Below, in pieces: positions 1 through 64,000 of a stretch of DNA of 64,000 nt. The position numbers and the translations under genes are program-made. How positions within the stretch are numbered: position 1 is the stretch's first letter; each line of letters begins with the position of its first letter. The stretch lies in the NCBI GenBank assembly GCA_963737155.1, contig CAVTRN010000002.1, positions 96,001 to 160,000 on the forward strand, read 5' to 3'. The notes below the pieces were generated by a model that worked only from the letters and a program-made list of their open reading frames with translations, searched no databases and was not told the origin of the DNA. This DNA comes from Nitrospirota bacterium (lineage in GTDB: Bacteria; Nitrospirota; UBA9217).

Positions 1-1397
<1,397 letters not shown>

Positions 1398-1600
1398 GCA
1401 CTGCAGCTTTCAGCTCATAAGGCACAAAGGAGGTGATATCCCTTCGGATAAGCATTTAACAACATGATTTTCTATCACTATCTTAAACGCCATGCATAGT
1501 CATAGCATGACGTACCGGAAGATCATTAGCTCCGGTCCATAAGCCATTACGAGTACCCGATTTGATTATCCCGGGGACCGAACAGAAAGGAGTGGAGAAG

Positions 1601-1867
1601 ATGAGCACTACGATCAAACCGTTGAAAGAGAGAGTGTTTGTAAGCTACACGGAAGAGCTGGAAAAGACAGCGGGAGGCCTGTATATTCCCGATACAGCCA
1701 AAGAAAAGCCGCAAAGCGGCAAGGTTGAGGCTATCGGTGAAGAGGTAAAGTCTCTGAAGGTTGGAGACAAGATCCTGTTCGACAAGTATTCCGGGTCAAA
1801 GATCAAACTCGACAATGTTGATTACCTTATAGTAAAAGAAGAGGACGTGTTGGGTGTCCTGAGCTGA
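1601..1867 (+). CDS. groES: Co-chaperonin GroES
   Basis: IKPLKERV...KTAGGLYIPDTAKEKPQ.G.V...KYSG...EEDVLG. ATG at 1601 has a purine-rich RBS. Confidence 0.97.
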   Translation: MSTTIKPLKERVFVSYTEELEKTAGGLYIPDTAKEKPQSGKVEAIGEEVKSLKVGDKILFDKYSGSKIKLDNVDYLIVKEEDVLGVLS

Positions 1868-1906
1868 ACGCGGCTACCCTGGCGCTCGCAATATAGTATT
1901 TGTTAA

Positions 1907-2897
<991 letters not shown>

Positions 2898-2901
<4 letters not shown>

Positions 2902-3257
2902 AATCCACCTCCTGACGAAAAACGCTGTATCCAGTCTTCCATACGTCTCTCCGACAATTTTATGTCCTTCTCTTTAATTTGCTGCGATTTTTTTGAAAAG
3001 GCGTGGAGCAAAACAATCTGATCGTGCATGTGAAAGAAATAAAGAACTCGGTATTGATTAGAGCTGTAATGAATCCTCAGCTCTCTGATTTTCCCTCGAA
3101 CGACATCCGCATAGGGCCGCTTAAGATTCGGCCCTTCTTCCTCCAAGAGCGACAGATATGCAGCTACCTTAGCACGCGACTTCTTGTCCAGTTCATTAAG
3201 GAATTCATCGATGGGCGAATCGCCTCTCTCTGTTGTATACAAAACAAGACTATACAA
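2898..3257 (-). CDS. RelE/ParE-fold toxin (HigB/Gp49-like)
   Basis: GP.L.RPY...IRELR...YRVLYF...IVLLHAF.KK motif; toxin-first operon order. Confidence 0.88.
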
Positions 3258-3279
3258 GTATGCCCCCGTATCTCACTTC

Positions 3280-3308
3280 TTTATACATCATATTTGATGT
3301 ATTGTCAA
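3280..3308 (-). promoter_or_regulatory. Sigma70 promoter of the higBA-like operon with an overlapping palindromic operator
   Basis: Minus strand TTGACA-17-TATAAA; the palindrome ATACATCA-tatt-TGATGTAT covers the spacer. Confidence 0.7.
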
Positions 3309-5629
3309 ACAGCCTTATTCTCCATCGACTCCAGGTATTTATCTATGTCTGCTGCGCCAGATAAAAGAAATTGGAAAAAACTAACATTCTTTAGCCGCAA
3401 AGTTTCACAGATACTCAACAGGACAAGATATTCCTGGATACCTTTTACAATTGCATGACCGCCGGTCACGCGCCTCAGAAATACGAAGCGTTTAACGGCA
3501 TGTTCCGCGTTGTTGTTCCATGGAACGTTATCATAGTCAAGAAAAGTGAACAACTTATCTTTATATTTCATGAATCTTTTTTGAAATCCCATTGCAAATT
3601 CGGATGAGTAGGCTATTGGCTCTATTTTGTCAAAGAACCGTTGAACTTCCACCTTATGTTTATTAAGGTGCCGTTTTTTAAGCCAAATTTATCAATCGTA
3701 TCAATTATCGGTACTAATAACATTGTAAATTCTCTGCCCAAACATTTCATCTCGACATCAAAAGGATTTCTCGATATATCTTCATTCCAAGCAGTTAGCG
3801 TTTGACCATATCTCTCAGGTGGCAATTTAATATAGGCTCTTGATGACGACACCCTTCCACACCATTTTAAAAACAAATCTTGTTGATGTATATTTTATAA
3901 CCCACCTTTTGATACCTCCAGAAATAATTTTCAAATCGTATAGCAATTTTGACGTTTGGCCATAACGGGATAGCTGCGTCGCATGACAGTGTGGACACGT
4001 TCTTAGCGGTCGAAATTTAATATCTTTGTTTACTTTGTATGAGATGTGTTGACGTCGTCGTAATTTATTTAATCTCTTTTTTGCAACAGTATTTTCGCGC
4101 AGGTATACCTTCTCTCCTTGATAATCAAAGTATGCGCAACGATTAATTTTTTCAAGTTCTGGAAAGCAGAAGTCATTACGACTGAAAAATCCATAGGGTT
4201 TTTCTCTCTTAGGCTGATAAGTATGCATTGTATGGTACTTAGTTGCGTTGCTATCTTTGGAGATAATCGACAAAGAGTGCACAACTGCTTGTAAAGCCAT
4301 GCAATCTTCGCTGTTGTAAACTATAAGTTTTTGTTTAAAGCTAGCATTTCCTGTTGCTTCCCACTGTTTTCGCCGTAGAACGCTCGTGATACCTGCTGCA
4401 TCTGGCTCTGACCATTTGAATTCCAAGAAAGATGCAATACTTTTCAGATCATTAGAATACGTCGGGAAATAGATGCGGCCATATAATGCGGACAACACAT
4501 TGAAGGAGCGCGATCTTATCTTTTCAAGCAACTCCGTATTGCCACCGTTTTTCGATCCCATCTGCTTTATAAAATTAGTCTCATAACTCTCATAATGAAA
4601 CAATGCATAGTCAGGGATATCTTTCATTACTTCAAGAAAAGACTTCCATATCTTCGTTTCTTCGGACTTATCGTTTGCCCAAAATGAATGTTTAGTAACA
4701 CTAGTCCCATCATCGATAATGAGACCGATGAGATAATAGATGTTCTCATCAGGGATACCTTCAACGTCAAGATATACGCGTGTTAGTTCAGAAGGCAACT
4801 CTGGTTTACCAGCGATATAAACTGTCTGCGTTCGAATTGCCAGGGCATTAAGTGAATGATGATGCTTGACTATCTTTTGTGCAATCAGTTTTTTAGCTCG
4901 TCTCGGACGGAACGTATACGAGTACTGTGTAACAGTAAATATTCCTCCTTTATTCAAAGCATCTATATCTTTCCAACTTAGCCCTTTGAGAAGACTGAGA
5001 TCGTCCTTTTGTTTCGCTGTTGCCATGCAGCCAGCTAAAAATTCGCAAATTTTACAATGAGCATTCAGCCTCAATGGTGATACCGATTGTGTTTCCATCA
5101 TCCTGAGTAATTCTTTTTCTATCTTGCCTGCGGCAATGATCAACTTTGGGTGTTGGACTCTTGATAACCTGAATTTATATCCAAAAATGAACTTACCGAT
5201 AGTCGGCTCAACCTTCTGTTCGCAACTTAAGGCCAAGCCGCAGAATGCCAATAAAAGTTTGTGTTGTTATCTTTTGATGAGGTAAATAGATGATCGGATA
5301 ATAGGCTGGTTTTAGGGAAGAGGACGGGGATGCTAATTCGATTGCACCTAGAATGAGCTTATACCTATTATTGATTATCGCAACATCAGTAGCAACGGCT
5401 GGCCTTTGTCTCTGGATGTCTTTGAATGTGGTTGTTGCTTCGTGAAGTGGAATGAATTGATTGCTTTGTCGGAAATAATCCCAAGCATGTCGCCGATAAG
5501 ATGCCTTCTGGTCATCCAGAAGCTTTTCGTAATCGCTCTTAATTCCAGTTTTGCCGGAAAGCTTCAGATATGTTTGTATTTGCACTGAAGATAATTCAGG
5601 AATAGTTTGTCAGATATTGGATGTACCAA
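3305..5629 (-). pseudogene. Decayed RecB/Cas4-like (TM0106-type) nuclease - RNase H-like - IS66 transposase fusion
   Basis: Frameshifted pieces (TTG 5629 MVHPISDKLFLNYLQCKYK; ORFs 5208-5585, 3827-5251, 3622-3876, 3305-3652) are colinear with the intact gene at 29649-32444: HCKICEF...C, GIFTVTQYSY.FRPRR, LDVEGIPD, YNSEDC, VPWNNNAEHA. The HADET/SDFY DDE segment is deleted. Confidence 0.85.
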
Positions 5630-5864
5630 TGCTGCCTCCTTTGCTCCATCGGGTCTAAAAAATTATCATGAGCCAAGGATAACATTCATCCCCGCAGTTG
5701 TAGAGCGGAAGGCATTCTTTGATGGTTCATGGCTTGAAAAAGTCTACGATTCATATTATATCAATAAATATGAGCATTAATTATGTCATGATAATCGCCT
5801 TGCAGATTCAAGATCATGCTGATGTAATCGAAGTGAGATTTATTGGATGATGTTAACAAAATCG

Positions 5865-5917
5865 GACTGTAACTTTATGAGTTTAGAGAGATGGAAACTA
5901 TAACAACTTCAGGAAGC
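5865..5917 (+). repeat. CACCTAC-family repeat, distal left arm only (no core)
   Basis: GTAACTTTAT...ATGGAAACT...CAGGAAG matches the distal left arm of the copies at 18.6, 33.9, 40.9 and 45.1 kb. Confidence 0.55.
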
Positions 5918-6046
5918 ATTAAGCTATAAATATTATATCTTTCGTCATGCGATTTTCATGCCGTATTTAGCAAGAGTCCAGAGTGAACGGCTGATTTGAT
6001 ACAGCGTACCGTACTTTCTGTAAAGCACTGCGACGGACTGCGTACA

Positions 6047-6613
6047 TTATTTCATTACAAACAGGGTAAAGGTCTGGTCAGGCAGAAAGTCGAAGGATGC
6101 TTCTGTGATGTAGCTAGCCTTTTCCATCTCCCGTATGATAACTTCAGGGATCGTATGATGGCCAAGGAGGGAGACAAAACCAAAGCCCTTTTTCTTATGT
6201 TCGATGATCGCAACTTTGCCACCCGGCTTGAGATGTCTTTTGAGCTTGGCGAAAAAGTCAGCCGGCTCTAGCAGATGGTGAAACACGTTCCTAGCGAAGA
6301 CTAGGTCGAGGCCTGCTTCAGGCAAGTCTATTTTACCGTCGGCAGCGAGTATGAACGTGATGTTGCCAAGACCCGTATGCTCAGCTTGACGCCTGATGAA
6401 ATCCAGGTACTTCTTTTTGATGTCAACAGCGTAGACCTGTCCGGTCTTTGCTGCTCGAGTTGCAAAGGCAAGCGTGAAATATCCTCCCCCTGACCCGATG
6501 TCTGCAATCGCCTGCCCGTTCCGGATATGAAGTTGTTCGAGAATTTCCTCTGGTCTGCTTCTGGGAGAGGATGCCTCCCGGTTCAGCATTTTCAAAAAGA
6601 ACGACGTAAACAT
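6047..6613 (-). CDS. Class I SAM-dependent methyltransferase
   Basis: IADIGSGGGYF motif I, VYAVDI, LKPGGKV. ATG at 6613 preferred over 6667. Confidence 0.88.
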   Translation of the reverse strand: MFTSFFLKMLNREASSPRSRPEEILEQLHIRNGQAIADIGSGGGYFTLAFATRAAKTGQVYAVDIKKKYLDFIRRQAEHTGLGNITFILAADGKIDLPEAGLDLVFARNVFHHLLEPADFFAKLKRHLKPGGKVAIIEHKKKGFGFVSLLGHHTIPEVIIREMEKASYITEASFDFLPDQTFTLFVMK

Positions 6614-6746
6614 TGCACAGCTCCTCACGATGCGGCTTAACTTATGATGCCGTCTGCCCTGGCTCATGACTTGCAGATTCTAGAGTGAAATAAGCGCTAA
6701 ATGTTTCGACTAATAATTCTTACTACCACAATATCTGGCGTTCATC

Positions 6747-6785
6747 GTCTTCACCTACAATCATGTATCAGCATTGACAATATTT
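6747..6785 (+). repeat. CACCTAC-family repeat (core 6752-6758 plus right arm)
   Basis: GTCTTCACCTAC-AATCA-TGTATCAGCATTGAC. Confidence 0.65.
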
Positions 6786-6937
6786 CAATGAAGGATACTG
6801 GCTGAAAAATACATAAGTAAAAGAATTGGCCGTAGTAATTATTTATCTAGGGTTTGTTGAGCACTTTGGGCTGCGGCGTCAGCGTATCGGGAAACAGCCC
6901 GAGGATGTCCAAAGAGAACAACGGGTCGTCTCTGCGC

Positions 6938-7684
6938 TTATGCAAGCCGCTCCAGAAGCCAGTTGGAGACCCGCCGGTAATCATGGGCCCCGTTCGAGCT
7001 CGACCAATACATCACCGCCGGCAGTCCGCTGCTTGGTGCTTCGGCGAGCGCCACGTTCTCGCGAACCGCAGGTCCGATGATGCCGCCTGGCACAAGGTTT
7101 CCCATCATTGCAAGAAACTCTTCGTGGATCCGCCGCCGTGCCTGGGCCCTGCATGGAATAATACCGAGGATGGCGAGAGCCGGATTCTGCGCTCTGAATG
7201 CATTCACGGTTTGGATCATCTGGTTCAATCCCTGATATGAGAGAAAGTTGGCCTCCACGGGGATGACGACATGGGAACTGACCTGTAAGGCATTCATAGT
7301 GAGCACACTAACACTGGGAGGACAGTCGATAATGATGAAGTCCCAGTCTCCGTTCGTGCACGCAAGGCACTGCATCAGAAGCTTGCTTCCGATGGATCCG
7401 GAAAATCTCTGCGTCGCTTCTGCAAGCACATGTCCTGACGGAACGAGATCCACACCCGGTGTCTTGGTTGGTAGAATGGGCAGGGCGCTCGTGGTCTGTA
7501 AGGCCTGGAGAAGAGCGCTGCCGTCGTCAGCTATTCCCAGGGATATGCTCGCGTTACCCTGGGGGTCGAAATCAATGATGAGCACTTTCTTTCCTATCTC
7601 CCCCCAGCATGCCGCAATGTTCACTGCCGAGGTGGTTTTCCCAACGCCGCCTTTGTGATTCATAATTGAGACAACTTGCTTCAT
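6938..7684 (-). CDS. ParA/Soj family ATPase with no adjacent parB
   Basis: Deviant Walker A KGGVGKTT, DFDPQGN, IIDCPPS. Confidence 0.92.
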   Translation of the reverse strand: MKQVVSIMNHKGGVGKTTSAVNIAACWGEIGKKVLIIDFDPQGNASISLGIADDGSALLQALQTTSALPILPTKTPGVDLVPSGHVLAEATQRFSGSIGSKLLMQCLACTNGDWDFIIIDCPPSVSVLTMNALQVSSHVVIPVEANFLSYQGLNQMIQTVNAFRAQNPALAILGIIPCRAQARRRIHEEFLAMMGNLVPGGIIGPAVRENVALAEAPSSGLPAVMYWSSSNGAHDYRRVSNWLLERLA

Positions 7685-7935
7685 ACACCCTCCGTAATAA
7701 AAGTCACCGAATGAACTAAAGATCCATCTTGCGGGCTGAATGCTCTTCCTATGTTCGCTTTTTCCAGCCTCCTAACTGAACGTCAAAATTTTCTCTAGAT
7801 ATACCGTTAACCATCATTGTGATCAATCCTTGTGAACATGAGAGAACGGCAAAAACATCGTTCTGAGAGGGTCGAGTTCCACCGTTAAAAGTGTGAAGTC
7901 CGCCATTTAGAATAATACTTGTCGTATTTAGAACG

Positions 7936-7964
7936 ACTATATGCCTGATATAAAGAGATGTCAA
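7936..7964 (-). promoter_or_regulatory. Sigma70-like promoter upstream of parA
   Basis: TTGACA-17-TATAGT; related sequence at 40748-40776. Confidence 0.6.
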
Positions 7965-8065
7965 CTATATGGGTGTGCGATCCCCGCGAAGGGGTATTTT
8001 CGGGGTGGCCGCTAAGAGTTTCCCGTAATTCTTCATCTATTCTATAGAACATGAAGTGCTAGATA

Positions 8066-8128
8066 CACCTATAGCTTGCACCGGCGTTGACTAAAAATAA
8101 ATGCAGATTACCACATGTAACTTACACC
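8066..8128 (+). repeat. CACCTAC-family repeat, degenerate core plus right arm
   Basis: CACCTA-TAGCTTGCACCGGCGTTGAC (compare 25018, 29474) and ACCACATGTAACTTACACC, identical at 25769-25787. Confidence 0.6.
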
Positions 8129-8411
8129 ATAGCAAGATCGACGAAACTGCTCGATCTTCACCGTGGGATGACGAGATAATCGGTGTGGATCATCCCGTCC
8201 AACGACTCCGGCGCAGAAGAAAACAACCTGTACTCATGCGGTTTTCTGAACAGTAAAAAATAGCATAATAAAAGTGATAACAAGACTCCAAATTGAAAGT
8301 ATTTTTAGGGTATTCGGATTTTGCGGTTGATTTTGTCTAAAGCTCGCCCTGTTCTTCGGGTTTAGTAGCTATCCAAAATGTCAGGCGCTCCTTTGATTGT
8401 TTATGAAATTA

Positions 8412-8801
8412 TTATGGCTCTTTTACATTGCATTTACTGAGCCCTTTGGCTTTACGAACGAATTTGTGGTCAAAGGTTAAAAAGGATTTACATGGTTGGC
8501 TGGAAGCCAGATGAAGGGCATCGGCGAAGTCCAGTCCGTTAGAGTACCACATGAGCGCCTCTTGGATACGGTGAGGATTCGAAAGGATAACATTAGGTAG
8601 GCCGCATAAATTAGAAAGAGCAGCATGTATCTCAACGACTCCGAAACCGTAAGCATATCGTAGGACCCATTCAGATTCCAAAATAACCGTTTCGGGAATA
8701 AACACTTCGAACTTTTTGAATACTGCGCTGGCCTTCTCGGCTTGGCTAAAATCATCCCCGGTCAATAACCGGACAATGATGTTGGTATCAACGCTGATCA
8801 T
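8412..8801 (-). CDS. vapC: VapC PIN-domain toxin
   Basis: SVDTNIIVR...E...DFADALH...TFD PIN motif. Confidence 0.92.
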   Translation of the reverse strand: MISVDTNIIVRLLTGDDFSQAEKASAVFKKFEVFIPETVILESEWVLRYAYGFGVVEIHAALSNLCGLPNVILSNPHRIQEALMWYSNGLDFADALHLASSQPCKSFLTFDHKFVRKAKGLSKCNVKEP

Positions 8802-9052
8802 GATTTACGCTCCCGAGCCCCTTTCTGGATAGATTCTTCCATTTCCTCAATGGTTTTAGCCTTACCAGAATAAGAAAGGCACGAAGCTACATCTTTTAAC
8901 ACGGTCTTCGTGAAAGGGGATATGGGCCTAAGGAGGATGCCATCCTCCGTTTCAATGGCCAGCAAATCCTGTCCAGTCTCCCAGTGATGGCGACTCCGGA
9001 TTTCCTTCGGTATGATAACTTGGCCCTTGCTTGAAAGTTTTGTCGTCAGCAT
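8798..9052 (-). CDS. AbrB/MazE/SpoVT-family antitoxin (VapB)
   Basis: TKLSSKGQVIIPKEIR AbrB motif; 4-bp overlap with vapC. Confidence 0.9.
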   Translation of the reverse strand: MLTTKLSSKGQVIIPKEIRSRHHWETGQDLLAIETEDGILLRPISPFTKTVLKDVASCLSYSGKAKTIEEMEESIQKGARERKS

Positions 9053-9089
9053 AATATGTCTCCAGATTAAGTAAGATAATTGTAAGACA

Positions 9090-9118
9090 ATGCTACTTCT
9101 TTACCGGTAATTTGTCAA
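9090..9118 (-). promoter_or_regulatory. Sigma70 promoter of vapBC
   Basis: TTGACA-17-TAGCAT about 40 bp upstream of the antitoxin ATG. Confidence 0.6.
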
Positions 9119-9552
9119 GACATCATGATTAAAAATAAACCGCAGAATCCGGATACCTTATTTTATTATATAAATTAGGAGGATTATCCTGTTTGTTGGG
9201 CAATTATTGGGGGAAAATTTCAACACCTTAAGCTACCGGCTTGGAGGAAGGCCCGGTTATTGAGGCCACTTAGAAATCAACCGGAGTAAGAAAAAAATGT
9301 ACAGAGCTACAAAATCCGAAAATCAACCGGCAGTTCAAATATCTACGGTATTCGGATTATCGTGTTATCAACTGCAAAATCCGGATACCCTATTTTTATA
9401 CTGTGTGCTCTTTATTGTATCGGGCCTCTTTTAAATCGCGCCGACGTTGGCGTTCTGCTAGATGAGCTTGCCGGCTAGGCCCAGCAAAGCCGCCTGCACC
9501 TTGTAAAATCAAATCGTCTAACACTTCGTCTGATATATTATTATAATTAATT

Positions 9553-9864
9553 TCAGGCATTTCTCTCTTCCTCAACATCGTAGCATTCCGCTATCTCTGG
9601 CTCTTCCCAGGTCTCTACCGGATCCACGGCCTGGAACGCGTCAGAATCATTTCCAACCTTCCAGCGGGTGATCTCAACCCGCGGCCCTTTTGATTTTATC
9701 CTCTTGCTCATTTTATCTGGATTCTCTACTACAGCCTGGCCGCTGTCAACTTCATGGTGAATATTCTTTTCGGTCACACGCAACAACGTCTTCTTTAATG
9801 TCATGCCCTGTTTCCGAGGTGTTTTTATTTTCTTGAGAGGTAGAGTGCGGCTGGACTTTTTCAT
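9553..9864 (-). pseudogene. Chimeric ORF containing a MazE-like antitoxin C-terminal remnant
   Basis: TLKKTLLRVTEKNIHHEVDSGQAV resembles the MazE C-terminal tail; the rest is unrecognised. Confidence 0.35.
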
Positions 9865-10065
9865 AAGTTAATGATAGCACGGGGGTCTATAACGGGCAAG
9901 GGAAAGGCAAAGGGGTTGATGTGACCCTTGCATATTCCAATGGGATTGAACACTCATTCTGATCGTGTTCTGACGGCAATTCCGATCTACTTCGGACATT
10001 CAATACGAATTGCGGTAGTACATACTTCAATCCGAATATTTGCATAGTTCCGCAGTGGTTTAAAA

Positions 10066-10120
10066 GCTTGGCTTCACCTACAATCATTGAATGTCAACAT
10101 TGTGACAAGGGTGAAGATTG
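10066..10120 (+). repeat. CACCTAC-family repeat (core 10075-10081 plus right arm)
   Basis: CTTGGCTTCACCTACAATCATTGAATGTCAACATTGTGACAAGGGTGAAGA is nearly identical to 18709-18759. Confidence 0.8.
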
Positions 10121-10224
10121 TCAGATTGTAACTCACATTAGCAAGGGGACTTAACTTGTAACTTTTACGGCTTTCAGCATACTTCCAAAACGCGGATAAT
10201 ACTGCAAAGGCAAATATCGTCTGT

Positions 10225-10806
10225 CTACTGAACAGTAAAGGTTGCAGATTTCATAAGATTGCCTTTGTCGTCCAAGACATAAACCCTCCACTCGCCCTTC
10301 ATACCGTTGATCTTCTTGCTGACCCATGTCCGGAACCTCGGATAAGGCTTGATGGCAAGAGGTATTTTGTCCATCTCGTTTTGGCCGAGCATCCACACTA
10401 CGTAAACGGTGGTTTCCGTTTTTACATATTTAAACTCAAGATAGCAATACACCTTCTCCTGATTAGCTGGATACATCGTTCCTATGTCTAGCGGTGTCCG
10501 ATCCATCACGCCAGCGCCGATTTCCATCCGCAAAATTGTGAGGTTCCGAGCAGGAGCCGGGGCATGGGCGGTCCCTGTAGTCGTCCTGATCGGCACTACC
10601 GTCGACCGCGGAGCAGGAGCCGGGGCATGGGCAGTCCCTGTAGTCGTCGTGATCGGCACTACCGTCGACCGCAGAGCAGAAGCCGGGGCACTGGCAGTCC
10701 CTGTAGTCGTCGTGGTCGGCACTACCGTCGCACGACGTACTGGTGAGACCGTTACACATGCTGAAAAAAGCATTAGAACAATGCCAAGGACTATGGGTTT
10801 TCCCAT
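10225..10806 (-). CDS. Lipoprotein with Thr/Pro-rich linker and C-terminal DUF2914-like domain
   Basis: Lipobox-like FSAC; C-terminal VYCY...V.VVW...FRTWVSK...GEWRV.VLD. Confidence 0.7.
   Translation of the reverse strand: MGKPIVLGIVLMLFSACVTVSPVRRATVVPTTTTTGTASAPASALRSTVVPITTTTGTAHAPAPAPRSTVVPIRTTTGTAHAPAPARNLTILRMEIGAGVMDRTPLDIGTMYPANQEKVYCYLEFKYVKTETTVYVVWMLGQNEMDKIPLAIKPYPRFRTWVSKKINGMKGEWRVYVLDDKGNLMKSATFTVQ
10548..10730. repeat. Three tandem 63-bp coding repeats (21-aa Thr/Pro/Ala unit)
   Basis: Units start at 10548, 10611 and 10674; protein unit STVVPITTTTGTAHAPAPAPR. Confidence 0.9.
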
Positions 10807-10994
10807 AATATCACCTCATCTAAATCTACTCTGAATTGGTTGTATTCAAATTAAGCCACATGAGCACTTACATTTCCCTAAAACCAAGCCGTAGACATGC
10901 CATCTCCAATAATTTAGTGCTGTATAACGAGGACTGCTAGAGGGTAACGAAGACATTGACATAATGCCTTCCGGTTATTCACTCAGTCCTTGCA

Positions 10995-13900
10995 TTAGAC
11001 TCCCAGAGTGAAATACACTGTCGCCCCTTTTCCGACTTCCCCCTCCGCCCAGACCGCACCACCATGACGGCGGATGATGCGTTCGACGATGGCAAGACCG
11101 ATTCCTGTACCCTCAAACTCCTTCTCCGTATGAAGTCGCTGGAACGGGAGGAACACTTTGTTCGCGTACGTCATATCAAACCCGGCGCCATTGTCCCTGA
11201 TGTAATAGACTGTATTCCCATCCTTTTCAAAGGCACTGAATTCAATGCGGGCATTCGTTGTTTTTGAAGTGAACTTCCAGGCGTTTTCAAGCAGGTTCGC
11301 AAGCGCAATTTTGAACAGGTTCGGGTCCACATAGGCGCGCAAGCCTTCAGTGAGCGCTACTTCTACACTTCTTTTGGAATCTGCCTCGCGAAGGCCGATC
11401 TCAATCGAGGCAACCAACTTGCTGAGGTCATAGTCCATCCGGTCGATATTCTGCTTTGATATACTCGAAAGGCGCAGCATGTCATCGATGAGGCCGGTCA
11501 TTTTCTCTGCGGCGTTTGTTATGCGCGTCAAATAATCTTTCGGCTGGTCTTCCAGCTTGCTGCCGTAATCTTCGATAAGGATTTTGGAGAAACCGGCCAT
11601 GATGCGGAGGGGGGCCCGCAGATCATGAGAAACCGAATAGATGAAGGCCTCCATCTCTTTGTTCGCGGCTTCCAGCTCCAGGTTTCTTGTCGCCATGTCT
11701 TCGGAGAGTTTCAGCACGGCCACCTCCGCCTTCTTGCGCTCGGTTACATCTTCAAAGATCGCAGCGAAGTATCCATTTATCGGGCTGTAGGCCGATACGG
11801 AATACCATTTACCTAGGGGCTCCGCAAATTGCTGGAATCTAACCTCCTGCCCGCTGAGCGCCACCCTCCCATAGGTTCCGATCCAGTCTGCCGGGTCGTT
11901 CTCAATGCCGGGAAGCGCATCTCGCACGCCTTTGCCAATGATGTCGGTTCTCTTAAGACCAGTCTGTTTCTCAAAAGCTTCGTTTACCTCAAGGAAAACG
12001 TAATCCACGGGTTTGCCGTTTTTATCGGCAACGATTCTATGATAGGCAAAACCATTGATCATGTTTTCAAAGAGGGAGTGGTATTTGGCCTCGTTTGCTC
12101 TAAGCGCCTCCTCGGCCCGTTTGCGCTCGGTGATGTCCGTATTCGTGCCGAACCACCGGAGGATTTTCCCTGCAGAATCCTGCAACGGCATCACGCGCGT
12201 CAGGAAGGGGCGAAATACCCCGTCGGTTCCACGCAGCGGGAATTCCATGTCAAACGGCTCGCCGGTGGCGATGGATGCCTTCCATCGCTCAAGAACTTTC
12301 GGCAGCACCTCGGGATCGTGGACTGATTGCCAGCCCCAGCCCTCCATCTGTGCGGGCGTCTTTCCCGTGTATTCATACCAGCGCCGGTTATACCACGTGA
12401 TATAACCGTCCGCGTTTGCCCACCACGCAAGGTTAGGGATGGAATTGGCCAGGGTGCGGAACTGTTCCTCGTTCTCTCGCAACGCCTCGTCAGCCTTGAA
12501 CTTCGCAAGGGCCACGGCCAAATAGTCGGAAAGCCGCTCCCATTGGTTTATCGAGTTTTCAGTGAAGCGCCCCTTTCTACGGTCGTTCAACTGGAGGAGT
12601 CCAAGTCGCTCCCGGCCGAGCATCAAGCTGATCAGGGCCACCGACTCGTAGCCTTCTCCGTTACAGCGGTTTCGCGTGCGGGCCTGTCGGTCAACATCAG
12701 TTGTTGCCGCGAGGAGGTCCGTCGTGCAGTTGGACCAGAAACTGCCTCTCCGCGTGAAAAAAGGTTTTGACGGGTCGAACCTTCCGCAGATCACGTTGCC
12801 GCACATGCAGGCGAGCACGGGATTGCCGACGCTGTCTAGGATAGGTTTTCCTTCCTTGTCGCAGTTGCACAAGCTGCTTTCCAGTTGAACGAACTCCTTT
12901 GAAAATCCGCGTGTCTCGAAATAGGGGTAATCGTGCCCTTCATGAAGCCGTATCCCAACTGCTTCGCAGCCCGAGCGCTCCTGGAAGAAGTCCGTAACTA
13001 AATGGATCAATGTTTTGGTGTCCTTGCTTTCGTTCACGAGCCTCAGGAATTTGACTGTCATTTCCCGCTCTTCATCCGCCTTCTTGCGTTCGGTGATGTC
13101 TACTAGGACGTGGACCGCGCCGCGCGGGCGACCCAGATCATCGAGCAGGGGCGTGCCGTAACCCAACACGTGGCGGGTTGCGCCGTCGTCGAAGACAAGG
13201 CTGAACTCAAAATCCCGCACGTGTTCGCCACGGGCGGCACGCTGCGCGGGGAGTTCGTCAAGCCTCAGCTCACGCCCATCCTTGACCGCCTTGAAATGTC
13301 GTGGCTTGACCGCAGGGGGCGCCGATAACGAGATCTCGACGCCGTGTGGATGCTGCAGCAGTTCATTCGCCGCGGGGTTGCCCGTCATGTGAGTGGAGTC
13401 AGGGTCATGGACGATGATAACAGGGACTGGCGCGGCTTCGAGCGTGGCGGCCAACTCCTCCGCCCGATTCCGTTCGCGGCGCTCGCTATCCCGCAGTGCT
13501 TCCTCCGCCTGCGAATGCTCGATCAGGTCTGCGGCCTGCCGTGCCAGCAGGTCGATTCCCCAAAGATCGAGCTTATCGGGGGAATAGGGAACGCCGCATT
13601 GAGTGGTCAGAATACCCAGCAGCGCGCCTGAGCGGCTTATCAGGGGCGTGGATTGCACCGCTCGCACACCGGCGTCGCGCAGCACAACAAGCGAAGGCGT
13701 CCCGGCAAACAGGTCATCCGTCTCTACATCCGGGACGATGACGCGCTTCGCGCACTTCATCGCCGCTCCGCAGACAGACGCTTTATTTTCTGCATGTGCG
13801 AAGTAATCCAGAAAGGGTTGTCGATGGCCATGATGCGCAACGATCCGCAACGAATCGCCTTCAACTAATTGCAGCGTGCCGCGGTCGGCCCTCATAATGG

Positions 13901-15197
13901 CGACCGCGGCGTCCATTACTTCCTGGAGCAGCGGCTGAATTCCGGCTGCTTCAAGGACCCGCCCGCTCAGGGCATGTATCCTGGTGAGGGCGGTCAGGTC
14001 GTTCTTCAGGCGGTCCTCCGCCCGTTTGCGTTCGGTGATGTCGTATGCGTAAATGCGCGCGACTTTGAATTGAGGCATCAGATGAATGGCCTCGCTGAAG
14101 ATTCTGTCCTTGACCGTGAGCTCGCGAGAGACGGAGGATTCGCTGTTCTTCGCCATATCTTTTAAAATGATGTTCAGGTCCTTCGGGAGGAATACCTCTG
14201 ACTCCCCCTTGTTCAGACCCAGATGTTCCAATATTTTTTCTACACCCGGATTGGCGAAGATGATGCTGCCGGAGGCATTTACCTCGATAACCGGATTCGG
14301 GTTGAGCTGCGGGAACGAGGCGAGATGCCAAGCGCGTTCCTCGGCTCGTTTGAGTTCTTCGATCTTGCCCTGGAGCTGCGAGTTTACCGTCTTCAGCTCT
14401 TCGTTCAATGATTGGAGCTCTTCGCGGGAAGTATCCAGCTCCTCGTTTGCCATCTTCAATTCCTCGTTCGAGGCCTGGAACTCTTCGTTGATGCACTTTA
14501 ACTGCTCGATGTGGTTCTGAAGGTCGGTGCGCGTCGCCGCAAACTCGTATTCGAGCCGGTGAATCGCAGTCTCCTTGGAGCTCTTCGTGGCTGTTCCGAT
14601 TCCCGGGATATTGAGGAGTTCCGCTGCAATGCCCTCGGGAGAGAACACGGCATTCGCCTCGCCCGCTGCGATGGCCGCAAACGGTATGCTGTCAAATTTC
14701 GCGGACTTTGGATCCTGAACGAATACCCTGCCGCCCGCGCTCCGGACAGCCTGGCAGCCGCAGGCCCCGTCGGTCCCCGCTCCGGAGAAGATCACGGCGA
14801 TGGAACGATCGCCCGCATCCTTTGCCAGTGAAGAGAGAAATCCATCAATCGGCTGGTGGATGCGCCCTCCGGCAGGTACATTCGTTTGAAAGAAACTTTT
14901 CCAGAGGTGGACATTTCTGCCCGGAGGGGACACGTACAGTCTTCCAGGCTGCGCCTTGAGGCCGTCGGATATCTCCTGAATAATGAGGGAAGGCAGTCTT
15001 GCGGAAAGGAGGTTGGAGAGAAGGCCCTTGTGCTTCGGGGAGACATGCTGGATTAGAACTAAAGCAAAGCCGAAATCAACCGGAAGAACGGATAGGAATC
15101 GCTTGAGTGCGTCGAGTCCGCCCGCCGAGGCGCCGATGCCCACGAACGGGAAAGAAGAAGGGCCCGGATTCATTTTTGTCGGGGTATCCGAATTCAT
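10995..15197 (-). CDS. CheB-methylesterase / coiled-coil / PAS / GAF sensor histidine kinase
   Basis: CheB motifs GIGASAGG, QH, SGAGTDG; NEELQS coiled coil; PAS and GAF domains; SVSHDLRAPL H-box; NAWKFT, DNGAGF, GTGIGLA. ATG at 15197 follows a GGAGG RBS. Confidence 0.9.
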   Translation of the reverse strand: MNSDTPTKMNPGPSSFPFVGIGASAGGLDALKRFLSVLPVDFGFALVLIQHVSPKHKGLLSNLLSARLPSLIIQEISDGLKAQPGRLYVSPPGRNVHLWKSFFQTNVPAGGRIHQPIDGFLSSLAKDAGDRSIAVIFSGAGTDGACGCQAVRSAGGRVFVQDPKSAKFDSIPFAAIAAGEANAVFSPEGIAAELLNIPGIGTATKSSKETAIHRLEYEFAATRTDLQNHIEQLKCINEEFQASNEELKMANEELDTSREELQSLNEELKTVNSQLQGKIEELKRAEERAWHLASFPQLNPNPVIEVNASGSIIFANPGVEKILEHLGLNKGESEVFLPKDLNIILKDMAKNSESSVSRELTVKDRIFSEAIHLMPQFKVARIYAYDITERKRAEDRLKNDLTALTRIHALSGRVLEAAGIQPLLQEVMDAAVAIMRADRGTLQLVEGDSLRIVAHHGHRQPFLDYFAHAENKASVCGAAMKCAKRVIVPDVETDDLFAGTPSLVVLRDAGVRAVQSTPLISRSGALLGILTTQCGVPYSPDKLDLWGIDLLARQAADLIEHSQAEEALRDSERRERNRAEELAATLEAAPVPVIIVHDPDSTHMTGNPAANELLQHPHGVEISLSAPPAVKPRHFKAVKDGRELRLDELPAQRAARGEHVRDFEFSLVFDDGATRHVLGYGTPLLDDLGRPRGAVHVLVDITERKKADEEREMTVKFLRLVNESKDTKTLIHLVTDFFQERSGCEAVGIRLHEGHDYPYFETRGFSKEFVQLESSLCNCDKEGKPILDSVGNPVLACMCGNVICGRFDPSKPFFTRRGSFWSNCTTDLLAATTDVDRQARTRNRCNGEGYESVALISLMLGRERLGLLQLNDRRKGRFTENSINQWERLSDYLAVALAKFKADEALRENEEQFRTLANSIPNLAWWANADGYITWYNRRWYEYTGKTPAQMEGWGWQSVHDPEVLPKVLERWKASIATGEPFDMEFPLRGTDGVFRPFLTRVMPLQDSAGKILRWFGTNTDITERKRAEEALRANEAKYHSLFENMINGFAYHRIVADKNGKPVDYVFLEVNEAFEKQTGLKRTDIIGKGVRDALPGIENDPADWIGTYGRVALSGQEVRFQQFAEPLGKWYSVSAYSPINGYFAAIFEDVTERKKAEVAVLKLSEDMATRNLELEAANKEMEAFIYSVSHDLRAPLRIMAGFSKILIEDYGSKLEDQPKDYLTRITNAAEKMTGLIDDMLRLSSISKQNIDRMDYDLSKLVASIEIGLREADSKRSVEVALTEGLRAYVDPNLFKIALANLLENAWKFTSKTTNARIEFSAFEKDGNTVYYIRDNGAGFDMTYANKVFLPFQRLHTEKEFEGTGIGLAIVERIIRRHGGAVWAEGEVGKGATVYFTLGV

Positions 15198-15743
15198 AAG
15201 GCCTCCGGAAATGTTGGCTTTAAGTCGAAAAGACAAAAAATAACTATGTAGAACATTAACACAGTGAATGAGGGATGTAAACAGTATTTGGGGGTCGGGC
15301 AATAGCTATTGATGGATGTAATTGCGTGTTATTCAAGATGTATTCTACAATTTCAAAGAGATGCAATCGTCGCGGATTTCAGGAAGATTTTTTGCCGGAA
15401 GGACCGTATCATAACATCCATAATCCAAACGGAATGTTTCACCATCCTCTTAACAGGCCTTGCGGCTTACATCTACAAGCATGCACTGCCAATATCTTGA
15501 CGATGCAAAGAATACTAAGTAGTATCTTGCATTGAAAGGGTGTGAAAATGTTACAGCGTTTTAAAATGCTAAAGGCGAATTATTTCTTGTCGAGAATTGT
15601 ATCTTTTGTGGGCAGCCGGCGCGGAGTCTTGCGGCACAAATAACTCACTCCGTAATAGCATAATATAAAGAGCTGATTTCCACCTTTTTCATCTCCAACT
15701 ACCCGCGTTCGACATGGCCAAGTGTACCATGCCTCTAAGTCAT

Positions 15744-17147
15744 TTAGAAAGACCCGATTTTCGCAGGCTTGACGTTCTGATTCAGCCGGAAGAAGTTTGT
15801 CGGGTCGTATTTGTTCTTGAGCGCAATGAGTCTGCCATACTTTGCCAGGCCGTATGCCGCCCTGACCCTATCTTCCCCCTCTTCGCCGAGGAAATTCACG
15901 TAAACGCCTCCCGTCGAAAAGGGTCTCATCGCTACTTCAAAATCCCGTGTCCATTGTATATGCCTATCCGCTTCCAGAGGATTCTCCCATTTGGTGACGA
16001 TGTTGAGTGCGCATGAGGAGTCTCGGTGGCTGAAGGCCATATCGTCTTCATTGACTCTGCGCACTGCCCCCTCGAGGTGTTGAAGGTGCACTTGTGACAG
16101 TGGTGATGTTATGGCCTCAGAATAGCTCGCAAGAACCTCAATCGCCTCATCGCTGAAACTCTTCAGATAGGACGATTTCCAGAAGTTCTGAAGACCCGGC
16201 GGCGCGCCGGAATCGAGCATTGACTGGAGTTCTACATAGGGCATTATCCTTACGGCATCCTTGAGCGGAGGCCCGAAATCACGAAGCGGCTTCAAGACCT
16301 TTTCCCCCGCCTTAAGGGGGCCTATGTAACATACATGGATGGCTGCCACAGGCCTCTCGCGAAGGATTCTGTTGAGAGAGGGATTATGCGGGGCTGCCAT
16401 ATATACGAACATCGTAGTGAGTTCGTCAGGGATGACATTGATATAGTCGCGATAGAATCGCAGGATCTCACGGGTCATCGCCGCAGGATAATATATAGTG
16501 CCAGCAAGCACCGGACCTACCTGATAGAGCCGGTATTCGAATTCTGTCACAATGCCAAAGTTGCCTCCTCCACCCCTTATACCCCAAAAGAGGTCTGGAT
16601 TCTCAACTGCACTGGCGGTCAGGAGTTGTCCATCTACTGTGATAACCTTAGCAGAAAGGAGGTTGTCACAAGTTACTCCGAACCTCCGCATCAGCCAGCC
16701 TATGCCGCCGCCCAGGGTCAGTCCGGCAATACCCGTTCTTGAGACAATCCCGCCCGTCACTGCCAGTCCAAAGGTCTGGGTCGTGCGGTCGAATTCTCCC
16801 CAGTTCAAACCGGCTTGGGCACGGGCAATCCGGGATGCAGCATTCACCTCGATCCGCTTCATCCTCGAAAGGTCTATCACTATCCCGCCATCACAGACGC
16901 CGTTCCCCGAAACGTTGTGCCCGCCGCTCCGCACGGCGGTGAGCATCCCCTGGGAATGCGCATAATTTATCGACTTAAGCACGTCATCAACATTATCGCA
17001 ATAGGCGATCATCGCGGGATATCTGTCTATCATGCCGTTCCATACCCTGCGGCCCATGTCGTAACCATCTTCACCGAGCATGATTAGCTTTCCGTGCAGG
17101 GACTCTTTAAATTTTCGTATGATCTCATTCTTAAGGATTGTACTCAT
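15744..17147 (-). CDS. FAD-binding oxidoreductase (berberine-bridge-enzyme / VAO family)
   Basis: RSGGHN covalent-FAD motif, GLTLGGG, DLFWGIRGGGGNFG, YVNF...KYDP.NFF BBE tail. Confidence 0.93.
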   Translation of the reverse strand: MSTILKNEIIRKFKESLHGKLIMLGEDGYDMGRRVWNGMIDRYPAMIAYCDNVDDVLKSINYAHSQGMLTAVRSGGHNVSGNGVCDGGIVIDLSRMKRIEVNAASRIARAQAGLNWGEFDRTTQTFGLAVTGGIVSRTGIAGLTLGGGIGWLMRRFGVTCDNLLSAKVITVDGQLLTASAVENPDLFWGIRGGGGNFGIVTEFEYRLYQVGPVLAGTIYYPAAMTREILRFYRDYINVIPDELTTMFVYMAAPHNPSLNRILRERPVAAIHVCYIGPLKAGEKVLKPLRDFGPPLKDAVRIMPYVELQSMLDSGAPPGLQNFWKSSYLKSFSDEAIEVLASYSEAITSPLSQVHLQHLEGAVRRVNEDDMAFSHRDSSCALNIVTKWENPLEADRHIQWTRDFEVAMRPFSTGGVYVNFLGEEGEDRVRAAYGLAKYGRLIALKNKYDPTNFFRLNQNVKPAKIGSF

Positions 17148-17388
17148 GAATTTTAAAACCCGCCGGCATTGCTATAATGTGCGCCTACGTATCAAATATA
17201 CTCTATTAATTATGAGTTGCAACTTGCAGCAGGGCAAGAGAATGTTCAAGTGAAGATTTGAGGAAGGTTTATTAACCGAATGATTCAACCGATATCTTCC
17301 AAATTCTTATAAGTCACCGTTCCTACTGTGTACACCTACATGATTACAAGAACACAATCGGAACAAGACACTATTCTAACAATGGTCT

Positions 17389-18357
17389 TTACGTATCTGT
17401 TATGCGAATATCAGCACAGCGATCATTTGATGTGTCCGGACATTCCACGACAGGTGATTGCCGGCCCCGTTCAATTAGAAGACGAACTACATCCGGACGT
17501 GCGTAATGTCCTGCACAGTCGGTTATAATTTTTCTGTCCGTGATGCGGTCAAAGTCCAGTTCGGACGTTAATAGGACCTCTTCTTCTGGAGCCGGGCCTG
17601 CCAGAAGTTCCCCGAACGGGGCAACGATACACGAGTGCCCTCCGCCGATGCTGAACTTGCCGGTCCCACCATGTTGCGAAAGCCAATCGAGAATGTCTTG
17701 GGTCATGACGGATGAAGCCGAAGCGACAAACGCTTGGGATTGAAATGCGTAGTTACGCGCTGCTGCTTCGACGACATTACTGATCCAATGCATTCCACCA
17801 GGCCACAAGGCAAAGTGAATTTCCTCGCGCTGAGATTGCATTGCATAACAAAATAACGCATTTGAATGCTCGTAGCAGATGAGACCACCCACGCGACCCG
17901 CAGACGTATCGAAGGCGTAAAGATCCGAGCCGTCCCCACGGCCCCAGACCATGCGCTCGTGAAATGTCGGCATAAGTTTGCGCCTCCTGCCGACCAATGC
18001 ACCTTCTGGAGAAAAGAACAATTGCGAGTTGTACATAGTTCCGCCACCCCGCTCGCTAACGCCAATCACAACGCCGCATCGGGCGTCGCGAGCAGCGGCG
18101 GCTAGGCCTTCGGTTTCAGCGCCCGGGACTATAATAGAATTTTCGAAATATTCCCGGTTAATCGCACCGGTGGCCATACTGGGCATGGTCATTAGCCAAT
18201 AGGGATAGCCCGGTATAACTGTTTCTGGAAACACTACCCATTGAGCACCTTCACTGCCAGCACGTGCTATCCAAGCACAAGCTTTCTTTACAGTTGCCTC
18301 TCGGTTAAGAAAGATGGGTGCCACCTGCGCCACCGCAACTTTGATTCTTGTTCCCAT
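17389..18357 (-). CDS. Nitrilase (carbon-nitrogen hydrolase family)
   Basis: Catalytic E-K-C in FPET, RRKLMPT, ICYEH; GHYARPD. ATG at 18357. Confidence 0.92.
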   Translation of the reverse strand: MGTRIKVAVAQVAPIFLNREATVKKACAWIARAGSEGAQWVVFPETVIPGYPYWLMTMPSMATGAINREYFENSIIVPGAETEGLAAAARDARCGVVIGVSERGGGTMYNSQLFFSPEGALVGRRRKLMPTFHERMVWGRGDGSDLYAFDTSAGRVGGLICYEHSNALFCYAMQSQREEIHFALWPGGMHWISNVVEAAARNYAFQSQAFVASASSVMTQDILDWLSQHGGTGKFSIGGGHSCIVAPFGELLAGPAPEEEVLLTSELDFDRITDRKIITDCAGHYARPDVVRLLIERGRQSPVVECPDTSNDRCADIRITDT

Positions 18358-18544
18358 TTTCGTCTCCCTTGCTCGCCGGGCTCCATTTCGGCTGGCTTCA
18401 CAACTGTCTGAGCGATGCGCGACCACGTCAGCCTGAAATCACGATGCACTCAATCTTATGCTAAATTATAGCACTCTCGTAGAAGTGATGCCGGGAGGAA
18501 AAGTCACACCCAGCATCACTGAGCATGGAGTGCTGATATTATCA

Positions 18545-18765
18545 GATACCGACTGGATATTTTTGGGGTTATCGAATTCAGGTTGTAACTTTATATGTGT
18601 AGAAAAATGGAAACTTCACCTGGTAGGAAGGAGTTGCTGACAGAGAACTTTATCACAAAATGCAATGATATAAAATGAATTCTGCACCTTCGACAATATT
18701 ATATGAAACTTGGCTTCACCTACTATCATTGAATGTCAATATTGTGACAATGGTGAAGAATGCGG
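18545..18765 (+). repeat. CACCTAC-family repeat, full copy (core 18717-18723)
   Basis: ATGGAAACT..GGAAG..AACTTTATCACAAAATGCAATGATATAAAATGAATTCTGCACCTTCG..ATTATATGAAACTTGGCTTCACCTAC plus right arm; lies directly 3' of the kinase gene. Confidence 0.88.
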
Positions 18766-18774
18766 GTTGAAATA

Positions 18775-21700
18775 TTAATTGCTAAGCGTCTTATTTAAGA
18801 CTTCTGTGAGAGCGTTAACATCATAGGGTTTCTTCAAAAACGCCCTAAATCCCTGCGTAATATAATTCGCAGTTGCCGCATCATCGGAGTATCCGCTCGA
18901 TACGATAGCTTTAACTTGAGGATCCATTTTGAGTAACTGCTGGATCGTTTCTAGCCCACCCATGCCTTCCCGAATTGTGAGGTCGAGGATAACGATGTCA
19001 AAGTGGCTCCCGGCATCCATCGCATTTTTATATTTTCCCAATGCTTCTTCGCCGCGATTTGCAACGTCAACGTCATGTCCCAGCAAGACAAGCAGTTCTC
19101 TGTTCAGATTCCTGATTACTTCTTCATCGTCCATAACGAGGATCTTTGCTTTTCTCGATTGGGTAGGCTCGTGTTGTTTTTCCGCGGATCCCGTCCGGAC
19201 CTCTCCTGCGATCGCAGGAAGATATATTGTGATCGTCGTTCCGATACCTGGTTTCGTCTTAACATCAATCATGCCGCCGTGATTTCTGACAATTGAGTAG
19301 GAAGTTGCCAACCCCAGCCCGCTTCCTTTCTCTTTGGTCGTGAAATAGGGGTCGAAGATTTTATTCAGATACTGTTCTGGAATACCAACGCCGGTGTCAC
19401 GGATAGCTATCATGACATAGTCAGCCTGTGTAAGCCCGAGGGGGAGCGATGCATCGCCCTTTGCTATGTTCGCAGCCGTGACCTTGACTGTGCCGCCGAC
19501 TGGCATGGCTTGATCCGCATTCAGCACGATGTTCTGGATTACCTGCCCCAACTGACCTCCATCCGCCTCTGCCTGCCACAGGTCTTCCGGGAGGTTCATA
19601 CGGAGACCGGAGCGGGAGCCGCTTAACGTAAACTTTGCGGAGTTTTCAATGATTGGTCGGAGATCGACCTGTTTCTTGACTGGTGTGCCACCCTTGGAGA
19701 AGGTCAGAAGCTGGGTCGTGAGATTAACCGACTGATGAAGTGCTTGCTCGGCTTGTTCCAAGGCTGCTGTGCTTTTCACCGGATTCTTTGCAGTCATCTT
19801 TGCCAGAGAAATGTAGCCGAATACTCCTTGAAGCAAATTGTTAAAGTCATGGGCAATGCCGCCGGCCAGTGTGCCGATAGACTCGAGTTTTTGCGTTTTG
19901 AGTCGTTCTTCCTCGAGCAGATATCTCTCTGTGATGTTATTGATCGTCTCGATGACAGATATTACGGCACCAGACGAATCTTTAATAGGGAACGCTCTAG
20001 TCTCTACGAAGAGGATATTGCCATTGGAGTCTTTGTGGCGGTGAACTGTCGAATAAGGCGTGCCCGTTTCGAAAGCTTGGTGTGGCGCGCAATCTTCACC
20101 TTCTTCATAACAAGGCCGGTTAGAGCGGTGAGATACCTTGTAACAGTGCTGTCCGATAATTTCTCCATCACTGCCGCCAACTTGTTTGCAGTATGTCTTG
20201 TTTGCAGTCTGGATGCGGTAGTCCTGGTCTACGACGATGAATCCCTCATCCACAGTATCGAGGATGCTCCTGATGAACTTTTCGCTCTGCAGGATTTTCT
20301 CCTCAGCCTGTTTGCGTTCAGTGATGTCTTGACAGGTTCCGCTTAAAATAGTTTGCGTACCAGTATCGTCGTGAATAAGTTCTCCTTGAGAATGGAGAAT
20401 CCTGGTTGTGCCATCCCTTAAAATAAATCGATAGTCAATAATGAATGGCTTGCGCAGCACCGCCTCCTCAATGGCTTTTTTAAGTGCACTCCGGTCAACC
20501 GGGTGGATCATATTGAGGAACATGGTGAAGTTCGCAGTGTCTTTCTTTGGATCAAGCCCGAACAACCGGAACAGCTCATCAGACCAGATCACCTGACCAT
20601 TCGTCTGATTGTGCTGCCAGCTCCCGATATGCGCAATTCGTTGTGACTCGGCAAGCTGTTTTTCCCGTTCCTTCAGCGCTTCCTCCATCCGTTTGCTTTC
20701 GGAGATGTCTGTGTGCATGCCGACAAGGCCAACAACGTTGTCTTCTTTATTCTTAATAGAATATGCACGGAGATAAATATCCCTTTCTGTTTTATCTTTA
20801 TCTAACATTTTTACTTCGCCTGCAAAAGAACCACCCTTCATGATTATGTCAAATACTTTTCGTCCAACTTTTTCATCAGCGTATACAGTTGCAGGCGGTC
20901 CTGAAACACCATCGACTTCCCTAATAGATAATCCGAACAATTTAGTATAAGCCTCATTTTGATAATAATGCCTTCCAGCAGGTGTAGCCATACCAATTGC
21001 ATCTGTTGCGCTATCCACTGCCATCTGAAAATAAAGAAGCGCTTCCTCAGCCCTCTTGCGATCGGTGATGTCGCGCATTAAACAAAAAAACATTGGCTGT
21101 TTATCAAGCAAATAATTAACACTCGCTTCAATATTAATAACTTTCCCATCTTTGCGTCTATGCTTTGTCTCGAAGCGGGCATAACCAGTCCCTATGATTT
21201 GTTGGAGTCGCTTTTCAATTACTTCTTGCGTATCCAGTACTTCAACATCTTTTACACTCATCTTAAGCAGTTCCTCATTGCTATAACCTATCATCGAGCT
21301 ATAAGAATCATTAGTTTCTAAAATTTGACCTTCCATATCGACAAGATAAAAGCCATCCATCGCCATGCGAAGAATTGTCTTAATGCGTTCTTCCGCTCGC
21401 TTGCGCTCGGTGATATCGCGAATAACGCTGCAGCAGTATTTGATACCTTCAATCTCAATTAATTTAACCTGTGCCTCCGTTAAGAAAACCGAAACATCTT
21501 TTCGCATATGAGTTGATTCAAAACGCAGTTCCCCCGTTCTTAGCAACTCACTTATTCTTTGAGAGAAAAACTTGTTCTGCTCTGAAATTATAATTTTCGA
21601 CAACTTCATCCCAATCATTTCTTCTCTCAGGTAGCCTCGGGATTCATAAGCTGACTTGTTGGCGAAGACTATATTGCCATCTAGGTCGTGGATGAGGATC

Positions 21701-21786
21701 GAATCAGCGGACAAGTCTAAAATAAAAGATTGTTGTTGCAAAGAGTCTAATGTTAAGGTTGCTGGCAGCATGGAAAATGTCCTCAA
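18775..21786 (-). CDS. Multi-PAS hybrid histidine kinase / response regulator
   Basis: About five PAS-PAC units, GGIAHDFNNLL H-box, FDPYFTTK, C-terminal receiver (VMDDE, ILDLT). Start codon uncertain. Confidence 0.92.
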   Translation of the reverse strand: MRTFSMLPATLTLDSLQQQSFILDLSADSILIHDLDGNIVFANKSAYESRGYLREEMIGMKLSKIIISEQNKFFSQRISELLRTGELRFESTHMRKDVSVFLTEAQVKLIEIEGIKYCCSVIRDITERKRAEERIKTILRMAMDGFYLVDMEGQILETNDSYSSMIGYSNEELLKMSVKDVEVLDTQEVIEKRLQQIIGTGYARFETKHRRKDGKVINIEASVNYLLDKQPMFFCLMRDITDRKRAEEALLYFQMAVDSATDAIGMATPAGRHYYQNEAYTKLFGLSIREVDGVSGPPATVYADEKVGRKVFDIIMKGGSFAGEVKMLDKDKTERDIYLRAYSIKNKEDNVVGLVGMHTDISESKRMEEALKEREKQLAESQRIAHIGSWQHNQTNGQVIWSDELFRLFGLDPKKDTANFTMFLNMIHPVDRSALKKAIEEAVLRKPFIIDYRFILRDGTTRILHSQGELIHDDTGTQTILSGTCQDITERKQAEEKILQSEKFIRSILDTVDEGFIVVDQDYRIQTANKTYCKQVGGSDGEIIGQHCYKVSHRSNRPCYEEGEDCAPHQAFETGTPYSTVHRHKDSNGNILFVETRAFPIKDSSGAVISVIETINNITERYLLEEERLKTQKLESIGTLAGGIAHDFNNLLQGVFGYISLAKMTAKNPVKSTAALEQAEQALHQSVNLTTQLLTFSKGGTPVKKQVDLRPIIENSAKFTLSGSRSGLRMNLPEDLWQAEADGGQLGQVIQNIVLNADQAMPVGGTVKVTAANIAKGDASLPLGLTQADYVMIAIRDTGVGIPEQYLNKIFDPYFTTKEKGSGLGLATSYSIVRNHGGMIDVKTKPGIGTTITIYLPAIAGEVRTGSAEKQHEPTQSRKAKILVMDDEEVIRNLNRELLVLLGHDVDVANRGEEALGKYKNAMDAGSHFDIVILDLTIREGMGGLETIQQLLKMDPQVKAIVSSGYSDDAATANYITQGFRAFLKKPYDVNALTEVLNKTLSN

Positions 21787-22099
21787 ACAGTCAAAAAAAT
21801 CGAGTATAAGAATAGCGTCATATTATTGAAAATGTATCGGAAAGTAACATATTTCATAGGCTTGCTATCTGTATTTCGAGTTGTATTCTGTCATTTCCAA
21901 TAGATGATACGTATGCCTCCTTAATAAGCATTGCTATTAAACTTATCGTCACAATCTTGATTAACTTAAGTGAGCAATATGATTTGTTAAGGGAATTTTA
22001 AGGGTAAGTTAACGAACACGGCCTGATAATGGAAGTTGCTAAGAATAGAAGCAGCACAGATAAAGGAAGGGGGGGCATTGTATGCTTCAATGTCAATTG

Positions 22100-22165
22100 C
22101 GCACCTCTACTAATATTATACGAAATTCGACTTCACCTACAATTTTGTACTGGTGTTGACGTTCT
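22100..22165 (+). repeat. CACCTAC-family repeat (core 22134-22140)
   Basis: GCACCTCTACTAATATTATACGAAATTCGACTTCACCTAC-AATTT-TGTACTGGTGTTGAC. Confidence 0.8.
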
Positions 22166-22561
22166 ATATGCATTTTTGCTGAATCTTTTGATATCGCATT
22201 CATGATTTTCATGCATTATTGAGGTTTAATGAATGCTCTACCATCTATTGATTTGCTTGAAAGCTTAGCTACTCTATTGAATCTATCATTGTTTCTAAAA
22301 GCTCTAAGAAAATACTCATACACCCAATCATCCTTGATGAATGCCCTAATTAGCGTCCCTCTTGATATTTCGCATGTATCCCATCCTGTTGTATATTCTT
22401 GTTCTCATATATGCACTACAGGGCAAATAGTCGTAAATAACATATTTATAAAATATTAATTCTTTTGCGATTCTTATTTGCAGCATCTTTATGCCAATCG
22501 TACTAATATTCTAAGTATGGAGAGCACATTCTAAGCCAACAAAAAAGCAAGGAGGAGTTAC

Positions 22562-22879
22562 ATGAAACTGGTAAAAGCCATAATTAGACCGTTAAGTTGG
22601 GAAAAGGTAAACACTGCCCTTCAAGAAATGGGAATCGATGATATGTGGGTTGATGAAAGAACGGTTGGCCAAGTTGTAAGTAACGGCTTCAAGAAAGGGG
22701 AAGCATTGCTTTACCGTGGGGCAGAATATGTAGTAGACTTTATGACAAAAACGGAGGTTGAGATCATCGTTGCGGATGGTTTTGTGGACAAAGTTGTCGA
22801 TACAATCCGCAAGATTGCTGGTACGAGTAGGAAGGAAGATTGCCGAATATGTATTCTGCCACTCATTGAAGCAATTTAG
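22562..22879 (+). CDS. Divergent P-II family nitrogen regulatory protein
   Basis: MKLVKAIIRP, YRGAEYVVDF..K..VEIIV; AGGAGG RBS. The B-loop motif is altered. Confidence 0.82.
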   Translation: MKLVKAIIRPLSWEKVNTALQEMGIDDMWVDERTVGQVVSNGFKKGEALLYRGAEYVVDFMTKTEVEIIVADGFVDKVVDTIRKIAGTSRKEDCRICILPLIEAI

Positions 22880-23083
22880 GCCTACACTTTTTCAACCACA
22901 GAGTCGGTAGAAAGGCGCTGGTACCGGCAGTTATCCTAAAATGTGACCCGTTAGAATCTGTGGACGTTTTCCGGTCCGTCAAATTACCAAGTGAATGAGA
23001 TCATGCCTTTTGCTTTTTTTATGTTTCGCGAAAACTCTAGGCTTTTCTCGTAACGAGTTTCGACTTAAAACATCGTAAGGAGA

Positions 23084-23345
23084 TTGAAATGTAAAAAGAT
23101 GGGTTCTATTCTAGGTTTGAAGATTGGCTTGATGATATACTGCGCCATGGTGGCACTGGCAGCGCCAGTATTCGGAGACGCTGCGAAGCCGGCAGCACCA
23201 GTAGTGGGCGCCGATAACATCAAGAAAGCACTCGGTATCAGCTTCTATGTTCAGGGCGGCTATACGTACAATGGGAGCGCCAGCAACGGCGCCACCCGGG
23301 ACTCGGTAAACTAGTTGCGGGTGTTCGACCACGATGCTAACAACT
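23084..23345 (+). pseudogene. N-terminal fragment of an outer-membrane beta-barrel (porin-like) protein
   Basis: Signal peptide, then YVQGGYTYN...N*LRVFDHDANNF with an in-frame stop, then truncation by a repeat arm. Confidence 0.55.
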
Positions 23346-23447
23346 TCAGGTTCATACTTCTTGCGTTGCAAAGAATGGCACACAATTGACACAGGAAGCT
23401 CTTTTTACCTGAAAAACCATATCATAATATCCATGATTCAAACAGAA
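23340..23447 (+). repeat. CACCTAC-family repeat, left part (interrupted by IS256)
   Basis: GTTGCAAAGAATGG..CAGGAAG..AACCATATCATAATATCCATGATTCAAACAGAA nearly matches 33895-33979. Confidence 0.8.
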
Positions 23448-24973
23448 GACAGGTTATACTGTTTTTAGTTGAAATTGAAAAGAGTGGCTCCCCCGTGGCA
23501 TAATCCACGGTAGAGAGAGAAAAAAGAAAGGAGCCACTCAATGAAGGATACCACAAGGAAGAGAAAAAAGGCAATACGAGGAATTGAAGAGGCATACGGA
23601 AGGCGGGAGATCATCGAACAGATGTATTGTGTCTTCGCAAAAGGGAAACAGGGTTTTGATGAATGCATGAAGGAAATGGGCAGAATGATGGCAGAGACGA
23701 TCATGTACATCGAGCGGGAGGAGATTGCCGGCCCCGACTACCAGCCTAACAGTCCCGATCTGCGGAAGTGGGCTAGCCAGGGCGGTTCCGTCTATATCGG
23801 AGATCAGAAGATCCCGGTGACCCACCCTCGGCTTCGAGGTCCGGCGGGTGAGATTGTACTGCAGAGCTATCAGAAGATGAAAAAACCGGAAGTCTTCGCA
23901 GAAGAATTGCTTGGAAAGGTGCTTCGGGGCATATCATGCCGGAAGTATGCGGAGACAGTTGTAGATACGGCACGAGCATTTGGAGTGTCCGCCAGCACGG
24001 TATCGAGCCATATCGTCGCGGCAACAGCAAAACAGCTTCAGGAGTTTAAGGAACGGTCACTCACGTCATTCGTTCCCTTTTCGGTCTTTTTAGACACTGT
24101 TCACCGCGGCGGAGAGGCATTCATCGTGGCGCTGGGGCTTGATATTGCCGGAAAGAAGCAGACATTGGGGTTCTGGCAGGGGGCGACGGAGAACCATGAA
24201 CTGTGTGAAGAGCTGTTTTCTGATATAGAGCGGCGGGGTCTGATACTTTCACGACGAATCATCTGGGTTACCGATGGCGGCAAGGGCGTAATCAAGGCAC
24301 TCCGGGATCGCTTCGGTAAGAAACTCATCCATCAGCGGTGCACGATCCACAAGGACCGGAATATACAGCATCATTTGCCGAAGAAATACCGGAAAGGCGC
24401 ACACTGGAGGTTCCGGACAGCCCTGGAGCAGAATAATTACGCGGACGCTCGTCAGATGCTTCTGGACATGGAGAAATGGCTTCGGGGCATTAATGAGTCG
24501 GCGGCTGATTCGCTCATGGAAGCGATAGAAGACATTCTCACCCTTCATCGATTGAAGGTCCCCGCTCTCTTGAGGAAGACGTTGCATTCTACCAATCCTA
24601 TCGAGAGCATGTTTTCCACGGTGAGAAAAGCAGAAGGCAATATAAAGCGCTACCGCGACAGCAAGATGATGCAGCGCTGGCTCGCTTCTGTCCTCTTATA
24701 TGCTGAACAAGGATTCAGAAAGATCAAGGGCCACGCCTTCATCGCGAACGTGATGAAACGGATCGAAACGGAAGAATTAAATGACCTAACAGTCAAAGAG
24801 GCTGCGTAAAGGGGGATGGTTAGGTATGGCTCGGCCTCAGAAAACTCACATATGGCGATCCTACGAATCCGATTTTATAAACAGCGATGATTTACACCGT
24901 TGAACCGATAAAAATACTTTAGCCGAAGGGAACGGGCCACTCAGATAATTTCAACTAAAAGCTTGACCTCGTC
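23448..24973 (+). mobile_element. IS256-family insertion sequence
   Basis: Imperfect terminal IRs (GAC...TTTTAGTTGAAATT...GAGTGGC / GCCACTC...AATTTCAACTAAAA...GTC); flanking direct repeat AACAGAA at 23441-23447 and 24974-24980. Confidence 0.88.
23541..24809 (+). CDS. IS256-family (Mutator-like) DDE transposase
   Basis: FLDTV, VTDGGKG, HQRCTIHK, STNPIES motifs. Confidence 0.93.
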   Translation: MKDTTRKRKKAIRGIEEAYGRREIIEQMYCVFAKGKQGFDECMKEMGRMMAETIMYIEREEIAGPDYQPNSPDLRKWASQGGSVYIGDQKIPVTHPRLRGPAGEIVLQSYQKMKKPEVFAEELLGKVLRGISCRKYAETVVDTARAFGVSASTVSSHIVAATAKQLQEFKERSLTSFVPFSVFLDTVHRGGEAFIVALGLDIAGKKQTLGFWQGATENHELCEELFSDIERRGLILSRRIIWVTDGGKGVIKALRDRFGKKLIHQRCTIHKDRNIQHHLPKKYRKGAHWRFRTALEQNNYADARQMLLDMEKWLRGINESAADSLMEAIEDILTLHRLKVPALLRKTLHSTNPIESMFSTVRKAEGNIKRYRDSKMMQRWLASVLLYAEQGFRKIKGHAFIANVMKRIETEELNDLTVKEAA

Positions 24974-25050
24974 AACAGAAGATTTTACTTCCCCAATAAT
25001 TCTTAACCTCCCACCTCCACCTACTAGCTTGTAGTCCTGTTGACATAAAA
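24974..25050 (+). repeat. CACCTAC-family repeat, right part (core 25018-25024)
   Basis: Continuation of the 23340 copy: CCTCCACCTAC-TAGCT-TGTAGTCCTGTTGAC. Confidence 0.75.
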
Positions 25051-25079
25051 TCTATCCAGACTACTGGTTGATAATTGCA

Positions 25080-25140
25080 CATCAACGAACGGGTTCAGCA
25101 GCTGGCGTAGACAGTTGCCTGAAACGATGGGTTCGTCGCG
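25080..25140 (-). other. Degenerate attC-like site downstream of the GyrI-like gene
   Basis: Minus strand GACGAAC-ccatcgTTTCAG...CTGAA-cccgttc-GTTGATG; attC-like layout with a mutated R'' box. Confidence 0.4.
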
Positions 25141-25163
25141 CATCCGCTATGTCGCACTATATT

Positions 25164-25628
25164 TCATTTCAAGGGCAAATAGACGTCGGTAATCATTTCT
25201 CCCTCGAGAACATTCGTCCCGAAGTTTACATAATGGAAGATGATCGGGAAATCGCCGAGAGATTCGCCACTTTGGAGTAGCCACTCGTCATAGAGATAGA
25301 CTGCGGCTTTATTGTTGGAGCGGGAACCAACATCCCGGGCACAGGCACAACGTATGCATGGAATTACCTTATTGATGATACCATATGAATTTGTATCAAC
25401 GTCCTCTTCTATGGAAAGACAGAAGTCGACGCGGTGTTTGGAAGGCGGCGTAGTGCGTGGATCTGTGTAGTGAAGGCCATAGCTCCTGTATTTCAGAGTA
25501 TCCAGAAATTGCTTCTCAAGTTTCCAGGTGATCAACTTTTTCGCAGTGTTGTGTTCGAGCGACGGCGACCCGCGGTGCTCAACGGCAGCAACCTTTGTCT
25601 CTGGGAATATAACAATCTGGACGTTTAT
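25164..25628 (-). pseudogene. GyrI-like / AraC effector-binding domain protein, start codon apparently mutated (ATA)
   Basis: Open frame INVQIVIFPETKVAAVEHRG...YTDP...RVDFC...TDVYLPLK; ATA at 25628 where an ATG is expected. Confidence 0.7.
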
Positions 25629-25723
25629 AAAGTGACAACTCCGTTTTCGTATTTTAAAAGAAACACATCAGGGTAAGCTGCAACCGATATTTTCCACGTC
25701 TCCTAAAACTTACCAATGCGCAG

Positions 25724-25790
25724 ATCACCCGAGTCTGCGCTGCCAATATTGTGACTACGGCAAAAAATACCACATGTAACTTACACCGTA
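25724..25790 (+). repeat. CACCTAC-family repeat, degenerate copy
   Basis: ATCACCC..TGCCAATATTGTGACTACGGCAA resembles the right arms at 10082 and 40991; ACCACATGTAACTTACACC shared with 8110. Confidence 0.5.
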
Positions 25791-25950
25791 CCAATATATT
25801 CTCTTGTGAGTTGTTTAGTTCTCAATTTCACCTCATCGAACAGTAATGCAATTTCTTCAACTTATAAAATCAAAATTTAAACAATCTAGTCGTCCTTTGA
25901 ATATAAAGATTCCCGCGGACCAAATCTCTTGAATGGACCTTTCCCACATG

Positions 25951-28857
25951 TTAAGAGTTAAGCGTCTTGTTCAATACTTCTTGTAGCTCATCCACGTTGT
26001 AGGGTTTCTTAAGGAATGCCTTGAAACCCTGATTACGGTGGTTTTGTACGTTATCATCATCAGAGTATCCGCTCGACGCAATAGCATTCACCCCTGGATC
26101 GATTTCCATGAGTCTCCTTATTGTCTCGGCACCGCCAATCCCTCCCCGGATTGTCAGGTCCAGAATAACCAGATCAAAAGGCTTCCCCGCTTGATTCGCA
26201 TTCCGATATTTGTTGATTGCCTCCTCACCATGGGCTGAGCATTCCACCTCATGTCCCAGCGCCTGGATCAAATCCCTGGCAACATCGCGGATAACCGGTT
26301 CATCGTCCATGACGAGCACTTTGCCAGTTCGTAGCGGTAAAACTACATCTGTTGGCTGAAAAGGCTCCACTTTTTCTACTGCTGCAAATGCAGGAAGATA
26401 AATGGAAAATGTTGTTCCCTTGCCAACCTCGGATTTTACCTCTATCAGACCACCATGATTCTTAATGATGGAATAGGACGTCGCAAGACCCAAACCGCTC
26501 CCTTTTTCCTTGGTCGTGAAATAGGGATCGAATATTTTGGTAATGTATTGTTCCAGTATCCCGATGCCGCTGTCTTTAATACTAATTTGAACATATCTTC
26601 CTGTATGTAATCCCTGCAGTGAGTCATTATGGGGAACATGGACATTTCGCGCTGTAATCTCAACACGACCGCCTTCCTTCATGGCCTGATCGGCGTTCAG
26701 GACAATATTCTGTATCACCTGACTGATCTGGCCTTCGTCCGCTTCTACCTGCCAGAGACCACCATCAGCAGCAAAACGGTAATCTGAACGTGACCCGCTC
26801 AAGGCGAACTGGGCGGTATTGTCGATCATCGGGTAAAGATCGATTATTTTCTTCACAGGTTTACCGCCCTTTGAAAATGTCAAAAGCTGGTTTGTCAGCT
26901 TAACCGACATGTGCAGAGCTTTCTCGGCCTGGTCAAGTGCGGCCAAGCTTTTCTGACGTCCGTAGGCGGTCAGTTTGGCCAGTGAGATATAGCCAAACAC
27001 ACCCTGCAACAAGTTATTGAAATCATGGGCAATCCCCCCAGCCAACGTCCCGACCGCCTCTAGCTTCTGCATTTTGAGGCGTTCCTGCTCTAGGAGTTTT
27101 TTATCCGTGATGTTGCTGATCGACTCGATTACTGACGTGATGTACCCTGACGCATCCTTAAGCGGGAACGCCTTTGTTTCCACATGGAACATACTGCCAT
27201 CTGCATCAGGATGGTTATGATACACTACGGAAGGTTCGCCAGTGTTAAAGACGTTCCTGACGGCGCATTCCTTGCCTACTTCATAGCACGGCCTGTCGAC
27301 TTTGTGAGATATCTTGAAACAAATTTTTCCCACCACCTCGTTGTGAGGAAGGCGGACCTGATTGCAGTACGCCCGGTTCGCGGTCAGGATGCGATAGTCC
27401 CGGTCGACCACAATAAACCCCTCGTCCACGCTGTTAAGTATGTTCCTGACCATTTCCTCGCTACGACGGAGAGTGTCCTCCGCCTGTTTATGCTCAGTAA
27501 TATCACGTGTTATACCAAGCAGCGCAACTATTTCATCTTTTTCATTTCGAAAAGGCACGGCATGCGTTTCAAGCCACAAATGTCTGCCCTTAACTCCAGT
27601 CATTTCGAAAGCCAAGGTGCCGGAGTCGCCGTTGAAAACCCGTTTCGTTAGATCCATAAACGCGTCCCGATGCTCGGATGCGATCAAGGGGCAGACACAC
27701 TGCCCTTTGACTTGCTCTAACGAATCTGCCTGGATCATGGATAAGCCTGCCCGGTTCATCATTATCAATTTCGCATCCGCATCAATGAGCTTTACACATT
27801 CGGGCTCCGCGTTGATGATTGCCTGCAGCATGTTTTCGCTCTTTTTAAGCGCCTCTTCTGCATGCTTTCGGTTAGTGATGTCCTCTACCAACTCTATCGC
27901 CGCTAATATTGACCCATCCGCTGCCAATAGAGGTGTCGATACAACCTCGTAGTGCCGGAATCCTTTTTCCGTCGGCGTTCCTGTGACGGCCGTGTGGATC
28001 TGCCCGTCCTGCAGGGTCTGCACGGTTGGGCAATAGCTGCAAACACTATCCCGAGGCGGCGTATTAAAGCTCTTGTAACAGATGTGATGCTGATTGCAGT
28101 CTATGTGCGGAAACCATTTCTGCATCTGGGGATTAATCGAAATGATCTCCATATCCTTCCCGATTAATGAAATGCCTATGCCGATGTTATTGTAGATCGA
28201 ACGGAACCGTTCCTCGCTCTCCTTCAGTTTGTATTCATTTTTCAGGAGGTCGTTTTTCACCTTTTCGAAGTATATCAGTATCATACCGATTGCCCCGGTG
28301 AGTCCGAGTGACTCGCCAAGCGAATACCCCCAAGGCGCAAACCACGTATTCCTCAAAAAGGGATAATCTCCCTTATGTATACCCCACACAATAAAGGTCC
28401 ATCCAATAAGGTACTTACCGATGCCCTTAAGGTCATGAGAACGAATAAAAGCAAAACCTGTCCATATGTATATGGCCGCCAAAAAAGTAAAGGTGGGAAC
28501 GGTCAACGCGGAAAAACTGAAATCAGACAAGATCGCTACAATAATCCACAATGCAAGCATGACTGTGGTGAAAAGCCAAAACTTCGACTTGCCGCGACCG
28601 AGAAACATTGAAACGCCCCAAACGAGAAACAGCCCGCTGACAAGGGCGAATTCATGATATCCGATAGCCAATACCTTATTGTTTCCGAAAAGGAGTTCGA
28701 GTACAAGGAAGCAGAACCTGAGGGAGTATAGAGCGAAGCTTATGGACCATATGGCAAGATAGCGATGGCGGTCCTGTGTGTATAGATACAAGTAAACCAA
28801 GGACAGCAGAAAACTACCTGTTAGTGAAGCAATTGTTGCCGGCAACAACCAGCTCAT
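25951..28857 (-). CDS. Membrane-anchored multi-PAS hybrid histidine kinase / response regulator
   Basis: About seven hydrophobic N-terminal helices, three PAS units, GGIAHDFNNLL, HATPase, receiver. Confidence 0.92.
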   Translation of the reverse strand: MSWLLPATIASLTGSFLLSLVYLYLYTQDRHRYLAIWSISFALYSLRFCFLVLELLFGNNKVLAIGYHEFALVSGLFLVWGVSMFLGRGKSKFWLFTTVMLALWIIVAILSDFSFSALTVPTFTFLAAIYIWTGFAFIRSHDLKGIGKYLIGWTFIVWGIHKGDYPFLRNTWFAPWGYSLGESLGLTGAIGMILIYFEKVKNDLLKNEYKLKESEERFRSIYNNIGIGISLIGKDMEIISINPQMQKWFPHIDCNQHHICYKSFNTPPRDSVCSYCPTVQTLQDGQIHTAVTGTPTEKGFRHYEVVSTPLLAADGSILAAIELVEDITNRKHAEEALKKSENMLQAIINAEPECVKLIDADAKLIMMNRAGLSMIQADSLEQVKGQCVCPLIASEHRDAFMDLTKRVFNGDSGTLAFEMTGVKGRHLWLETHAVPFRNEKDEIVALLGITRDITEHKQAEDTLRRSEEMVRNILNSVDEGFIVVDRDYRILTANRAYCNQVRLPHNEVVGKICFKISHKVDRPCYEVGKECAVRNVFNTGEPSVVYHNHPDADGSMFHVETKAFPLKDASGYITSVIESISNITDKKLLEQERLKMQKLEAVGTLAGGIAHDFNNLLQGVFGYISLAKLTAYGRQKSLAALDQAEKALHMSVKLTNQLLTFSKGGKPVKKIIDLYPMIDNTAQFALSGSRSDYRFAADGGLWQVEADEGQISQVIQNIVLNADQAMKEGGRVEITARNVHVPHNDSLQGLHTGRYVQISIKDSGIGILEQYITKIFDPYFTTKEKGSGLGLATSYSIIKNHGGLIEVKSEVGKGTTFSIYLPAFAAVEKVEPFQPTDVVLPLRTGKVLVMDDEPVIRDVARDLIQALGHEVECSAHGEEAINKYRNANQAGKPFDLVILDLTIRGGIGGAETIRRLMEIDPGVNAIASSGYSDDDNVQNHRNQGFKAFLKKPYNVDELQEVLNKTLNS

Positions 28858-29079
28858 GGCCTTATCCTTTTGTCATTGTTTTCTTGATAAATATCGAGAG
28901 CTCTTATAATAACCGAAAGGCTGCCATTTATAAACAATTATTTGATTGTCTTGAGAGCAGTCAACATAGTCACCTCAAGATAAATGGTTCTTAGACCCTA
29001 AACCAGGCGGCATCCTCCCTGAGAGTCAATGCAAGTTTGGCTAAGCTGATAAAAATCTTGACGCGGTCATCGTTCCGGT

Positions 29080-29340
29080 TCAGAACCTCACCAACGACCT
29101 CCCTTGTGCGTCAACGCTTCGCTCAATGGCACGCTTATCAGCGGCTCTCTCAAAGCGATTGGCTGAACGTAGTCTTGAAAAGTGTTCAATCCATACGGGG
29201 CAAATCCAATCTCCGCTTGGATCGTCTTTAATCTTCGTCGGTTGACCGACTATAAGTCGTGACGACATTAATCGTCCGTCTTGAAGCTTATAATGCCATA
29301 TATCCTCTGCAATCGGATGGTCAATTCGGTCAATAACCAT
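29080..29340 (-). CDS. Hypothetical protein (possibly truncated)
   Basis: ORF with an AAGGTG RBS-like sequence upstream; no recognisable family. Confidence 0.3.
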   Translation of the reverse strand: MVIDRIDHPIAEDIWHYKLQDGRLMSSRLIVGQPTKIKDDPSGDWICPVWIEHFSRLRSANRFERAADKRAIERSVDAQGRSLVRF

Positions 29341-29399
29341 GAGAACGCATCACCTTTTCATATTTTCATAATGGTTTTTGTATTTATCACGTTACGAAG

Positions 29400-29505
29400 A
29401 TCAGGAAGAACAGTTTACTAAAAACTTCAAACGGAAATATTCACTCGAGTGGCGATTCTGGTTCTCTGAGGTCCACCTACTAGCTTGCACAGAAGATTGA
29501 GAAAA
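29400..29505 (+). repeat. CACCTAC-family repeat (core 29474-29480), 3' of the nuclease-transposase gene
   Basis: CAGGAAG ... TCCACCTAC-TAGCT-TGCAC; right arm as at 8071 and 25025. Confidence 0.65.
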
Positions 29506-29648
29506 GCGGTTGCAATCTTCTGGTTGAAGTTTGCGTCAAGGTTCACAGACTATTTGCATGGGCTAATACATCAACATAAGGGATATAAAGAGAACAATTT
29601 GTTTATCGTTACGGATACATTTTAAATAGTTGGATTGGTCCGATCCCA

Positions 29649-32444
29649 TTAACTCACGGAAGTCTTGGGGCCCTTCGTTATCTCCACTAAATTTTTTAAG
29701 CCGACAGGGGATGATATTCTTATACTTTTTGCAGCTTTGAACTTGTCGATGTCGATCTCTTCAGATAAAAAGAACTTGAGAAGCGATTTGTCTTGGAACC
29801 TACAAGTTTGTGCGATTCCAAGCAATAGCAGGTAATGTAGGGCAACTGTTTTGAAAAACGTTCCGGAAATCTTTCTTTGAACAGCAAGGTGCCTGAGGGC
29901 ATTTTCTGCCGTGTTGTTGTGCCAAGGAATACCATCTAACTCGAGAAAGGTGAAAAGGCTCTCTCTATAGCGGTGAAAACGCTTTTGATATTTAGCAACT
30001 AGTTCACAATTAATGGGTGCATTATCGATGTTTTTCCGATAGAATCGGTCGACAGACTTGCTAAATTTGCAAAGATGCCGTCTCTTTAGCCCGTATTTCT
30101 CCTCTGCCTTAAAGATAGGGACTAGCAGATCCTTAACCTCGCTGACAAATGCCTCATATACTTGGTTATATGGATTACTCCAAAGATCATCATTGAGATC
30201 TCGTATGAGGTGAACTAAACATTTTTGTTGTGCGCAAGTGACAGCATCGTAGCCTCCATAGAAATCGGAAATCAACACACCCTTATAGTTAGACAAAAAC
30301 TCATGGACAATGGTCGACTCTCGCGTCTCAGTCATTCTGAAGACAACATGCTTTCCATCGGTAAACACCCAGGCATAATGATCAGTTCCCTGAATATTGA
30401 TTCGCGTCTCGTCAGCGTGAACAAAAGGACTTTCCATGATGCGCTGAATCGTCAACTTCTCAGTCGTAGTATAGTATTGGGCAAAGTCATTGATGAAGCT
30501 GACCAAACTCCCTTCACTTGCGCTCTCATGAAATATCTCCTCCATTTCTTGGATGATAATGCGATAAGGAAGGCGCAGAACTATTCTGGCATGGATTACC
30601 CAAGCCTTGAAAGCATGCCCAAAAAGTTGCGTCCCGAGTGATGAAATCTTCGGTGGCGGATAATGTTTGCCACACTTCAGACAGTAACCTTGGGTGCCAA
30701 TATATTTCGTCGCAGTTCTTCTACAACCGGCTTTCGTGAAGCGCAGGCTGATAATGAATTTCTCTGCAATTCTCTCCGATTTCTCAAGGGATTGCCCCTT
30801 GTGTTTTGGACAGGTTCTCTTCGGTGCCACCCGAATGACAGTATCGGCCCTTGAAGTAACTTTTCTCCGATATCCCTGATGACCTTTCTGTCCGCCCCTT
30901 TTTTTCCCCTCAGTCTCTGTGGTGTTATATCCTGGACGAATGCTTACTCTATTTTTATTGTAGTCGGCATGGGCATATACAATGATATTATGCAATCCCC
31001 TGTGAATCTGATGGCCGAGTTCAGTAGTGTGCCGTTTTGGCTGATCGGCAAAATCAATATCACTGTATGTATCTGCACTTGCGCTGATCCTTGAGAGTTC
31101 CTCTAGCAAGAACCAGAGTGCCTCGCAGTCCTCTTTATTGTAAGTTACCAATATCTCCTTATGTTGGCTTTCCCCGGCCTCCCAGAGATGTCGCCATACT
31201 AGACTTTGGAGTCCAGACGCATTAGGCATGGTCCAAGATGCGCCGACGAGTTTCCCTATATCCTTTAGATTATTTGACCTGGTTGGGAAATACACTTTGC
31301 CGTAGATACTGGCATTCAGGTTGACAAATCGTTTTTTGAGCGCCTCACAATCAGTCTGATATATTTGCGCCATTGCATCAATCGATCGTGGTTCATAACT
31401 CCCATAGTGATATATCGGCGCTTCAGGATATCTGTTGATCTTTTCAAGAGCTTCAGCCCAGATCCGCCGCTCGTCTTCAGGCGAATTAGCCCAAAAGGAA
31501 TGATAGGAGCGGTTCCCCTGCTCATTGATCAGGAGACCGATTAAGTAGTGGAAGTTTTGGTCTGGGATCCCTTCGATATCGAGAAACAGCTCTACCTCGC
31601 GCCTGAGTATTGTAGGGCGTTCTTGAATATATGTTATCCCCGTTCTGAGTGCTAATGCTTGCAACTCAACTTTGAAAGGTACCGGGGCTCTGGCTCGTCG
31701 CTTCCGGCTACGCCTTGGCTTGAAGGCATAGGAGAGTTGCGTAACTGTAAAGATGCCTTTCTTGTGATACTTCAGAATTGCTTTTGGCGTGACTCGATCC
31801 AGTAAACTGAGGTCGTCAGCCTTTTCTGCTTGCACTAAACAGCTTTTCCTAAATTGGCAAGTCGAGCAATGTTTGTTTAATATCACTGGAGGTGATATTG
31901 CTGGTGAACTGCCTGTCCATTGCCTCAATGCATTGATCATCGGCATCAATGTTCGGCTCGCGGATGCCATTCCTACTTTATGAGCCTGACCATCCGCGCA
32001 AACAATTGTTCCAGACGAAGGCAACTTAAACTGCAATTGACCGAGCACATATCCAACAAACAAAAGGGAGAGCTTCTGCTCTTTCGTAACCTGATGTGTA
32101 CCCACAATGCTTATCGGCTCGTAACTATAACTGCCGAGAGATGAGGTACGATGCACTTTCGTGAGCACGTCACAGCCAGCTTTTAAATCGTGCAACTTGA
32201 GTGCGACGTCCAGAAGAACATTCTCGCCGCTTGAGAGAGCAGCAGCGTTCCCGGAGCTCAGGCTAGGATGTTCTTTCTCGATAAGATTCAAATATTTAAT
32301 TCGGCTTTGATGTGCTTGTTCTTCAAGTAAATGCCAATACTCATGGGGTATTCCCTGATCTTCCAAGCAAAGAAGAAGAAATGCTTTTCGAGAGCATTGC
32401 GAGTATGCAACAACAACTTCAGGGGTAATAATTTTCGTTTCCAT
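29649..32444 (-). CDS. RecB/Cas4-like (TM0106-type) nuclease - RNase H-like - zinc finger - IS66 DDE transposase fusion (931 aa)
   Basis: YSQC ... CSTCQFRKSC four-Cys pattern; LDIEGIPD...YNKEDC; CPKH...CLKC; HADET, ISDFYGGY, QKCLVHLIRD, WHNNTAENALR IS66 core. Confidence 0.88.
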   Translation of the reverse strand: METKIITPEVVVAYSQCSRKAFLLLCLEDQGIPHEYWHLLEEQAHQSRIKYLNLIEKEHPSLSSGNAAALSSGENVLLDVALKLHDLKAGCDVLTKVHRTSSLGSYSYEPISIVGTHQVTKEQKLSLLFVGYVLGQLQFKLPSSGTIVCADGQAHKVGMASASRTLMPMINALRQWTGSSPAISPPVILNKHCSTCQFRKSCLVQAEKADDLSLLDRVTPKAILKYHKKGIFTVTQLSYAFKPRRSRKRRARAPVPFKVELQALALRTGITYIQERPTILRREVELFLDIEGIPDQNFHYLIGLLINEQGNRSYHSFWANSPEDERRIWAEALEKINRYPEAPIYHYGSYEPRSIDAMAQIYQTDCEALKKRFVNLNASIYGKVYFPTRSNNLKDIGKLVGASWTMPNASGLQSLVWRHLWEAGESQHKEILVTYNKEDCEALWFLLEELSRISASADTYSDIDFADQPKRHTTELGHQIHRGLHNIIVYAHADYNKNRVSIRPGYNTTETEGKKRGGQKGHQGYRRKVTSRADTVIRVAPKRTCPKHKGQSLEKSERIAEKFIISLRFTKAGCRRTATKYIGTQGYCLKCGKHYPPPKISSLGTQLFGHAFKAWVIHARIVLRLPYRIIIQEMEEIFHESASEGSLVSFINDFAQYYTTTEKLTIQRIMESPFVHADETRINIQGTDHYAWVFTDGKHVVFRMTETRESTIVHEFLSNYKGVLISDFYGGYDAVTCAQQKCLVHLIRDLNDDLWSNPYNQVYEAFVSEVKDLLVPIFKAEEKYGLKRRHLCKFSKSVDRFYRKNIDNAPINCELVAKYQKRFHRYRESLFTFLELDGIPWHNNTAENALRHLAVQRKISGTFFKTVALHYLLLLGIAQTCRFQDKSLLKFFLSEEIDIDKFKAAKSIRISSPVGLKNLVEITKGPKTSVS

Positions 32445-32800
32445 TCAACCCCATGCCAATCTTTCTTCAAGGACGCCTGATGTTTATGCTTCTGAGCGCT
32501 TATTCTGAAAGAAACTGGTTGACTATGCCTATGCGCGCCGATGACATCGGGTTTCAAATGAATTTTTTCTTCAAATCAAGGGTATAGATTACAGCATTGT
32601 ATCGGCGTAGGACCTGTGTCTTGGAGATGCCTGATGCAAAAACAGCAATTCAGGTTAGAGCCACTAGCAATACAATTAACATAGTCGAACAAACTGTTGA
32701 ACTTAATTGACAATTTGGTGGGGTTCGTGAGGAAACTCAGGGTTATTCCTATTGTGTTTTTTTCTCGAAATGTTTGATATAGAAACCGTTGACTGCGTAG

Positions 32801-33193
32801 TTAGTTCTGTAGTGACGCCGTGATTGCGATAGCGATATTTCTCGCGGCATCTTTCGCTTGCAATGCTTTATCCTTCGTGTAATGAACGGGCCAGTGAACA
32901 GGATAGCGGGTGTCAATATACGAAGTATTTAAAAACTCGCAAAAAGTCATCAGAGGTAAAAGCAAAGAGTTCTTTTCAGCGCATGTTTCGAGCAAAATGA
33001 CTAGATTATGCTGTTTCTCGAATTTCAGGTCATGAGCGACAATAAAAGCTTTCAGATACTTCTCCGCTGCCTGATGAAAATGAAAACAGATTTGTGCGTA
33101 AAACTCATTACCTTCTCCAAGGACGGCACTCGCGAAATTGAAATCTTCATCCGCCTTATTCAGCCAAACCTGAACGACCTGCGGATCAGCCAT
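32801..33193 (-). CDS. HEPN domain protein (toxin of an HEPN/MNT pair)
   Basis: WLNKADEDF...CFHFHQAAEKYLKA...HNL..L...RYP. Confidence 0.9.
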   Translation of the reverse strand: MADPQVVQVWLNKADEDFNFASAVLGEGNEFYAQICFHFHQAAEKYLKAFIVAHDLKFEKQHNLVILLETCAEKNSLLLPLMTFCEFLNTSYIDTRYPVHWPVHYTKDKALQAKDAARNIAIAITASLQN

Positions 33194-33506
33194 AGAGAAG
33201 CTTCCCTTCATTAAGTATCTTTTTCAAGAATGGGTCGCCTAAAGCAAACCACTTTTCAACTTCTTCAGGCTTATACACGATATAATCAACCGCTGCATGA
33301 GTCTTCATTAAGCGGTAAAGTTCGTTTATCCGGTCGCTGCCGTAATAGGGAACATTTTCTTTCACGATGAAAAAATCCAGATCGTTCACTTCGCTACCGC
33401 TTCCCCAGGCTGCGGAACCGAAGAGTATGATCTTCTCAGGCTGATATTTCTCGATAAGCTGGTTCTTGATGCTGTCTATTTCCAGCGTGATTTCTATTTT
33501 TGTCAT
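33186..33506 (-). CDS. Minimal nucleotidyltransferase (MNT antitoxin)
   Basis: PEKIILFGSAAWG...DLDFFIV; overlaps the HEPN start. Confidence 0.9.
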   Translation of the reverse strand: MTKIEITLEIDSIKNQLIEKYQPEKIILFGSAAWGSGSEVNDLDFFIVKENVPYYGSDRINELYRLMKTHAAVDYIVYKPEEVEKWFALGDPFLKKILNEGKLLYG

Positions 33507-33834
33507 ATGATTAACTCTATCATACGGAGTAAGGGTCTGAGCATGAATGAGTAAATGTTGGCTCACTGGTCAAATGCATACAATAAACTATCCCGCTGCA
33601 AGCCGCGGGGAATACAACCCAGAATGGTAATTAAAGAATACCGTAAAACACAGACGAATTCAATGATAAACTTAACTTCGGCATTTAAGAGTGGATCTCG
33701 TTTGAATTTAATAATAGCTGGCATAATCAAAATGCGATTACATATCTCGTATAGCCAACAATCAAATATAGACTCGCGGTATTAACATTTGGTCAGTCCA
33801 TCCAGTCTTTCATGATATTCGACGGCGTTGTCAA

Positions 33835-34030
33835 CGATATCAATTGGATATTTTATAGGAATGAGGCTGTTGAATACAAGTTCAAACTTTAAATGTTGCA
33901 AAGAATGGAAACTTCAAAAGCTTCAGGAAGTTCTTGTTGCAAGGAGAACCATGTCATAATATCCATGATTCAAACAGAAGATAGCACCTTCTTAATAAAT
34001 CTGATCATCCGGCCTTCACCTACTCTGCAA
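33835..34030 (+). repeat. CACCTAC-family repeat, long left arm (core 34017-34023)
   Basis: TTGGATATTTT..GAATACAAGTT..ATGGAAACT..CAGGAAG..AACCATGTCATAATATCCATGATTCAAACAGAAGATAGCACCTTC..CTTCACCTAC. Confidence 0.8.
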
Positions 34031-34295
34031 TTTCAGCAGGACGCAACAACCAGCGAATATCTGGTTGTAATCTGCGACAACGGACGGGTTTTGTCCATCG
34101 GCCACGCGATGCGTGAACGGAGATGGATTTGTTCGAGGTTTTTAGGCGCTATTCCCATCCGTGTAATATTATTGCCTTCGGAAAGAGAACGTGCAGGCCA
34201 ACTACCCGGCCTGCCCGTGATGTGTTTAAATGATCCTGTCTCGATTCATCAGATGACGTCGGTTGTATCCTTATCCAACCAAAATGCAACCACAC

Positions 34296-34560
34296 TTACG
34301 TCTTGGCGCACCGGAGATCGTTGAGAACGTATCCCCATGTGCCTGTGGAATCATAACTTTCACCCCCAAAGAGCCAGAGGTTGCCACTACTGTCTATCCA
34401 GGAAACGGTTGAATTGCGCCCGTCCGGTATGTTGGTTGTGGCAGCCATAACCTTGGTTCCGCAGGTGCCGGCTTGGTTTCCGAGGTTGGGTCCACTCACC
34501 CAGGTCCAGTTGGTCCCGTCGAACCGCCAAAGATCATTGAGCCACGTACCAATCGCGCCT
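34296..34560 (-). pseudogene. Kelch/galactose-oxidase-type repeat fragment
   Basis: LNDLWRFDGTNWTWVSG...P.GR...WIDSSGNLWLFGG; no plausible start. Confidence 0.6.
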
Positions 34561-34685
34561 ACGGCATCTAAAGCAGCGCCGTCACGAAAACGACGGCGTG
34601 AGGCGCTGCTCCATCTTCCTGGGGTCCGCAGAGCTTCTGAGGCCCGGCAAACATCGTTTTTTGGTCTGCGACACCCTCTAAGGTG

Positions 34686-36380
34686 CTATTTCCCAACGGT
34701 GATGATTTGACTGGGTCCATATTCCGTCGGGACCGTTGGATTGTTCATGAGTGTGAGCGCCCCGGTCGTCTGGTCGATCGTGAACTGAAAGATGGACATA
34801 TTATTGATAGCTGGACCGCACGAGCCGTCGTCGCCACTGGTCGCGTAGGCGTACTTGCCCGAGGCTTCCACCGTGATGACATCGACGCTCGGCAGCGAGA
34901 CCGTGGGCGGAGTCATTGCTGTGAGCGCCCCAGTGTTCTGGTCGATCGTGAACTGAGCGATACCCGGCGGGTCAAGGACCGTCGCATAGGCGAACCTGCC
35001 CAAGGGGTCGACCGTGATGGACGCTGCCCCATAACCCCCCGTGGCCGTGGCGAGGGTGACCGTAGGCGCGGACATGGGTGTGAGCGCTCCAGTGTTCTGG
35101 TCGATATTGTACTGAAAGATGTAGCCGTATTCATAGTCCGCAACGTAGGCATACTTACCCTTGGTGGGTTCGATCGTGATGGCGTAGGGCTCCGAGTAGG
35201 CGGGTCCCGCGGCGACCGACAGCGTGGGCGCGGATGTGAGCGCCCCAGTGTTCTGGTCGATATTGTACTGGGTGATGGAGCCACCATAACCACCATTATT
35301 GGTTGGCACGTAGGCCCACTTGCCCGAGGGGTGGACCGTAATGGAATCGGGATACGACGACCCCGACCCCGCCGCGACGGTGGGCGTGGTCATTGATGTG
35401 AGCGATCCATCCGTGCCGATCGTGTACTGATTGATGTCAAGCCTTTCAATGTTTAGCACGTAGGCCCAGGGGCCCGAGGGGTTGACCACAATGCTGGCAG
35501 GATAGTACAACTGGCCGACAGGCACATTCGGCCCCACCAAGATAGTAGGCGTGGACATGGATGTGAGCGACCCTTCCGCGCCGATCGTGAACTGAGAGAC
35601 GGTCTCACTTATTTGGTTCGATACGTAGCTATACTTACCCAGGGGGTCAACCGCGATGTTTCGGGGATCGTTCCCTCCTGTAGTGACCGAGGGCGTGAAC
35701 ATGGGGGTGAGCGCTCCATTCGGGCCGATCCAGTACTGAGAGACGCTGCCTCCATAACCGCACTGATTGTTTGCCGAGTAGGCATAGCCCCCTTCCCAGA
35801 ATGCATACAGGGTGCCATTTGTTGCGCTCTTCGTGAAGGTCTGCCCCGGCGCATAGATTATTCCGGATCCGTCGGCCGTCGTCTGCCATCCCACGAAGGT
35901 ATATCCGGTATATACGAGACTGCCTGAATTCCCGAGCACTGTGACGGTCTCCCCAGTCACATAGGAGTTCGAGTCAATCGGGACGCTGCCGCTGGTGGCG
36001 CCGTTGCCGTTATAAGTCACGGCATTGCCACCGGTGCCGTTTGCGGTCCATATCGCGTACAGTGTAACATTGGCCGTACCCATCGTGACGCTCGACATAG
36101 AGGTCGTGCCGTTAGCCAGCGTGTTCCAACCCGAAAAGGTATACCCGGTTTTCACGAGGATGCCCGGATTCCCGAGCACCGTGACCATCTGCCCCTGCGA
36201 ATAGTTATTTGGGTCGCTCGGGACGCTGCCGCCGGTAGCCCCGTTACCGTTATAAGTCACGGTGTACGTGGTGGAAGTTGGGCTTGTACTGCCACCACCT
36301 CCTCCACCACCGCAGGCAGCCGCTATCAATGATAAACACAAGACTAAGGCCACAAAAATACCGATATGTCTCTTTTCCAT
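34686..36380 (-). CDS. Lipoprotein with InlB B-repeat-like domains and a lactonase-type beta-propeller
   Basis: Lipobox IAAC-GGGG; two YNGNGAT.G..P...GYTF.GW repeats; repeated P.SI.V.P.GK.AYV / QY.IDQ.TGALT blades. Confidence 0.82.
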   Translation of the reverse strand: MEKRHIGIFVALVLCLSLIAAACGGGGGGGSTSPTSTTYTVTYNGNGATGGSVPSDPNNYSQGQMVTVLGNPGILVKTGYTFSGWNTLANGTTSMSSVTMGTANVTLYAIWTANGTGGNAVTYNGNGATSGSVPIDSNSYVTGETVTVLGNSGSLVYTGYTFVGWQTTADGSGIIYAPGQTFTKSATNGTLYAFWEGGYAYSANNQCGYGGSVSQYWIGPNGALTPMFTPSVTTGGNDPRNIAVDPLGKYSYVSNQISETVSQFTIGAEGSLTSMSTPTILVGPNVPVGQLYYPASIVVNPSGPWAYVLNIERLDINQYTIGTDGSLTSMTTPTVAAGSGSSYPDSITVHPSGKWAYVPTNNGGYGGSITQYNIDQNTGALTSAPTLSVAAGPAYSEPYAITIEPTKGKYAYVADYEYGYIFQYNIDQNTGALTPMSAPTVTLATATGGYGAASITVDPLGRFAYATVLDPPGIAQFTIDQNTGALTAMTPPTVSLPSVDVITVEASGKYAYATSGDDGSCGPAINNMSIFQFTIDQTTGALTLMNNPTVPTEYGPSQIITVGK

Positions 36381-36754
36381 AATAACTACCCCCTTTCTTT
36401 ATGAGACAAAGCCGAATTGAGAATTCCCTTGTTTCTCTCTTGAAAAAAAATGTTGCGATATGTTAAATTGACAAAGTGTTAGTTTTCTGTTGAAATCAAC
36501 ACTTTTACCGAAGAGCTCATCGCGGCAAAATACATATAAAAGGTGCACTACTTACTTCACTGATGTTTACGCTAATTTATCAAATGATTGAAAGAGGGGC
36601 TCCTCAGCAGAATCTGTTGATAATAAAATAAGCATTTAAGGAAAAGTCTCGCATTCCGGCATAGCCATTATGCTAATTTTGATATATATGGGTAGAGCAT
36701 GGGGTTAGACTTCCCCATTAAAGTATAAGAAATATTTTTTTCAAGATTACCCAA

Positions 36755-36900
36755 AATAGAAACCTCCTGCTAAAAATTAGTTTATACGGGAACTAAATTC
36801 AAGCGTCAGGAGGTTTCTATGAACTGTATTGATGATAGCAGACTTGAGCAGCTTCTTCAACTGAAGAAAGAGATTCGTGGTTCAGATCAGGATTTGATTG
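36755..36900 (+). pseudogene. Left end and N-terminal fragment of an IS110-like transposase
   Basis: Hairpin ATAGAAACCTCCTG...CAGGAGGTTTCTAT covering the RBS, then MNCIDDSRLEQLLQLKKEIRGSDQDLI, which resembles deltaproteobacterial IS110 N-termini (from memory). Confidence 0.5.
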
Positions 36901-37324
36901 TTTCTTACAATGCAGATGATATATCTCACTGTGACATTTATTAGCCTAATCGACAGTGGTGATATCTTTCAATCACGCGTAATTACAGAACAAATACGGA
37001 TTTATTATCTAATAAATATCCACAGATTCAGCGTAGGAGGCGAAAGAGGTTACTCAGCCTATGGGTAATTGTAAATACCCCTGTCAGGGTATTTTTAGGG
37101 TATGCTTATCTCGTCACTTCATCACAATCAACTACTTATGGAGGACACAGTTGATTTTTTTGATGATTCAAATGGTCTATTTCAGAAATCGGTGAAGGTC
37201 CTGCCTTATTTGACATCCCGAAAAGGAATGCAACTGATCACAGGGAGAGGAAGTCAATCCTTGACTATTAGATTGAAGAATACGACATGATAAGTGCAAT
37301 TTCCAATAAGTGCAACTGTTACCA

Positions 37325-37428
37325 GCTCCAGGAAGTTGATGATGAGAGAAAACTTTACCACGAAATGCAATGATTCAAAATGAATTCTGCACCTCCGTTA
37401 ATTTTATGCAAAACTCAACTCCACCTAA
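37325..37428 (+). repeat. CACCTAC-family repeat, left arm plus degenerate core (37422-37428)
   Basis: CAGGAAG..AACTTTACCACGAAATGCAATGATTCAAAATGAATTCTGCACCTCCG..TTATGCAAAACTCAACTCCACCTA. Confidence 0.82.
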
Positions 37429-37654
37429 ACACGTCCTAAATTTATGAGATTAAAGGAAACTGCGCCTATTTGCAAGAGGTTAAGGAATTGGCGGTAAAGA
37501 TATGCGTCCGGGGCAGTCATGCAACTCTTGCCGTGAGTATTGCTGAAACAAAAACAGGCACCTGCTTAGCGAAAGGAACCATCATCCAGCAAGAAAAAGA
37601 ACACAAGAATTGAAATTACTATCTTTTGGATAAAGTCTTTCATTCTATTGACCT

Positions 37655-38128
37655 CTAACGGGTAGGAGCAAGGGCCTTAATCGCGTCCTTAAATTCCTTG
37701 ATAAGGCCGCCGGCACCGTGAGCAGCATCAATCAATGAACCAAGTACTGCGTCTACAGCTTCCAGGACCGATCGGAAACCTGTACGGACCGTAAGCTGAC
37801 CTTGCCAGCGACGCCATGACTTCGAAACTCTTGCCAATACAGCGTACTTGAATCTCACAGCGGAGCCAACAAGCCCGTGATGTTTCAATTGCGATTCGGG
37901 AATCTTTGTTATCTTTACTTTAAGGTACTCCGCCGCTGGCAAGACATCATCCCGTAACGTCTTCTCAGCCAGTGATATTAATTGCGCGTCATCCCTCCAT
38001 AGCCTCACGGTGAAATCTTTAGACTTGACCAATAGGGTCAGCAACTCAACAGTTTCGTCAACAAAGAGGACTAGCGTATCCCTCTGCGGGTCTTGGACTT
38101 GGCCAATCTTCACGAAGAAGCGAGACAT
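37655..38128 (-). CDS. Hypothetical protein
   Basis: 157-aa ORF with a GGGGG RBS; no family recognised. Confidence 0.55.
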   Translation of the reverse strand: MSRFFVKIGQVQDPQRDTLVLFVDETVELLTLLVKSKDFTVRLWRDDAQLISLAEKTLRDDVLPAAEYLKVKITKIPESQLKHHGLVGSAVRFKYAVLARVSKSWRRWQGQLTVRTGFRSVLEAVDAVLGSLIDAAHGAGGLIKEFKDAIKALAPTR

Positions 38129-38585
38129 ACATACCCCCTGACAACCGAGGATAAATTACTTTGCCTGCTTTCTTAAATATGTTACAAACATTGGGTGTCT
38201 TTTTATGTAATTTTAAAAGCGGCTTACTGTCAATTTCGTGCATTCTGGCAAGGGTCTCGAATTGTTTGCGAATAAGCGTCAAAGCTTCAATGATATCGCC
38301 TTGCATGAATAGGTCGTTTATCAAGTAATGAGTACGAATGAAAGATGTAGAAAGGATTATTTGATAGGAAGTCTTTTCAGTCGTGTTGTTGATTTTATTA
38401 GATGCTTGCTCTTGAGCTATTTTAGCCATGAGGCCATCAATAAATATTCGAAGTGTATTTTCGCCTTCTTTTTCCTGGGTTTTATAGTATTGACGAGTTT
38501 TCTCACGAGCCTCAAGACATTTGCCTTGATACTCACATGCGTTTTTCATTAGTTCTTCGATTATTTCTTGTGTGATATTCGTCAT
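38058..38585 (-). pseudogene. Cassette-type hypothetical protein, 3' truncated
   Basis: ATG 10 bp after the attC R' box; AT-rich coding ends abruptly near 38140 and runs into the next gene's leader. Confidence 0.5.
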
Positions 38586-38595
38586 TGGTTTTCGT

Positions 38596-38655
38596 TTATA
38601 ACGAGCGCGTGACGCGCCGCTTTCTGGCGTGTCGCCGTCCACGCACAGGTTGGAC
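38596..38655 (-). other. Integron attC recombination site
   Basis: Minus strand R'' GTCCAAC, L'' GCGTGGAC pairing with L' GTCACGC around one extra-helical G, R' GTTATAA; 60 bp, between two co-oriented ORFs. Confidence 0.75.
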
Positions 38656-38731
38656 TCCCTAAGTCCAATCAACATTATTTTGTCGGCAGCTAGTGTGCCC
38701 CCATGATGACTATAGGGACAGTTTCTGTCAC

Positions 38732-39721
38732 TTAATCATTAGTCAAGCTATAGTAATTCATTTGACCGGTATGAATTATTCCCGCCTTTACTTTTTCCTC
38801 GAAGTCGTGTCTGTCCTCGATAAAAGAATTTTCAACATGCTTTGTAAAATAAACGTAATAATCATATTTATAGTTCAGACCGTCAAGAAATAAAGTGGCT
38901 TCTTTAATGGGATTGATGATATGTACATCAAGGCTTTTGTCGATCTTGTTTTTTGTATCTTGAATAAACTTTGTTGAGACATTAATTTCAGCCATGAATT
39001 TTAAAGGTTCAATTTTTAAGTCAGGGGAAAATTTAAACAAGATGTCACCTTGTTCTTTAATCTTGATCAGTGATTGAACAAGCTTATATTTATTATAAAT
39101 AAAAATATTTTTCCATTCGATAGTTGTCTTCTCTTTCCTCTTCAGGATAATATTGACTTCGAATTCTTCTGCATCTCGGTTCATCGCTGCATATTTATTA
39201 AAGTCCCTATTAAATTCTACTATTAACCTCTGAAGCTTTAGATAATTGCTCGTCGGGACAGCATTAAAAATACCCTTCTCTAGATTGGGCAATTTGGGAT
39301 CGGCTGAAAAGAAGTGATCTATTGTATCCTGCTCATCAGCCATCCCGATTGGACCAATGAGCGGAGTGCATTCGTCATATTTATGGAGCAAAGACGTGTC
39401 AATATAATACCGCCTATATTTCTCAATTGACGGCTCTTCTTGAATTCCTCTTGTAGAAATTGAATTAGGCTGATTTGTAAGGATTTTGTTATGTTCGAAT
39501 GCTAAATATCTAAGATAATTTGTTATGTACTCTGTTAGGAAATCTCTTGCGTTGTTTAAAATGAGAAGTTGTTCTCCACTATGAATATCAGCTGCACTTT
39601 TCGTTACGGACTCATTCAGTTGGTAGACACCGTAGCTGAGGATTATCATTACGATTGTCAGAACCATTGGAATAATTTCCTTCCAATATGTCTTCAATTT
39701 TTCCATAAACTGCAAAGTCAT
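38732..39721 (-). CDS. Hypothetical membrane-anchored protein (AT-rich, cassette-like)
   Basis: Single N-terminal TM helix; followed by attC. Confidence 0.6.
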   Translation of the reverse strand: MTLQFMEKLKTYWKEIIPMVLTIVMIILSYGVYQLNESVTKSAADIHSGEQLLILNNARDFLTEYITNYLRYLAFEHNKILTNQPNSISTRGIQEEPSIEKYRRYYIDTSLLHKYDECTPLIGPIGMADEQDTIDHFFSADPKLPNLEKGIFNAVPTSNYLKLQRLIVEFNRDFNKYAAMNRDAEEFEVNIILKRKEKTTIEWKNIFIYNKYKLVQSLIKIKEQGDILFKFSPDLKIEPLKFMAEINVSTKFIQDTKNKIDKSLDVHIINPIKEATLFLDGLNYKYDYYVYFTKHVENSFIEDRHDFEEKVKAGIIHTGQMNYYSLTND

Positions 39722-39792
39722 TTCCGTATCCCCATAATGCTCAAGCAAGAATTGATTTATTTTTCGATGTAAAGTAATCCCGTTGGGTTCCG

Positions 39793-40575
39793 CTATGCTT
39801 TACCCGACCTACCGATTTTAGCGGTCATCTTTTTTTCAAGCTCATCTCTTAACGCACCGAAATGAGCCTCGCGATGATGCTCGGCGCAAAGGGCGATCAC
39901 ATTAGTTATTCGATCTGCGCCATCATTGGCCAACGAAATAATATGATGTGTTTCCAGATAAATAGTTCCATCGGGGCGAGCAAATCCGTGTTTGCCGCAC
40001 AACTCACATAGTCCTTTAGCCCGCGCCTCAACTGTTCTCCTAACTTGGGGATCTCTCGCATATCTGGTCCCTGAAATTAATTCCTTCTCAGGCCTGTCAG
40101 ATCCTAAGTCATTAACGGCATCCTGATCTTGTAGAAAGGGTGCTTCGGTAAGCTGCTGATATAGTTGGCTCTCTGGAATTCTTCTTTTTACTTCTGCCCA
40201 CGCCGCGTGATTGCCATAGCCCTCAAGCGCAATAAGGGCTTTATCTATAGCTGCAAAATCAGCATCTATGAAGATATGGGCAAGAGAGCGTTTGATAACT
40301 GCTTCTCTAACTCCCGCTGGAGTACCTTTCACCCATGCTTTAGGATTGATCTTACCAGATGCAGCACGAACGGCAACCAAAGCCAGAACTGGAGTTTTCG
40401 CAAGTGATGCAGCCGCATCTAGCAGGTCACAAACCTGAGCTATTGCGCGCGCATTTTTATTTGGAAGCCCAAGTTCCTTTGCTGCCGTCTGATATGTCAG
40501 AAGCCTATGGGTTGGATATGCATCGCGAATAATTGAAAGAAGACGATGGGCTAACTGATGTTGGATTAAGCTCAT
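39793..40575 (-). CDS. HNH endonuclease
   Basis: RDPQVR...CELC...YLETHHII.L..DG.D...NVIALC.EHH.E.H. Confidence 0.88.
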   Translation of the reverse strand: MSLIQHQLAHRLLSIIRDAYPTHRLLTYQTAAKELGLPNKNARAIAQVCDLLDAAASLAKTPVLALVAVRAASGKINPKAWVKGTPAGVREAVIKRSLAHIFIDADFAAIDKALIALEGYGNHAAWAEVKRRIPESQLYQQLTEAPFLQDQDAVNDLGSDRPEKELISGTRYARDPQVRRTVEARAKGLCELCGKHGFARPDGTIYLETHHIISLANDGADRITNVIALCAEHHREAHFGALRDELEKKMTAKIGRSGKA

Positions 40576-40610
40576 GTTTGATTTCCACGATAAGTCATAT
40601 CAAAACTCTT

Positions 40611-40688
40611 CGGAATTAACCAGGGGATGACTAGCCCCCCTCGTTAATTCCGAAAATCCGGTATTGGCGAGCCCCCTAGATAATACCG
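40611..40688. repeat. Two adjacent hairpins (REP-like)
   Basis: CGGAATTAAC-..GGGG..CCCC..-GTTAATTCCG and CGGTATT...AATACCG. Confidence 0.5.
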
Positions 40689-40747
40689 AATTTGTGATGT
40701 TATCTAGTTTAGCAATGATTATGCCAGGTCAATTTACGGTCAAAATG

Positions 40748-40776
40748 ACTATATGCCTGATCAAATAAGATGTCAA
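40748..40776 (-). promoter_or_regulatory. Sigma70-like promoter upstream of the HNH gene
   Basis: TTGACA-17-TATAGT; related to 7936-7964. Confidence 0.55.
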
Positions 40777-40869
40777 TAAGAACGGGGGATCGATTACGAT
40801 GGGGATGATCACGATGAGATCTATTAAGGGGCTGTCAACAAATACGGAATGAAGTTGATACTGTTTCAA

Positions 40870-41090
40870 TAAATGGAAACTCCAACACTCCAGGAAGCAG
40901 TCGTTGACGGATAACTTTATCACAAAATGCTATGATACACATTGATTTCTGCACCTTCGCTAAAATTATACGAAACTCGACTTCACCTACAATCACGCAA
41001 TGCCAATGTTTTGACGATGGCAAGGGATTCTGGGTGTATCCTGCAAGCAGAAATATCCACCTTTGGGTGGATCCATTTTTGGGGAACCCT
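40870..41090 (+). repeat. CACCTAC-family repeat, full copy (core 40984-40990)
   Basis: Aligns with 45118-45340 on both sides of the core. Confidence 0.9.
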
Positions 41091-41508
41091 CACTGTGACA
41101 TACTTGTAATATTCACACCTCCTCGTTCGAGGGGGTAGTAATAATGAATTATTATAATACCTCGCAAAATATTTCATCCATACGAAACTACAATTCATTA
41201 TATTACCTAACTGGTTTAATAACCTCATGATTACGTGAACAAGAAGAGTGGAACCGTAAAAATGGAACCGTAAAAAAGGAATGTTGTAAGGCTTTGATCA
41301 TCGAAGAGGGAAATATATTATGGTAGACGAAATTGTCTGGGAGAAAAGTCTCAAAAATGCCTTGGACCTTTCAAGACAGGAAAGCAAACTTGTGCTTGCT
41401 GCTTTTTTCGGCTCGACCTGCGAAGCATGCATTAAAATGAAAACATGCACGTTAATCACTCAACGTGTTCAGGACTATATAAAATTACATTTTATCCCAA
41501 TTAAATAT

Positions 41509-43392
41509 GATGGTCTCGTAATAAGTCGATAGTCGTGATTCAGCTAAAATAAGTCATGTGAAACATCATATAACCATTGCAGCACAAGGGGTTTTGTGAT
41601 ACACAATAGCATCACAATTCGCAATCAAGGAGCCAGAATGATCCACATCAAGGATCACAAAACCCCCGACATGTTCGACCCCTTTCCTTTTCTGGGACCC
41701 AAACGCAAACAGCGCATCGAGGAGTCCTGGGCAAAGGTTTTTCGAGAGCACATTCTTCCCACGTTGCCGGTAGAGAAGATCTTTTCCAAATACGATCCGG
41801 TTTTCGGAGCACCGACCAAGGAACTCTATGCCATGATCGGTCTCATGGTCATCCAACAGATGCACAACCTGACCGACGAGGAAGCCGTGGACCAGTTTGC
41901 CTACAATCTCCAATGGCAATACGCCCTGAATATCACCAGGACGGACGATGCCGCCGCTTATGTCAGCCCCAAGACCCTCTGGAACATGCGCGATCTTCTG
42001 ATCGAACGGAACCTCTACCAGGCTATTTTTGAAGAAGTCGCGACGAAGCTTGCCGAGGTGTTCAAAGTCGATGTCGCCAAGCAGCGTTTCGACTCGGTCC
42101 ATATCTTCTCCAATATGCGACACCTGGGCCGGCTCGGCTTGTTCGTAAAGACCATCAAGAAGTTCCTGGTGAACCTCAAGCGCCACCATAAAGACCTCTA
42201 CGAATCATTAGAGACAACTATCACCGACCGGTACATGACCAAACAGGGTGAGGCCGTTTTCTCCATGGTGAAACCCTCGGAATCGATAAATACGCTCGCA
42301 ACGCTGGCCAACGACGTGTTCAGTCTGGTGGAGCAGTTCGCGGGAAATGAGCCCGTTACCACCATGAATACCTATCAGCTCCTTGCCCGGCTGCTTAAAG
42401 AGCAATGCATCGTGGAGCGCGTTGATACGCATACAACCCAGGTCTCGGTCAAAGCCAACAAGGACGTTCCTTCCGATTCCCTGCAAAACCCTTCCGACCC
42501 CGACGCCGGGTATGACGGTCATAAAGGCAAGGGCTACCAGGTGCAGGTTGCCGAAAGCTACAGTACTTCCGAGGATACCAACACCCTGAACTTGATCACC
42601 AGCGTGATCGTAGAACCTGCCCACAAGAGCGATGCCCATGCCCTGGTCCCGCTCATCGAATCCACCACGGAGCTTGGGCTGAAGCCTGAAGAAATTGCTG
42701 CCGACTCACTCTACGGTAGCGATGAAAACTGCGAGAAGGCAAAGACCTTGGGAATCGAGGTCGTTTCTCCGGTTATGGGCAAACTTGACGAAAACAGCGT
42801 GCCGCTCACGGCATTCACCATGAACAGCGAAAACGAAATCACTTTCTGCCCCGAGGGATGCGCTCCGGAGAAAACCCGGAGCAAAGACAACAACCACACT
42901 GCGCTCTTCTCAAAGAAAACGTGCCGCAGTTGTTCCCGGAAGAAAACGTGTCCGACAATGCCCGGTAAAAAAGGTCGCTATCTTCGGTACGACGATAAAG
43001 CAATCCGGCTGGCACAGCGGCGGGCTCAGGAAGACACTCCCGAGTTCCGGGATAGGTACCGCTTCCGGGCAGGGGTCGAAGGAACCATGTCTCAGCTTGA
43101 CCGATTGACCGGGGTCAAGAACCTCCGCGTCCGAGGATTGTCCGCAGTGAGCTTCGCCGCGTACCTGAAGGCGGCGGGAATCAACATTATCCGGGCGGCG
43201 GCGTTCCGCAAGCGAGAAATCGAAGGGGAACCAGTGCCTAGAGCCGCCCTTTCGATTCTATCTTGTGCTGTCAAAGAACGTTTACAGCTTGTTTCAGATA
43301 CAATCAGGCGTTGGGGTTATTTCCAACGGCTGGATATCCGGCTTGCGGCGTGATAAGCCGCAATACGATAATTTACTTCTTACGAATCCATC
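41509..43392 (+). mobile_element. IS1182-like insertion sequence
   Basis: IRs GATGGTCTCGTAATAAGT / ACTTCTTACGAATCCATC; 6-bp TSD AAATAT at 41503-41508 and 43393-43398. Confidence 0.9.
41638..43353 (+). CDS. DDE transposase (IS1182/IS5-like)
   Basis: G.P.KEL N-terminal domain, QRFDSVH, SDPDAGY, ADSLYG, Y..RAGVEG.MS. Confidence 0.88.
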   Translation: MIHIKDHKTPDMFDPFPFLGPKRKQRIEESWAKVFREHILPTLPVEKIFSKYDPVFGAPTKELYAMIGLMVIQQMHNLTDEEAVDQFAYNLQWQYALNITRTDDAAAYVSPKTLWNMRDLLIERNLYQAIFEEVATKLAEVFKVDVAKQRFDSVHIFSNMRHLGRLGLFVKTIKKFLVNLKRHHKDLYESLETTITDRYMTKQGEAVFSMVKPSESINTLATLANDVFSLVEQFAGNEPVTTMNTYQLLARLLKEQCIVERVDTHTTQVSVKANKDVPSDSLQNPSDPDAGYDGHKGKGYQVQVAESYSTSEDTNTLNLITSVIVEPAHKSDAHALVPLIESTTELGLKPEEIAADSLYGSDENCEKAKTLGIEVVSPVMGKLDENSVPLTAFTMNSENEITFCPEGCAPEKTRSKDNNHTALFSKKTCRSCSRKKTCPTMPGKKGRYLRYDDKAIRLAQRRAQEDTPEFRDRYRFRAGVEGTMSQLDRLTGVKNLRVRGLSAVSFAAYLKAAGINIIRAAAFRKREIEGEPVPRAALSILSCAVKERLQLVSDTIRRWGYFQRLDIRLAA

Positions 43393-44082
43393 AAATATGA
43401 ATCGGGCGCAGATTCAGATCAGTTTATGAGATTTTGTGTAACGGCGAAACCCGCTGTAATTGTGCTTGATTCTGAAGGTAATGAAATATTCAGAAAGATA
43501 GGATATTTTGAGCCTGATGTAATTATAAAAAAACTCGAAATGGCAAGAAAAAAGGCTGCCCATAGAGCAGCAAAGGTCATGCATATTATAAATAGAAGTG
43601 TAAATTAGGGGACGTCAGTTTTTTTGAGAAAATAGATATCGCAAAGAAACAACGATGGGACTTCCATCACGAAATATTGAAGTCTAACCGAGCCCGACAA
43701 TCATATGGACCACCTACTTGTATTCGTTTTTAATTTCGTAGTGTAAGCAGAATATCTGCCCACTATGCTTTATGCGAAGAGTACAGGATGGTCATCAGAC
43801 TACAAGTTACAGACGACGTCCTTCGACTCATCCAAAGCTAGGATCTCTTTGCAGAGCACCTCAATTGTCGTAAAGTATCTCAGGTTTCTGTTGAATGACA
43901 ATCGCACAATATCTCCAGTATGCAGTACTAATGGACACTTTCTTTTCCGGCTTCCTTGACATACCGTTCAATCAGTGTCAGACTTTAGTTATCTCTCCCA
44001 CAGTAGCATCTTCGCATCCAACTCGATCAGCATCCCCTTAAATTTACGAAGACTTCCGGTGGGTAGCGATGGGAGGTATAAA

Positions 44083-44964
44083 ATGAAAACACTGGTCATA
44101 GGTGGAACAGGTATGGTAGGAAGTATGGTGGTAGCCGGCCTGCTGAAGCAGCGCGAGTCAGTACGGGTATTGAGTCATTCCCGGGATAAACTGGAAAAAC
44201 TGCCCAGCGGCGTGGAAGGGGCAAGGGCGGACCTTGATGATCCCCACTCGCTCGCTGCTGCATTTGACGGCATAGACAGAGTGTTTCTGCTGAATGCAGT
44301 CGGACCGAACGAGACCGATGAAGGACTCCTTGCCGTGTCTGCAGCAAAGGCAGCCAAGGTTAAGAAGATCGTCTATATGTCGGTCGCCATGCCGGAAGGG
44401 TCGGAAAGAATACCGCACTTCCGAAGCAAACTCCCGGTGGAGAAGGCCATCAAGGAGTCAGGGATCGCCTATACGATCCTTCGGCCAAACAACTTCTTCC
44501 AAAACGACCTGTGGTTGAAGTCCGCCATCATGCAGTACAGCCTTTATCCTCTGCCCATCGGTAAGAAAGGACTGAACCGGGTCGATGTGCGCGACATCGC
44601 CGACTGTGCGATTAACGCTCTTATGGAATCAGGACACGAGGGTCGGACGTATGAAATCCACGGATCCGATACCCTGACCGGCGAAGGGATCGCCAAGGCC
44701 TACACAAAGCATCTGGGACGTGAGATTCGCTATAGCGGGGAGGACCTCAATACCTGGGCAGAAAAATCAAAAGGCATGATGCCGGAGTTCCTGATTGCCG
44801 ATATGCGTATCATGTATCAGTTCTTCCAGGATAACGGAATGATCGCATCAAAGGATGACCTCGAAAAGACGGAGAAGCTTCTTGGACGCAAGCCTCGGAG
44901 CTTTGACGATTTCGTCAAGGAGACCACCTTGGAGTGGAAGAACAAGGTGGGAAAGGCCGCGTAA
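44083..44964 (+). CDS. NmrA-family NAD(P)H-binding protein
   Basis: GGTGMVG Rossmann motif, SGIAYTILRPN.F, VDVRDIA; GGAGG RBS before ATG 44083. Confidence 0.9.
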   Translation: MKTLVIGGTGMVGSMVVAGLLKQRESVRVLSHSRDKLEKLPSGVEGARADLDDPHSLAAAFDGIDRVFLLNAVGPNETDEGLLAVSAAKAAKVKKIVYMSVAMPEGSERIPHFRSKLPVEKAIKESGIAYTILRPNNFFQNDLWLKSAIMQYSLYPLPIGKKGLNRVDVRDIADCAINALMESGHEGRTYEIHGSDTLTGEGIAKAYTKHLGREIRYSGEDLNTWAEKSKGMMPEFLIADMRIMYQFFQDNGMIASKDDLEKTEKLLGRKPRSFDDFVKETTLEWKNKVGKAA

Positions 44965-44973
44965 AGAACACGA

Positions 44974-45008
44974 CGCCGGATGCTGCCTCGATGCATCCGG
45001 CATTTTAT
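44974..45008 (+). terminator. Rho-independent terminator
   Basis: GCCGGATGC-loop-GCATCCGGC followed by ATTTTATT. Confidence 0.65.
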
Positions 45009-45084
45009 TGACTCGTCTATCTAAACTCCCGCGAACATCCATTTCTGAACGTTCAGCCGTAACCGCTCTACGGGTACAGGCTAT

Positions 45085-45340
45085 CGAATACAGATTGTAA
45101 ATTTATGTGCTTCACAGAATGGGGAAACTCTAACTAGTAACAGGAAAAAGTCGCTTACAGAAAACTTTATCACAAAATGCAATGATACAAAATGAATATT
45201 GCACCCTCGCTAATATTATAGGAAACTCGACTTCACCTACAATCTTGCATTGCCAATGTTTTGACGATGGTAAAGAATTCTGTCTGTATCATGCAATCAA
45301 ATTTTTCCATTTTTAGATGAATCAAGTTTAGTCGACCCTA
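45085..45340 (+). repeat. CACCTAC-family repeat, full copy (core 45234-45240)
   Basis: AACTTTATCACAAAATGCAATGATACAAAATGAATATTGCACCCTCGCTAATATTATAGGAAACTCGACTTCACCTAC-AATCT-TGCATTGCCAATGTTTTGACGATGG. Confidence 0.9.
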
Positions 45341-45459
45341 CAACCTAAAAAAATACAGCTCTTAATCCGGGACAATAATTGGGTCAGTAAGCGCTGCTTA
45401 CTCGTAAGTGCTAACTATTGCCAGAAGTTCGATATCCTCTGGTTCCGCCATTGAGTGCC

Positions 45460-48400
45460 TCATACAAGCAAGGAATTCAATGTTATTTGCAGATCGATTA
45501 GATTATAGGGTTTCTTGAGGAAGGCCCGAAAGCCCTGATCTCGATAGTTCGACAGAGCCGCATCATCCGAGTAGCCGCTCGATACGACCGCTTTTACGTC
45601 GGGATCAATTTCCGATAGCTTTCTCAGGGTTTCTAATCCGCCCATCCCGCCCCGGATGGTCAGGTCCAGGATAACAACATCGTAGGGACGACCAGCTTCC
45701 CGTGCGGCCCGATAGGTTTCCAGCGCTGCTTCGCCTGTTTGTGCAAATGCGACATCATGACCTAATACGGTCAGTAATTCTCCCGCGACCTCTCTGATCA
45801 TCTCATCGTCATCCATAACTAGGATCCGGGCATTTCGTACCACTGTCGGTCTTGTCTGGCTTTTTGGTTCATCCACATTTATGCTAGACGCGGAAAGATA
45901 GATAAAGAAGGTGGTCCCTTTGCCGACCTCGGATTGTACGCGGATCAGACCTCCGTGGTTCTTGATGATGGCATAAGAGGTGGCGAGCCCCAGTCCGCTC
46001 CCTTTCTCTTTGGTCGTGAAATAAGGGTCGAATATCCTCGCCAGATGCTCGGGAGGGATTCCGGTGCCCTGGTCACGGATCGATATCTCCACGAAGTCGC
46101 CTTGCAGGTCGGTTGGCGGTACAATTGCTGTGGCGGGCATGTTCCTAGCCGATACCTCGATCATGCCACCGAGCGGCATCGCCTGGTCGGCGTTCAGCAC
46201 AATATTCTGTATCACTTGGCCAATCTGTCCCTCATCAGCTTCAACTGCACGGAGATTTTCATCAATAACTATTTCGTAGTTGACGCGAGACCCGCTTAGG
46301 GCGAATGCTATAGAGTTCTCGATCAACGGCCTGAGAGCAAAGACCTTCTTCGCAGGCTTTCCCCCCTTGGAAAAGGTAAGGAGTTGGGCAGTGAGGTTAA
46401 CTGATTGATGCAATGCCTTCTCTGCCTGTGTGAGCATGGCGAGCGACTTCTCCTTCTGATCGAAAGTGAGTTTGGCTATGGAGATGTATCCGAAAATACC
46501 CTGCAGGAGATTGTTGAAGTCATGCGCGATTCCGCCAGCGAGAGTGCCGATGGACTCGAGCTTCTGTGTCTTGAGCCTTTCCTCCTCAAGGATGCGTTGA
46601 TCTGTGATATCCCATAGGATTCCATTGATTTTTGATGGCTGTCCCTTGTCGTCGCGGACCAGCCTACCGCGGACCGTGATATAATGGACGCTTCCGTCAG
46701 GCCAGATAACTCGATACGACAGTTCGTAGGGTATATCCTGCTCAACGGTCCGAGCGAGCGCGGCCTTGATCTTCTCGTGATCTTCGGGATGCACTGTCAG
46801 CAAAATCTCCTCAAAAGTTCCGGTGAATTTTACTGGATCTATCCCCAGCAGTTGACAGGCCAGGTCGTCTAAATAGCGCTTGTTTTCCCTATAATCCCAG
46901 CGCCATACGCCCATATGTGCGGAGTGCAGCGCAAGATCGAGCCTTGCCTGGTTCTCGCGCTGTGCCTCCTCCGCTCGCTTCCGCTCGGTTATGTCGGTGT
47001 GCATACCGACGAGACGGACAACCTTGCCTTCCTTATTCTTAATAGAAAATGCCCGAAGATATATATCCCTTTCTTTCCTATCTTTATCTAACATTTTCAC
47101 TTCGCCAACAAAAGAACCACCCTTCATAATCATGTCGAACACTTTCCGACCTTCTTTTTCATCAGCATATACAGATGCTGGTGGCCCTGAAACTCCATCT
47201 ACTTCGTTAACAGATAGCCCAAACAACTTAGTAAAGGCCTCATTTTGGTAATAATGTCTTCCATCAGGCGTAGACATACCAATTGCATCTGTAGCGCTAC
47301 CCACCGCCATTTGGAAATAAAGCTGCGACTCCTCCGCCTGTTTGCGCTCGGTGATGTCGGTCGCAACATAGATGGCACTGTCTATTCGACCTTCGATCAT
47401 AACAGGCATGACCCGCACGATGTACTCACGGACAGTGCCGTCCGGCCCCGGTCCCGGTCCCGGTCCCGGTCCCATAATCTCATACTCTTGGCGCTGGCCC
47501 GAGGTAAAGACTATCTTGAGGGCGTGTCGCACGACGGAATGTTGCTCTTGGGGAACCCATGTGAGGACGCTTGTGCCGATGATCTGCTCTCTGGACAAGC
47601 CGGGTATCGGCCGGTTGATAAAAGTGATCGTCCCATCCCGGTCCACTTGCAGGATCGTATCAGGAACATTATTCATTACGGTCCTCAGCCGGCCCTCGCT
47701 CTCATGCAGCGCTGCCTCCATCTGCTTTCTCTCGGAAATATCTTGGATCACAGACTGGGAATGGATAACGTTGCCGTCAGCATCCCTTTCAGCTGTTGCC
47801 GAAAGAAGCACATCAATCACGTCCCCGTTCTTTTTTATAAACTGATAGGATACATCATTAACGATGCCGTCCCGGAAGAATACCGGCTGAACAACGTCCA
47901 GGGCATACTTTTTTGATGCCTCTGTGTAGAAATCCGTAACTTTTCTGCCGATCACCTCGTTTCGCGCATAGCCCATGGTTTTTAGCCAGTAGTCATTCAC
48001 ATCGACCAACCGTAAATCCCGGCCTACGGAATGCAGCAGGACGGGCGTCTCGTTATAGAGGCGCCGGTATTTTTCTTCGCTCTGCTTCAGGGTCAGTTCG
48101 AACCGTTTGCGTTCAGTGATGTCCTCAACGAACCCTTCAAGAAATTTGACTTCGCCGTTCTCGTCGGGCACCATCCGCATATAGAGATTGGCGACAAATG
48201 GCTCTCCGGTTCTTCGGTGATACTCAACTTCCTGGCAGACGATTTTTTTTGAGTTCAGTACCTCGCTGACGATTTTTTCCCGCTGTTCAGGATGGACAAA
48301 CTGTTTCGTGATATTCGTCGTTGCCGCCACCATTTCCTCCGGATTGGTGTAGCCGAACATCAGAGAGATCGTCGAATTGACGTATATAAGGCGACCGTCA

Positions 48401-48792
48401 GGCGTGGACTGATAAATGCCAAGCGGTGCATTGTTAAAAATATTTCTATATTTTTCCTCGGAGACTTGAAGCGACTGTACTATTTGCGTGTAATTTAAAT
48501 ATTGAAGAGCAGCAAACCAAAAAAGAGGAACTCCCATCAAACAATTAAATAATCCGTATTTGAATGCCAAGCCTGGAGGTGAGGATATGAGGCCTACAAA
48601 CATAAGAATTGTGCAAGCAGACGTCACTATAATGATATTACGCCTATTTGATGTCCCACAGATCAATAAAATCGGGATAAGATAAAGCAACCATGCAATG
48701 AATCCTACAGGCGTGATTATGTCGATAATAAAGATGCCTGCTATGAGTAAAACAATTATAACGTGTTGAACTTTCCGAGAAAAATAGCTCAT
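45460..48792 (-). CDS. Membrane-anchored multi-PAS hybrid histidine kinase / response regulator
   Basis: N-terminal TM helices, five PAS units, GGIAHDFNNLL, HATPase, receiver. Confidence 0.92.
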   Translation of the reverse strand: MSYFSRKVQHVIIVLLIAGIFIIDIITPVGFIAWLLYLIPILLICGTSNRRNIIIVTSACTILMFVGLISSPPGLAFKYGLFNCLMGVPLFWFAALQYLNYTQIVQSLQVSEEKYRNIFNNAPLGIYQSTPDGRLIYVNSTISLMFGYTNPEEMVAATTNITKQFVHPEQREKIVSEVLNSKKIVCQEVEYHRRTGEPFVANLYMRMVPDENGEVKFLEGFVEDITERKRFELTLKQSEEKYRRLYNETPVLLHSVGRDLRLVDVNDYWLKTMGYARNEVIGRKVTDFYTEASKKYALDVVQPVFFRDGIVNDVSYQFIKKNGDVIDVLLSATAERDADGNVIHSQSVIQDISERKQMEAALHESEGRLRTVMNNVPDTILQVDRDGTITFINRPIPGLSREQIIGTSVLTWVPQEQHSVVRHALKIVFTSGQRQEYEIMGPGPGPGPGPDGTVREYIVRVMPVMIEGRIDSAIYVATDITERKQAEESQLYFQMAVGSATDAIGMSTPDGRHYYQNEAFTKLFGLSVNEVDGVSGPPASVYADEKEGRKVFDMIMKGGSFVGEVKMLDKDRKERDIYLRAFSIKNKEGKVVRLVGMHTDITERKRAEEAQRENQARLDLALHSAHMGVWRWDYRENKRYLDDLACQLLGIDPVKFTGTFEEILLTVHPEDHEKIKAALARTVEQDIPYELSYRVIWPDGSVHYITVRGRLVRDDKGQPSKINGILWDITDQRILEEERLKTQKLESIGTLAGGIAHDFNNLLQGIFGYISIAKLTFDQKEKSLAMLTQAEKALHQSVNLTAQLLTFSKGGKPAKKVFALRPLIENSIAFALSGSRVNYEIVIDENLRAVEADEGQIGQVIQNIVLNADQAMPLGGMIEVSARNMPATAIVPPTDLQGDFVEISIRDQGTGIPPEHLARIFDPYFTTKEKGSGLGLATSYAIIKNHGGLIRVQSEVGKGTTFFIYLSASSINVDEPKSQTRPTVVRNARILVMDDDEMIREVAGELLTVLGHDVAFAQTGEAALETYRAAREAGRPYDVVILDLTIRGGMGGLETLRKLSEIDPDVKAVVSSGYSDDAALSNYRDQGFRAFLKKPYNLIDLQITLNSLLV

Positions 48793-49112
48793 AAACTAAT
48801 CCTCTATTGTTCAAGTAGGCAATATTCTAGCCGCTCTATTCCTTTACTCAGACCCAAGCCTGATGCTTAGTTTAGCTGAAACAAAAAAAGAGCTTAATTG
48901 TTATGTCGAATATATGCCGGATTCACGGTGATGTCAACGTTGTCGAATTAGTTTTTCAAATGGGTTATATATTGGTAGGTAGATGTTAACGAATACATCT
49001 TCTAAATTTAAGTGATCCAGAGAATGGCAATATCCACATATACATATGCACATCGTACTAAATACTACAATCGATATTCTTCAAGTCAATAAAATTGAAA
49101 TCTCTGTGAGCT

Positions 49113-50507
49113 GCACCTCCCATGAAGAGGTTTGTCAAGTGCCGCCCTTGAATTTTATGTTAAATTCTACTATTGCAGTATGTTTTGTGAAACCGCATCA
49201 GTCTCGCCAAGTGGTTCGGTTATTTATAAGGGAATCAGCCATCCTCCCATTCGAGCTCACCCTTCAGGTGTCTCACCTTATTGATGCTGATGGCACGCCC
49301 ATTCTACAAGCCGGTTTTTTCAACCAAGGTGTATGCGCGGGGCTGTGCCAAACCGTTGATTCCTATATATCCCGGTTCATCTTTGTGAGAGCTGATCTTC
49401 TTGATGCTTCCCTCCTCGCGTTGTGTTAACTCGTCCGCAACAAACTTGCATCATAAGGTTTCCGATCACGAAGCACGTAAAAGATAATCTCTGTCAACTT
49501 TCTTGCCAATGCGACCACTGCAGTTTTGTTGCCTCTTCTCCTGGCTATACGTTCATACCACTTCCTCAATGGTTTGCTTTCACTGTTTGTACTCCGTAGT
49601 ATTGCATGTGCACTCTGAACTGCAACATGTCTGATTTCGCTTCGTCCCTCGCGGGTTATATGGCCATAATCAGCTCGCTCTCCGCTACTAAACACACTTG
49701 GCACAAGACCGCAATAACTCGTTAACTGCTTTGCCCGCTTGAATCGCTTTATGGTCGAGATCGCGGCATAATAGGTCTTGGAGGATACCTCGCCGATTCC
49801 GGGCACGCTCTTCATTAAATCAACATCCTTATTATCGTAGTCCGCAATCACGTCATCCAGTGCCTCTTTTTGTTTTTGAAGTTCAGCTATTTTTTTTCCA
49901 TAGCCCTCAATGATTGGACTTAGGTGTTTGGGAATGCTTTTATTCTCCTGGAGCCTTGTAAAGATCGATTCATCATCAAATGCTTTTTTCTTAAGCTTTA
50001 TTCCTTCCTGTCGCAGCATACCCCGCAGATGGTTCTTAAGGCATGTTGAACTCTTAAAAAGTTGATGTCGAGATCGTAACAAATCGCGTAACTCTCGACT
50101 ATCTCCTTCTGCCACATATACTCTTTCAGGTAATTCATCTATCCGTAATAACTTCGCAAGAAACATCGCATCTACCTTGTCGGTCTATTTCTTGTTCTTG
50201 GCGATTAGCTTTACCTTGTTGGGATTAACGATATAAACGTTTATCCCCAGCTTCTTGAGTGTATCGTGTATCCAACGGCTATGGCCGCCTGCCTCAACCG
50301 CAACCTTTACGGGCTTATTTATCCACTTTATGAAGTACTGTCTATAGCGATCCTTATCTGTAGGGATCCCTAAGCTCTCAACCTTTTTTCCTTTATCATC
50401 GGTGACGTACACATAACTGCTTTTCTCAGATACATCGCATCCAATGTAAAACATGGTGACTGCCTCCTTACTGTGATATTTATTTTCTCTAATCACAGAG
50501 TAGCACC
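49113..50507 (-). mobile_element. IS110-family element with a long 3' non-coding end
   Basis: Transposase plus about 310 bp of downstream non-coding DNA ending CTTGACAAACCTCTTCATGGGAGGTGC; shared GCACC at 49113-49117 and 50503-50507. Ends are inferred. Confidence 0.7.
49426..50454 (-). pseudogene. IS110 DEDD transposase with one nonsense codon
   Basis: YIGCDVSE, VAVEAG, KNKK*TDKVDA (TAG at 50185-50187), SVPGIG, YCGLVPSVFSSG, VALARKL. Confidence 0.9.
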
Positions 50508-50949
50508 GAATATTTGTTTTTTCTCCTTTCTTCATAATATCTACAAGTGTGTAGTTCTCATTGATTGAAACAATCAACAAATTCAGGTTCAAAATTTCTG
50601 CAGTATGTAGTCAGTCTGCTTACGACGAGGATGCGCTTGACATTATCCATTGTTTCCTCCTACGGTGCAGTTTGCACAGAGAGATGCTCTCTTTTTCACT
50701 TTTATATTGCAGCACAGTGCTGATCATTTCCCTTCACAGGAACCGCAAGAGAGGGCTTATGCCACTCTGCACGCCACACGATGCAGGTTGATCGTGTATC
50801 GGGTACGGTCGTCCCATGTGTCCAGTGGGTATATAATGTCCGCAGTAATAAGATGAGAACTTACAGTAACTATAACTATGCGGTGATATGCTATATTTTA
50901 AACGTACATGGAGTGACCGAATACGAAGATAATACTATAGTCATTAAAC

Positions 50950-51255
50950 AATAAAGTGATGATCATCCCAAGGGGAATGGCCATGGGTGTCACCCAACTC
51001 CTGCCCGAAGAGGACGGACCGGCACTATTATCCCCCCTACGTATTTTTTTATGAACAAACTGAGCATCGCGCTCGGCGGCAGGTGCGCCGAGAAGATCGT
51101 ATTCAACGATGTGAGCAGCGGCGCTCAGAGCGATCTTAAGGAAGTAACATCACTGGTAGAAAAAATGGTGTCCCAGTGGGGCATGAGCGATAAGGTTGGG
51201 CCGGTGAACTTCGGGAGAGGGGAAGAGTACCCATTCCTTGGAAGGGAGCTTGCGC
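50950..51255 (+). pseudogene. ftsH: FtsH peptidase M41 domain fragment
   Basis: KVMIIPRGMAMGVTQLLPEED ... LGGRCAE..VF...SSGAQSDL...MV.QWGMS.KVGP...PFLGRE; frameshifted, no AAA domain. Confidence 0.85.
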
Positions 51256-51498
51256 TCTGGCGTGGAGCATCCCGGCACGTACCGAGGTCTAATGGAAAAG
51301 ATCCCCTATTTCAAAGAACTGGGGGGTGACGGCTGTGGAGCTGATGCCCGTGCAGGAATTCAATGAACACCAGGTGACAGGCATTAATGCGCAAACAGGC
51401 CATCCACTCGGAAATACAGGGGTTACGATCCCGTGGCCTTCTAAGTATCCTGCAACTCATGAAACCTGTGGCATGGCAAGACAGAAAGGATCCCCATT

Positions 51499-54111
51499 AT
51501 GAAATCCAATGCCGACCAGCCCGAAGCTCCAGAATCTAAGCCCAATGTGAAGGACGATCTAAAATCCCTTCCCATGCAGGAATTGCAGGCAAAATTGAGG
51601 TCGTCGCCGGATGGCCTCAGTCAAGCTGAGGCGCAGAAACGGCTGACTAAATATGGGCCTAACGAGATTGAAGATAAGAAAACCAATCCGTTCCTGAAAT
51701 TCCTTACCTATTTTTGGGGTCCTATCCCGTGGATGATCGAAGCGGCCGTGATCCTTTCGGCGGTAGACCGGCATTGGCCGGACTTTGCCATCATCCTCCT
51801 TCTACTTCTGGCCAACGCCATGGTCGGATTCTGGGAAGAACACCAGGCGGGCAATGCCATCGCCGCGCTGAAGGCCAAGCTGGCGATCAAGGCCCGGGTG
51901 AAACGAGATGGGAAGTGGATCAACCCGGCGGCGCGTGAGTTAGTGCCGGGCGACGTCATCCGCGTGCGTTTGGGCGACATCGTGCCGGCAGACGCGCGCT
52001 TGCTGGAGGGCGACCCGATAGAGGTAGATCAGTCATCGCTGACGGGAGAGTCGTTGCCTGCTACGCGAAAACCTGGCGAGTCTGTGTTTTCAGGTTCGAT
52101 TATCCGCTTGGGCGAAATCGGCGCGCTCGTGTACGCCACGGGCCAAAACACCTACTTCGGCAAGACTGCGCAACTGGTGCAGGAGGCGCACACAGTCAGC
52201 CATTTCCAACGCGCGGTGTTGAAGATCGGCAATTACTTGATCATCCTCGCAGTGACCTTGGTGGTGTTGATTCTGGGCGTCGCGCTATTCCGCGGTGACC
52301 GGATGCTCACCACGCTTCAGTTCGCATTGGTGTTGACGGTGGCCGCGATTCCCGTGGCAATGCCCACGGTGCTGTCCGTGACTATGGCGGTCGGTGCGCG
52401 CCTGCTGGCCAAAAAAGAGGCGATTGTGACCCGGTTGGCGGCCATCGAGGAATTGGCGGGCGTGGACATGCTGTGCGCGGACAAAACCGGCACCCTGACC
52501 CAGAACAAGCTGACGCTGGACGACCCGTTCAGCGTCAGCGGCATCCCTGCCGATCAAGTAATCCTCAACGCTGCGCTGGCGTCGCGCGCGGACAATAAGG
52601 ACACGATTGACCTAGCCGTGCTGGGCGGCCTGAAAAATGATCAGGCATTGAAAGGCTACGAGGTGGTTCACTTCCAGCCGTTTGACCCGGTGCATAAGCG
52701 CACCGAAGCCACCGTTAAGGGCACGGACGGAAGGGAATTCAGGGTGACTAAAGGCGCGCCGCAGGTGATCTTGGCGTTGTCGGCCAATGCAGGGCAGGTC
52801 AAGCCCGCCATTGAGAAAGCCGTCAACGAATTTGCGGCGCGCGGCTTCCGCTCGTTGGGTGTGGCTCGGGCGGACGCGCAAGGTCCATGGCAGTTTCTGG
52901 GCGTGTTGCCCCTGTTCGACCCGCCCCGGGGAGAAGCCAAAGCGACCATCGCGAGTGCCTGGCAGATGGGCGTGAACGTCAAGATGGTTACGGGCGATCA
53001 ACTGGCCATTGCCCAGGAAACCGCCAAAAAATTAGGGATGGGCACAAATATCCTCGATGCCAGCGGCTTCGGAGACACGAAGCATCACGAGATGGCACAG
53101 TTGGCAGAGTCTATCGAAAAAGCGGACGGGTTCGCCCAGGTGTTCCCCGAACACAAGTTCCACATTGTGGATATCCTTCAGCAACGCGGCCACATCGTCG
53201 GCATGACAGGCGACGGGGTGAACGATGCCCCCGCGCTGAAGAAGGCCGACTGCGGCATCGCCGTTTCGGGCGCGACGGACGCGGCACGCGCGGCAGCGTC
53301 CATCGTGCTTTTGACGCCCGGCTTATCGGTGATTATTGACGCGATTAAGGAGAGCCGGAAAATCTTTCAGCGGATGAACAGCTATGCTATATACCGCATC
53401 GCCGAAACACTGCGCGTGCTGTTCTTCATGACGCTGGCGATTCTGATCTTTAACTTTTATCCATTGACGGCGGTGATGATCGTGATCCTGGCGTTGCTCA
53501 ACGACGGAGCAATCCTGTCTATCGCGTATGACAACGTTCATTACAAGAATAAGCCCGAGGCATGGAGCATGCGCATGGTACTGGGGGTCGCCACGGTGCT
53601 GGGCGTTGTCGGGGTCGTCTCCGCCTTCGGCTTATTTTATCTCGCTGAGCGCGTTTTTCATCTCGACCGTGCGCACATCCAGACACTGATGTATTTGAAG
53701 CTGTCCGTGGCGGGACATCTAACGATTTTTCTGACGCGCACACGCGGCCCGTTCTGGTCTATACGCCCTGCGCGGATTTTGCTGCTGGCGGTGTTCGGTA
53801 CTCAAGTGGTAGCGACTCTGATCGCGGTTTATGGGTTGTTTATGACGCCACTCGGCTGGGGCTGGGCCCTGTTCGTTTGGGGCTATGCACTGGTGTGGTT
53901 CCTCGTGAATGACCGTGTGAAACTAGTTACGTATCGTGCGTTCGATCCAACTGCCGCGCCCTTATTGGCCAAGAACCCGGTCGATGTGAATTCGCAGATC
54001 GCCAAGCGTGCTTATGAACTGTACGAGCAGCGAGGCCGCCAGGACGGTCGAGCAGTTCAGGACTGGCGGGAGGCGGAGCAGGAGATTCGGAAAGAAGAAC
54101 CCCATAAATAA
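51499..54111 (+). CDS. Plasma-membrane proton-efflux P-type ATPase (P3A) with C-terminal DUF2934-like tail
   Basis: TGES, AIPVAMP, DKTGTLT, KGAPQ, GDGVNDAPALK; tail IAKRAYELYEQRGR..G...DW.EAE. Confidence 0.93.
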   Translation: MKSNADQPEAPESKPNVKDDLKSLPMQELQAKLRSSPDGLSQAEAQKRLTKYGPNEIEDKKTNPFLKFLTYFWGPIPWMIEAAVILSAVDRHWPDFAIILLLLLANAMVGFWEEHQAGNAIAALKAKLAIKARVKRDGKWINPAARELVPGDVIRVRLGDIVPADARLLEGDPIEVDQSSLTGESLPATRKPGESVFSGSIIRLGEIGALVYATGQNTYFGKTAQLVQEAHTVSHFQRAVLKIGNYLIILAVTLVVLILGVALFRGDRMLTTLQFALVLTVAAIPVAMPTVLSVTMAVGARLLAKKEAIVTRLAAIEELAGVDMLCADKTGTLTQNKLTLDDPFSVSGIPADQVILNAALASRADNKDTIDLAVLGGLKNDQALKGYEVVHFQPFDPVHKRTEATVKGTDGREFRVTKGAPQVILALSANAGQVKPAIEKAVNEFAARGFRSLGVARADAQGPWQFLGVLPLFDPPRGEAKATIASAWQMGVNVKMVTGDQLAIAQETAKKLGMGTNILDASGFGDTKHHEMAQLAESIEKADGFAQVFPEHKFHIVDILQQRGHIVGMTGDGVNDAPALKKADCGIAVSGATDAARAAASIVLLTPGLSVIIDAIKESRKIFQRMNSYAIYRIAETLRVLFFMTLAILIFNFYPLTAVMIVILALLNDGAILSIAYDNVHYKNKPEAWSMRMVLGVATVLGVVGVVSAFGLFYLAERVFHLDRAHIQTLMYLKLSVAGHLTIFLTRTRGPFWSIRPARILLLAVFGTQVVATLIAVYGLFMTPLGWGWALFVWGYALVWFLVNDRVKLVTYRAFDPTAAPLLAKNPVDVNSQIAKRAYELYEQRGRQDGRAVQDWREAEQEIRKEEPHK

Positions 54112-54233
54112 GCAGACGCGAACCGCGCGAAAGGAGGAGAACGTCTCGGGGATTGTATGTATAATAGCACAGAATATGGTGGCTTAAAGTATCAGCTTTG
54201 TATTGACAGAATGCATCTGAATTATGAAGGTAA

Positions 54234-54272
54234 ATATGACAGTCGGATGATTTCCGACTGTCATATTTTTTT
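54234..54272 (+). terminator. Rho-independent terminator
   Basis: ATATGACAGTCGGA-loop-TCCGACTGTCATAT followed by a T run. Confidence 0.75.
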
Positions 54273-54452
54273 AATCACGTCGCAATAAAGTGCTGACTAC
54301 AAGTTATAAATTACAGTGTTATAAAATTGGCATCGTCATCAGCTACAGGAATTAGGTGTGTTTTTGTCTTGATATAAGAAAAACAAGATTACAGTCTGAA
54401 ATTAACGTCAAGGACACAGGTAGAAAATGTGCATAGTGTCGCCAAACGATCT

Positions 54453-54503
54453 TCGGGTCTAAAACCCGAAGGTCGTCGGATCAAATCCGGACCACCGCTA
54501 CCA
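54453..54503 (+). pseudogene. Degenerate 3' half of an initiator tRNA-Met (att-site remnant)
   Basis: TCGGG-tctaaaa-CCCGAAGGTCGTCGGaTCAAATCCGG..CCGCtACCA compared with the canonical tRNA-fMet 3' half; no 5' half present. Confidence 0.75.
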
Positions 54504-54708
54504 AACTTATCAATGACTTACGGTATTTCGTAAAAACCTTGTTTATTTTAATATTGACAGAATATAAATACTAATGTAAATTTACTTAGTATTTTAATTA
54601 ATGCAGTTGCTTTGGACTAAATCACTAAAATAAATAAATCTATTTAATTACTAATTTCCTACTAATAAATATAAAATTAGTAATTAAACCAAAAATTAAA
54701 TATTTATT

Positions 54709-56031
54709 ATGAAAATACCTGAAAAAACACCCAATATAATATCAGAAATACCACTTGCAATTACACTTTTCAATCAAATCGAACCGGTCTTAAGAAAAGC
54801 TAACAACGAGTATATGTATTGGGACACGTTTAAGTATCTGACATTTCCGCAAGGTATAACACCCGAGCAGGCTTGGGCCATTCTGAAAATGAACAGATCG
54901 TTTCAGCGAAGGTTTCTTTCGCTTGAAGATTCGGAGGGAAAACCTTTTACCTACTGGCTCCCTGATTGCGTTCAAAAAGAGGTTCATTTTATTGACCAGC
55001 AGGCTGGAGGTACGATTCTTATTGACGATCCCTCTGTTCCTGCGGAAGAAAAAAAAAGATATATGATGCGATCCTTAGTAGAGGAAGCAATATCTTCAAG
55101 TCAAATTGAAGGCGCTGCTACAACCACAGTCGTAGCAAAAGAAATGCTTCGCACTGGCAGAAAACCCAATGATCGATCGGAACAAATGATCTTCAATAAT
55201 TATGAAGCGATGCAAATGATAAAGACGCATCTGCAAGAACCATTAACCACTGATCTAATTCTCAATATACATACTCACATGACGAAAGATACTTTGGAAG
55301 ATCCATCTTGGGCCGGACGGTACAGAACATCTAGTGACGACCTAATTCATGTAATAGATCCTTCTCAAGATCAAACGGTTCTTCATATACCGCCTGACCC
55401 TACACGTATTCCGGTTTTAATGCAGAGTCTTTGCGAATTTGCAAACAGCGATGGTATAGATGAGTTTGTAAATCCGATCGTGAAGGGGATCTTGCTTCAT
55501 TTCTGGCTTGCCTATATTCATCCGTTTATGGATGGGAACGGACGAACGGCAAGAGCACTCCTCTATTGGTACATGACGAAGCATGGTTATTGGGTGTTTG
55601 AGTATTTGTCAGTATCAACGGCAATACTTAGCGCCCGTGCACAATATTACCGATCATTTCTTTATTCGGAAATGGACGGCAATGATGCCACGTATTTTAT
55701 AGTTTATAATTTGAAGGCAATACACAAAGCAATCGAGATGCAGAATGATTACATCCGGAGAAAACAGAAGGAGAAAAGGCATACCTACCGACTTGCTGAG
55801 AAATACAGTTCCGTAAATCCTAGACAACGAATGTTACTTGCAAGCGCATTTGAAAAACCAGATGAGATTTATACCATAGATACGCATGCCCGAGTCCATG
55901 GAATTACCTACCAGACGGCACGAACTGATTTACTAGGCTTGAAGAGTCTCGGATTGCTTAATATGAGAAAGGAGGGTAGAAAATTTGTTTTTCTTCCGGC
56001 TTCGGATCTTCGTCAAAAATTGGGAGAGTAA
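54709..56031 (+). CDS. Fic family protein
   Basis: HPFMDGNGRTAR Fic motif; SSQIEG inhibitory-helix motif; C-terminal wHTH. Confidence 0.93.
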   Translation: MKIPEKTPNIISEIPLAITLFNQIEPVLRKANNEYMYWDTFKYLTFPQGITPEQAWAILKMNRSFQRRFLSLEDSEGKPFTYWLPDCVQKEVHFIDQQAGGTILIDDPSVPAEEKKRYMMRSLVEEAISSSQIEGAATTTVVAKEMLRTGRKPNDRSEQMIFNNYEAMQMIKTHLQEPLTTDLILNIHTHMTKDTLEDPSWAGRYRTSSDDLIHVIDPSQDQTVLHIPPDPTRIPVLMQSLCEFANSDGIDEFVNPIVKGILLHFWLAYIHPFMDGNGRTARALLYWYMTKHGYWVFEYLSVSTAILSARAQYYRSFLYSEMDGNDATYFIVYNLKAIHKAIEMQNDYIRRKQKEKRHTYRLAEKYSSVNPRQRMLLASAFEKPDEIYTIDTHARVHGITYQTARTDLLGLKSLGLLNMRKEGRKFVFLPASDLRQKLGE

Positions 56032-56044
56032 ACAGTAATCGGCA

Positions 56045-56150
56045 ATGCAGCCGGCTGAATATATAGACCCTGCATCAAGCCTTGAGGATTTAAAGGTGCC
56101 TCTCAGAAACCGGCTTCATGTCCTGACAGACGATCGGGAGGATCAATATT
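56045..56150 (+). pseudogene. HigB (proteic-killer type) toxin fragment
   Basis: ASSLEDLKVPLRNRLHVLTDDREDQY resembles the HigB central motif. Confidence 0.5.
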
Positions 56151-56279
56151 TTTTGGCTTTTGAGGGTCCTTGGGATTCATGCCCGGAATGGGTAGCCCGG
56201 CAACTCGGGCAGTCGACTAATGCTACGATGCGATCAAGCTACAGCGCTTAAGGTCCCGGGTCGTATACCCGCCTCAGCC

Positions 56280-56565
56280 TTACTGGTTCCTCAACTCGTC
56301 AAAATCCGCACGATCACGGTAGTGTTGGGCGATTGTGAGGATATCGTCTTCTAAGGTGGTGGCCAGTACCGCATACTCATATCCCTTGGCAACTCTGGGC
56401 GCTTCCACAAACCCAAGTTCCATCTGATCCTTCTGCTGCAGGCTTATTGGTACATCTCCCGCAAGCGCTCGACGAAGAATAATAACGCGACGAGGTTTCT
56501 GCCATCCCATGAGTTGAAGGAATTTTTCCACACCCTCCCAGCCCTGTCCGGCATCTACCCAGTCG
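56280..56565 (-). pseudogene. IS1380-family transposase fragment
   Basis: WVDAGQGWEG...GW...RRV..LRR...YEYAVL.T....AQHYRDRAD..FDELRNQ. Confidence 0.7.
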
Positions 56566-56622
56566 TTACTATAGAATCTAATACGCTACGGCAGCCTTTT
56601 GGTACCCCCCTAACTCAATCGC

Positions 56623-56649
56623 TAAAGTTATTTCAATTTTAGCCGATAG
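56623..56649 (+). promoter_or_regulatory. Sigma28 (FliA) promoter
   Basis: TAAA-15-GCCGATAG upstream of a chemoreceptor gene. Confidence 0.75.
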
Positions 56650-56807
56650 AATAAAGTAAATAATCAAATAACACCTCTATGTGTGAATCCTGTGTTCATG
56701 ACGCCGGTGCGCATAATTTTACCCGCGTTCGTACCAGGATCTAACAAGAAACACCGATTTGAGCCGCGTAAGCGTCCAAAAAACATAACATAAGTGAGGG
56801 GGGGCTA

Positions 56808-58778
56808 ATGAAATTCAAAAATTTATCGTTGCGATGGCAGACTACAATACCGATTATCATATTGGTTGCTATCGGCATCAGTGTGACAGTCGCTGCAACA
56901 GGCTACAAAACGAAGGAAATCGTGCTGCAAGAAATCCAGCAAACCGTCCTCAAGAGCTATCGGGATACTGTTTTGAACGCCATGACCACGATGATGTCTA
57001 CAGGAAATTACGCAGAGGCCCGGGGGTCATTTCTTGACCAGATGCAAAAAATAGCCGATGTGAAGGTCATGCGAACAACCAATGTTGACAAAGACTTTGC
57101 GCCTGCCAAGGGGCAAACGTCCGATTACCCTTCAGACTCCATGGAGAAAGAAGTAGTTGATACAGGCGTTGGTAAGGTAGAAATTGACGGGGCTTATGTC
57201 CGTGGTGTCTACCCTTATATCGCGAGTAGTAATTTTATGGGTAAAAACTGTCTTTCCTGTCATACGGTGAAGGAAGGAGATATTCTTGGTGTCGTAAGCA
57301 TAAAAATACCGATAACGGAATCTCTGGGCAGAATACAGTCACTGCAGTATCTGTATACGGTGCTTGGTCTTTTAGGGATTGTGGCTCTGGCGGCATTTAT
57401 ATTCGCAATCGTAAGCTTTTCGCTCAAACCGCTCGCAAAATTTGTCACAGAGGTTGGAGAAACAAGCCACAAATATTCCAACCTGGATATCTCGTATAAG
57501 GGCGGTAACGAGATATCCCATGTGGCTGGCAATGTAACAAAACTTGTCCATAATCTTGCCTCGATGATCAACGGGATATTGTTGACAAGCAGCAAAACAT
57601 TCCCCGTAATCGATGTTCTTAAAGACGCTGTTGCGAAGACTTCGCAAGGCGCAAAAAAGCAATCCGAGCAGTCGACGCAGATTGCCACAGCTGCAGAGGA
57701 GATGTCCCAGACCATAAACGATATTGCTCGCAACGCGGCCAGCGCGTCCGAGACTTCGGCGGGTGCGTTGAAAATTGCAGTAAAAGGCAAGGAAACGGTT
57801 GATCATGCAGTTACAAGTGTGAAAGAGGTACACAAGTCATCGGTGGAGCTCGCTGCTATGGTCGCTAATCTCAATAGTCGCGTGGGCGAAATAGGGAATA
57901 TTGCGACCATGATCAAGGGCATCGCTGACCAGACAAATTTGCTTGCCCTCAACGCCGCGATCGAGGCAGCGCGCGCAGGAGAACAGGGCAGGGGGTTTGC
58001 CGTGGTGGCTGATGAGGTGAGAAAGCTTGCGGAAAGGACCATCAACGCGACGGCCGATATCACCGGCAAAATCGAGTCAGTGCAAGCGGAATCCGAGAAG
58101 ACAGCTGTATTTATGGATGAAACGACCAAAAAATCCGAAGGCGCCGCAGGAAGCATCGGGGAGGTAGGAAGCGCCCTGGGTTCCATTCTGGGTGAGGTAC
58201 AGCGCGTCAAAGACGAAATTACCAAAATAGCTGCCGCAGTCGAAGAACAGTCGGCGGCAACCGAAGAAGTTACAAAGAACATAGAAGCCACCTCCACGAT
58301 CGCCAAGGATATTGAGACGTTGTCGGATAGTGTATCTACCGAAGTGTCAAAACTCGCCCAGGTTGGTGAAGAACTAAGAACTGTAACGGGGAGTGTGGTG
58401 ACTCAAAGCAGCGCGACAATCATGCTTGAGGTGGCGAAAAACGACCACCGCGCATTCGTGGGCAAAATAGCCGCCTGTCTAAAAGGGGAGCTCCAAATGG
58501 ACGAAAACCAGCTGCCTGACCATCACACTTGCAGGTTCGGAAAGTGGTATGACAAGGATGGCCATAAAATTTGCGGGCATATGTCCAGCTACAAGGCAGT
58601 AGAAGAACCTCATAAAGATATACACCGGCTGTCAAAAGAAGCCATTGCAGCTTACCGTACCGGCAACCGGGAAAAAGCGGAGCAGATATATAAGGCGGTA
58701 GAAGCAGCATCGATGAAGGTTATCGGATCTATCGACCGGGTAAAGGATGAGTGCATGACGAACATGAACAATGCATGA
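56808..58778 (+). CDS. Methyl-accepting chemotaxis protein with periplasmic CxxCH and C-terminal CZB domain
   Basis: Two TM helices, [41 protein letters not shown]...[11 protein letters not shown]...H..IH. Confidence 0.93.
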
Positions 58779-58812
58779 TGCACTGATCGTAGTTTAAGTC
58801 ATACACATTCAA

Positions 58813-58848
58813 GGCTGCCCGGCGGAAATGCCGCGGCAGCCTCTTTTA
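58813..58848 (+). terminator. Rho-independent terminator
   Basis: GGCTGCCCGGC-ggaaat-GCCGCGGCAGCC then TCTTTT. Confidence 0.65.
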
Positions 58849-59294
58849 TTCGAGGAGACCAAAAAGTTTCTCGTGCCGTTTCTCCGTCGGATAAGCCCTG
58901 GATTTAACTCCGCTTGTTACCGGTGCCATGCGAAGCGACTGGTTATCAGATCAGATGGATTGGCACCTGCAGAAAAGGTCGGCGCCCGTAAGAATATCCA
59001 GGCTCGGGAAATGTGCCGCGTGCTTCGACTTTATTGTTCTCCTCGAAAAAACCAAGACCGGCACCGGGTGTCGGCGAGTTGGACGAGTGTATACTGAACG
59101 CAGCCTGTTTCAGAACGTTTCTATCGTGGAACTCTAAGCTGCAGCAGTTCTTCTGCCGCAAAAATACGCCATCGAAATCCTTGACAAAAAAAAGCACTAC
59201 CGTATAATCATCCCATCCATTCCTGGGGATTTTGGTGTTTTCTTAGTCAGGATCTGCAATAATAGTTCGTGACCATTCGACCTGAGGGGGGATT

Positions 59295-60155
59295 GTGCGC
59301 GCCAGAACGCTAGGAGTCATCGCCCTGTTGCTTTTCTTCTGCGTCTTTCTCTTCCATTTCTCGGCAAAACGTCAGCCCACCGGAGAAGAGATGAGCCGGT
59401 TCGACTTCCTCCGCCAGCCGCGCGCGTGGAAGGGGAAGCCCGCGCCCGAACTGACGCTCGATCTGCTGAACAACGAAAAGTTCGTCCTGTCCGACCACGT
59501 GGGCAGGAAGGCCATCGTCCTCAATTTCTTCGCCACCTGGTGCGGGCCCTGCAAGGAGGAGATGCCGGAGCTTGTCAGGTTCGCGGTAAAGCACAAGGAC
59601 GAACCCTTCACGATGATCGGCATCGACGCCAACGAGAGCGAGGACGCGGTGCGCGATTTCATGAGGTATTACAGCGTCGCCTATCCCGTGGCCATCGATA
59701 AGGGCGAGGCGCAAAAGGCCTTCGGGGTCCGCGCCTTCCCCACCACGGTCTTCATCGGCGCCGACGGGATCGTCCAGATCTACGAGGCGGGATCGATCCA
59801 GAACGCGGATGTCGCCTTCGAGGCTCCTTACAAGGCTACGCTCGCGGCGATCCAGGCCGGAAGAGGCGTCACGAAAGAGGCCTTCCTGCAGCTGCAGGCG
59901 ACGGTTAGGCGGGTCGCCTCCGCAGGAACAACGACGGAGGAAAAGAAGGTTGACCCCGAGGACGACATCCCTCCGGGCCGCGCCAGGGAGATCGCGATGA
60001 AGATGAACTGCCCCTGTGGGTGCACGCACAAGCTGATGGAATGCACGTGCAAGACCGCGAAGGACATCAAGGCGAAGCTCAAGACCATGGACCTCACGGG
60101 CAAGACGGACGAAGAGGTTATCACGCTGCTCAATAAGGAGTACTGCATGAAATGA
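59295..60155 (+). CDS. TlpA/ResA-like thiol-disulfide oxidoreductase with Cys-rich C-terminal domain
   Basis: LNFFATWCGPCKEEMP, FPTT; C-terminal CPCGC...LMECTC. Confidence 0.85.
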   Translation: MRARTLGVIALLLFFCVFLFHFSAKRQPTGEEMSRFDFLRQPRAWKGKPAPELTLDLLNNEKFVLSDHVGRKAIVLNFFATWCGPCKEEMPELVRFAVKHKDEPFTMIGIDANESEDAVRDFMRYYSVAYPVAIDKGEAQKAFGVRAFPTTVFIGADGIVQIYEAGSIQNADVAFEAPYKATLAAIQAGRGVTKEAFLQLQATVRRVASAGTTTEEKKVDPEDDIPPGRAREIAMKMNCPCGCTHKLMECTCKTAKDIKAKLKTMDLTGKTDEEVITLLNKEYCMK

Positions 60156-61048
60156 TGGTCTCCGCCGAGAACGTTTCTGTCAAGTTCCGGAAGGGCCTGT
60201 TCAAGGGCACGATCCGGGCGCTCGATTCTTTCACCCTCGATGTACGGGAAGGAGACATCTTTGCCCTCCTGGGGCCGAACGGAGCGGGCAAGTCCACGGC
60301 CATGTATTGCTTCCTGGGCCTGGTCCGTCCCGACACGGGGACCGTCTCCATCTTTGGCCGCACGCCCGAACCGGGGAGCGACCTCTTCCACGACATCGCC
60401 TACCTCCCCGAAGAACCGCACTATCACCAATACCTCACGGTGCAGGAGGCTGTCCGCTACTATGCCCGGCTGCAGGGCATCTCCGGCCTTCCCGTGGCGC
60501 GCGCCATCGACCGTGTGGGCCTGGGCGAGTTCAAGGACCTCCTGCTTTCGAAGTGCTCCAAGGGCATGAAGCAGAAGGTTGGCATAGCCCAGTGCCTCAT
60601 CAACAACCCGAGGCTCGTGTTCCTCGACGAACCTACGCGCGGCCTGGACCCGGTTGCGGTCAAGGAGTTCCGCGACGTGCTGGTGGAACTGAACAAGAAT
60701 GGCGCTACGATCGTGCTGAACTCCCACGTCCTGTCGGAGATCGAGATGATCTGCAACCGCGCTGCCATCATGAACAAAGGCAAAGTGGTGGCCCAGGACG
60801 AGATGGCGCGGCTTCGCGGCACGAGCCTCGAGACCTATCGGGTCGAATGCGCGCCCTTCGATCCGCTGCCGGACTATCTCAAGGTCCTCGTGCGCACGCC
60901 CACGAGCGTCAAGGGCGAGATCCCTGCGGAGCGGCTGGACGAGTTCATGCGGCTGATGACCGTACCGGGCAGAAAGCTCATTGAATGCACGCTCAAACGG
61001 GCCACGCTCGAGGATTCCTTCTTTTCCATCCTGAAAGGAGGGGCCTGA
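60152..61048 (+). CDS. ABC transporter ATP-binding protein
   Basis: GPNGAGKS, SKGMKQK, FLDEPT, NSH. Confidence 0.93.
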   Translation: MMVSAENVSVKFRKGLFKGTIRALDSFTLDVREGDIFALLGPNGAGKSTAMYCFLGLVRPDTGTVSIFGRTPEPGSDLFHDIAYLPEEPHYHQYLTVQEAVRYYARLQGISGLPVARAIDRVGLGEFKDLLLSKCSKGMKQKVGIAQCLINNPRLVFLDEPTRGLDPVAVKEFRDVLVELNKNGATIVLNSHVLSEIEMICNRAAIMNKGKVVAQDEMARLRGTSLETYRVECAPFDPLPDYLKVLVRTPTSVKGEIPAERLDEFMRLMTVPGRKLIECTLKRATLEDSFFSILKGGA

Positions 61049-61049
61049 C

Positions 61050-61862
61050 ATGTACGCGCAGCTCTGGGCGAACATCGCCACAAACCTGGTCTTTTACCGC
61101 AGGAACCGGCTGATCGTGGCAGCCGTGATCTTCATCGTGGTCATCATGGGCCTCACGACGATACCCGCGGTCATCTTTACGTCCAGGTCGCAGCACCTGG
61201 AGCAGATCAAGATCGTGATGAAGCTCGTGACCACGTTCGCCATGGTCGTGACTGCGGGCCTGGGCCTGATGCTTGTGTCGCAACACATCCGTGACCGCTC
61301 GGTCAAGATGGTCTTCACCAAGCCCTGCCTGCCCGAAATCTGGCTCCTGTCGAGCTTCCTTTCCGCCGGCCTTGTTGCCGCCGTACTCTTCGCCATCGCG
61401 CTCCTCGTCACGTCGCTCCTGTCCGTGGTCTGGAGCATCCCCTTCCAGTCCGGCATCGTATACATTCTCCTGAACGACTATTTCCAGGCAATGAGCCTCA
61501 TGGCCTTCGCCACCTTCCTCTCCGTGGTCTTCCATCCGGTCCTGGCGCTCTTCGTCCTCTTCGTGCTGCAGGAAGGCCTGTTCTACTGGCTCAAGGTGAT
61601 ACTTGCGGGAGGCATCAAGATGGCAGGAGAGAGCACGATCGCCCCGCTGCTCAAGTTCATCAAAGCGATCGTAGACGCGCTCTACATGCTCTGGCCCACC
61701 TTCAGCCCTTATGGAACGAAGATGGAACAGATCTCCAAGACCCTGCGCGGCTCAGACGCGGACTGGACTTACCTCGCGCTCGCCATCGTCTACGCAGTGG
61801 TGCTGACAGCGATGTTCTACTTTTTGACGGGGTATGTGTTGAAGAAGAAGAGGTATGTGTAG
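61050..61862 (+). CDS. ABC-2 type transporter permease
   Basis: About six TM helices, directly after the ATPase. Confidence 0.82.
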   Translation: MYAQLWANIATNLVFYRRNRLIVAAVIFIVVIMGLTTIPAVIFTSRSQHLEQIKIVMKLVTTFAMVVTAGLGLMLVSQHIRDRSVKMVFTKPCLPEIWLLSSFLSAGLVAAVLFAIALLVTSLLSVVWSIPFQSGIVYILLNDYFQAMSLMAFATFLSVVFHPVLALFVLFVLQEGLFYWLKVILAGGIKMAGESTIAPLLKFIKAIVDALYMLWPTFSPYGTKMEQISKTLRGSDADWTYLALAIVYAVVLTAMFYFLTGYVLKKKRYV

Positions 61863-61989
61863 GAGGGATCGTTAAGGGTCAAGATTTGATTGGTGGCTGG
61901 GCATAACGACAGAATCACGTCTGGCCCGGAACGGTTTAGACTTTGGAATTGATATTCTGAGAACGCATTGGGGTAGGGGGCCCGAAGTG

Positions 61990-62170
61990 CAAGCCACCGA
62001 CTATCTTGATGCGTGCCGGTTAGGCATGAATGCGGATGGCCGCATACTGAGCCGGCTAAGAGGGGCCATTCCCGGAAAAATCCGACACGTCGGCACTCTT
62101 TTTCGCTCAAATCCCGCACTTCAGGAATGGGTCCGCGAGGTTCACCCCGAGATTTCCTTCCGGGGCCAGC
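61990..62170 (+). pseudogene. DUF429-like fragment
   Basis: IPGKIRHVGTLFRSNPALQEWVREVHPEISF motif. Confidence 0.45.
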
Positions 62171-62474
62171 TCGCAACCTCCCATACCCGTTATCCAGCAT
62201 ACCCATTTTGTTCTTTATATTTCCGACCGATACCGTTATAATTTTGTGAGTCGGGCAAGACTCATCTTCTTGTATCATAAGATAGTTACCTCTCTTGACC
62301 ATTAAATACTTCACCGAAAATTCGTTACGTGGATCGTCCGGCTGCCTCTGGCCTGAAAAAAAACAATCAAACGCCGCAAGCAGATAGATGTTTTTAGCAT
62401 TGACGATTCATCAAATATCTTTTTTGAGTTCTTGGAAAAAGTCAGGATTCAGAAAAGAAACGGGAGTGCATGCA

Positions 62475-64000
62475 ATGGGCATAAAATCAGAAGGCCATAT
62501 TTCGAAGAACGCTGGTACTGCCATAATTGCGCTGGGTGCGGGGATCGTATTGTCTGTTCTTACCTCTATCCTCGTGCAAAGACTGGAATTTAAAGATCTC
62601 CGAAGCGAATTTAATTATGATACCAAAAATTATTCCGTGGCGTTAGAGAAAAGCATTGATAAAAACCTTAATTCCCTTTATGCCATAAAAGGTCTCTATG
62701 CATCTACTCCTCGAGTAACCAGGGTAATGTTCCACACATTTGTGAACGACATATTGCCTCGCAGCAAAGCAATTCACGCCCTCCGGTGGCTGCCGCGTGT
62801 ACCAGGCGCAGAAAGGAAAAAATATGAGGCCGCCGCGATCAAGGACGGTTATTCACAATACCACTTTACCGAGACGAATTCACAAAAGCAGCTTGTAACG
62901 GCTGGAAAAAGGGATGAGTACTTTCCTGTCTACTATGCCGAATCAATTGCGAGAAACGACGCTACGCTCGGGTTCGACCTTTCGGCACACCCTGATGGCA
63001 GGGCATCGCTGGAAAAGGCGAGGGACACTGGCGACATGGTGATAACGCACAGGATTAGGCTGAGACTGGAGGCCGACCCTTCATTTGCTTTTTTGGCCGT
63101 GCAGCCCATATATCGCAATGCTTCGCCGAGCGGTACATTGGAAGAACGCAGAAAGAATCTCACGGGGTTTGTAGTGGGCGTCTTTCGCTTCGAGGATATG
63201 GTTAACGCCGCCCTGAAGGGGATAAGCCTCAAGGGTATCGATCTCTCTCTATTCGACGAGTCAGCCACCCCGGAACGAAAGATGCTCTACTCAAACATCA
63301 GTCAAGCAAATCCCGCAAGCGAGGTTCTCAGCTTTACAAAAACGCTGGACATTGCCGACGGGAAGTGGATGGTAAAATTCCAGGCAACCCCTGAGTATCT
63401 TTCAATGCACGAGACCCGCTATTCATGGGCGGTCCTTGCGGGCGGGCTCCTCTTCACCTGCCTTCTTGCTTTATACATAGTAAAAATGAAACGCCATGCC
63501 TTTGAGATGGAGCGGTCAAGAGATACCTTGACAACCGTGCTGAATAGTATCAACGCGGCCATTGCGATCGTAGACACAAAGGACATGACGATATCGGCGT
63601 ACAACAGGGCTTTCATCGGGGCAGCAGAGGTGCATGCAAAGGGAGTCCTGTCCTGGCACTGCAATGACATGGCGCAGAAGAGACTTTTGCCGTGCCATCA
63701 GCTTTGTGACGAATGCCCCGTCAAAGAGACAATGAGAACAGGGGAGGATTCGGCCCGGGAGAGCATCCATTACAGCGCCAGCGGCTCGACAAAATATATG
63801 GATATCAGGGTGTACTCCGTAAAGGACGACAGCGGGGACGTCCTGCACGTCGTCTACATTGCCCAGGACATCACCGAGCGCAAACAAGCGGAAAACTTCC
63901 GGCTTGAAGAGCAGCAAGTGCGACGCATGGCCGCGGAACGGCAGGTAGTCGAGACTCAACTGCGAATGCTCCAGGCACAGATAGAGCCGCACTTTTTGTT
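62475..64000 (+). CDS. CHASE-PAS sensor histidine kinase (LytS-type His_kinase), running off the window
   Basis: My translation from ATG 62475 (same frame as the window end): TM helix, CHASE-like WLPRV...EYFPV.Y.E...LGFDL, PAS, then LRMLQAQIEPHFL. Confidence 0.85.
   Translation, partial: MGIKSEGHISKNAGTAIIALGAGIVLSVLTSILVQRLEFKDLRSEFNYDTKNYSVALEKSIDKNLNSLYAIKGLYASTPRVTRVMFHTFVNDILPRSKAIHALRWLPRVPGAERKKYEAAAIKDGYSQYHFTETNSQKQLVTAGKRDEYFPVYYAESIARNDATLGFDLSAHPDGRASLEKARDTGDMVITHRIRLRLEADPSFAFLAVQPIYRNASPSGTLEERRKNLTGFVVGVFRFEDMVNAALKGISLKGIDLSLFDESATPERKMLYSNISQANPASEVLSFTKTLDIADGKWMVKFQATPEYLSMHETRYSWAVLAGGLLFTCLLALYIVKMKRHAFEMERSRDTLTTVLNSINAAIAIVDTKDMTISAYNRAFIGAAEVHAKGVLSWHCNDMAQKRLLPCHQLCDECPVKETMRTGEDSARESIHYSASGSTKYMDIRVYSVKDDSGDVLHVVYIAQDITERKQAENFRLEEQQVRRMAAERQVVETQLRMLQAQIEPHFL

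Follow-up and report, generated by a model that had tools for sequence, protein, structure and literature searches.

A polar intergenic repeat borders gene cassettes in a soil Nitrospirota genus and holds the insertion points of IS110/IS1111-family elements

Integrons are, to our knowledge, the only well-understood system in which unrelated genes are lined up as cassettes at a fixed recombination point, and clusters of their attC sites that lack an integrase are termed CALINs. In T4-type phages, promoter-early stem-loop (PeSL) modules are thought to act via homologous recombination between copies. The RNA-guided recombinases of IS110/IS1111 elements are under development as genome-writing tools. 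Such elements have been described in multicopy sites, namely ISPa11 and ISPpu10 in Pseudomonas REPs, and ISKpn4 and ISPst6 in integron attC (PMC11187229; 10.64898/2026.03.19.712850). IS1111-type elements target attC and REP sites and their seekRNAs match both target strands (PMC11187229), and ISPpu10-cargo-ISPpu10 units are mobilised between REP targets (10.64898/2026.03.19.712850).

The genome of an uncultured soil Nitrospirota hosts a non-coding intergenic repeat of ~210 bp, composed of an A arm, a B arm, a 7-bp core (CACCTAC), and a C part. This repeat is a genus-specific border between gene cassettes, polar relative to its neighbours, with a cassette defined as the DNA between successive cores. 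In the window (the whole stretch of 64,000 nucleotides that was analyzed), 14 copies were detected with an iterated nhmmer model, and at least three further diverged copies were recognized by alignment or by eye; all lie on the plus strand, as the initial annotation had it. The cores in its list were found again, including those at 6752 and 8066, where alignment gave the core and the right-hand motifs, though outside the model; three copies (15331-15527, 17333, and 48985-49122) were missing from it. Cassettes in the window span 0.7-5.4 kb. The copies, with the start of each, are:

5852-5918, plus strand: A arm only (model 1-67), no core, left array end (nhmmer, alignment)
6700-6810, plus strand: diverged copy, core CACCTAC at 6752-6758 (alignment; outside model reach)
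7990-8100, plus strand: diverged copy, core variant CACCTAT at 8066-8072 (alignment; outside model reach)
10022-10132, plus strand: copy (model 99-207), core at 10075-10081 (nhmmer)
15331-15527, plus strand: copy, core variant CATCTAC at 15470-15476, one of the additions (nhmmer)
17240-17390, plus strand: diverged copy that contains GAGGAAG, a B-like stretch, and CACCTAC (17333-17339) (by eye; outside model reach)
18568-18772, plus strand: full copy, core at 18717-18723 (nhmmer)
22008-22185, plus strand: full copy, core at 22134-22140 (nhmmer)
23336-23447, plus strand: copy interrupted by an IS256-like element, left part (model 1-113) (nhmmer)
23445-24975: limits of the IS256-like element splitting this copy
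24974-25071, plus strand: remainder of this copy to the right of the IS256-like element (model 107-204), core at 25018-25024 (nhmmer)
25675-25782, plus strand: partial diverged copy (model 99-209), degenerate core near 25726 (nhmmer)
29390-29528, plus strand: copy (model 47-205), core at 29474-29480 (nhmmer)
33866-34069, plus strand: full copy, core at 34017-34023 (nhmmer)
37274-37480, plus strand: copy, core variant CACCTAA at 37422-37428 (nhmmer, alignment)
40835-41040, plus strand: full copy, core at 40984-40990 (nhmmer)
45080-45291, plus strand: full copy, core at 45234-45240 (nhmmer)
48985-49122, plus strand: copy interrupted by the element IS-Z, A and B arms and left core portion (CACCTCC at 49114-49120) (nhmmer)
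50545-50600, plus strand: C part of the IS-Z-split copy, after the core remnant TCTAC at 50540-50544, right array end (recognized by eye against the C parts of other copies)

The heptamer CACCTAC occurs 12 times on the plus strand of the window and never on the minus strand, vs. a chance expectation of 3.95, and 12 occurrences were reached in 0 of 100 shuffles. Genome-wide it has no strand bias (61/57 on contig C1, 108/112 on contig C2), and the exact heptamers at 43711 and 52149 lack the family context in the 40 bases on each side. The left arm is indeed conserved, over ~150 bp, and to the right of the core the logo of 114 copies gives AA, then TGYA, then TTGAC in a subset, in agreement with the annotated TGYA and TGAC; a weak dyad (T at -2, AA at +7/+8) surrounds the invariant core. 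Identity of the B arm is 91% or more among about 20 copies from three species, in which the C part is 20-50% alike.

A model scan of the whole genome returned 123 copies, and the genomes of the same genus hold dozens per 400 kb (56 within 360 kb in one relative). Such a scan had been suggested as a check on clustering and co-orientation; clusters and co-oriented runs were both obtained (two runs of 14 copies in genome G000, one of 40 in G001), with clusters on both strands. As the genome holds 34 clusters and single copies on both strands, the proposed tandem insertion at one site does not hold. Both neighbouring genes are on the strand opposite to the repeat in 76 of 109 intergenic copies, and both on the same strand in 4 of 109. 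The window copies sit between co-directional minus-strand genes, 3' of one, as noted initially, and also 5' of the next, so that the strand that matters biologically is probably that of the genes and not the one first written. On the gene strand, the upstream gene is followed by the C part, the core (GTAGGTG), the B arm and the A arm, in some cases by a promoter-like module D, and then by the downstream gene.

DNA has been exchanged at two fixed points of the repeat: inside the 7-bp core, and where the A and B arms meet (AGCTT^CAGGAAG). Between loci or species, blocks with 82-99.8% identity break off no more than a few bases from the core, and among 6441 pairs of 114 well-placed cores the distal left flank was common to 4, the distal right flank to 7, and both to 0, which agrees with the earlier reading of the copies as recombination junctions with exchange in CACCTAC. 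Identity of 99-99.8% continues through CACCTAC and is lost immediately beyond it in the pair C1:820098 vs. C2:198197 and, for G001, in C1:124840 vs. C2:39857. It begins at the core in C1:236946 and C2:250020 (both vs. L033), G011 C3:764558 vs. L034, C2:2985306 vs. L026, C2:254725 vs. C2:2022172, and C2:2348407 vs. L037, and a ParA block common to the window and G011 (97% identical) stops at the core of the copy at 8066. A complete core-to-core cassette of 1.12 kb with a RibD_C gene is present at two G001 loci, 99% identical and with both flanks different, the duplicated block beginning with the final 7 bases of one copy and ending on the last base of the copy that follows; this duplication in a new context likewise agrees with the junction reading. 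By hand count, 24 of 89 block ends fall between -45 and +15 from the core, vs. 6.8 expected, and some others at the outer C edge (+43 to +51) or elsewhere. The exchanged blocks scanned for content held ordinary genes, and none of 10 checked overlapped an IS110 homologue. The core is thus very probably a site of non-homologous, site-specific exchange. It is not the single border that was initially assumed, as a second class of block ends lies at the CAGGAAG box (15 of 89 between -100 and -70 from the core, vs. 3.4 expected if uniform), and a recent duplicate in G000, 99.8% identical, is bounded by the core and this box.

Three lineages of IS110/IS1111-family elements with DEDD recombinases insert exactly at these two exchange points, IS-X and IS-Z in the core and IS-Y at the CAGGAAG box (2/2 copies), where its insertion point coincides with the pile of block ends. 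In 400 kb of G011, all 10 IS-X copies have the arrangement CACCTAC/IS/AC-AAG in a single orientation. Pfam identified DEDD_Tnp_IS110 and Transposase_20 in IS-X, and DEDD recombinase domains in IS-Y and IS-Z as well. The one IS-Z of the window lies in the core, with its ORF in pieces (50185-50592 and 49426-50166), and blocks of G011 and G010 homologous to the window begin at 49108-49114, beside its junction. Over all data, 15 of 35 IS110-family loci are within 700 nt of a model match, and several IS-Z-like copies in G000 lie far from any repeat copy. The elements of the window are:

49121-50544, minus strand: IS-Z, broken IS110-family element in the core, limits approximate (Pfam, junctions)
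36680-36899, minus strand: IS-X fragment of 220 bp (5' end and gene start)

The latter fragment is left out in contigs from 2 metagenome runs. The 3' non-coding region of IS-X contains TCACCTACAA, a 10-nt match spanning the insertion point, followed 78 nt later by TAGGTGA (7-nt), so that these short matches cover both strands of the core; by estimate, ~0.03 chance matches of at least 10 nt would be expected. The non-coding tail may therefore carry guide-like core matches, as in seekRNA and bridge RNA guides, and since the two pair with each other in the predicted fold, a plain stem is also possible. No guide-like match of at least 8 nt was found for IS-Y. Joining the right end of IS-X to its left end would form a circle junction with a putative TTGACA-17-TATATA promoter (by eye, at the sequence level only).

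Promoter-like sequences were also observed in and next to the repeat. Many copies have TTGTAG-16-TATAAT on the gene strand (by eye); their -10-like stretch shows only moderate conservation, which peaks deeper in B. A promoter scan left the B arm unflagged and returned promoter-like sites at frequencies not above those of shuffles. In approximately 7 of 13 copies of module D, a near-consensus promoter is located 90-190 nt past the A arm. The D modules of the window are:

7932-7964, minus strand: promoter-like TTGACA-17-TATAGT between repeat and ParA
40744-40776, minus strand: TTGACA-17-TATAGT, then TGGCATAATCATTGCT (sigma-54-like, by eye)
48905-48937, minus strand: weaker copy

The ParA ORF alone is common to a third genome (93%), where it stands behind a different repeat copy.

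As stated in the initial annotation, the repeat is neither attC nor CRISPR; it also has no Rfam match. Pairs of R'' (RYYYAAC) and R' (GTTRRRY) boxes 40-130 bp apart, of which the whole window has three per strand, overlapped 0 of 16 window copies. RNAalifold predicted no structure on either strand for 61 copies, and single-copy folds had z-scores of -0.59 to +1.66 (with RNA, not DNA, parameters). There were 0 Rfam matches at the gathering score in the window and 0 at E ≤ 1 in 40600-41150, and tests in the window did not support a CRISPR reading. An identity with REP, BIME, or REPIN sequences was rejected, as these are imperfect palindromes of 20-40 nt and the repeat has ~210 bp without a stable fold.

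IS110-mediated mobilisation is the likeliest engine of the exchange, and we give IS110-type recombinases about an even chance of driving it. Two such elements seated in two repeats would carry the intervening DNA, in the form of an IS-cargo-IS unit, into a third repeat, or element copies would recombine with each other; their precise departure afterwards would leave the cassette between repeat halves plus one extra repeat copy, and repeated rounds of insertion would build co-oriented arrays. In the data compared, no IS-cargo-IS unit was caught in action, and no cassette copy between two IS copies was matched by an IS-free one. In G000, all IS-X copies are degraded, yet the recent 99.8% identical duplicate is present, which counts against the IS110 engine, although an intact IS-Y occurs there. 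The IS110-family loci far from any model match, the block ends at the outer C edge or elsewhere, and the lack of a guide-like match in IS-Y also count against it. The conservation of the B arm and the strict polarity towards genes are left unexplained by the IS110 model. Somewhat doubtfully, the repeat could be an integron-like gene-capture platform, a polar, double-stranded 210-bp site that has a 7-bp crossover and also provides the upstream control region of each cassette, with a guide-RNA-directed IS110/IS1111 recombinase in trans, or an unrecognized kind, as its "integrase". Rather unlikely, in our view, is an integron-like platform with its own site-specific recombinase, e.g., a tyrosine recombinase with a 7-bp overlap, which would recognize the complete C-core-B-A site in double-stranded form and excise or insert core-to-core cassettes, IS110 elements being only parasites of the conserved site, like IS1111-type elements at attC. 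It would account for exchange inside an invariant 7-bp core with a weak dyad, for the duplicated G001 cassette, for co-oriented arrays, for recent events in G000 without an intact IS-X, and for conserved arms of ~150 and ~55 bp, a size like that of a complex att site such as lambda attP. Two integrases with arm-binding domains adjoin one G000 array; however, G001 and G011, the genomes with the most repeat copies, yielded neither relatives of these (at E ≤ 1e-20) nor the 799-aa tyrosine recombinase of G000. No integron integrase is present in the own genome (best TIGR02249 match 88.7 bits vs. a cut-off of 265), and a single enzyme would leave the pile at the CAGGAAG box, another IS110 insertion point, unexplained. 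The co-occurring recombinase gene that the initial annotation suggested looking for was not seen either, as no tyrosine, serine, or Y1 recombinase was observed to track the arrays across genomes; Y1_Tnp genes, the class of the REP-associated RAYTs, are present (~15 intact in G000, 1 in G011) but dispersed and not tied to them.

Still less probable is a regulatory module of the downstream gene that is copied together with genes, with mosaicism due to homologous or short-homology recombination and block ends piling up at the core only as the divide between the conserved B arm and the variable C part. The polarity towards genes, the TTGTAG-16-TATAAT of many copies, the separate module D, the B arm conserved across species, and the ParA ORF behind a different repeat copy are all consistent with it, but in at least six junction pairs the B arms are unrelated or barely related on one side and identity exceeds 90% on the other, with no homology spanning the exchange point, and neither the moderate -10-like stretch, surpassed deeper in B, nor the promoter scan, without a B-arm hit or enrichment over shuffles, favours it. 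Finally, a non-autonomous MITE inserting whole between genes, whose ends would be the block ends, seems highly improbable. High copy number, intergenic position, partial copies, the presence or absence of the whole repeat behind one kinase gene, and the block ends at the outer C edge in some pairs would fit; simple insertion, however, keeps the distal flanks, and the lack of any pair sharing both argues against it, as does the extent of the duplicated G001 block. Moreover, neither terminal inverted repeats nor target duplications were seen by eye in the copy alignments, and plasmid and phage collections gave no match to the repeat.

The arrays represent a second cassette architecture with the same outcome as integrons in an uncultured soil lineage, where much of the accessory genome lies in them. 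Between species, cassette blocks have 82-99% identity, above the mostly 69-78% of the htrA and cpn60 regions of the window, which suggests gene flow within the genus. Cassette borders are hereby linked to IS110/IS1111 elements. If these build the arrays, they would have a natural role past self-propagation and provide natural target/guide pairs to study; if the platform reading is true, natural bridge- or seek-RNA recombinases would be building arrays of hundreds of kb and moving ordinary genes between species.

Compared with the REP and attC targets, as portrayed in the cited reports, the repeat is likewise a multicopy intergenic sequence struck by DEDD elements at a fixed position and in one orientation, with putative guide-like matches to both target strands in the non-coding region of IS-X, and on the side of the precedent an IS-cargo-IS unit spanning a pair of occupied repeats can be transferred to another one. 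It differs in its ~210 bp, its non-palindromic sequence without a predicted hairpin, its polarity towards genes, its two target points used by three IS lineages, and in core-to-core cassettes that form arrays tens to hundreds of kb long in an IS-free genome; within the literature searched, no report of gene-cassette arrays at REPs was found. The system proposed as undescribed may thus be known in part, given that three IS110/IS1111-family elements insert at the two exchange points and ISPpu10 cargo is a precedent. As in PeSLs, a repeated intergenic module with a promoter-like sequence borders swappable accessory genes, whereas exchange takes place at a 7-bp point between otherwise unlike copies, and in a bacterial chromosome rather than a phage. 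With integrons and CALINs the arrays have in common that unrelated genes, including toxin-antitoxin pairs, are co-oriented and parted by a conserved site, with exchange at a fixed point of it and cassettes recurring in new contexts. In contrast to them, IntI, R''/R' boxes, and a foldable attC are absent here, most of the conserved site is 5' and not 3' of the cassette gene, cassettes are larger and seem to carry their own promoter-like sequences, and arrays occupy many sites in the genome.

All 12 occurrences of the heptamer CACCTAC in the window are on the forward strand (shuffled sequences had an expectation of 3.95 and reached 12 in 0 of 100 cases), and over the whole genome it has no strand bias. 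A direct-repeat search together with an alignment revealed a stretch of ca. 200 bp common to most of the positions listed in the initial annotation. Starting from six good copies, a profile was refined by iterated searches of the genome (4.84 Mb in two contigs) and of the first 20 loci from relatives; it has 14 matches in the window, 123 genome-wide, and 85 in those loci. All 14 matches in the window are on the forward strand, confirming the shared orientation that had been read from the sequence alone. The accompanying list of copies stood in part: those at 6752 and 8066 have the core and the right-hand motifs but are too diverged to be reached by the profile, and additional copies were found at 15331, around 17333, and at 48985. 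One copy is interrupted by an IS256-like element:

23336-23447, forward strand: model positions 1-113 of the split copy
24974-25071, forward strand: model positions 107-204 of the split copy
23445-24975: the interrupting element, IS256 family (Mutator)

This insertion sequence has 11 more copies in the same genome (G000), with transposases 99.3% identical, and at least nine in the same-genus genome G001 (92-93% DNA identity).

In the orientation of the initial annotation, the element consists of an A arm (~65 bp), the CAGGAAG box, a B arm (~85 bp), the core CACCTAC, and a C part (~55 bp) that contains AA, TGYA, and often TTGAC. Some copies additionally carry a promoter-like site (module D) 90-190 nt past the A arm, with a near-consensus TTGACA-17-TATAGT that sometimes continues into a sigma-54-like TGGCAT-N5-TTGCT. 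A sigma-54 promoter within the C part was rejected by eye, as the GG-to-GC spacing is one base too short there; the proper TGGCAT-N5-TTGCT was confined to module D, where some copies have it. Neighbouring copies cluster and share their orientation, as had been anticipated, with two runs of 14 in G000 and one of 40 co-oriented copies in 360 kb of G001; 400 kb of another same-genus genome, G011, likewise contain long runs. Based on crude ORF-based gene calls, both neighbours are on the opposite strand in 76 of the 109 intergenic copies and on the same strand in four, and by such calls the two directions of tandem gene pairs are about equally frequent in the genome. The orientation of the copies thus tracks the genes, giving the gene-strand order upstream gene, C, GTAGGTG, B, A, downstream gene. 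A replication-linked orientation would suit the largest arrays, whose copies follow the leading strand, and fails in several others, and gene direction fits far better. Among the other genomes searched, 10 of 14 from the genus have the repeat, as does one of 10 from other genera of the family, and all 16 from the phylum's other families lack it; that one genome apart, its distribution in this sample stops at the genus. Nothing resembling it was found in plasmid and phage collections.

No Rfam match to the element was found, no consensus RNA structure was recovered on either strand from 61 copies, and single folds of eight copies were no better than those of shuffled sequences; a structured RNA or riboswitch was rejected on these grounds. 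A small ORF in the arm was discarded by eye, as the reading frames differ from copy to copy. The exclusion of attC sites in the initial annotation holds, with the R''/R' box pair absent from all 16 window copies examined; the genome has no integron integrase, and the window no tRNA or tmRNA anchors.

Gene blocks of the window reappear in the relatives at scattered places and their order is not kept; their identity to the relatives is 81-97%, compared with mostly 69-78% (87% in one genome) for the htrA and cpn60 regions. Flanks were compared among 114 copies in which the core is well placed, drawn from G000, 400 kb of G011, 360 kb of G001, and other loci. The distal left flank was shared in four of the 6441 copy pairs, the distal right flank in seven, and both in none (two, seven, and none in an earlier copy set), and these pairs include:

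Copy pairs sharing one distal flank (L0xx, numbered loci)
Left: G000 C1:820098 and C2:198197 (99-99.8% identity)
Left: G001 C1:124840 and C2:39857 (99-99.8% identity)
Right: C1:236946 and L033
Right: G011 and G003 at L034:14372
Right: C2:250020 and L033
Right: C2:2985306 and L026
Right: C2:254725 and C2:2022172
Right: C2:2348407 and L037

The left-shared blocks keep this identity through CACCTAC and lose it at most three bases beyond, placing an exchange point in the core, where the initial annotation had put its recombination junction. The right-shared blocks (82-94%) start at the core, and the adjoining B arms are unrelated or barely related; in three right-shared pairs, the similarity continues through B and ends at the CAGGAAG box, which also bounds the other side of a recent duplicate in G000. 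Block ends lying no more than 400 nt from a core number 89; 24 of these are located at -45 to +15 (6.8 expected if uniform) and 15 at -100 to -70, around the CAGGAAG box (3.4 expected), counts in which the ends are partly non-independent and BLAST extends some way into conserved flanks. The ParA block (6902-8072, 97% to G011) has one end at the core of the 8066 copy and the other 36 nt beyond the stop codon with no core nearby; the limit of the kinase blocks is the outer border of C, off both core and box. DNA has been exchanged at two fixed points of the element, the core and the CAGGAAG box.

Two repeat copies of G000, at C1:820092-821838 and C2:197112-198203, carry the same ~1-kb insertion at B-arm model positions 137-143; the C1 copy is 653 bp longer, and the block they have in common runs between the CAGGAAG box and the core.

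A complete core-to-core unit (hereafter cassette) of 1.12 kb with a RibD_C gene is present in G001 at two loci, 99% identical and with both flanks different. The scanned blocks encode ordinary proteins (radical SAM/B12-binding, DUF1499, DUF1801, peroxidase, SRPBCC, PAS kinase, ParA), and IS110 homologues overlap none of 10 shared blocks. The block that starts at the core in the 48985 copy is an IS110-family element and was excluded from the cassette evidence. At locus L086 (CAVWIL010000005.1, 3001-3741) only the ParA ORF matches that of the window (93% identical, from ~22 nt before the start codon to just past the stop); the upstream copy there is a standard core-B-A-D one, not the diverged one, indicating that the ORF was swapped almost exactly.

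Insertion sequences of the IS110/IS1111 family use the same points. The first lineage, IS-X (1.76 kb in G011), has a gene for a 435-aa protein in which DEDD_Tnp_IS110 and Transposase_20 domains were found, and is inserted as ...CACCTAC / IS / AC-AAG... in a single orientation in all 10 copies within 400 kb of G011, with B arms to the left and C parts to the right that differ between copies. It has 25 matches in G011, and all G000 copies are degraded. In its 3' non-coding region, TCACCTACAA spans the insertion point and TAGGTGA follows 78 nt later, giving a match to each strand of the core. Passages of PMC11187229 describe such both-strand target matches for the seekRNAs of IS1111-type elements, in the non-coding region downstream of the gene. 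The IS-X tail may thus bear a seekRNA-like guide signature, a reading not proven because both stretches pair together in the predicted fold. At the sequence level, joined IS-X ends would give TTGACA-17-TATATA. The second lineage, IS-Y (family confirmed by Pfam), has two G000 copies, 96.6% alike, both at AGCTT^CAGGAAG, and the third, IS-Z, is a broken IS110-family gene (Pfam) in the window, interrupting the 48985 copy in its core. IS110-family elements therefore insert at both exchange points. Not every locus of this family adjoins a copy, however: 15 of 35 are within 700 nt of a profile match. The traces in the window are:

36680-36899: IS-X remnant, 220 bp (5' end and first codons of the gene), skipped (36679 to 36900) in contigs of two runs
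50545-50600: C part of the copy split by IS-Z, following IS-Z

Where short contigs of soil metagenomes cover the region, they have no cassette-level joint at a core, and they show empty sites only for an IS5-like element and the 220-bp IS-X fragment. The former (41503-43392, 1890 bp; DDE_Tnp_1_6, DUF772) has three identical copies in the genome, and contigs from two runs on soil connect 41502 directly with 43393 (8 bases fit both sides), so the population includes an empty site for it. In two metagenome runs, contigs also join 33928 (CAGGAAG box) back to 29420 (inside another copy), 4509 nt back, with 34 bases on the short side and 14 unmatched bases between; this joint would fit a circle, a tandem duplication, or a hybrid copy elsewhere, may stem from another locus or organism, and was given no weight.

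We infer that IS110-family elements cause the exchange. In the portions of 10.64898/2026.03.19.712850 that concern ISPpu10, two copies in two REP sequences moved the intervening 227.6 kb to a distant locus as IS-cargo-IS, and the element excises precisely as a circle. By analogy, an IS-cargo-IS unit would insert into a third repeat and both IS copies would then be lost, leaving B'-core-C...gene...A-B-core-C', an outcome with one extra repeat copy and exactly the structure of the G001 cassette. Ordinary homologous recombination between copies is argued against by exchange between copies with only the core in common. A dedicated recombinase is a possible engine, given that the recent G000 duplicate exists although intact IS-X is absent from that genome, but none of the testable candidates tracks the repeat. 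The B arms of ~20 copies from three species are at least 91% identical and their C parts 20-50% alike; this conservation of B, like the strict gene polarity, is unexplained by the IS110 mechanism.

The co-occurring recombinase gene suggested in the initial annotation was not borne out, as the candidates testable here do not travel with the repeat:

29649-32444: 931-aa fusion of RNase_H_2 (PF13482) and an IS66-type transposase
3827-5251: decayed paralogue of this fusion, 474 aa, with a downstream fragment at ~3335-3682
G000 C1:23760-26392 (L045): two adjacent integrases with arm-binding domains, 398 and 426 aa, 69% alike, at an array end
G000 C2:14939-17338 (L095): 799-aa protein with a tyrosine-recombinase domain, near another array

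The fusion was rejected with two copies in the genome, both in the window, and the arm-binding integrases and the 799-aa protein with their absence from G001 and G011. Fragments of the arm-binding integrase type adjoin truncated repeat copies at C1:22695 and C2:13285. Multicopy tyrosine recombinases of G011 (313 aa, 11 identical-scoring copies) and G001 (295 aa, 10 copies; 322 aa, five copies) are absent from G000, and some of their genes sit within arrays.

Elsewhere in the window, a 277-aa ORF (1922-2755) at the array edge covers only the first 206 of 490 Cpn60 profile positions, as a truncated chaperonin gene would. The DUF2914 gene contains three tandem 63-bp units (10548-10736, 84-95% alike), and a beta-propeller/lactonase-like gene with Listeria-Bacteroides repeats has seven repeats of ~160 bp (34729-35718).

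Searches of titles, abstracts, and passages for Nitrospirota gene cassettes or integrons and for the heptamer found no published description of the repeat family. The arrays resemble those of integrons and CALINs in outcome but fail every structural attC and IntI test. Like REPs and attC sites, the repeat is a dedicated target of IS110/IS1111 elements; it differs from them in size, polarity, the absence of a hairpin, and in having two target points that are used by three IS lineages, while the chief difference is the presence of core-to-core gene cassettes in long arrays.

Follow-up and report, generated by a model that had tools for sequence, protein, structure and literature searches.

A TM0106–IS66 transposase fusion protein with close relatives in the form of integron gene cassettes

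The window, the whole stretch of 64,000 nucleotides of Nitrospirota DNA that was analysed, contains a gene for a fusion of a TM0106-like module with an ISBst12-type IS66 transposase. The fusion is real, conserved, and widespread, and its close relatives, those with at least 68% identity, are 2.9-kb integron gene cassettes. The fusion is already auto-annotated in databases, and its component domains are known; what is new is the integron-cassette packaging of the close relatives. For the clade of the window gene, we hold with high confidence that the gene is a cassette and not an insertion sequence (IS). The features are collected in Table 1.

Table 1. Features of the fusion gene and of its limits in the window.
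Feature	Position	Strand	Evidence
931-aa fusion gene, TM0106-like module and ISBst12-type IS66 transposase	29649..32444	-	ORF, NCBIfam, Pfam, AlphaFold
Cas4-like Fe-S domain, residues 1–209	31818..32444	-	Fold match to 7mi4_A, residue conservation
HhH-like segment and basic stretch, residues 210–282	31599..31817	-	Conserved in alignments
DEDDy/PolB-type 3'-5' exonuclease domain, residues 283–451	31092..31598	-	PF13482, fold, conserved residues
IS66-type zinc finger, C545/H548/C588/C591	30672..30812	-	Residue conservation
IS66 transposase region, residues 519–891, D678/D727/E847	29772..30890	-	NCBIfam, Pfam, Foldseek, codon variation
Cassette leader common to cassette-borne relatives	32445..32474	-	Flank alignment
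Decayed integron crossover core, ATCAGGC (GTTAGGC/GTTCGGC in relatives)	32475..32481	-	Flank alignment
3' end of block shared with relatives, attC lost	29655..29700	-	Flank alignment

Domain structure of the fusion protein

The ORF in the window is intact and encodes 931 residues. The NCBIfam model TIGR03491 (TM0106) covers residues 8–447 with 241 bits, and NF033517 (IS66) covers residues 519–891 with 180.7 bits, narrowly exceeding its cut-off of 180. The Pfam matches, RNase_H_2 (PF13482) at residues 286–450 and DDE_Tnp_IS66 at residues 607–863, agree with the NCBIfam assignment. A sequence search of solved structures gave no match to the 931-aa protein, and a profile of its N-terminal half gave two chance-level matches only. 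The AlphaFold model, made from a 96-sequence alignment, has a mean pLDDT of 85 and a pTM of 0.59, at which the interdomain geometry is uncertain. The family is large, with 2716 of 7999 scored candidates passing E = 0.001, a count that may take in proteins with just a single module. Identity is at least 52% in the top 120 candidates, of which 119 have both Pfam domains. By their record titles, the relatives come from proteobacteria, cyanobacteria, planctomycetes, Chloroflexi, and archaea.

The predicted fold of residues 1–209 matches that of Cas4 (7mi4_A) with Z = 17.3 and an rmsd of 2.8 over 184 aligned residues, and by Foldseek the N-terminal fold also resembles the resection enzyme Dna2. The four Fe-S cysteines, C17 and C193-x2-C196-x5-C202, are retained; among 96 sequences, C17 is nearly invariant and the other three cysteines are fully so. 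By contrast with two stand-alone TM0106 proteins, the catalytic motif III, (D/E/Q)-x-K, of the Cas4/RecB-like domain has been lost, and S112-I-V114 aligns with their D-I-R and Q-I-K. V114 is invariant in a 17-sequence alignment. D96, the aspartate of motif II, is variable. Since motif III reads S112-I-V114, with the valine invariant in those 17 sequences, the Cas4-like domain should not be an active nuclease, and we read it as a putative end-binding scaffold. This reading leans on the chemistry of Cas4 and RecB nucleases. Residues 210–282, which we take to be a helix-hairpin-helix (HhH) segment followed by a basic stretch, are likely to bind DNA.

The predicted fold of residues 283–471 matches the proofreading exonuclease domains of family-B polymerases with Z = 15–16, and the sequence signatures of the domain are D289-I-E291-G and E438-D439-C440. 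D289, E291, H346, Y435, and D439 are the same in all 96 sequences, and E351 is kept in at least 90% of them. The DEDDy set is complete on the PolB-exonuclease fold (ExoI, D289/E291; ExoII, E351; ExoIII, Y435/D439), and the exonuclease site, as judged from these residues, is intact.

In the transposase part, the three cysteines of the zinc finger and the DDE triad are invariant in all 96 sequences, and H548 is nearly invariant in another alignment. The best Foldseek match of the fusion is the ISCth4 DDE transposase (E = 1.6e-8). A hand count over 78 codons of the DDE core in six cassette-clade copies shows variation at 44 third, 16 first, and 12 second positions, a third-position bias that points to purifying selection. 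L079, which is among the six copies, carries D727N. Frames of at least 860 aa are found in 35 of the 39 best copies per genome (one contig-end fragment was left out), and four are broken or cut.

Thus, the domain composition that the earlier note had claimed for one 931-aa protein is upheld by the ORF, NCBIfam, Pfam, and conserved residues. Its Fe-S staple, an N-terminal Cys plus CxxC-x5-C, lies on a Cas4-like fold with conserved cysteines; its DIEG...EDC RNase H-like domain proves to be of the DEDDy type, given PF13482 and the invariant residues; and its zinc finger and complete IS66 catalytic core have conserved residues and a score over the NF033517 cut-off. The proposed Cas4/RecB-like nuclease survives as an Fe-S fold with four cysteines and falls as an active nuclease, because the catalytic motif III is missing. 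The note would have given up its idea for an N-terminal region both catalytically dead and unconserved; the Cas4 site is dead, and the N-terminal half is conserved.

The N-terminal module has the same parts in the same order as the TM0106 family, namely a Cas4-like Fe-S domain, an HhH-like segment, and a DEDDy-type exonuclease, and it is 24–26% identical to the two stand-alone members. Unlike that family, the fusion has lost motif III, has a basic stretch in place of the second HhH-like segment, and has a transposase attached.

Tests for an insertion sequence

The fusion might be a selfish element of the ISBst12 type whose ends, being short or asymmetric, went unseen, with the fused module processing the element's own ends and the cassette lineage being a captured hitchhiker. 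We consider this unlikely. The complete IS66 architecture over the NCBIfam cut-off, the DDE triad under selection, the patchy distribution over bacteria and archaea, and neighbours that vary even among close relatives are what such an element would be expected to show. The fusion resembles the ISBst12 group (e.g. ISDge4) in having a zinc finger and a DDE core in one ORF, with no requirement for TnpA/TnpB. It differs in having a 450-aa TM0106-like module at its N terminus and close relatives bounded by integron sites, and in that terminal repeats, an 8-bp duplication, and multicopy spread were not found, as detailed below.

Among the 25 longest inverted-repeat pairs listed for each of two scans of the window, none has arms at both gene ends, and no end repeats are among the five longest pairs shown for each of eight other loci. 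The ISBst12-type end motif has 7 matches in the window, versus 11.3 expected, none of them close to the gene, and none of 160 loci contains an exact ISDge4-type end motif. No 8-bp duplication was seen by eye where the block common to the relatives begins and ends in the window, and no empty site was available for comparison. The flanks of cyanobacterial members diverge about 20 bp from the ORF (13 upstream and 12 downstream loci), which argues against a selfish element.

Copy number points the same way. ISDge4, a single-ORF element, is described as having 14-bp repeats and a duplication of 8 bp and as being present nine times (PMC12898284), whereas two full-length copies of the fusion at the same identity level occur in 0 of 41 genomes, most of them fragmented assemblies, which collapse repeats. 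Where these genomes have second copies, they differ by at least 7 points in identity to the query. A single match is found in each of the complete or near-complete genomes G044, G068, and G080. The window's genome has only the copy at 29649–32444 plus one broken 38% paralogue.

The earlier note had reported no tnpA or tnpB nearby and no terminal inverted repeats, and both observations hold, the first for the seven neighbouring ORFs scanned in the window and the second for the window and the eight other loci. Its view that the missing helper genes depart from IS66 does not, because the ISBst12 group is described as single-ORF (PMC12898284), so their lack is not unusual. Homologues with ordinary IS66 repeats and 8-bp duplications, which it had named as evidence against its reading, did not emerge from the flank comparison.

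The close relatives are integron cassettes

The first sign of integron cassettes was attC-like sites in the aligned flanks of the closest relatives. The earlier note had missed this aspect of the close relatives. The clearest case is L005 (79% identity), a complete integron in which the gene is an internal cassette. Its IntI, at 5797–6801 on the minus strand, scores 493 bits against a cut-off of 265. Upstream of the gene are attC sites at 7099–7220 (weak) and 7906–7963; downstream, an attC at 10793–10880 starts on the final base of the stop codon, and another lies at 11420–11484. The cassette is 2917 bp long in L005 and 2887 bp in L004.

Because fixed attC patterns were too narrow, covariance models were built, the attC model from nine sites of L002, L004, L005, L007, and L009. 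The held-out test used 79 metagenome loci outside model training, 24 of them with at least 68% identity; L086, which has no C terminus, was excluded, leaving 23. An attC starts at the stop codon in 9 of these 23 loci, versus 0 of the 55 more distant loci, some of which have no 3' flank (L085 has a weak attC further away). Not every locus in the test is independent, because L074/L075 and L098/L099 look like near-duplicates. The scores are 29–87 bits in L064, L067, L069, L070, L071, L072, and L077, with weaker sites of 18–20 bits in L078 and L080; a complete attC at the stop is missing in 14 of the 23. For the 10 genome loci with at least 70% identity, a whole attC is found at the stop in five (L005, L007, and L009, which are training sites; L004, held out, 45.7 bits; and L011, weak), a truncated one in two (L002, L010), and none in three (L001, L045, L050). 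Only the first part of the attC is left in L002, L073, L079, and L098–L100.

The limits of the cassettes are well defined. Upstream, the shared sequence begins at GTTAGGC or GTTCGGC (GTTRRRY), about 40 bp 5' of the start codon, and in L004, L005, L064, and L071 different whole attC sites precede it. On the downstream side, the loci share a homologous attC, and their sequences diverge immediately past its GTT. This divergence point is the integrase crossover as described in 10.64898/2026.03.17.712381. The limits thus coincide with the IntI crossover and not with IS ends, again arguing against a selfish element. The attC sites of the close relatives have R and L stems and extrahelical bases. In 26 aligned sites 88% of cells pair, versus 31–43% in slid controls, a figure that leans toward structure because the alignment was fitted to the model, with one reverse-strand duplicate included. 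Rfam has no family for attC sites, and its sole match is a group II intron fragment in L009. Large cassettes are described as recombining poorly (10.64898/2026.03.17.712381).

Arrays with IntI or other cassettes and with varied neighbours are seen in L005, L009, L004, L064, L067, and L071. The array cassettes of L004, L005, and L064 include GNAT, glycosylase, and toxin-antitoxin pairs, which are non-defence genes, and in L009 the adjoining cassette encodes an Mrr-type restriction enzyme.

IS1111-attC insertion sequences belong to a group of elements that target attC. Like the group IIC-attC introns of this kind, described in PMC3001079, the fusion would be a mobile-element enzyme in cassette arrays. 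However, such elements insert into and split an attC, whereas the fusion has a whole and varied attC upstream and, downstream, an equally whole attC that is inherited together with the gene. Insertion targeted to attC was therefore rejected, since both flanking sites are whole in L004, L005, L064, and L071. An IS inside a cassette shell was also rejected, as the leader is about 35 bp long and shares nothing beyond the 7-bp core with the 3' end.

The gene in the window

The similarity of the window copy to its relatives ends near 29660, just short of where their attC begins. With filters off, no attC scored near the gene, and no IntI over the cut-off is present in the window's genome, which has two attC-like sites far from the gene. 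Of 40 relatives, one has the N-terminal half of the fusion, which there is 45% identical and lies in a different context, and a DNA search found a C-terminal piece of the gene in G022. Because the leader and core are kept, attC and IntI are missing, and only 1 of 40 relatives has the N-terminal half, the window gene is, on the sequence comparison, a horizontally acquired, stranded cassette without attC. The ATCAGGC core marks the 5' limit of the cassette-derived block in the window.

The surrounding region is rich in IS elements and toxin-antitoxin pairs. By Pfam scan, the flanking ORFs include a HEPN/nucleotidyltransferase pair and one of 86 aa that matches no family; a PAS sensor kinase, read from its ORF translation, also flanks the gene. 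No tRNA was found in the window, and no promoter-like site was found in 32440–32820.

Distant members and gene neighbourhoods

Among members at 45–53% identity, some lie in or beside cassette arrays. In L049 (49%) an attC follows the gene. The array of L037 (46%) holds IntI, a type II RM system, and then the gene, whose frame is interrupted by an internal stop and to which no attC clearly belongs. In L096 and L114 the gene follows an upstream attC, with no attC of its own in the short flank of L114; L085 belongs here weakly. IntI is found within about 4 kb of the gene in 2 of 43 genomes and over the cut-off anywhere in 11, with none over the cut-off in the remaining 32. Given these counts, most of the fusion family lies outside integrons.

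These array contacts bear on one-protein DNA capture in the manner of Cas4-DnaQ-Cas1, an extension of the earlier note's idea, in which the protein would bind DNA, trim it, and integrate it into the genome, possibly at integron arrays. The domain set fits such a sequence of steps, and so do L037, L049, L096, L114, and, weakly, L085. On the other side, the Cas4 site is dead, neither a repeat array nor another acceptor site was seen near the window gene, and IntI is as rare near the gene and across the 43 genomes as stated above. We regard this explanation as quite improbable.

More distant members lie on plasmids and islands. The context outside cassettes was examined in 15 loci hand-picked for long flanks, in which the larger ORFs were scanned; they are partly linked, with L157 and L022 on one contig and L156 and L013 in one genome. 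Genes for an integrase, resolvase, relaxase, ParA, or phage-like replication are found in 10 of the 15. This, together with the Dna2-like N-terminal fold, would fit a helper of the carrying elements or the host, an enzyme of DNA end-processing, repair, or rearrangement whose substrates in trans would be plasmids, islands, or IS66 ends left stranded. However, no gene or element type is a constant partner, and the gene persists as a stand-alone cassette beside unrelated cassettes. Such a helper role is improbable in our judgement.

A defence-type neighbour is found in 8 of the 15 loci, counts made without a background control. A type II RM system is directly upstream of the fusion gene in L012, and PDC-M02 is directly downstream in L034. 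The other defence-type neighbours are pPIWI-RE (L018), a Schlafen-ATPase (L040), a TOTE primase (L075), a DISARM/BREX-type SNF2 helicase (L033), a DUF499 ATPase (L076), and WYL with an REase (L157). In 3 of the 15 (L013, L029, L156), the surroundings are ordinary genes. The PADLOC defence models gave no match to the fusion except a weak one to Cas4 (E = 6.5e-4), and a weak search of viral contigs with two peptide patterns confirmed no relative.

Discussion

What does the fusion protein do? The DDE core is under selection while another enzyme moves the gene, so a job besides self-mobility is needed. The explanation that we favour, tentatively, is that an ISBst12-type IS66 transposase has been domesticated to act on free DNA ends, which it would bind, trim, and cut or join, probably against phages or plasmids. 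The transposase would have become single-gene accessory cargo, which in the window-gene clade is packaged as a 2.9-kb cassette and would be moved by the integron integrase. In the proposed mechanism, the Fe-S/HhH part would grip a free DNA end, the exonuclease would trim the 3' strand, and the DDE core would nick the trimmed end or join it to other DNA. Defence might then result from destroying or mis-joining the incoming phage or plasmid DNA, or from killing the infected cell. The cassette context and the island context together favour defence. A bolder reading, which we hold more hesitantly, is that this one-protein machine for recognising, trimming, and cutting or integrating ends is a new anti-phage or DNA-capture class, recruited into integron arrays in several lineages; in the extreme case, it may turn foreign DNA into new cargo.

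Published cassettes offer parallels, which are not evidence on the fusion protein itself. Integron cassettes are described as enriched in defence genes (10.1101/2024.07.02.601719; PMC10661359), and defence cassettes as occurring in cassette form, with a pseudo-attC, and as island copies that lack attC (10.1101/2024.07.02.601719). The fusion cassettes agree with the integron cassettes and BRiCs described in 10.1101/2024.07.02.601719 in their single ORF, in the short leader after GTTRRRY, in an attC that overlaps the stop, in varied neighbours, and in attC-less homologues outside integrons. They differ in their length of about 2.9 kb, the intact DDE core, and the putative defence role, and the window copy has no attC.

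The earlier note had also drawn a parallel to Cas4/DnaQ-Cas1 adaptation. The fusion and the modules of Cas4-Cas1 and DnaQ-assisted CRISPR adaptation both bring together a Cas4 fold, a 3'-5' exonuclease, and an integrase-type domain. However, in the fusion the Cas4 site is dead, a DDE domain stands instead of Cas1, and no Cas2 or CRISPR array was seen; with no array or other acceptor site seen, the parallel stays an analogy.

A literature search, with subscription journals and bioRxiv supplements outside its range, found no study of a TM0106-IS66 fusion. Among the matches listed for integron, cassette, IS66, and attC, none concerns the fusion family by title or abstract start, and searches on IS66 with RecB family nuclease and on domesticated DDE defence likewise found nothing. 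The TM0106 literature that was found concerns, by its titles, pipeline corrosion.

As a rule, a bacterial DDE transposase depends on ends of its own. A large family with a catalytic triad kept without ends, a fixed module for binding and trimming ends, and mobility as an integron cassette would be a plain example of how prokaryotes can domesticate a transposase. The cassette form makes it directly testable, because the whole gene comes as one 2.9-kb unit whose limits are defined and whose three sites can be mutated separately. If the protein protects against phages, it would be a defence mechanism built from a transposase, and if it integrates foreign ends, it would bear on how mobile elements capture cargo.

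Paralogues of the fusion

The broken second paralogue of the fusion lies 26 kb from the intact copy in the same window, and a Gp49/RelE-type gene adjoins it. By our own reading of the sequence, a groEL-like gene (1922-2755, plus strand) stops short after about 220 codons, on the margin of the mobile region that contains the broken paralogue. Two divergent intact paralogues (L022 and L157) are separated by about 14 kb on a single contig of another genome, G061:C133, which also carries phage-like replication genes; WYL and restriction-endonuclease genes adjoin the second of them, L157.

Features of the window and loci discussed in the text
Feature	Location	Strand	Remarks
Broken second paralogue of the fusion	window 3305-5585	-	38% identity; at least three pieces
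IS256-family transposase	window 23541-24809		
86-aa ORF	window 29080-29340	-	no Pfam family
Nucleotidyltransferase-HEPN toxin-antitoxin-type pair	window 32801-33566	-	immediately upstream of the fusion gene, same strand
Run of four co-oriented genes	window 37655-40575	-	function mostly unknown; last encodes an HNH protein
Two further transposase-like genes	window 41596-43353, 49426-50592		own sequence reading
Two attC-like sites, window's genome	G000:C1:977832-977901; C2:2985198-2985254		
Bacteroidota-labelled member L048	G080:C1:2242549-2243391		frame of 1145 aa in G080

Cassette sites

No integron integrase over the cut-off was found in the window's genome, although two attC-like sites (candidate cassette recombination sites) are present there, and the one on C2 may be a terminator-like hairpin 3' of a catalase gene. 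The 3' part of the 86-aa ORF resembles, by eye, the right half of an attC; the attC covariance model gave no score to it.

Among the relatives in integron arrays, the third attC of the L009 array is split by a group II intron fragment (L009 2680-2870). At L005, an attC without an ORF lies between the integron integrase gene and the first gene cassette (7099-7220) and is apparently an empty first cassette. Three attC sites at L103 (3037-4770, minus strand) lie on the opposite strand to a 49% homologue; this trio is a separate array that abuts the homologue gene.

Neighbouring genes and N-terminal variation

Toxin-antitoxin-type pairs are found not only beside the intact fusion gene but also beside its relatives in L037, L064, L005, and L159. 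The HNH protein that closes the four-gene run has a type IV restriction-like PADLOC match (E 3.5e-17), and the run is possibly a small defence island. A terminal repeat-like sequence was read by us at 24784-24825, with the IS256-family transposase.

In the Bacteroidota-labelled members (L046, L047, and L048), the match to the fusion begins only at residue ~182. This late start, together with the long G080 frame, suggests that these members have a different N-terminal domain in place of the Cas4-like part.
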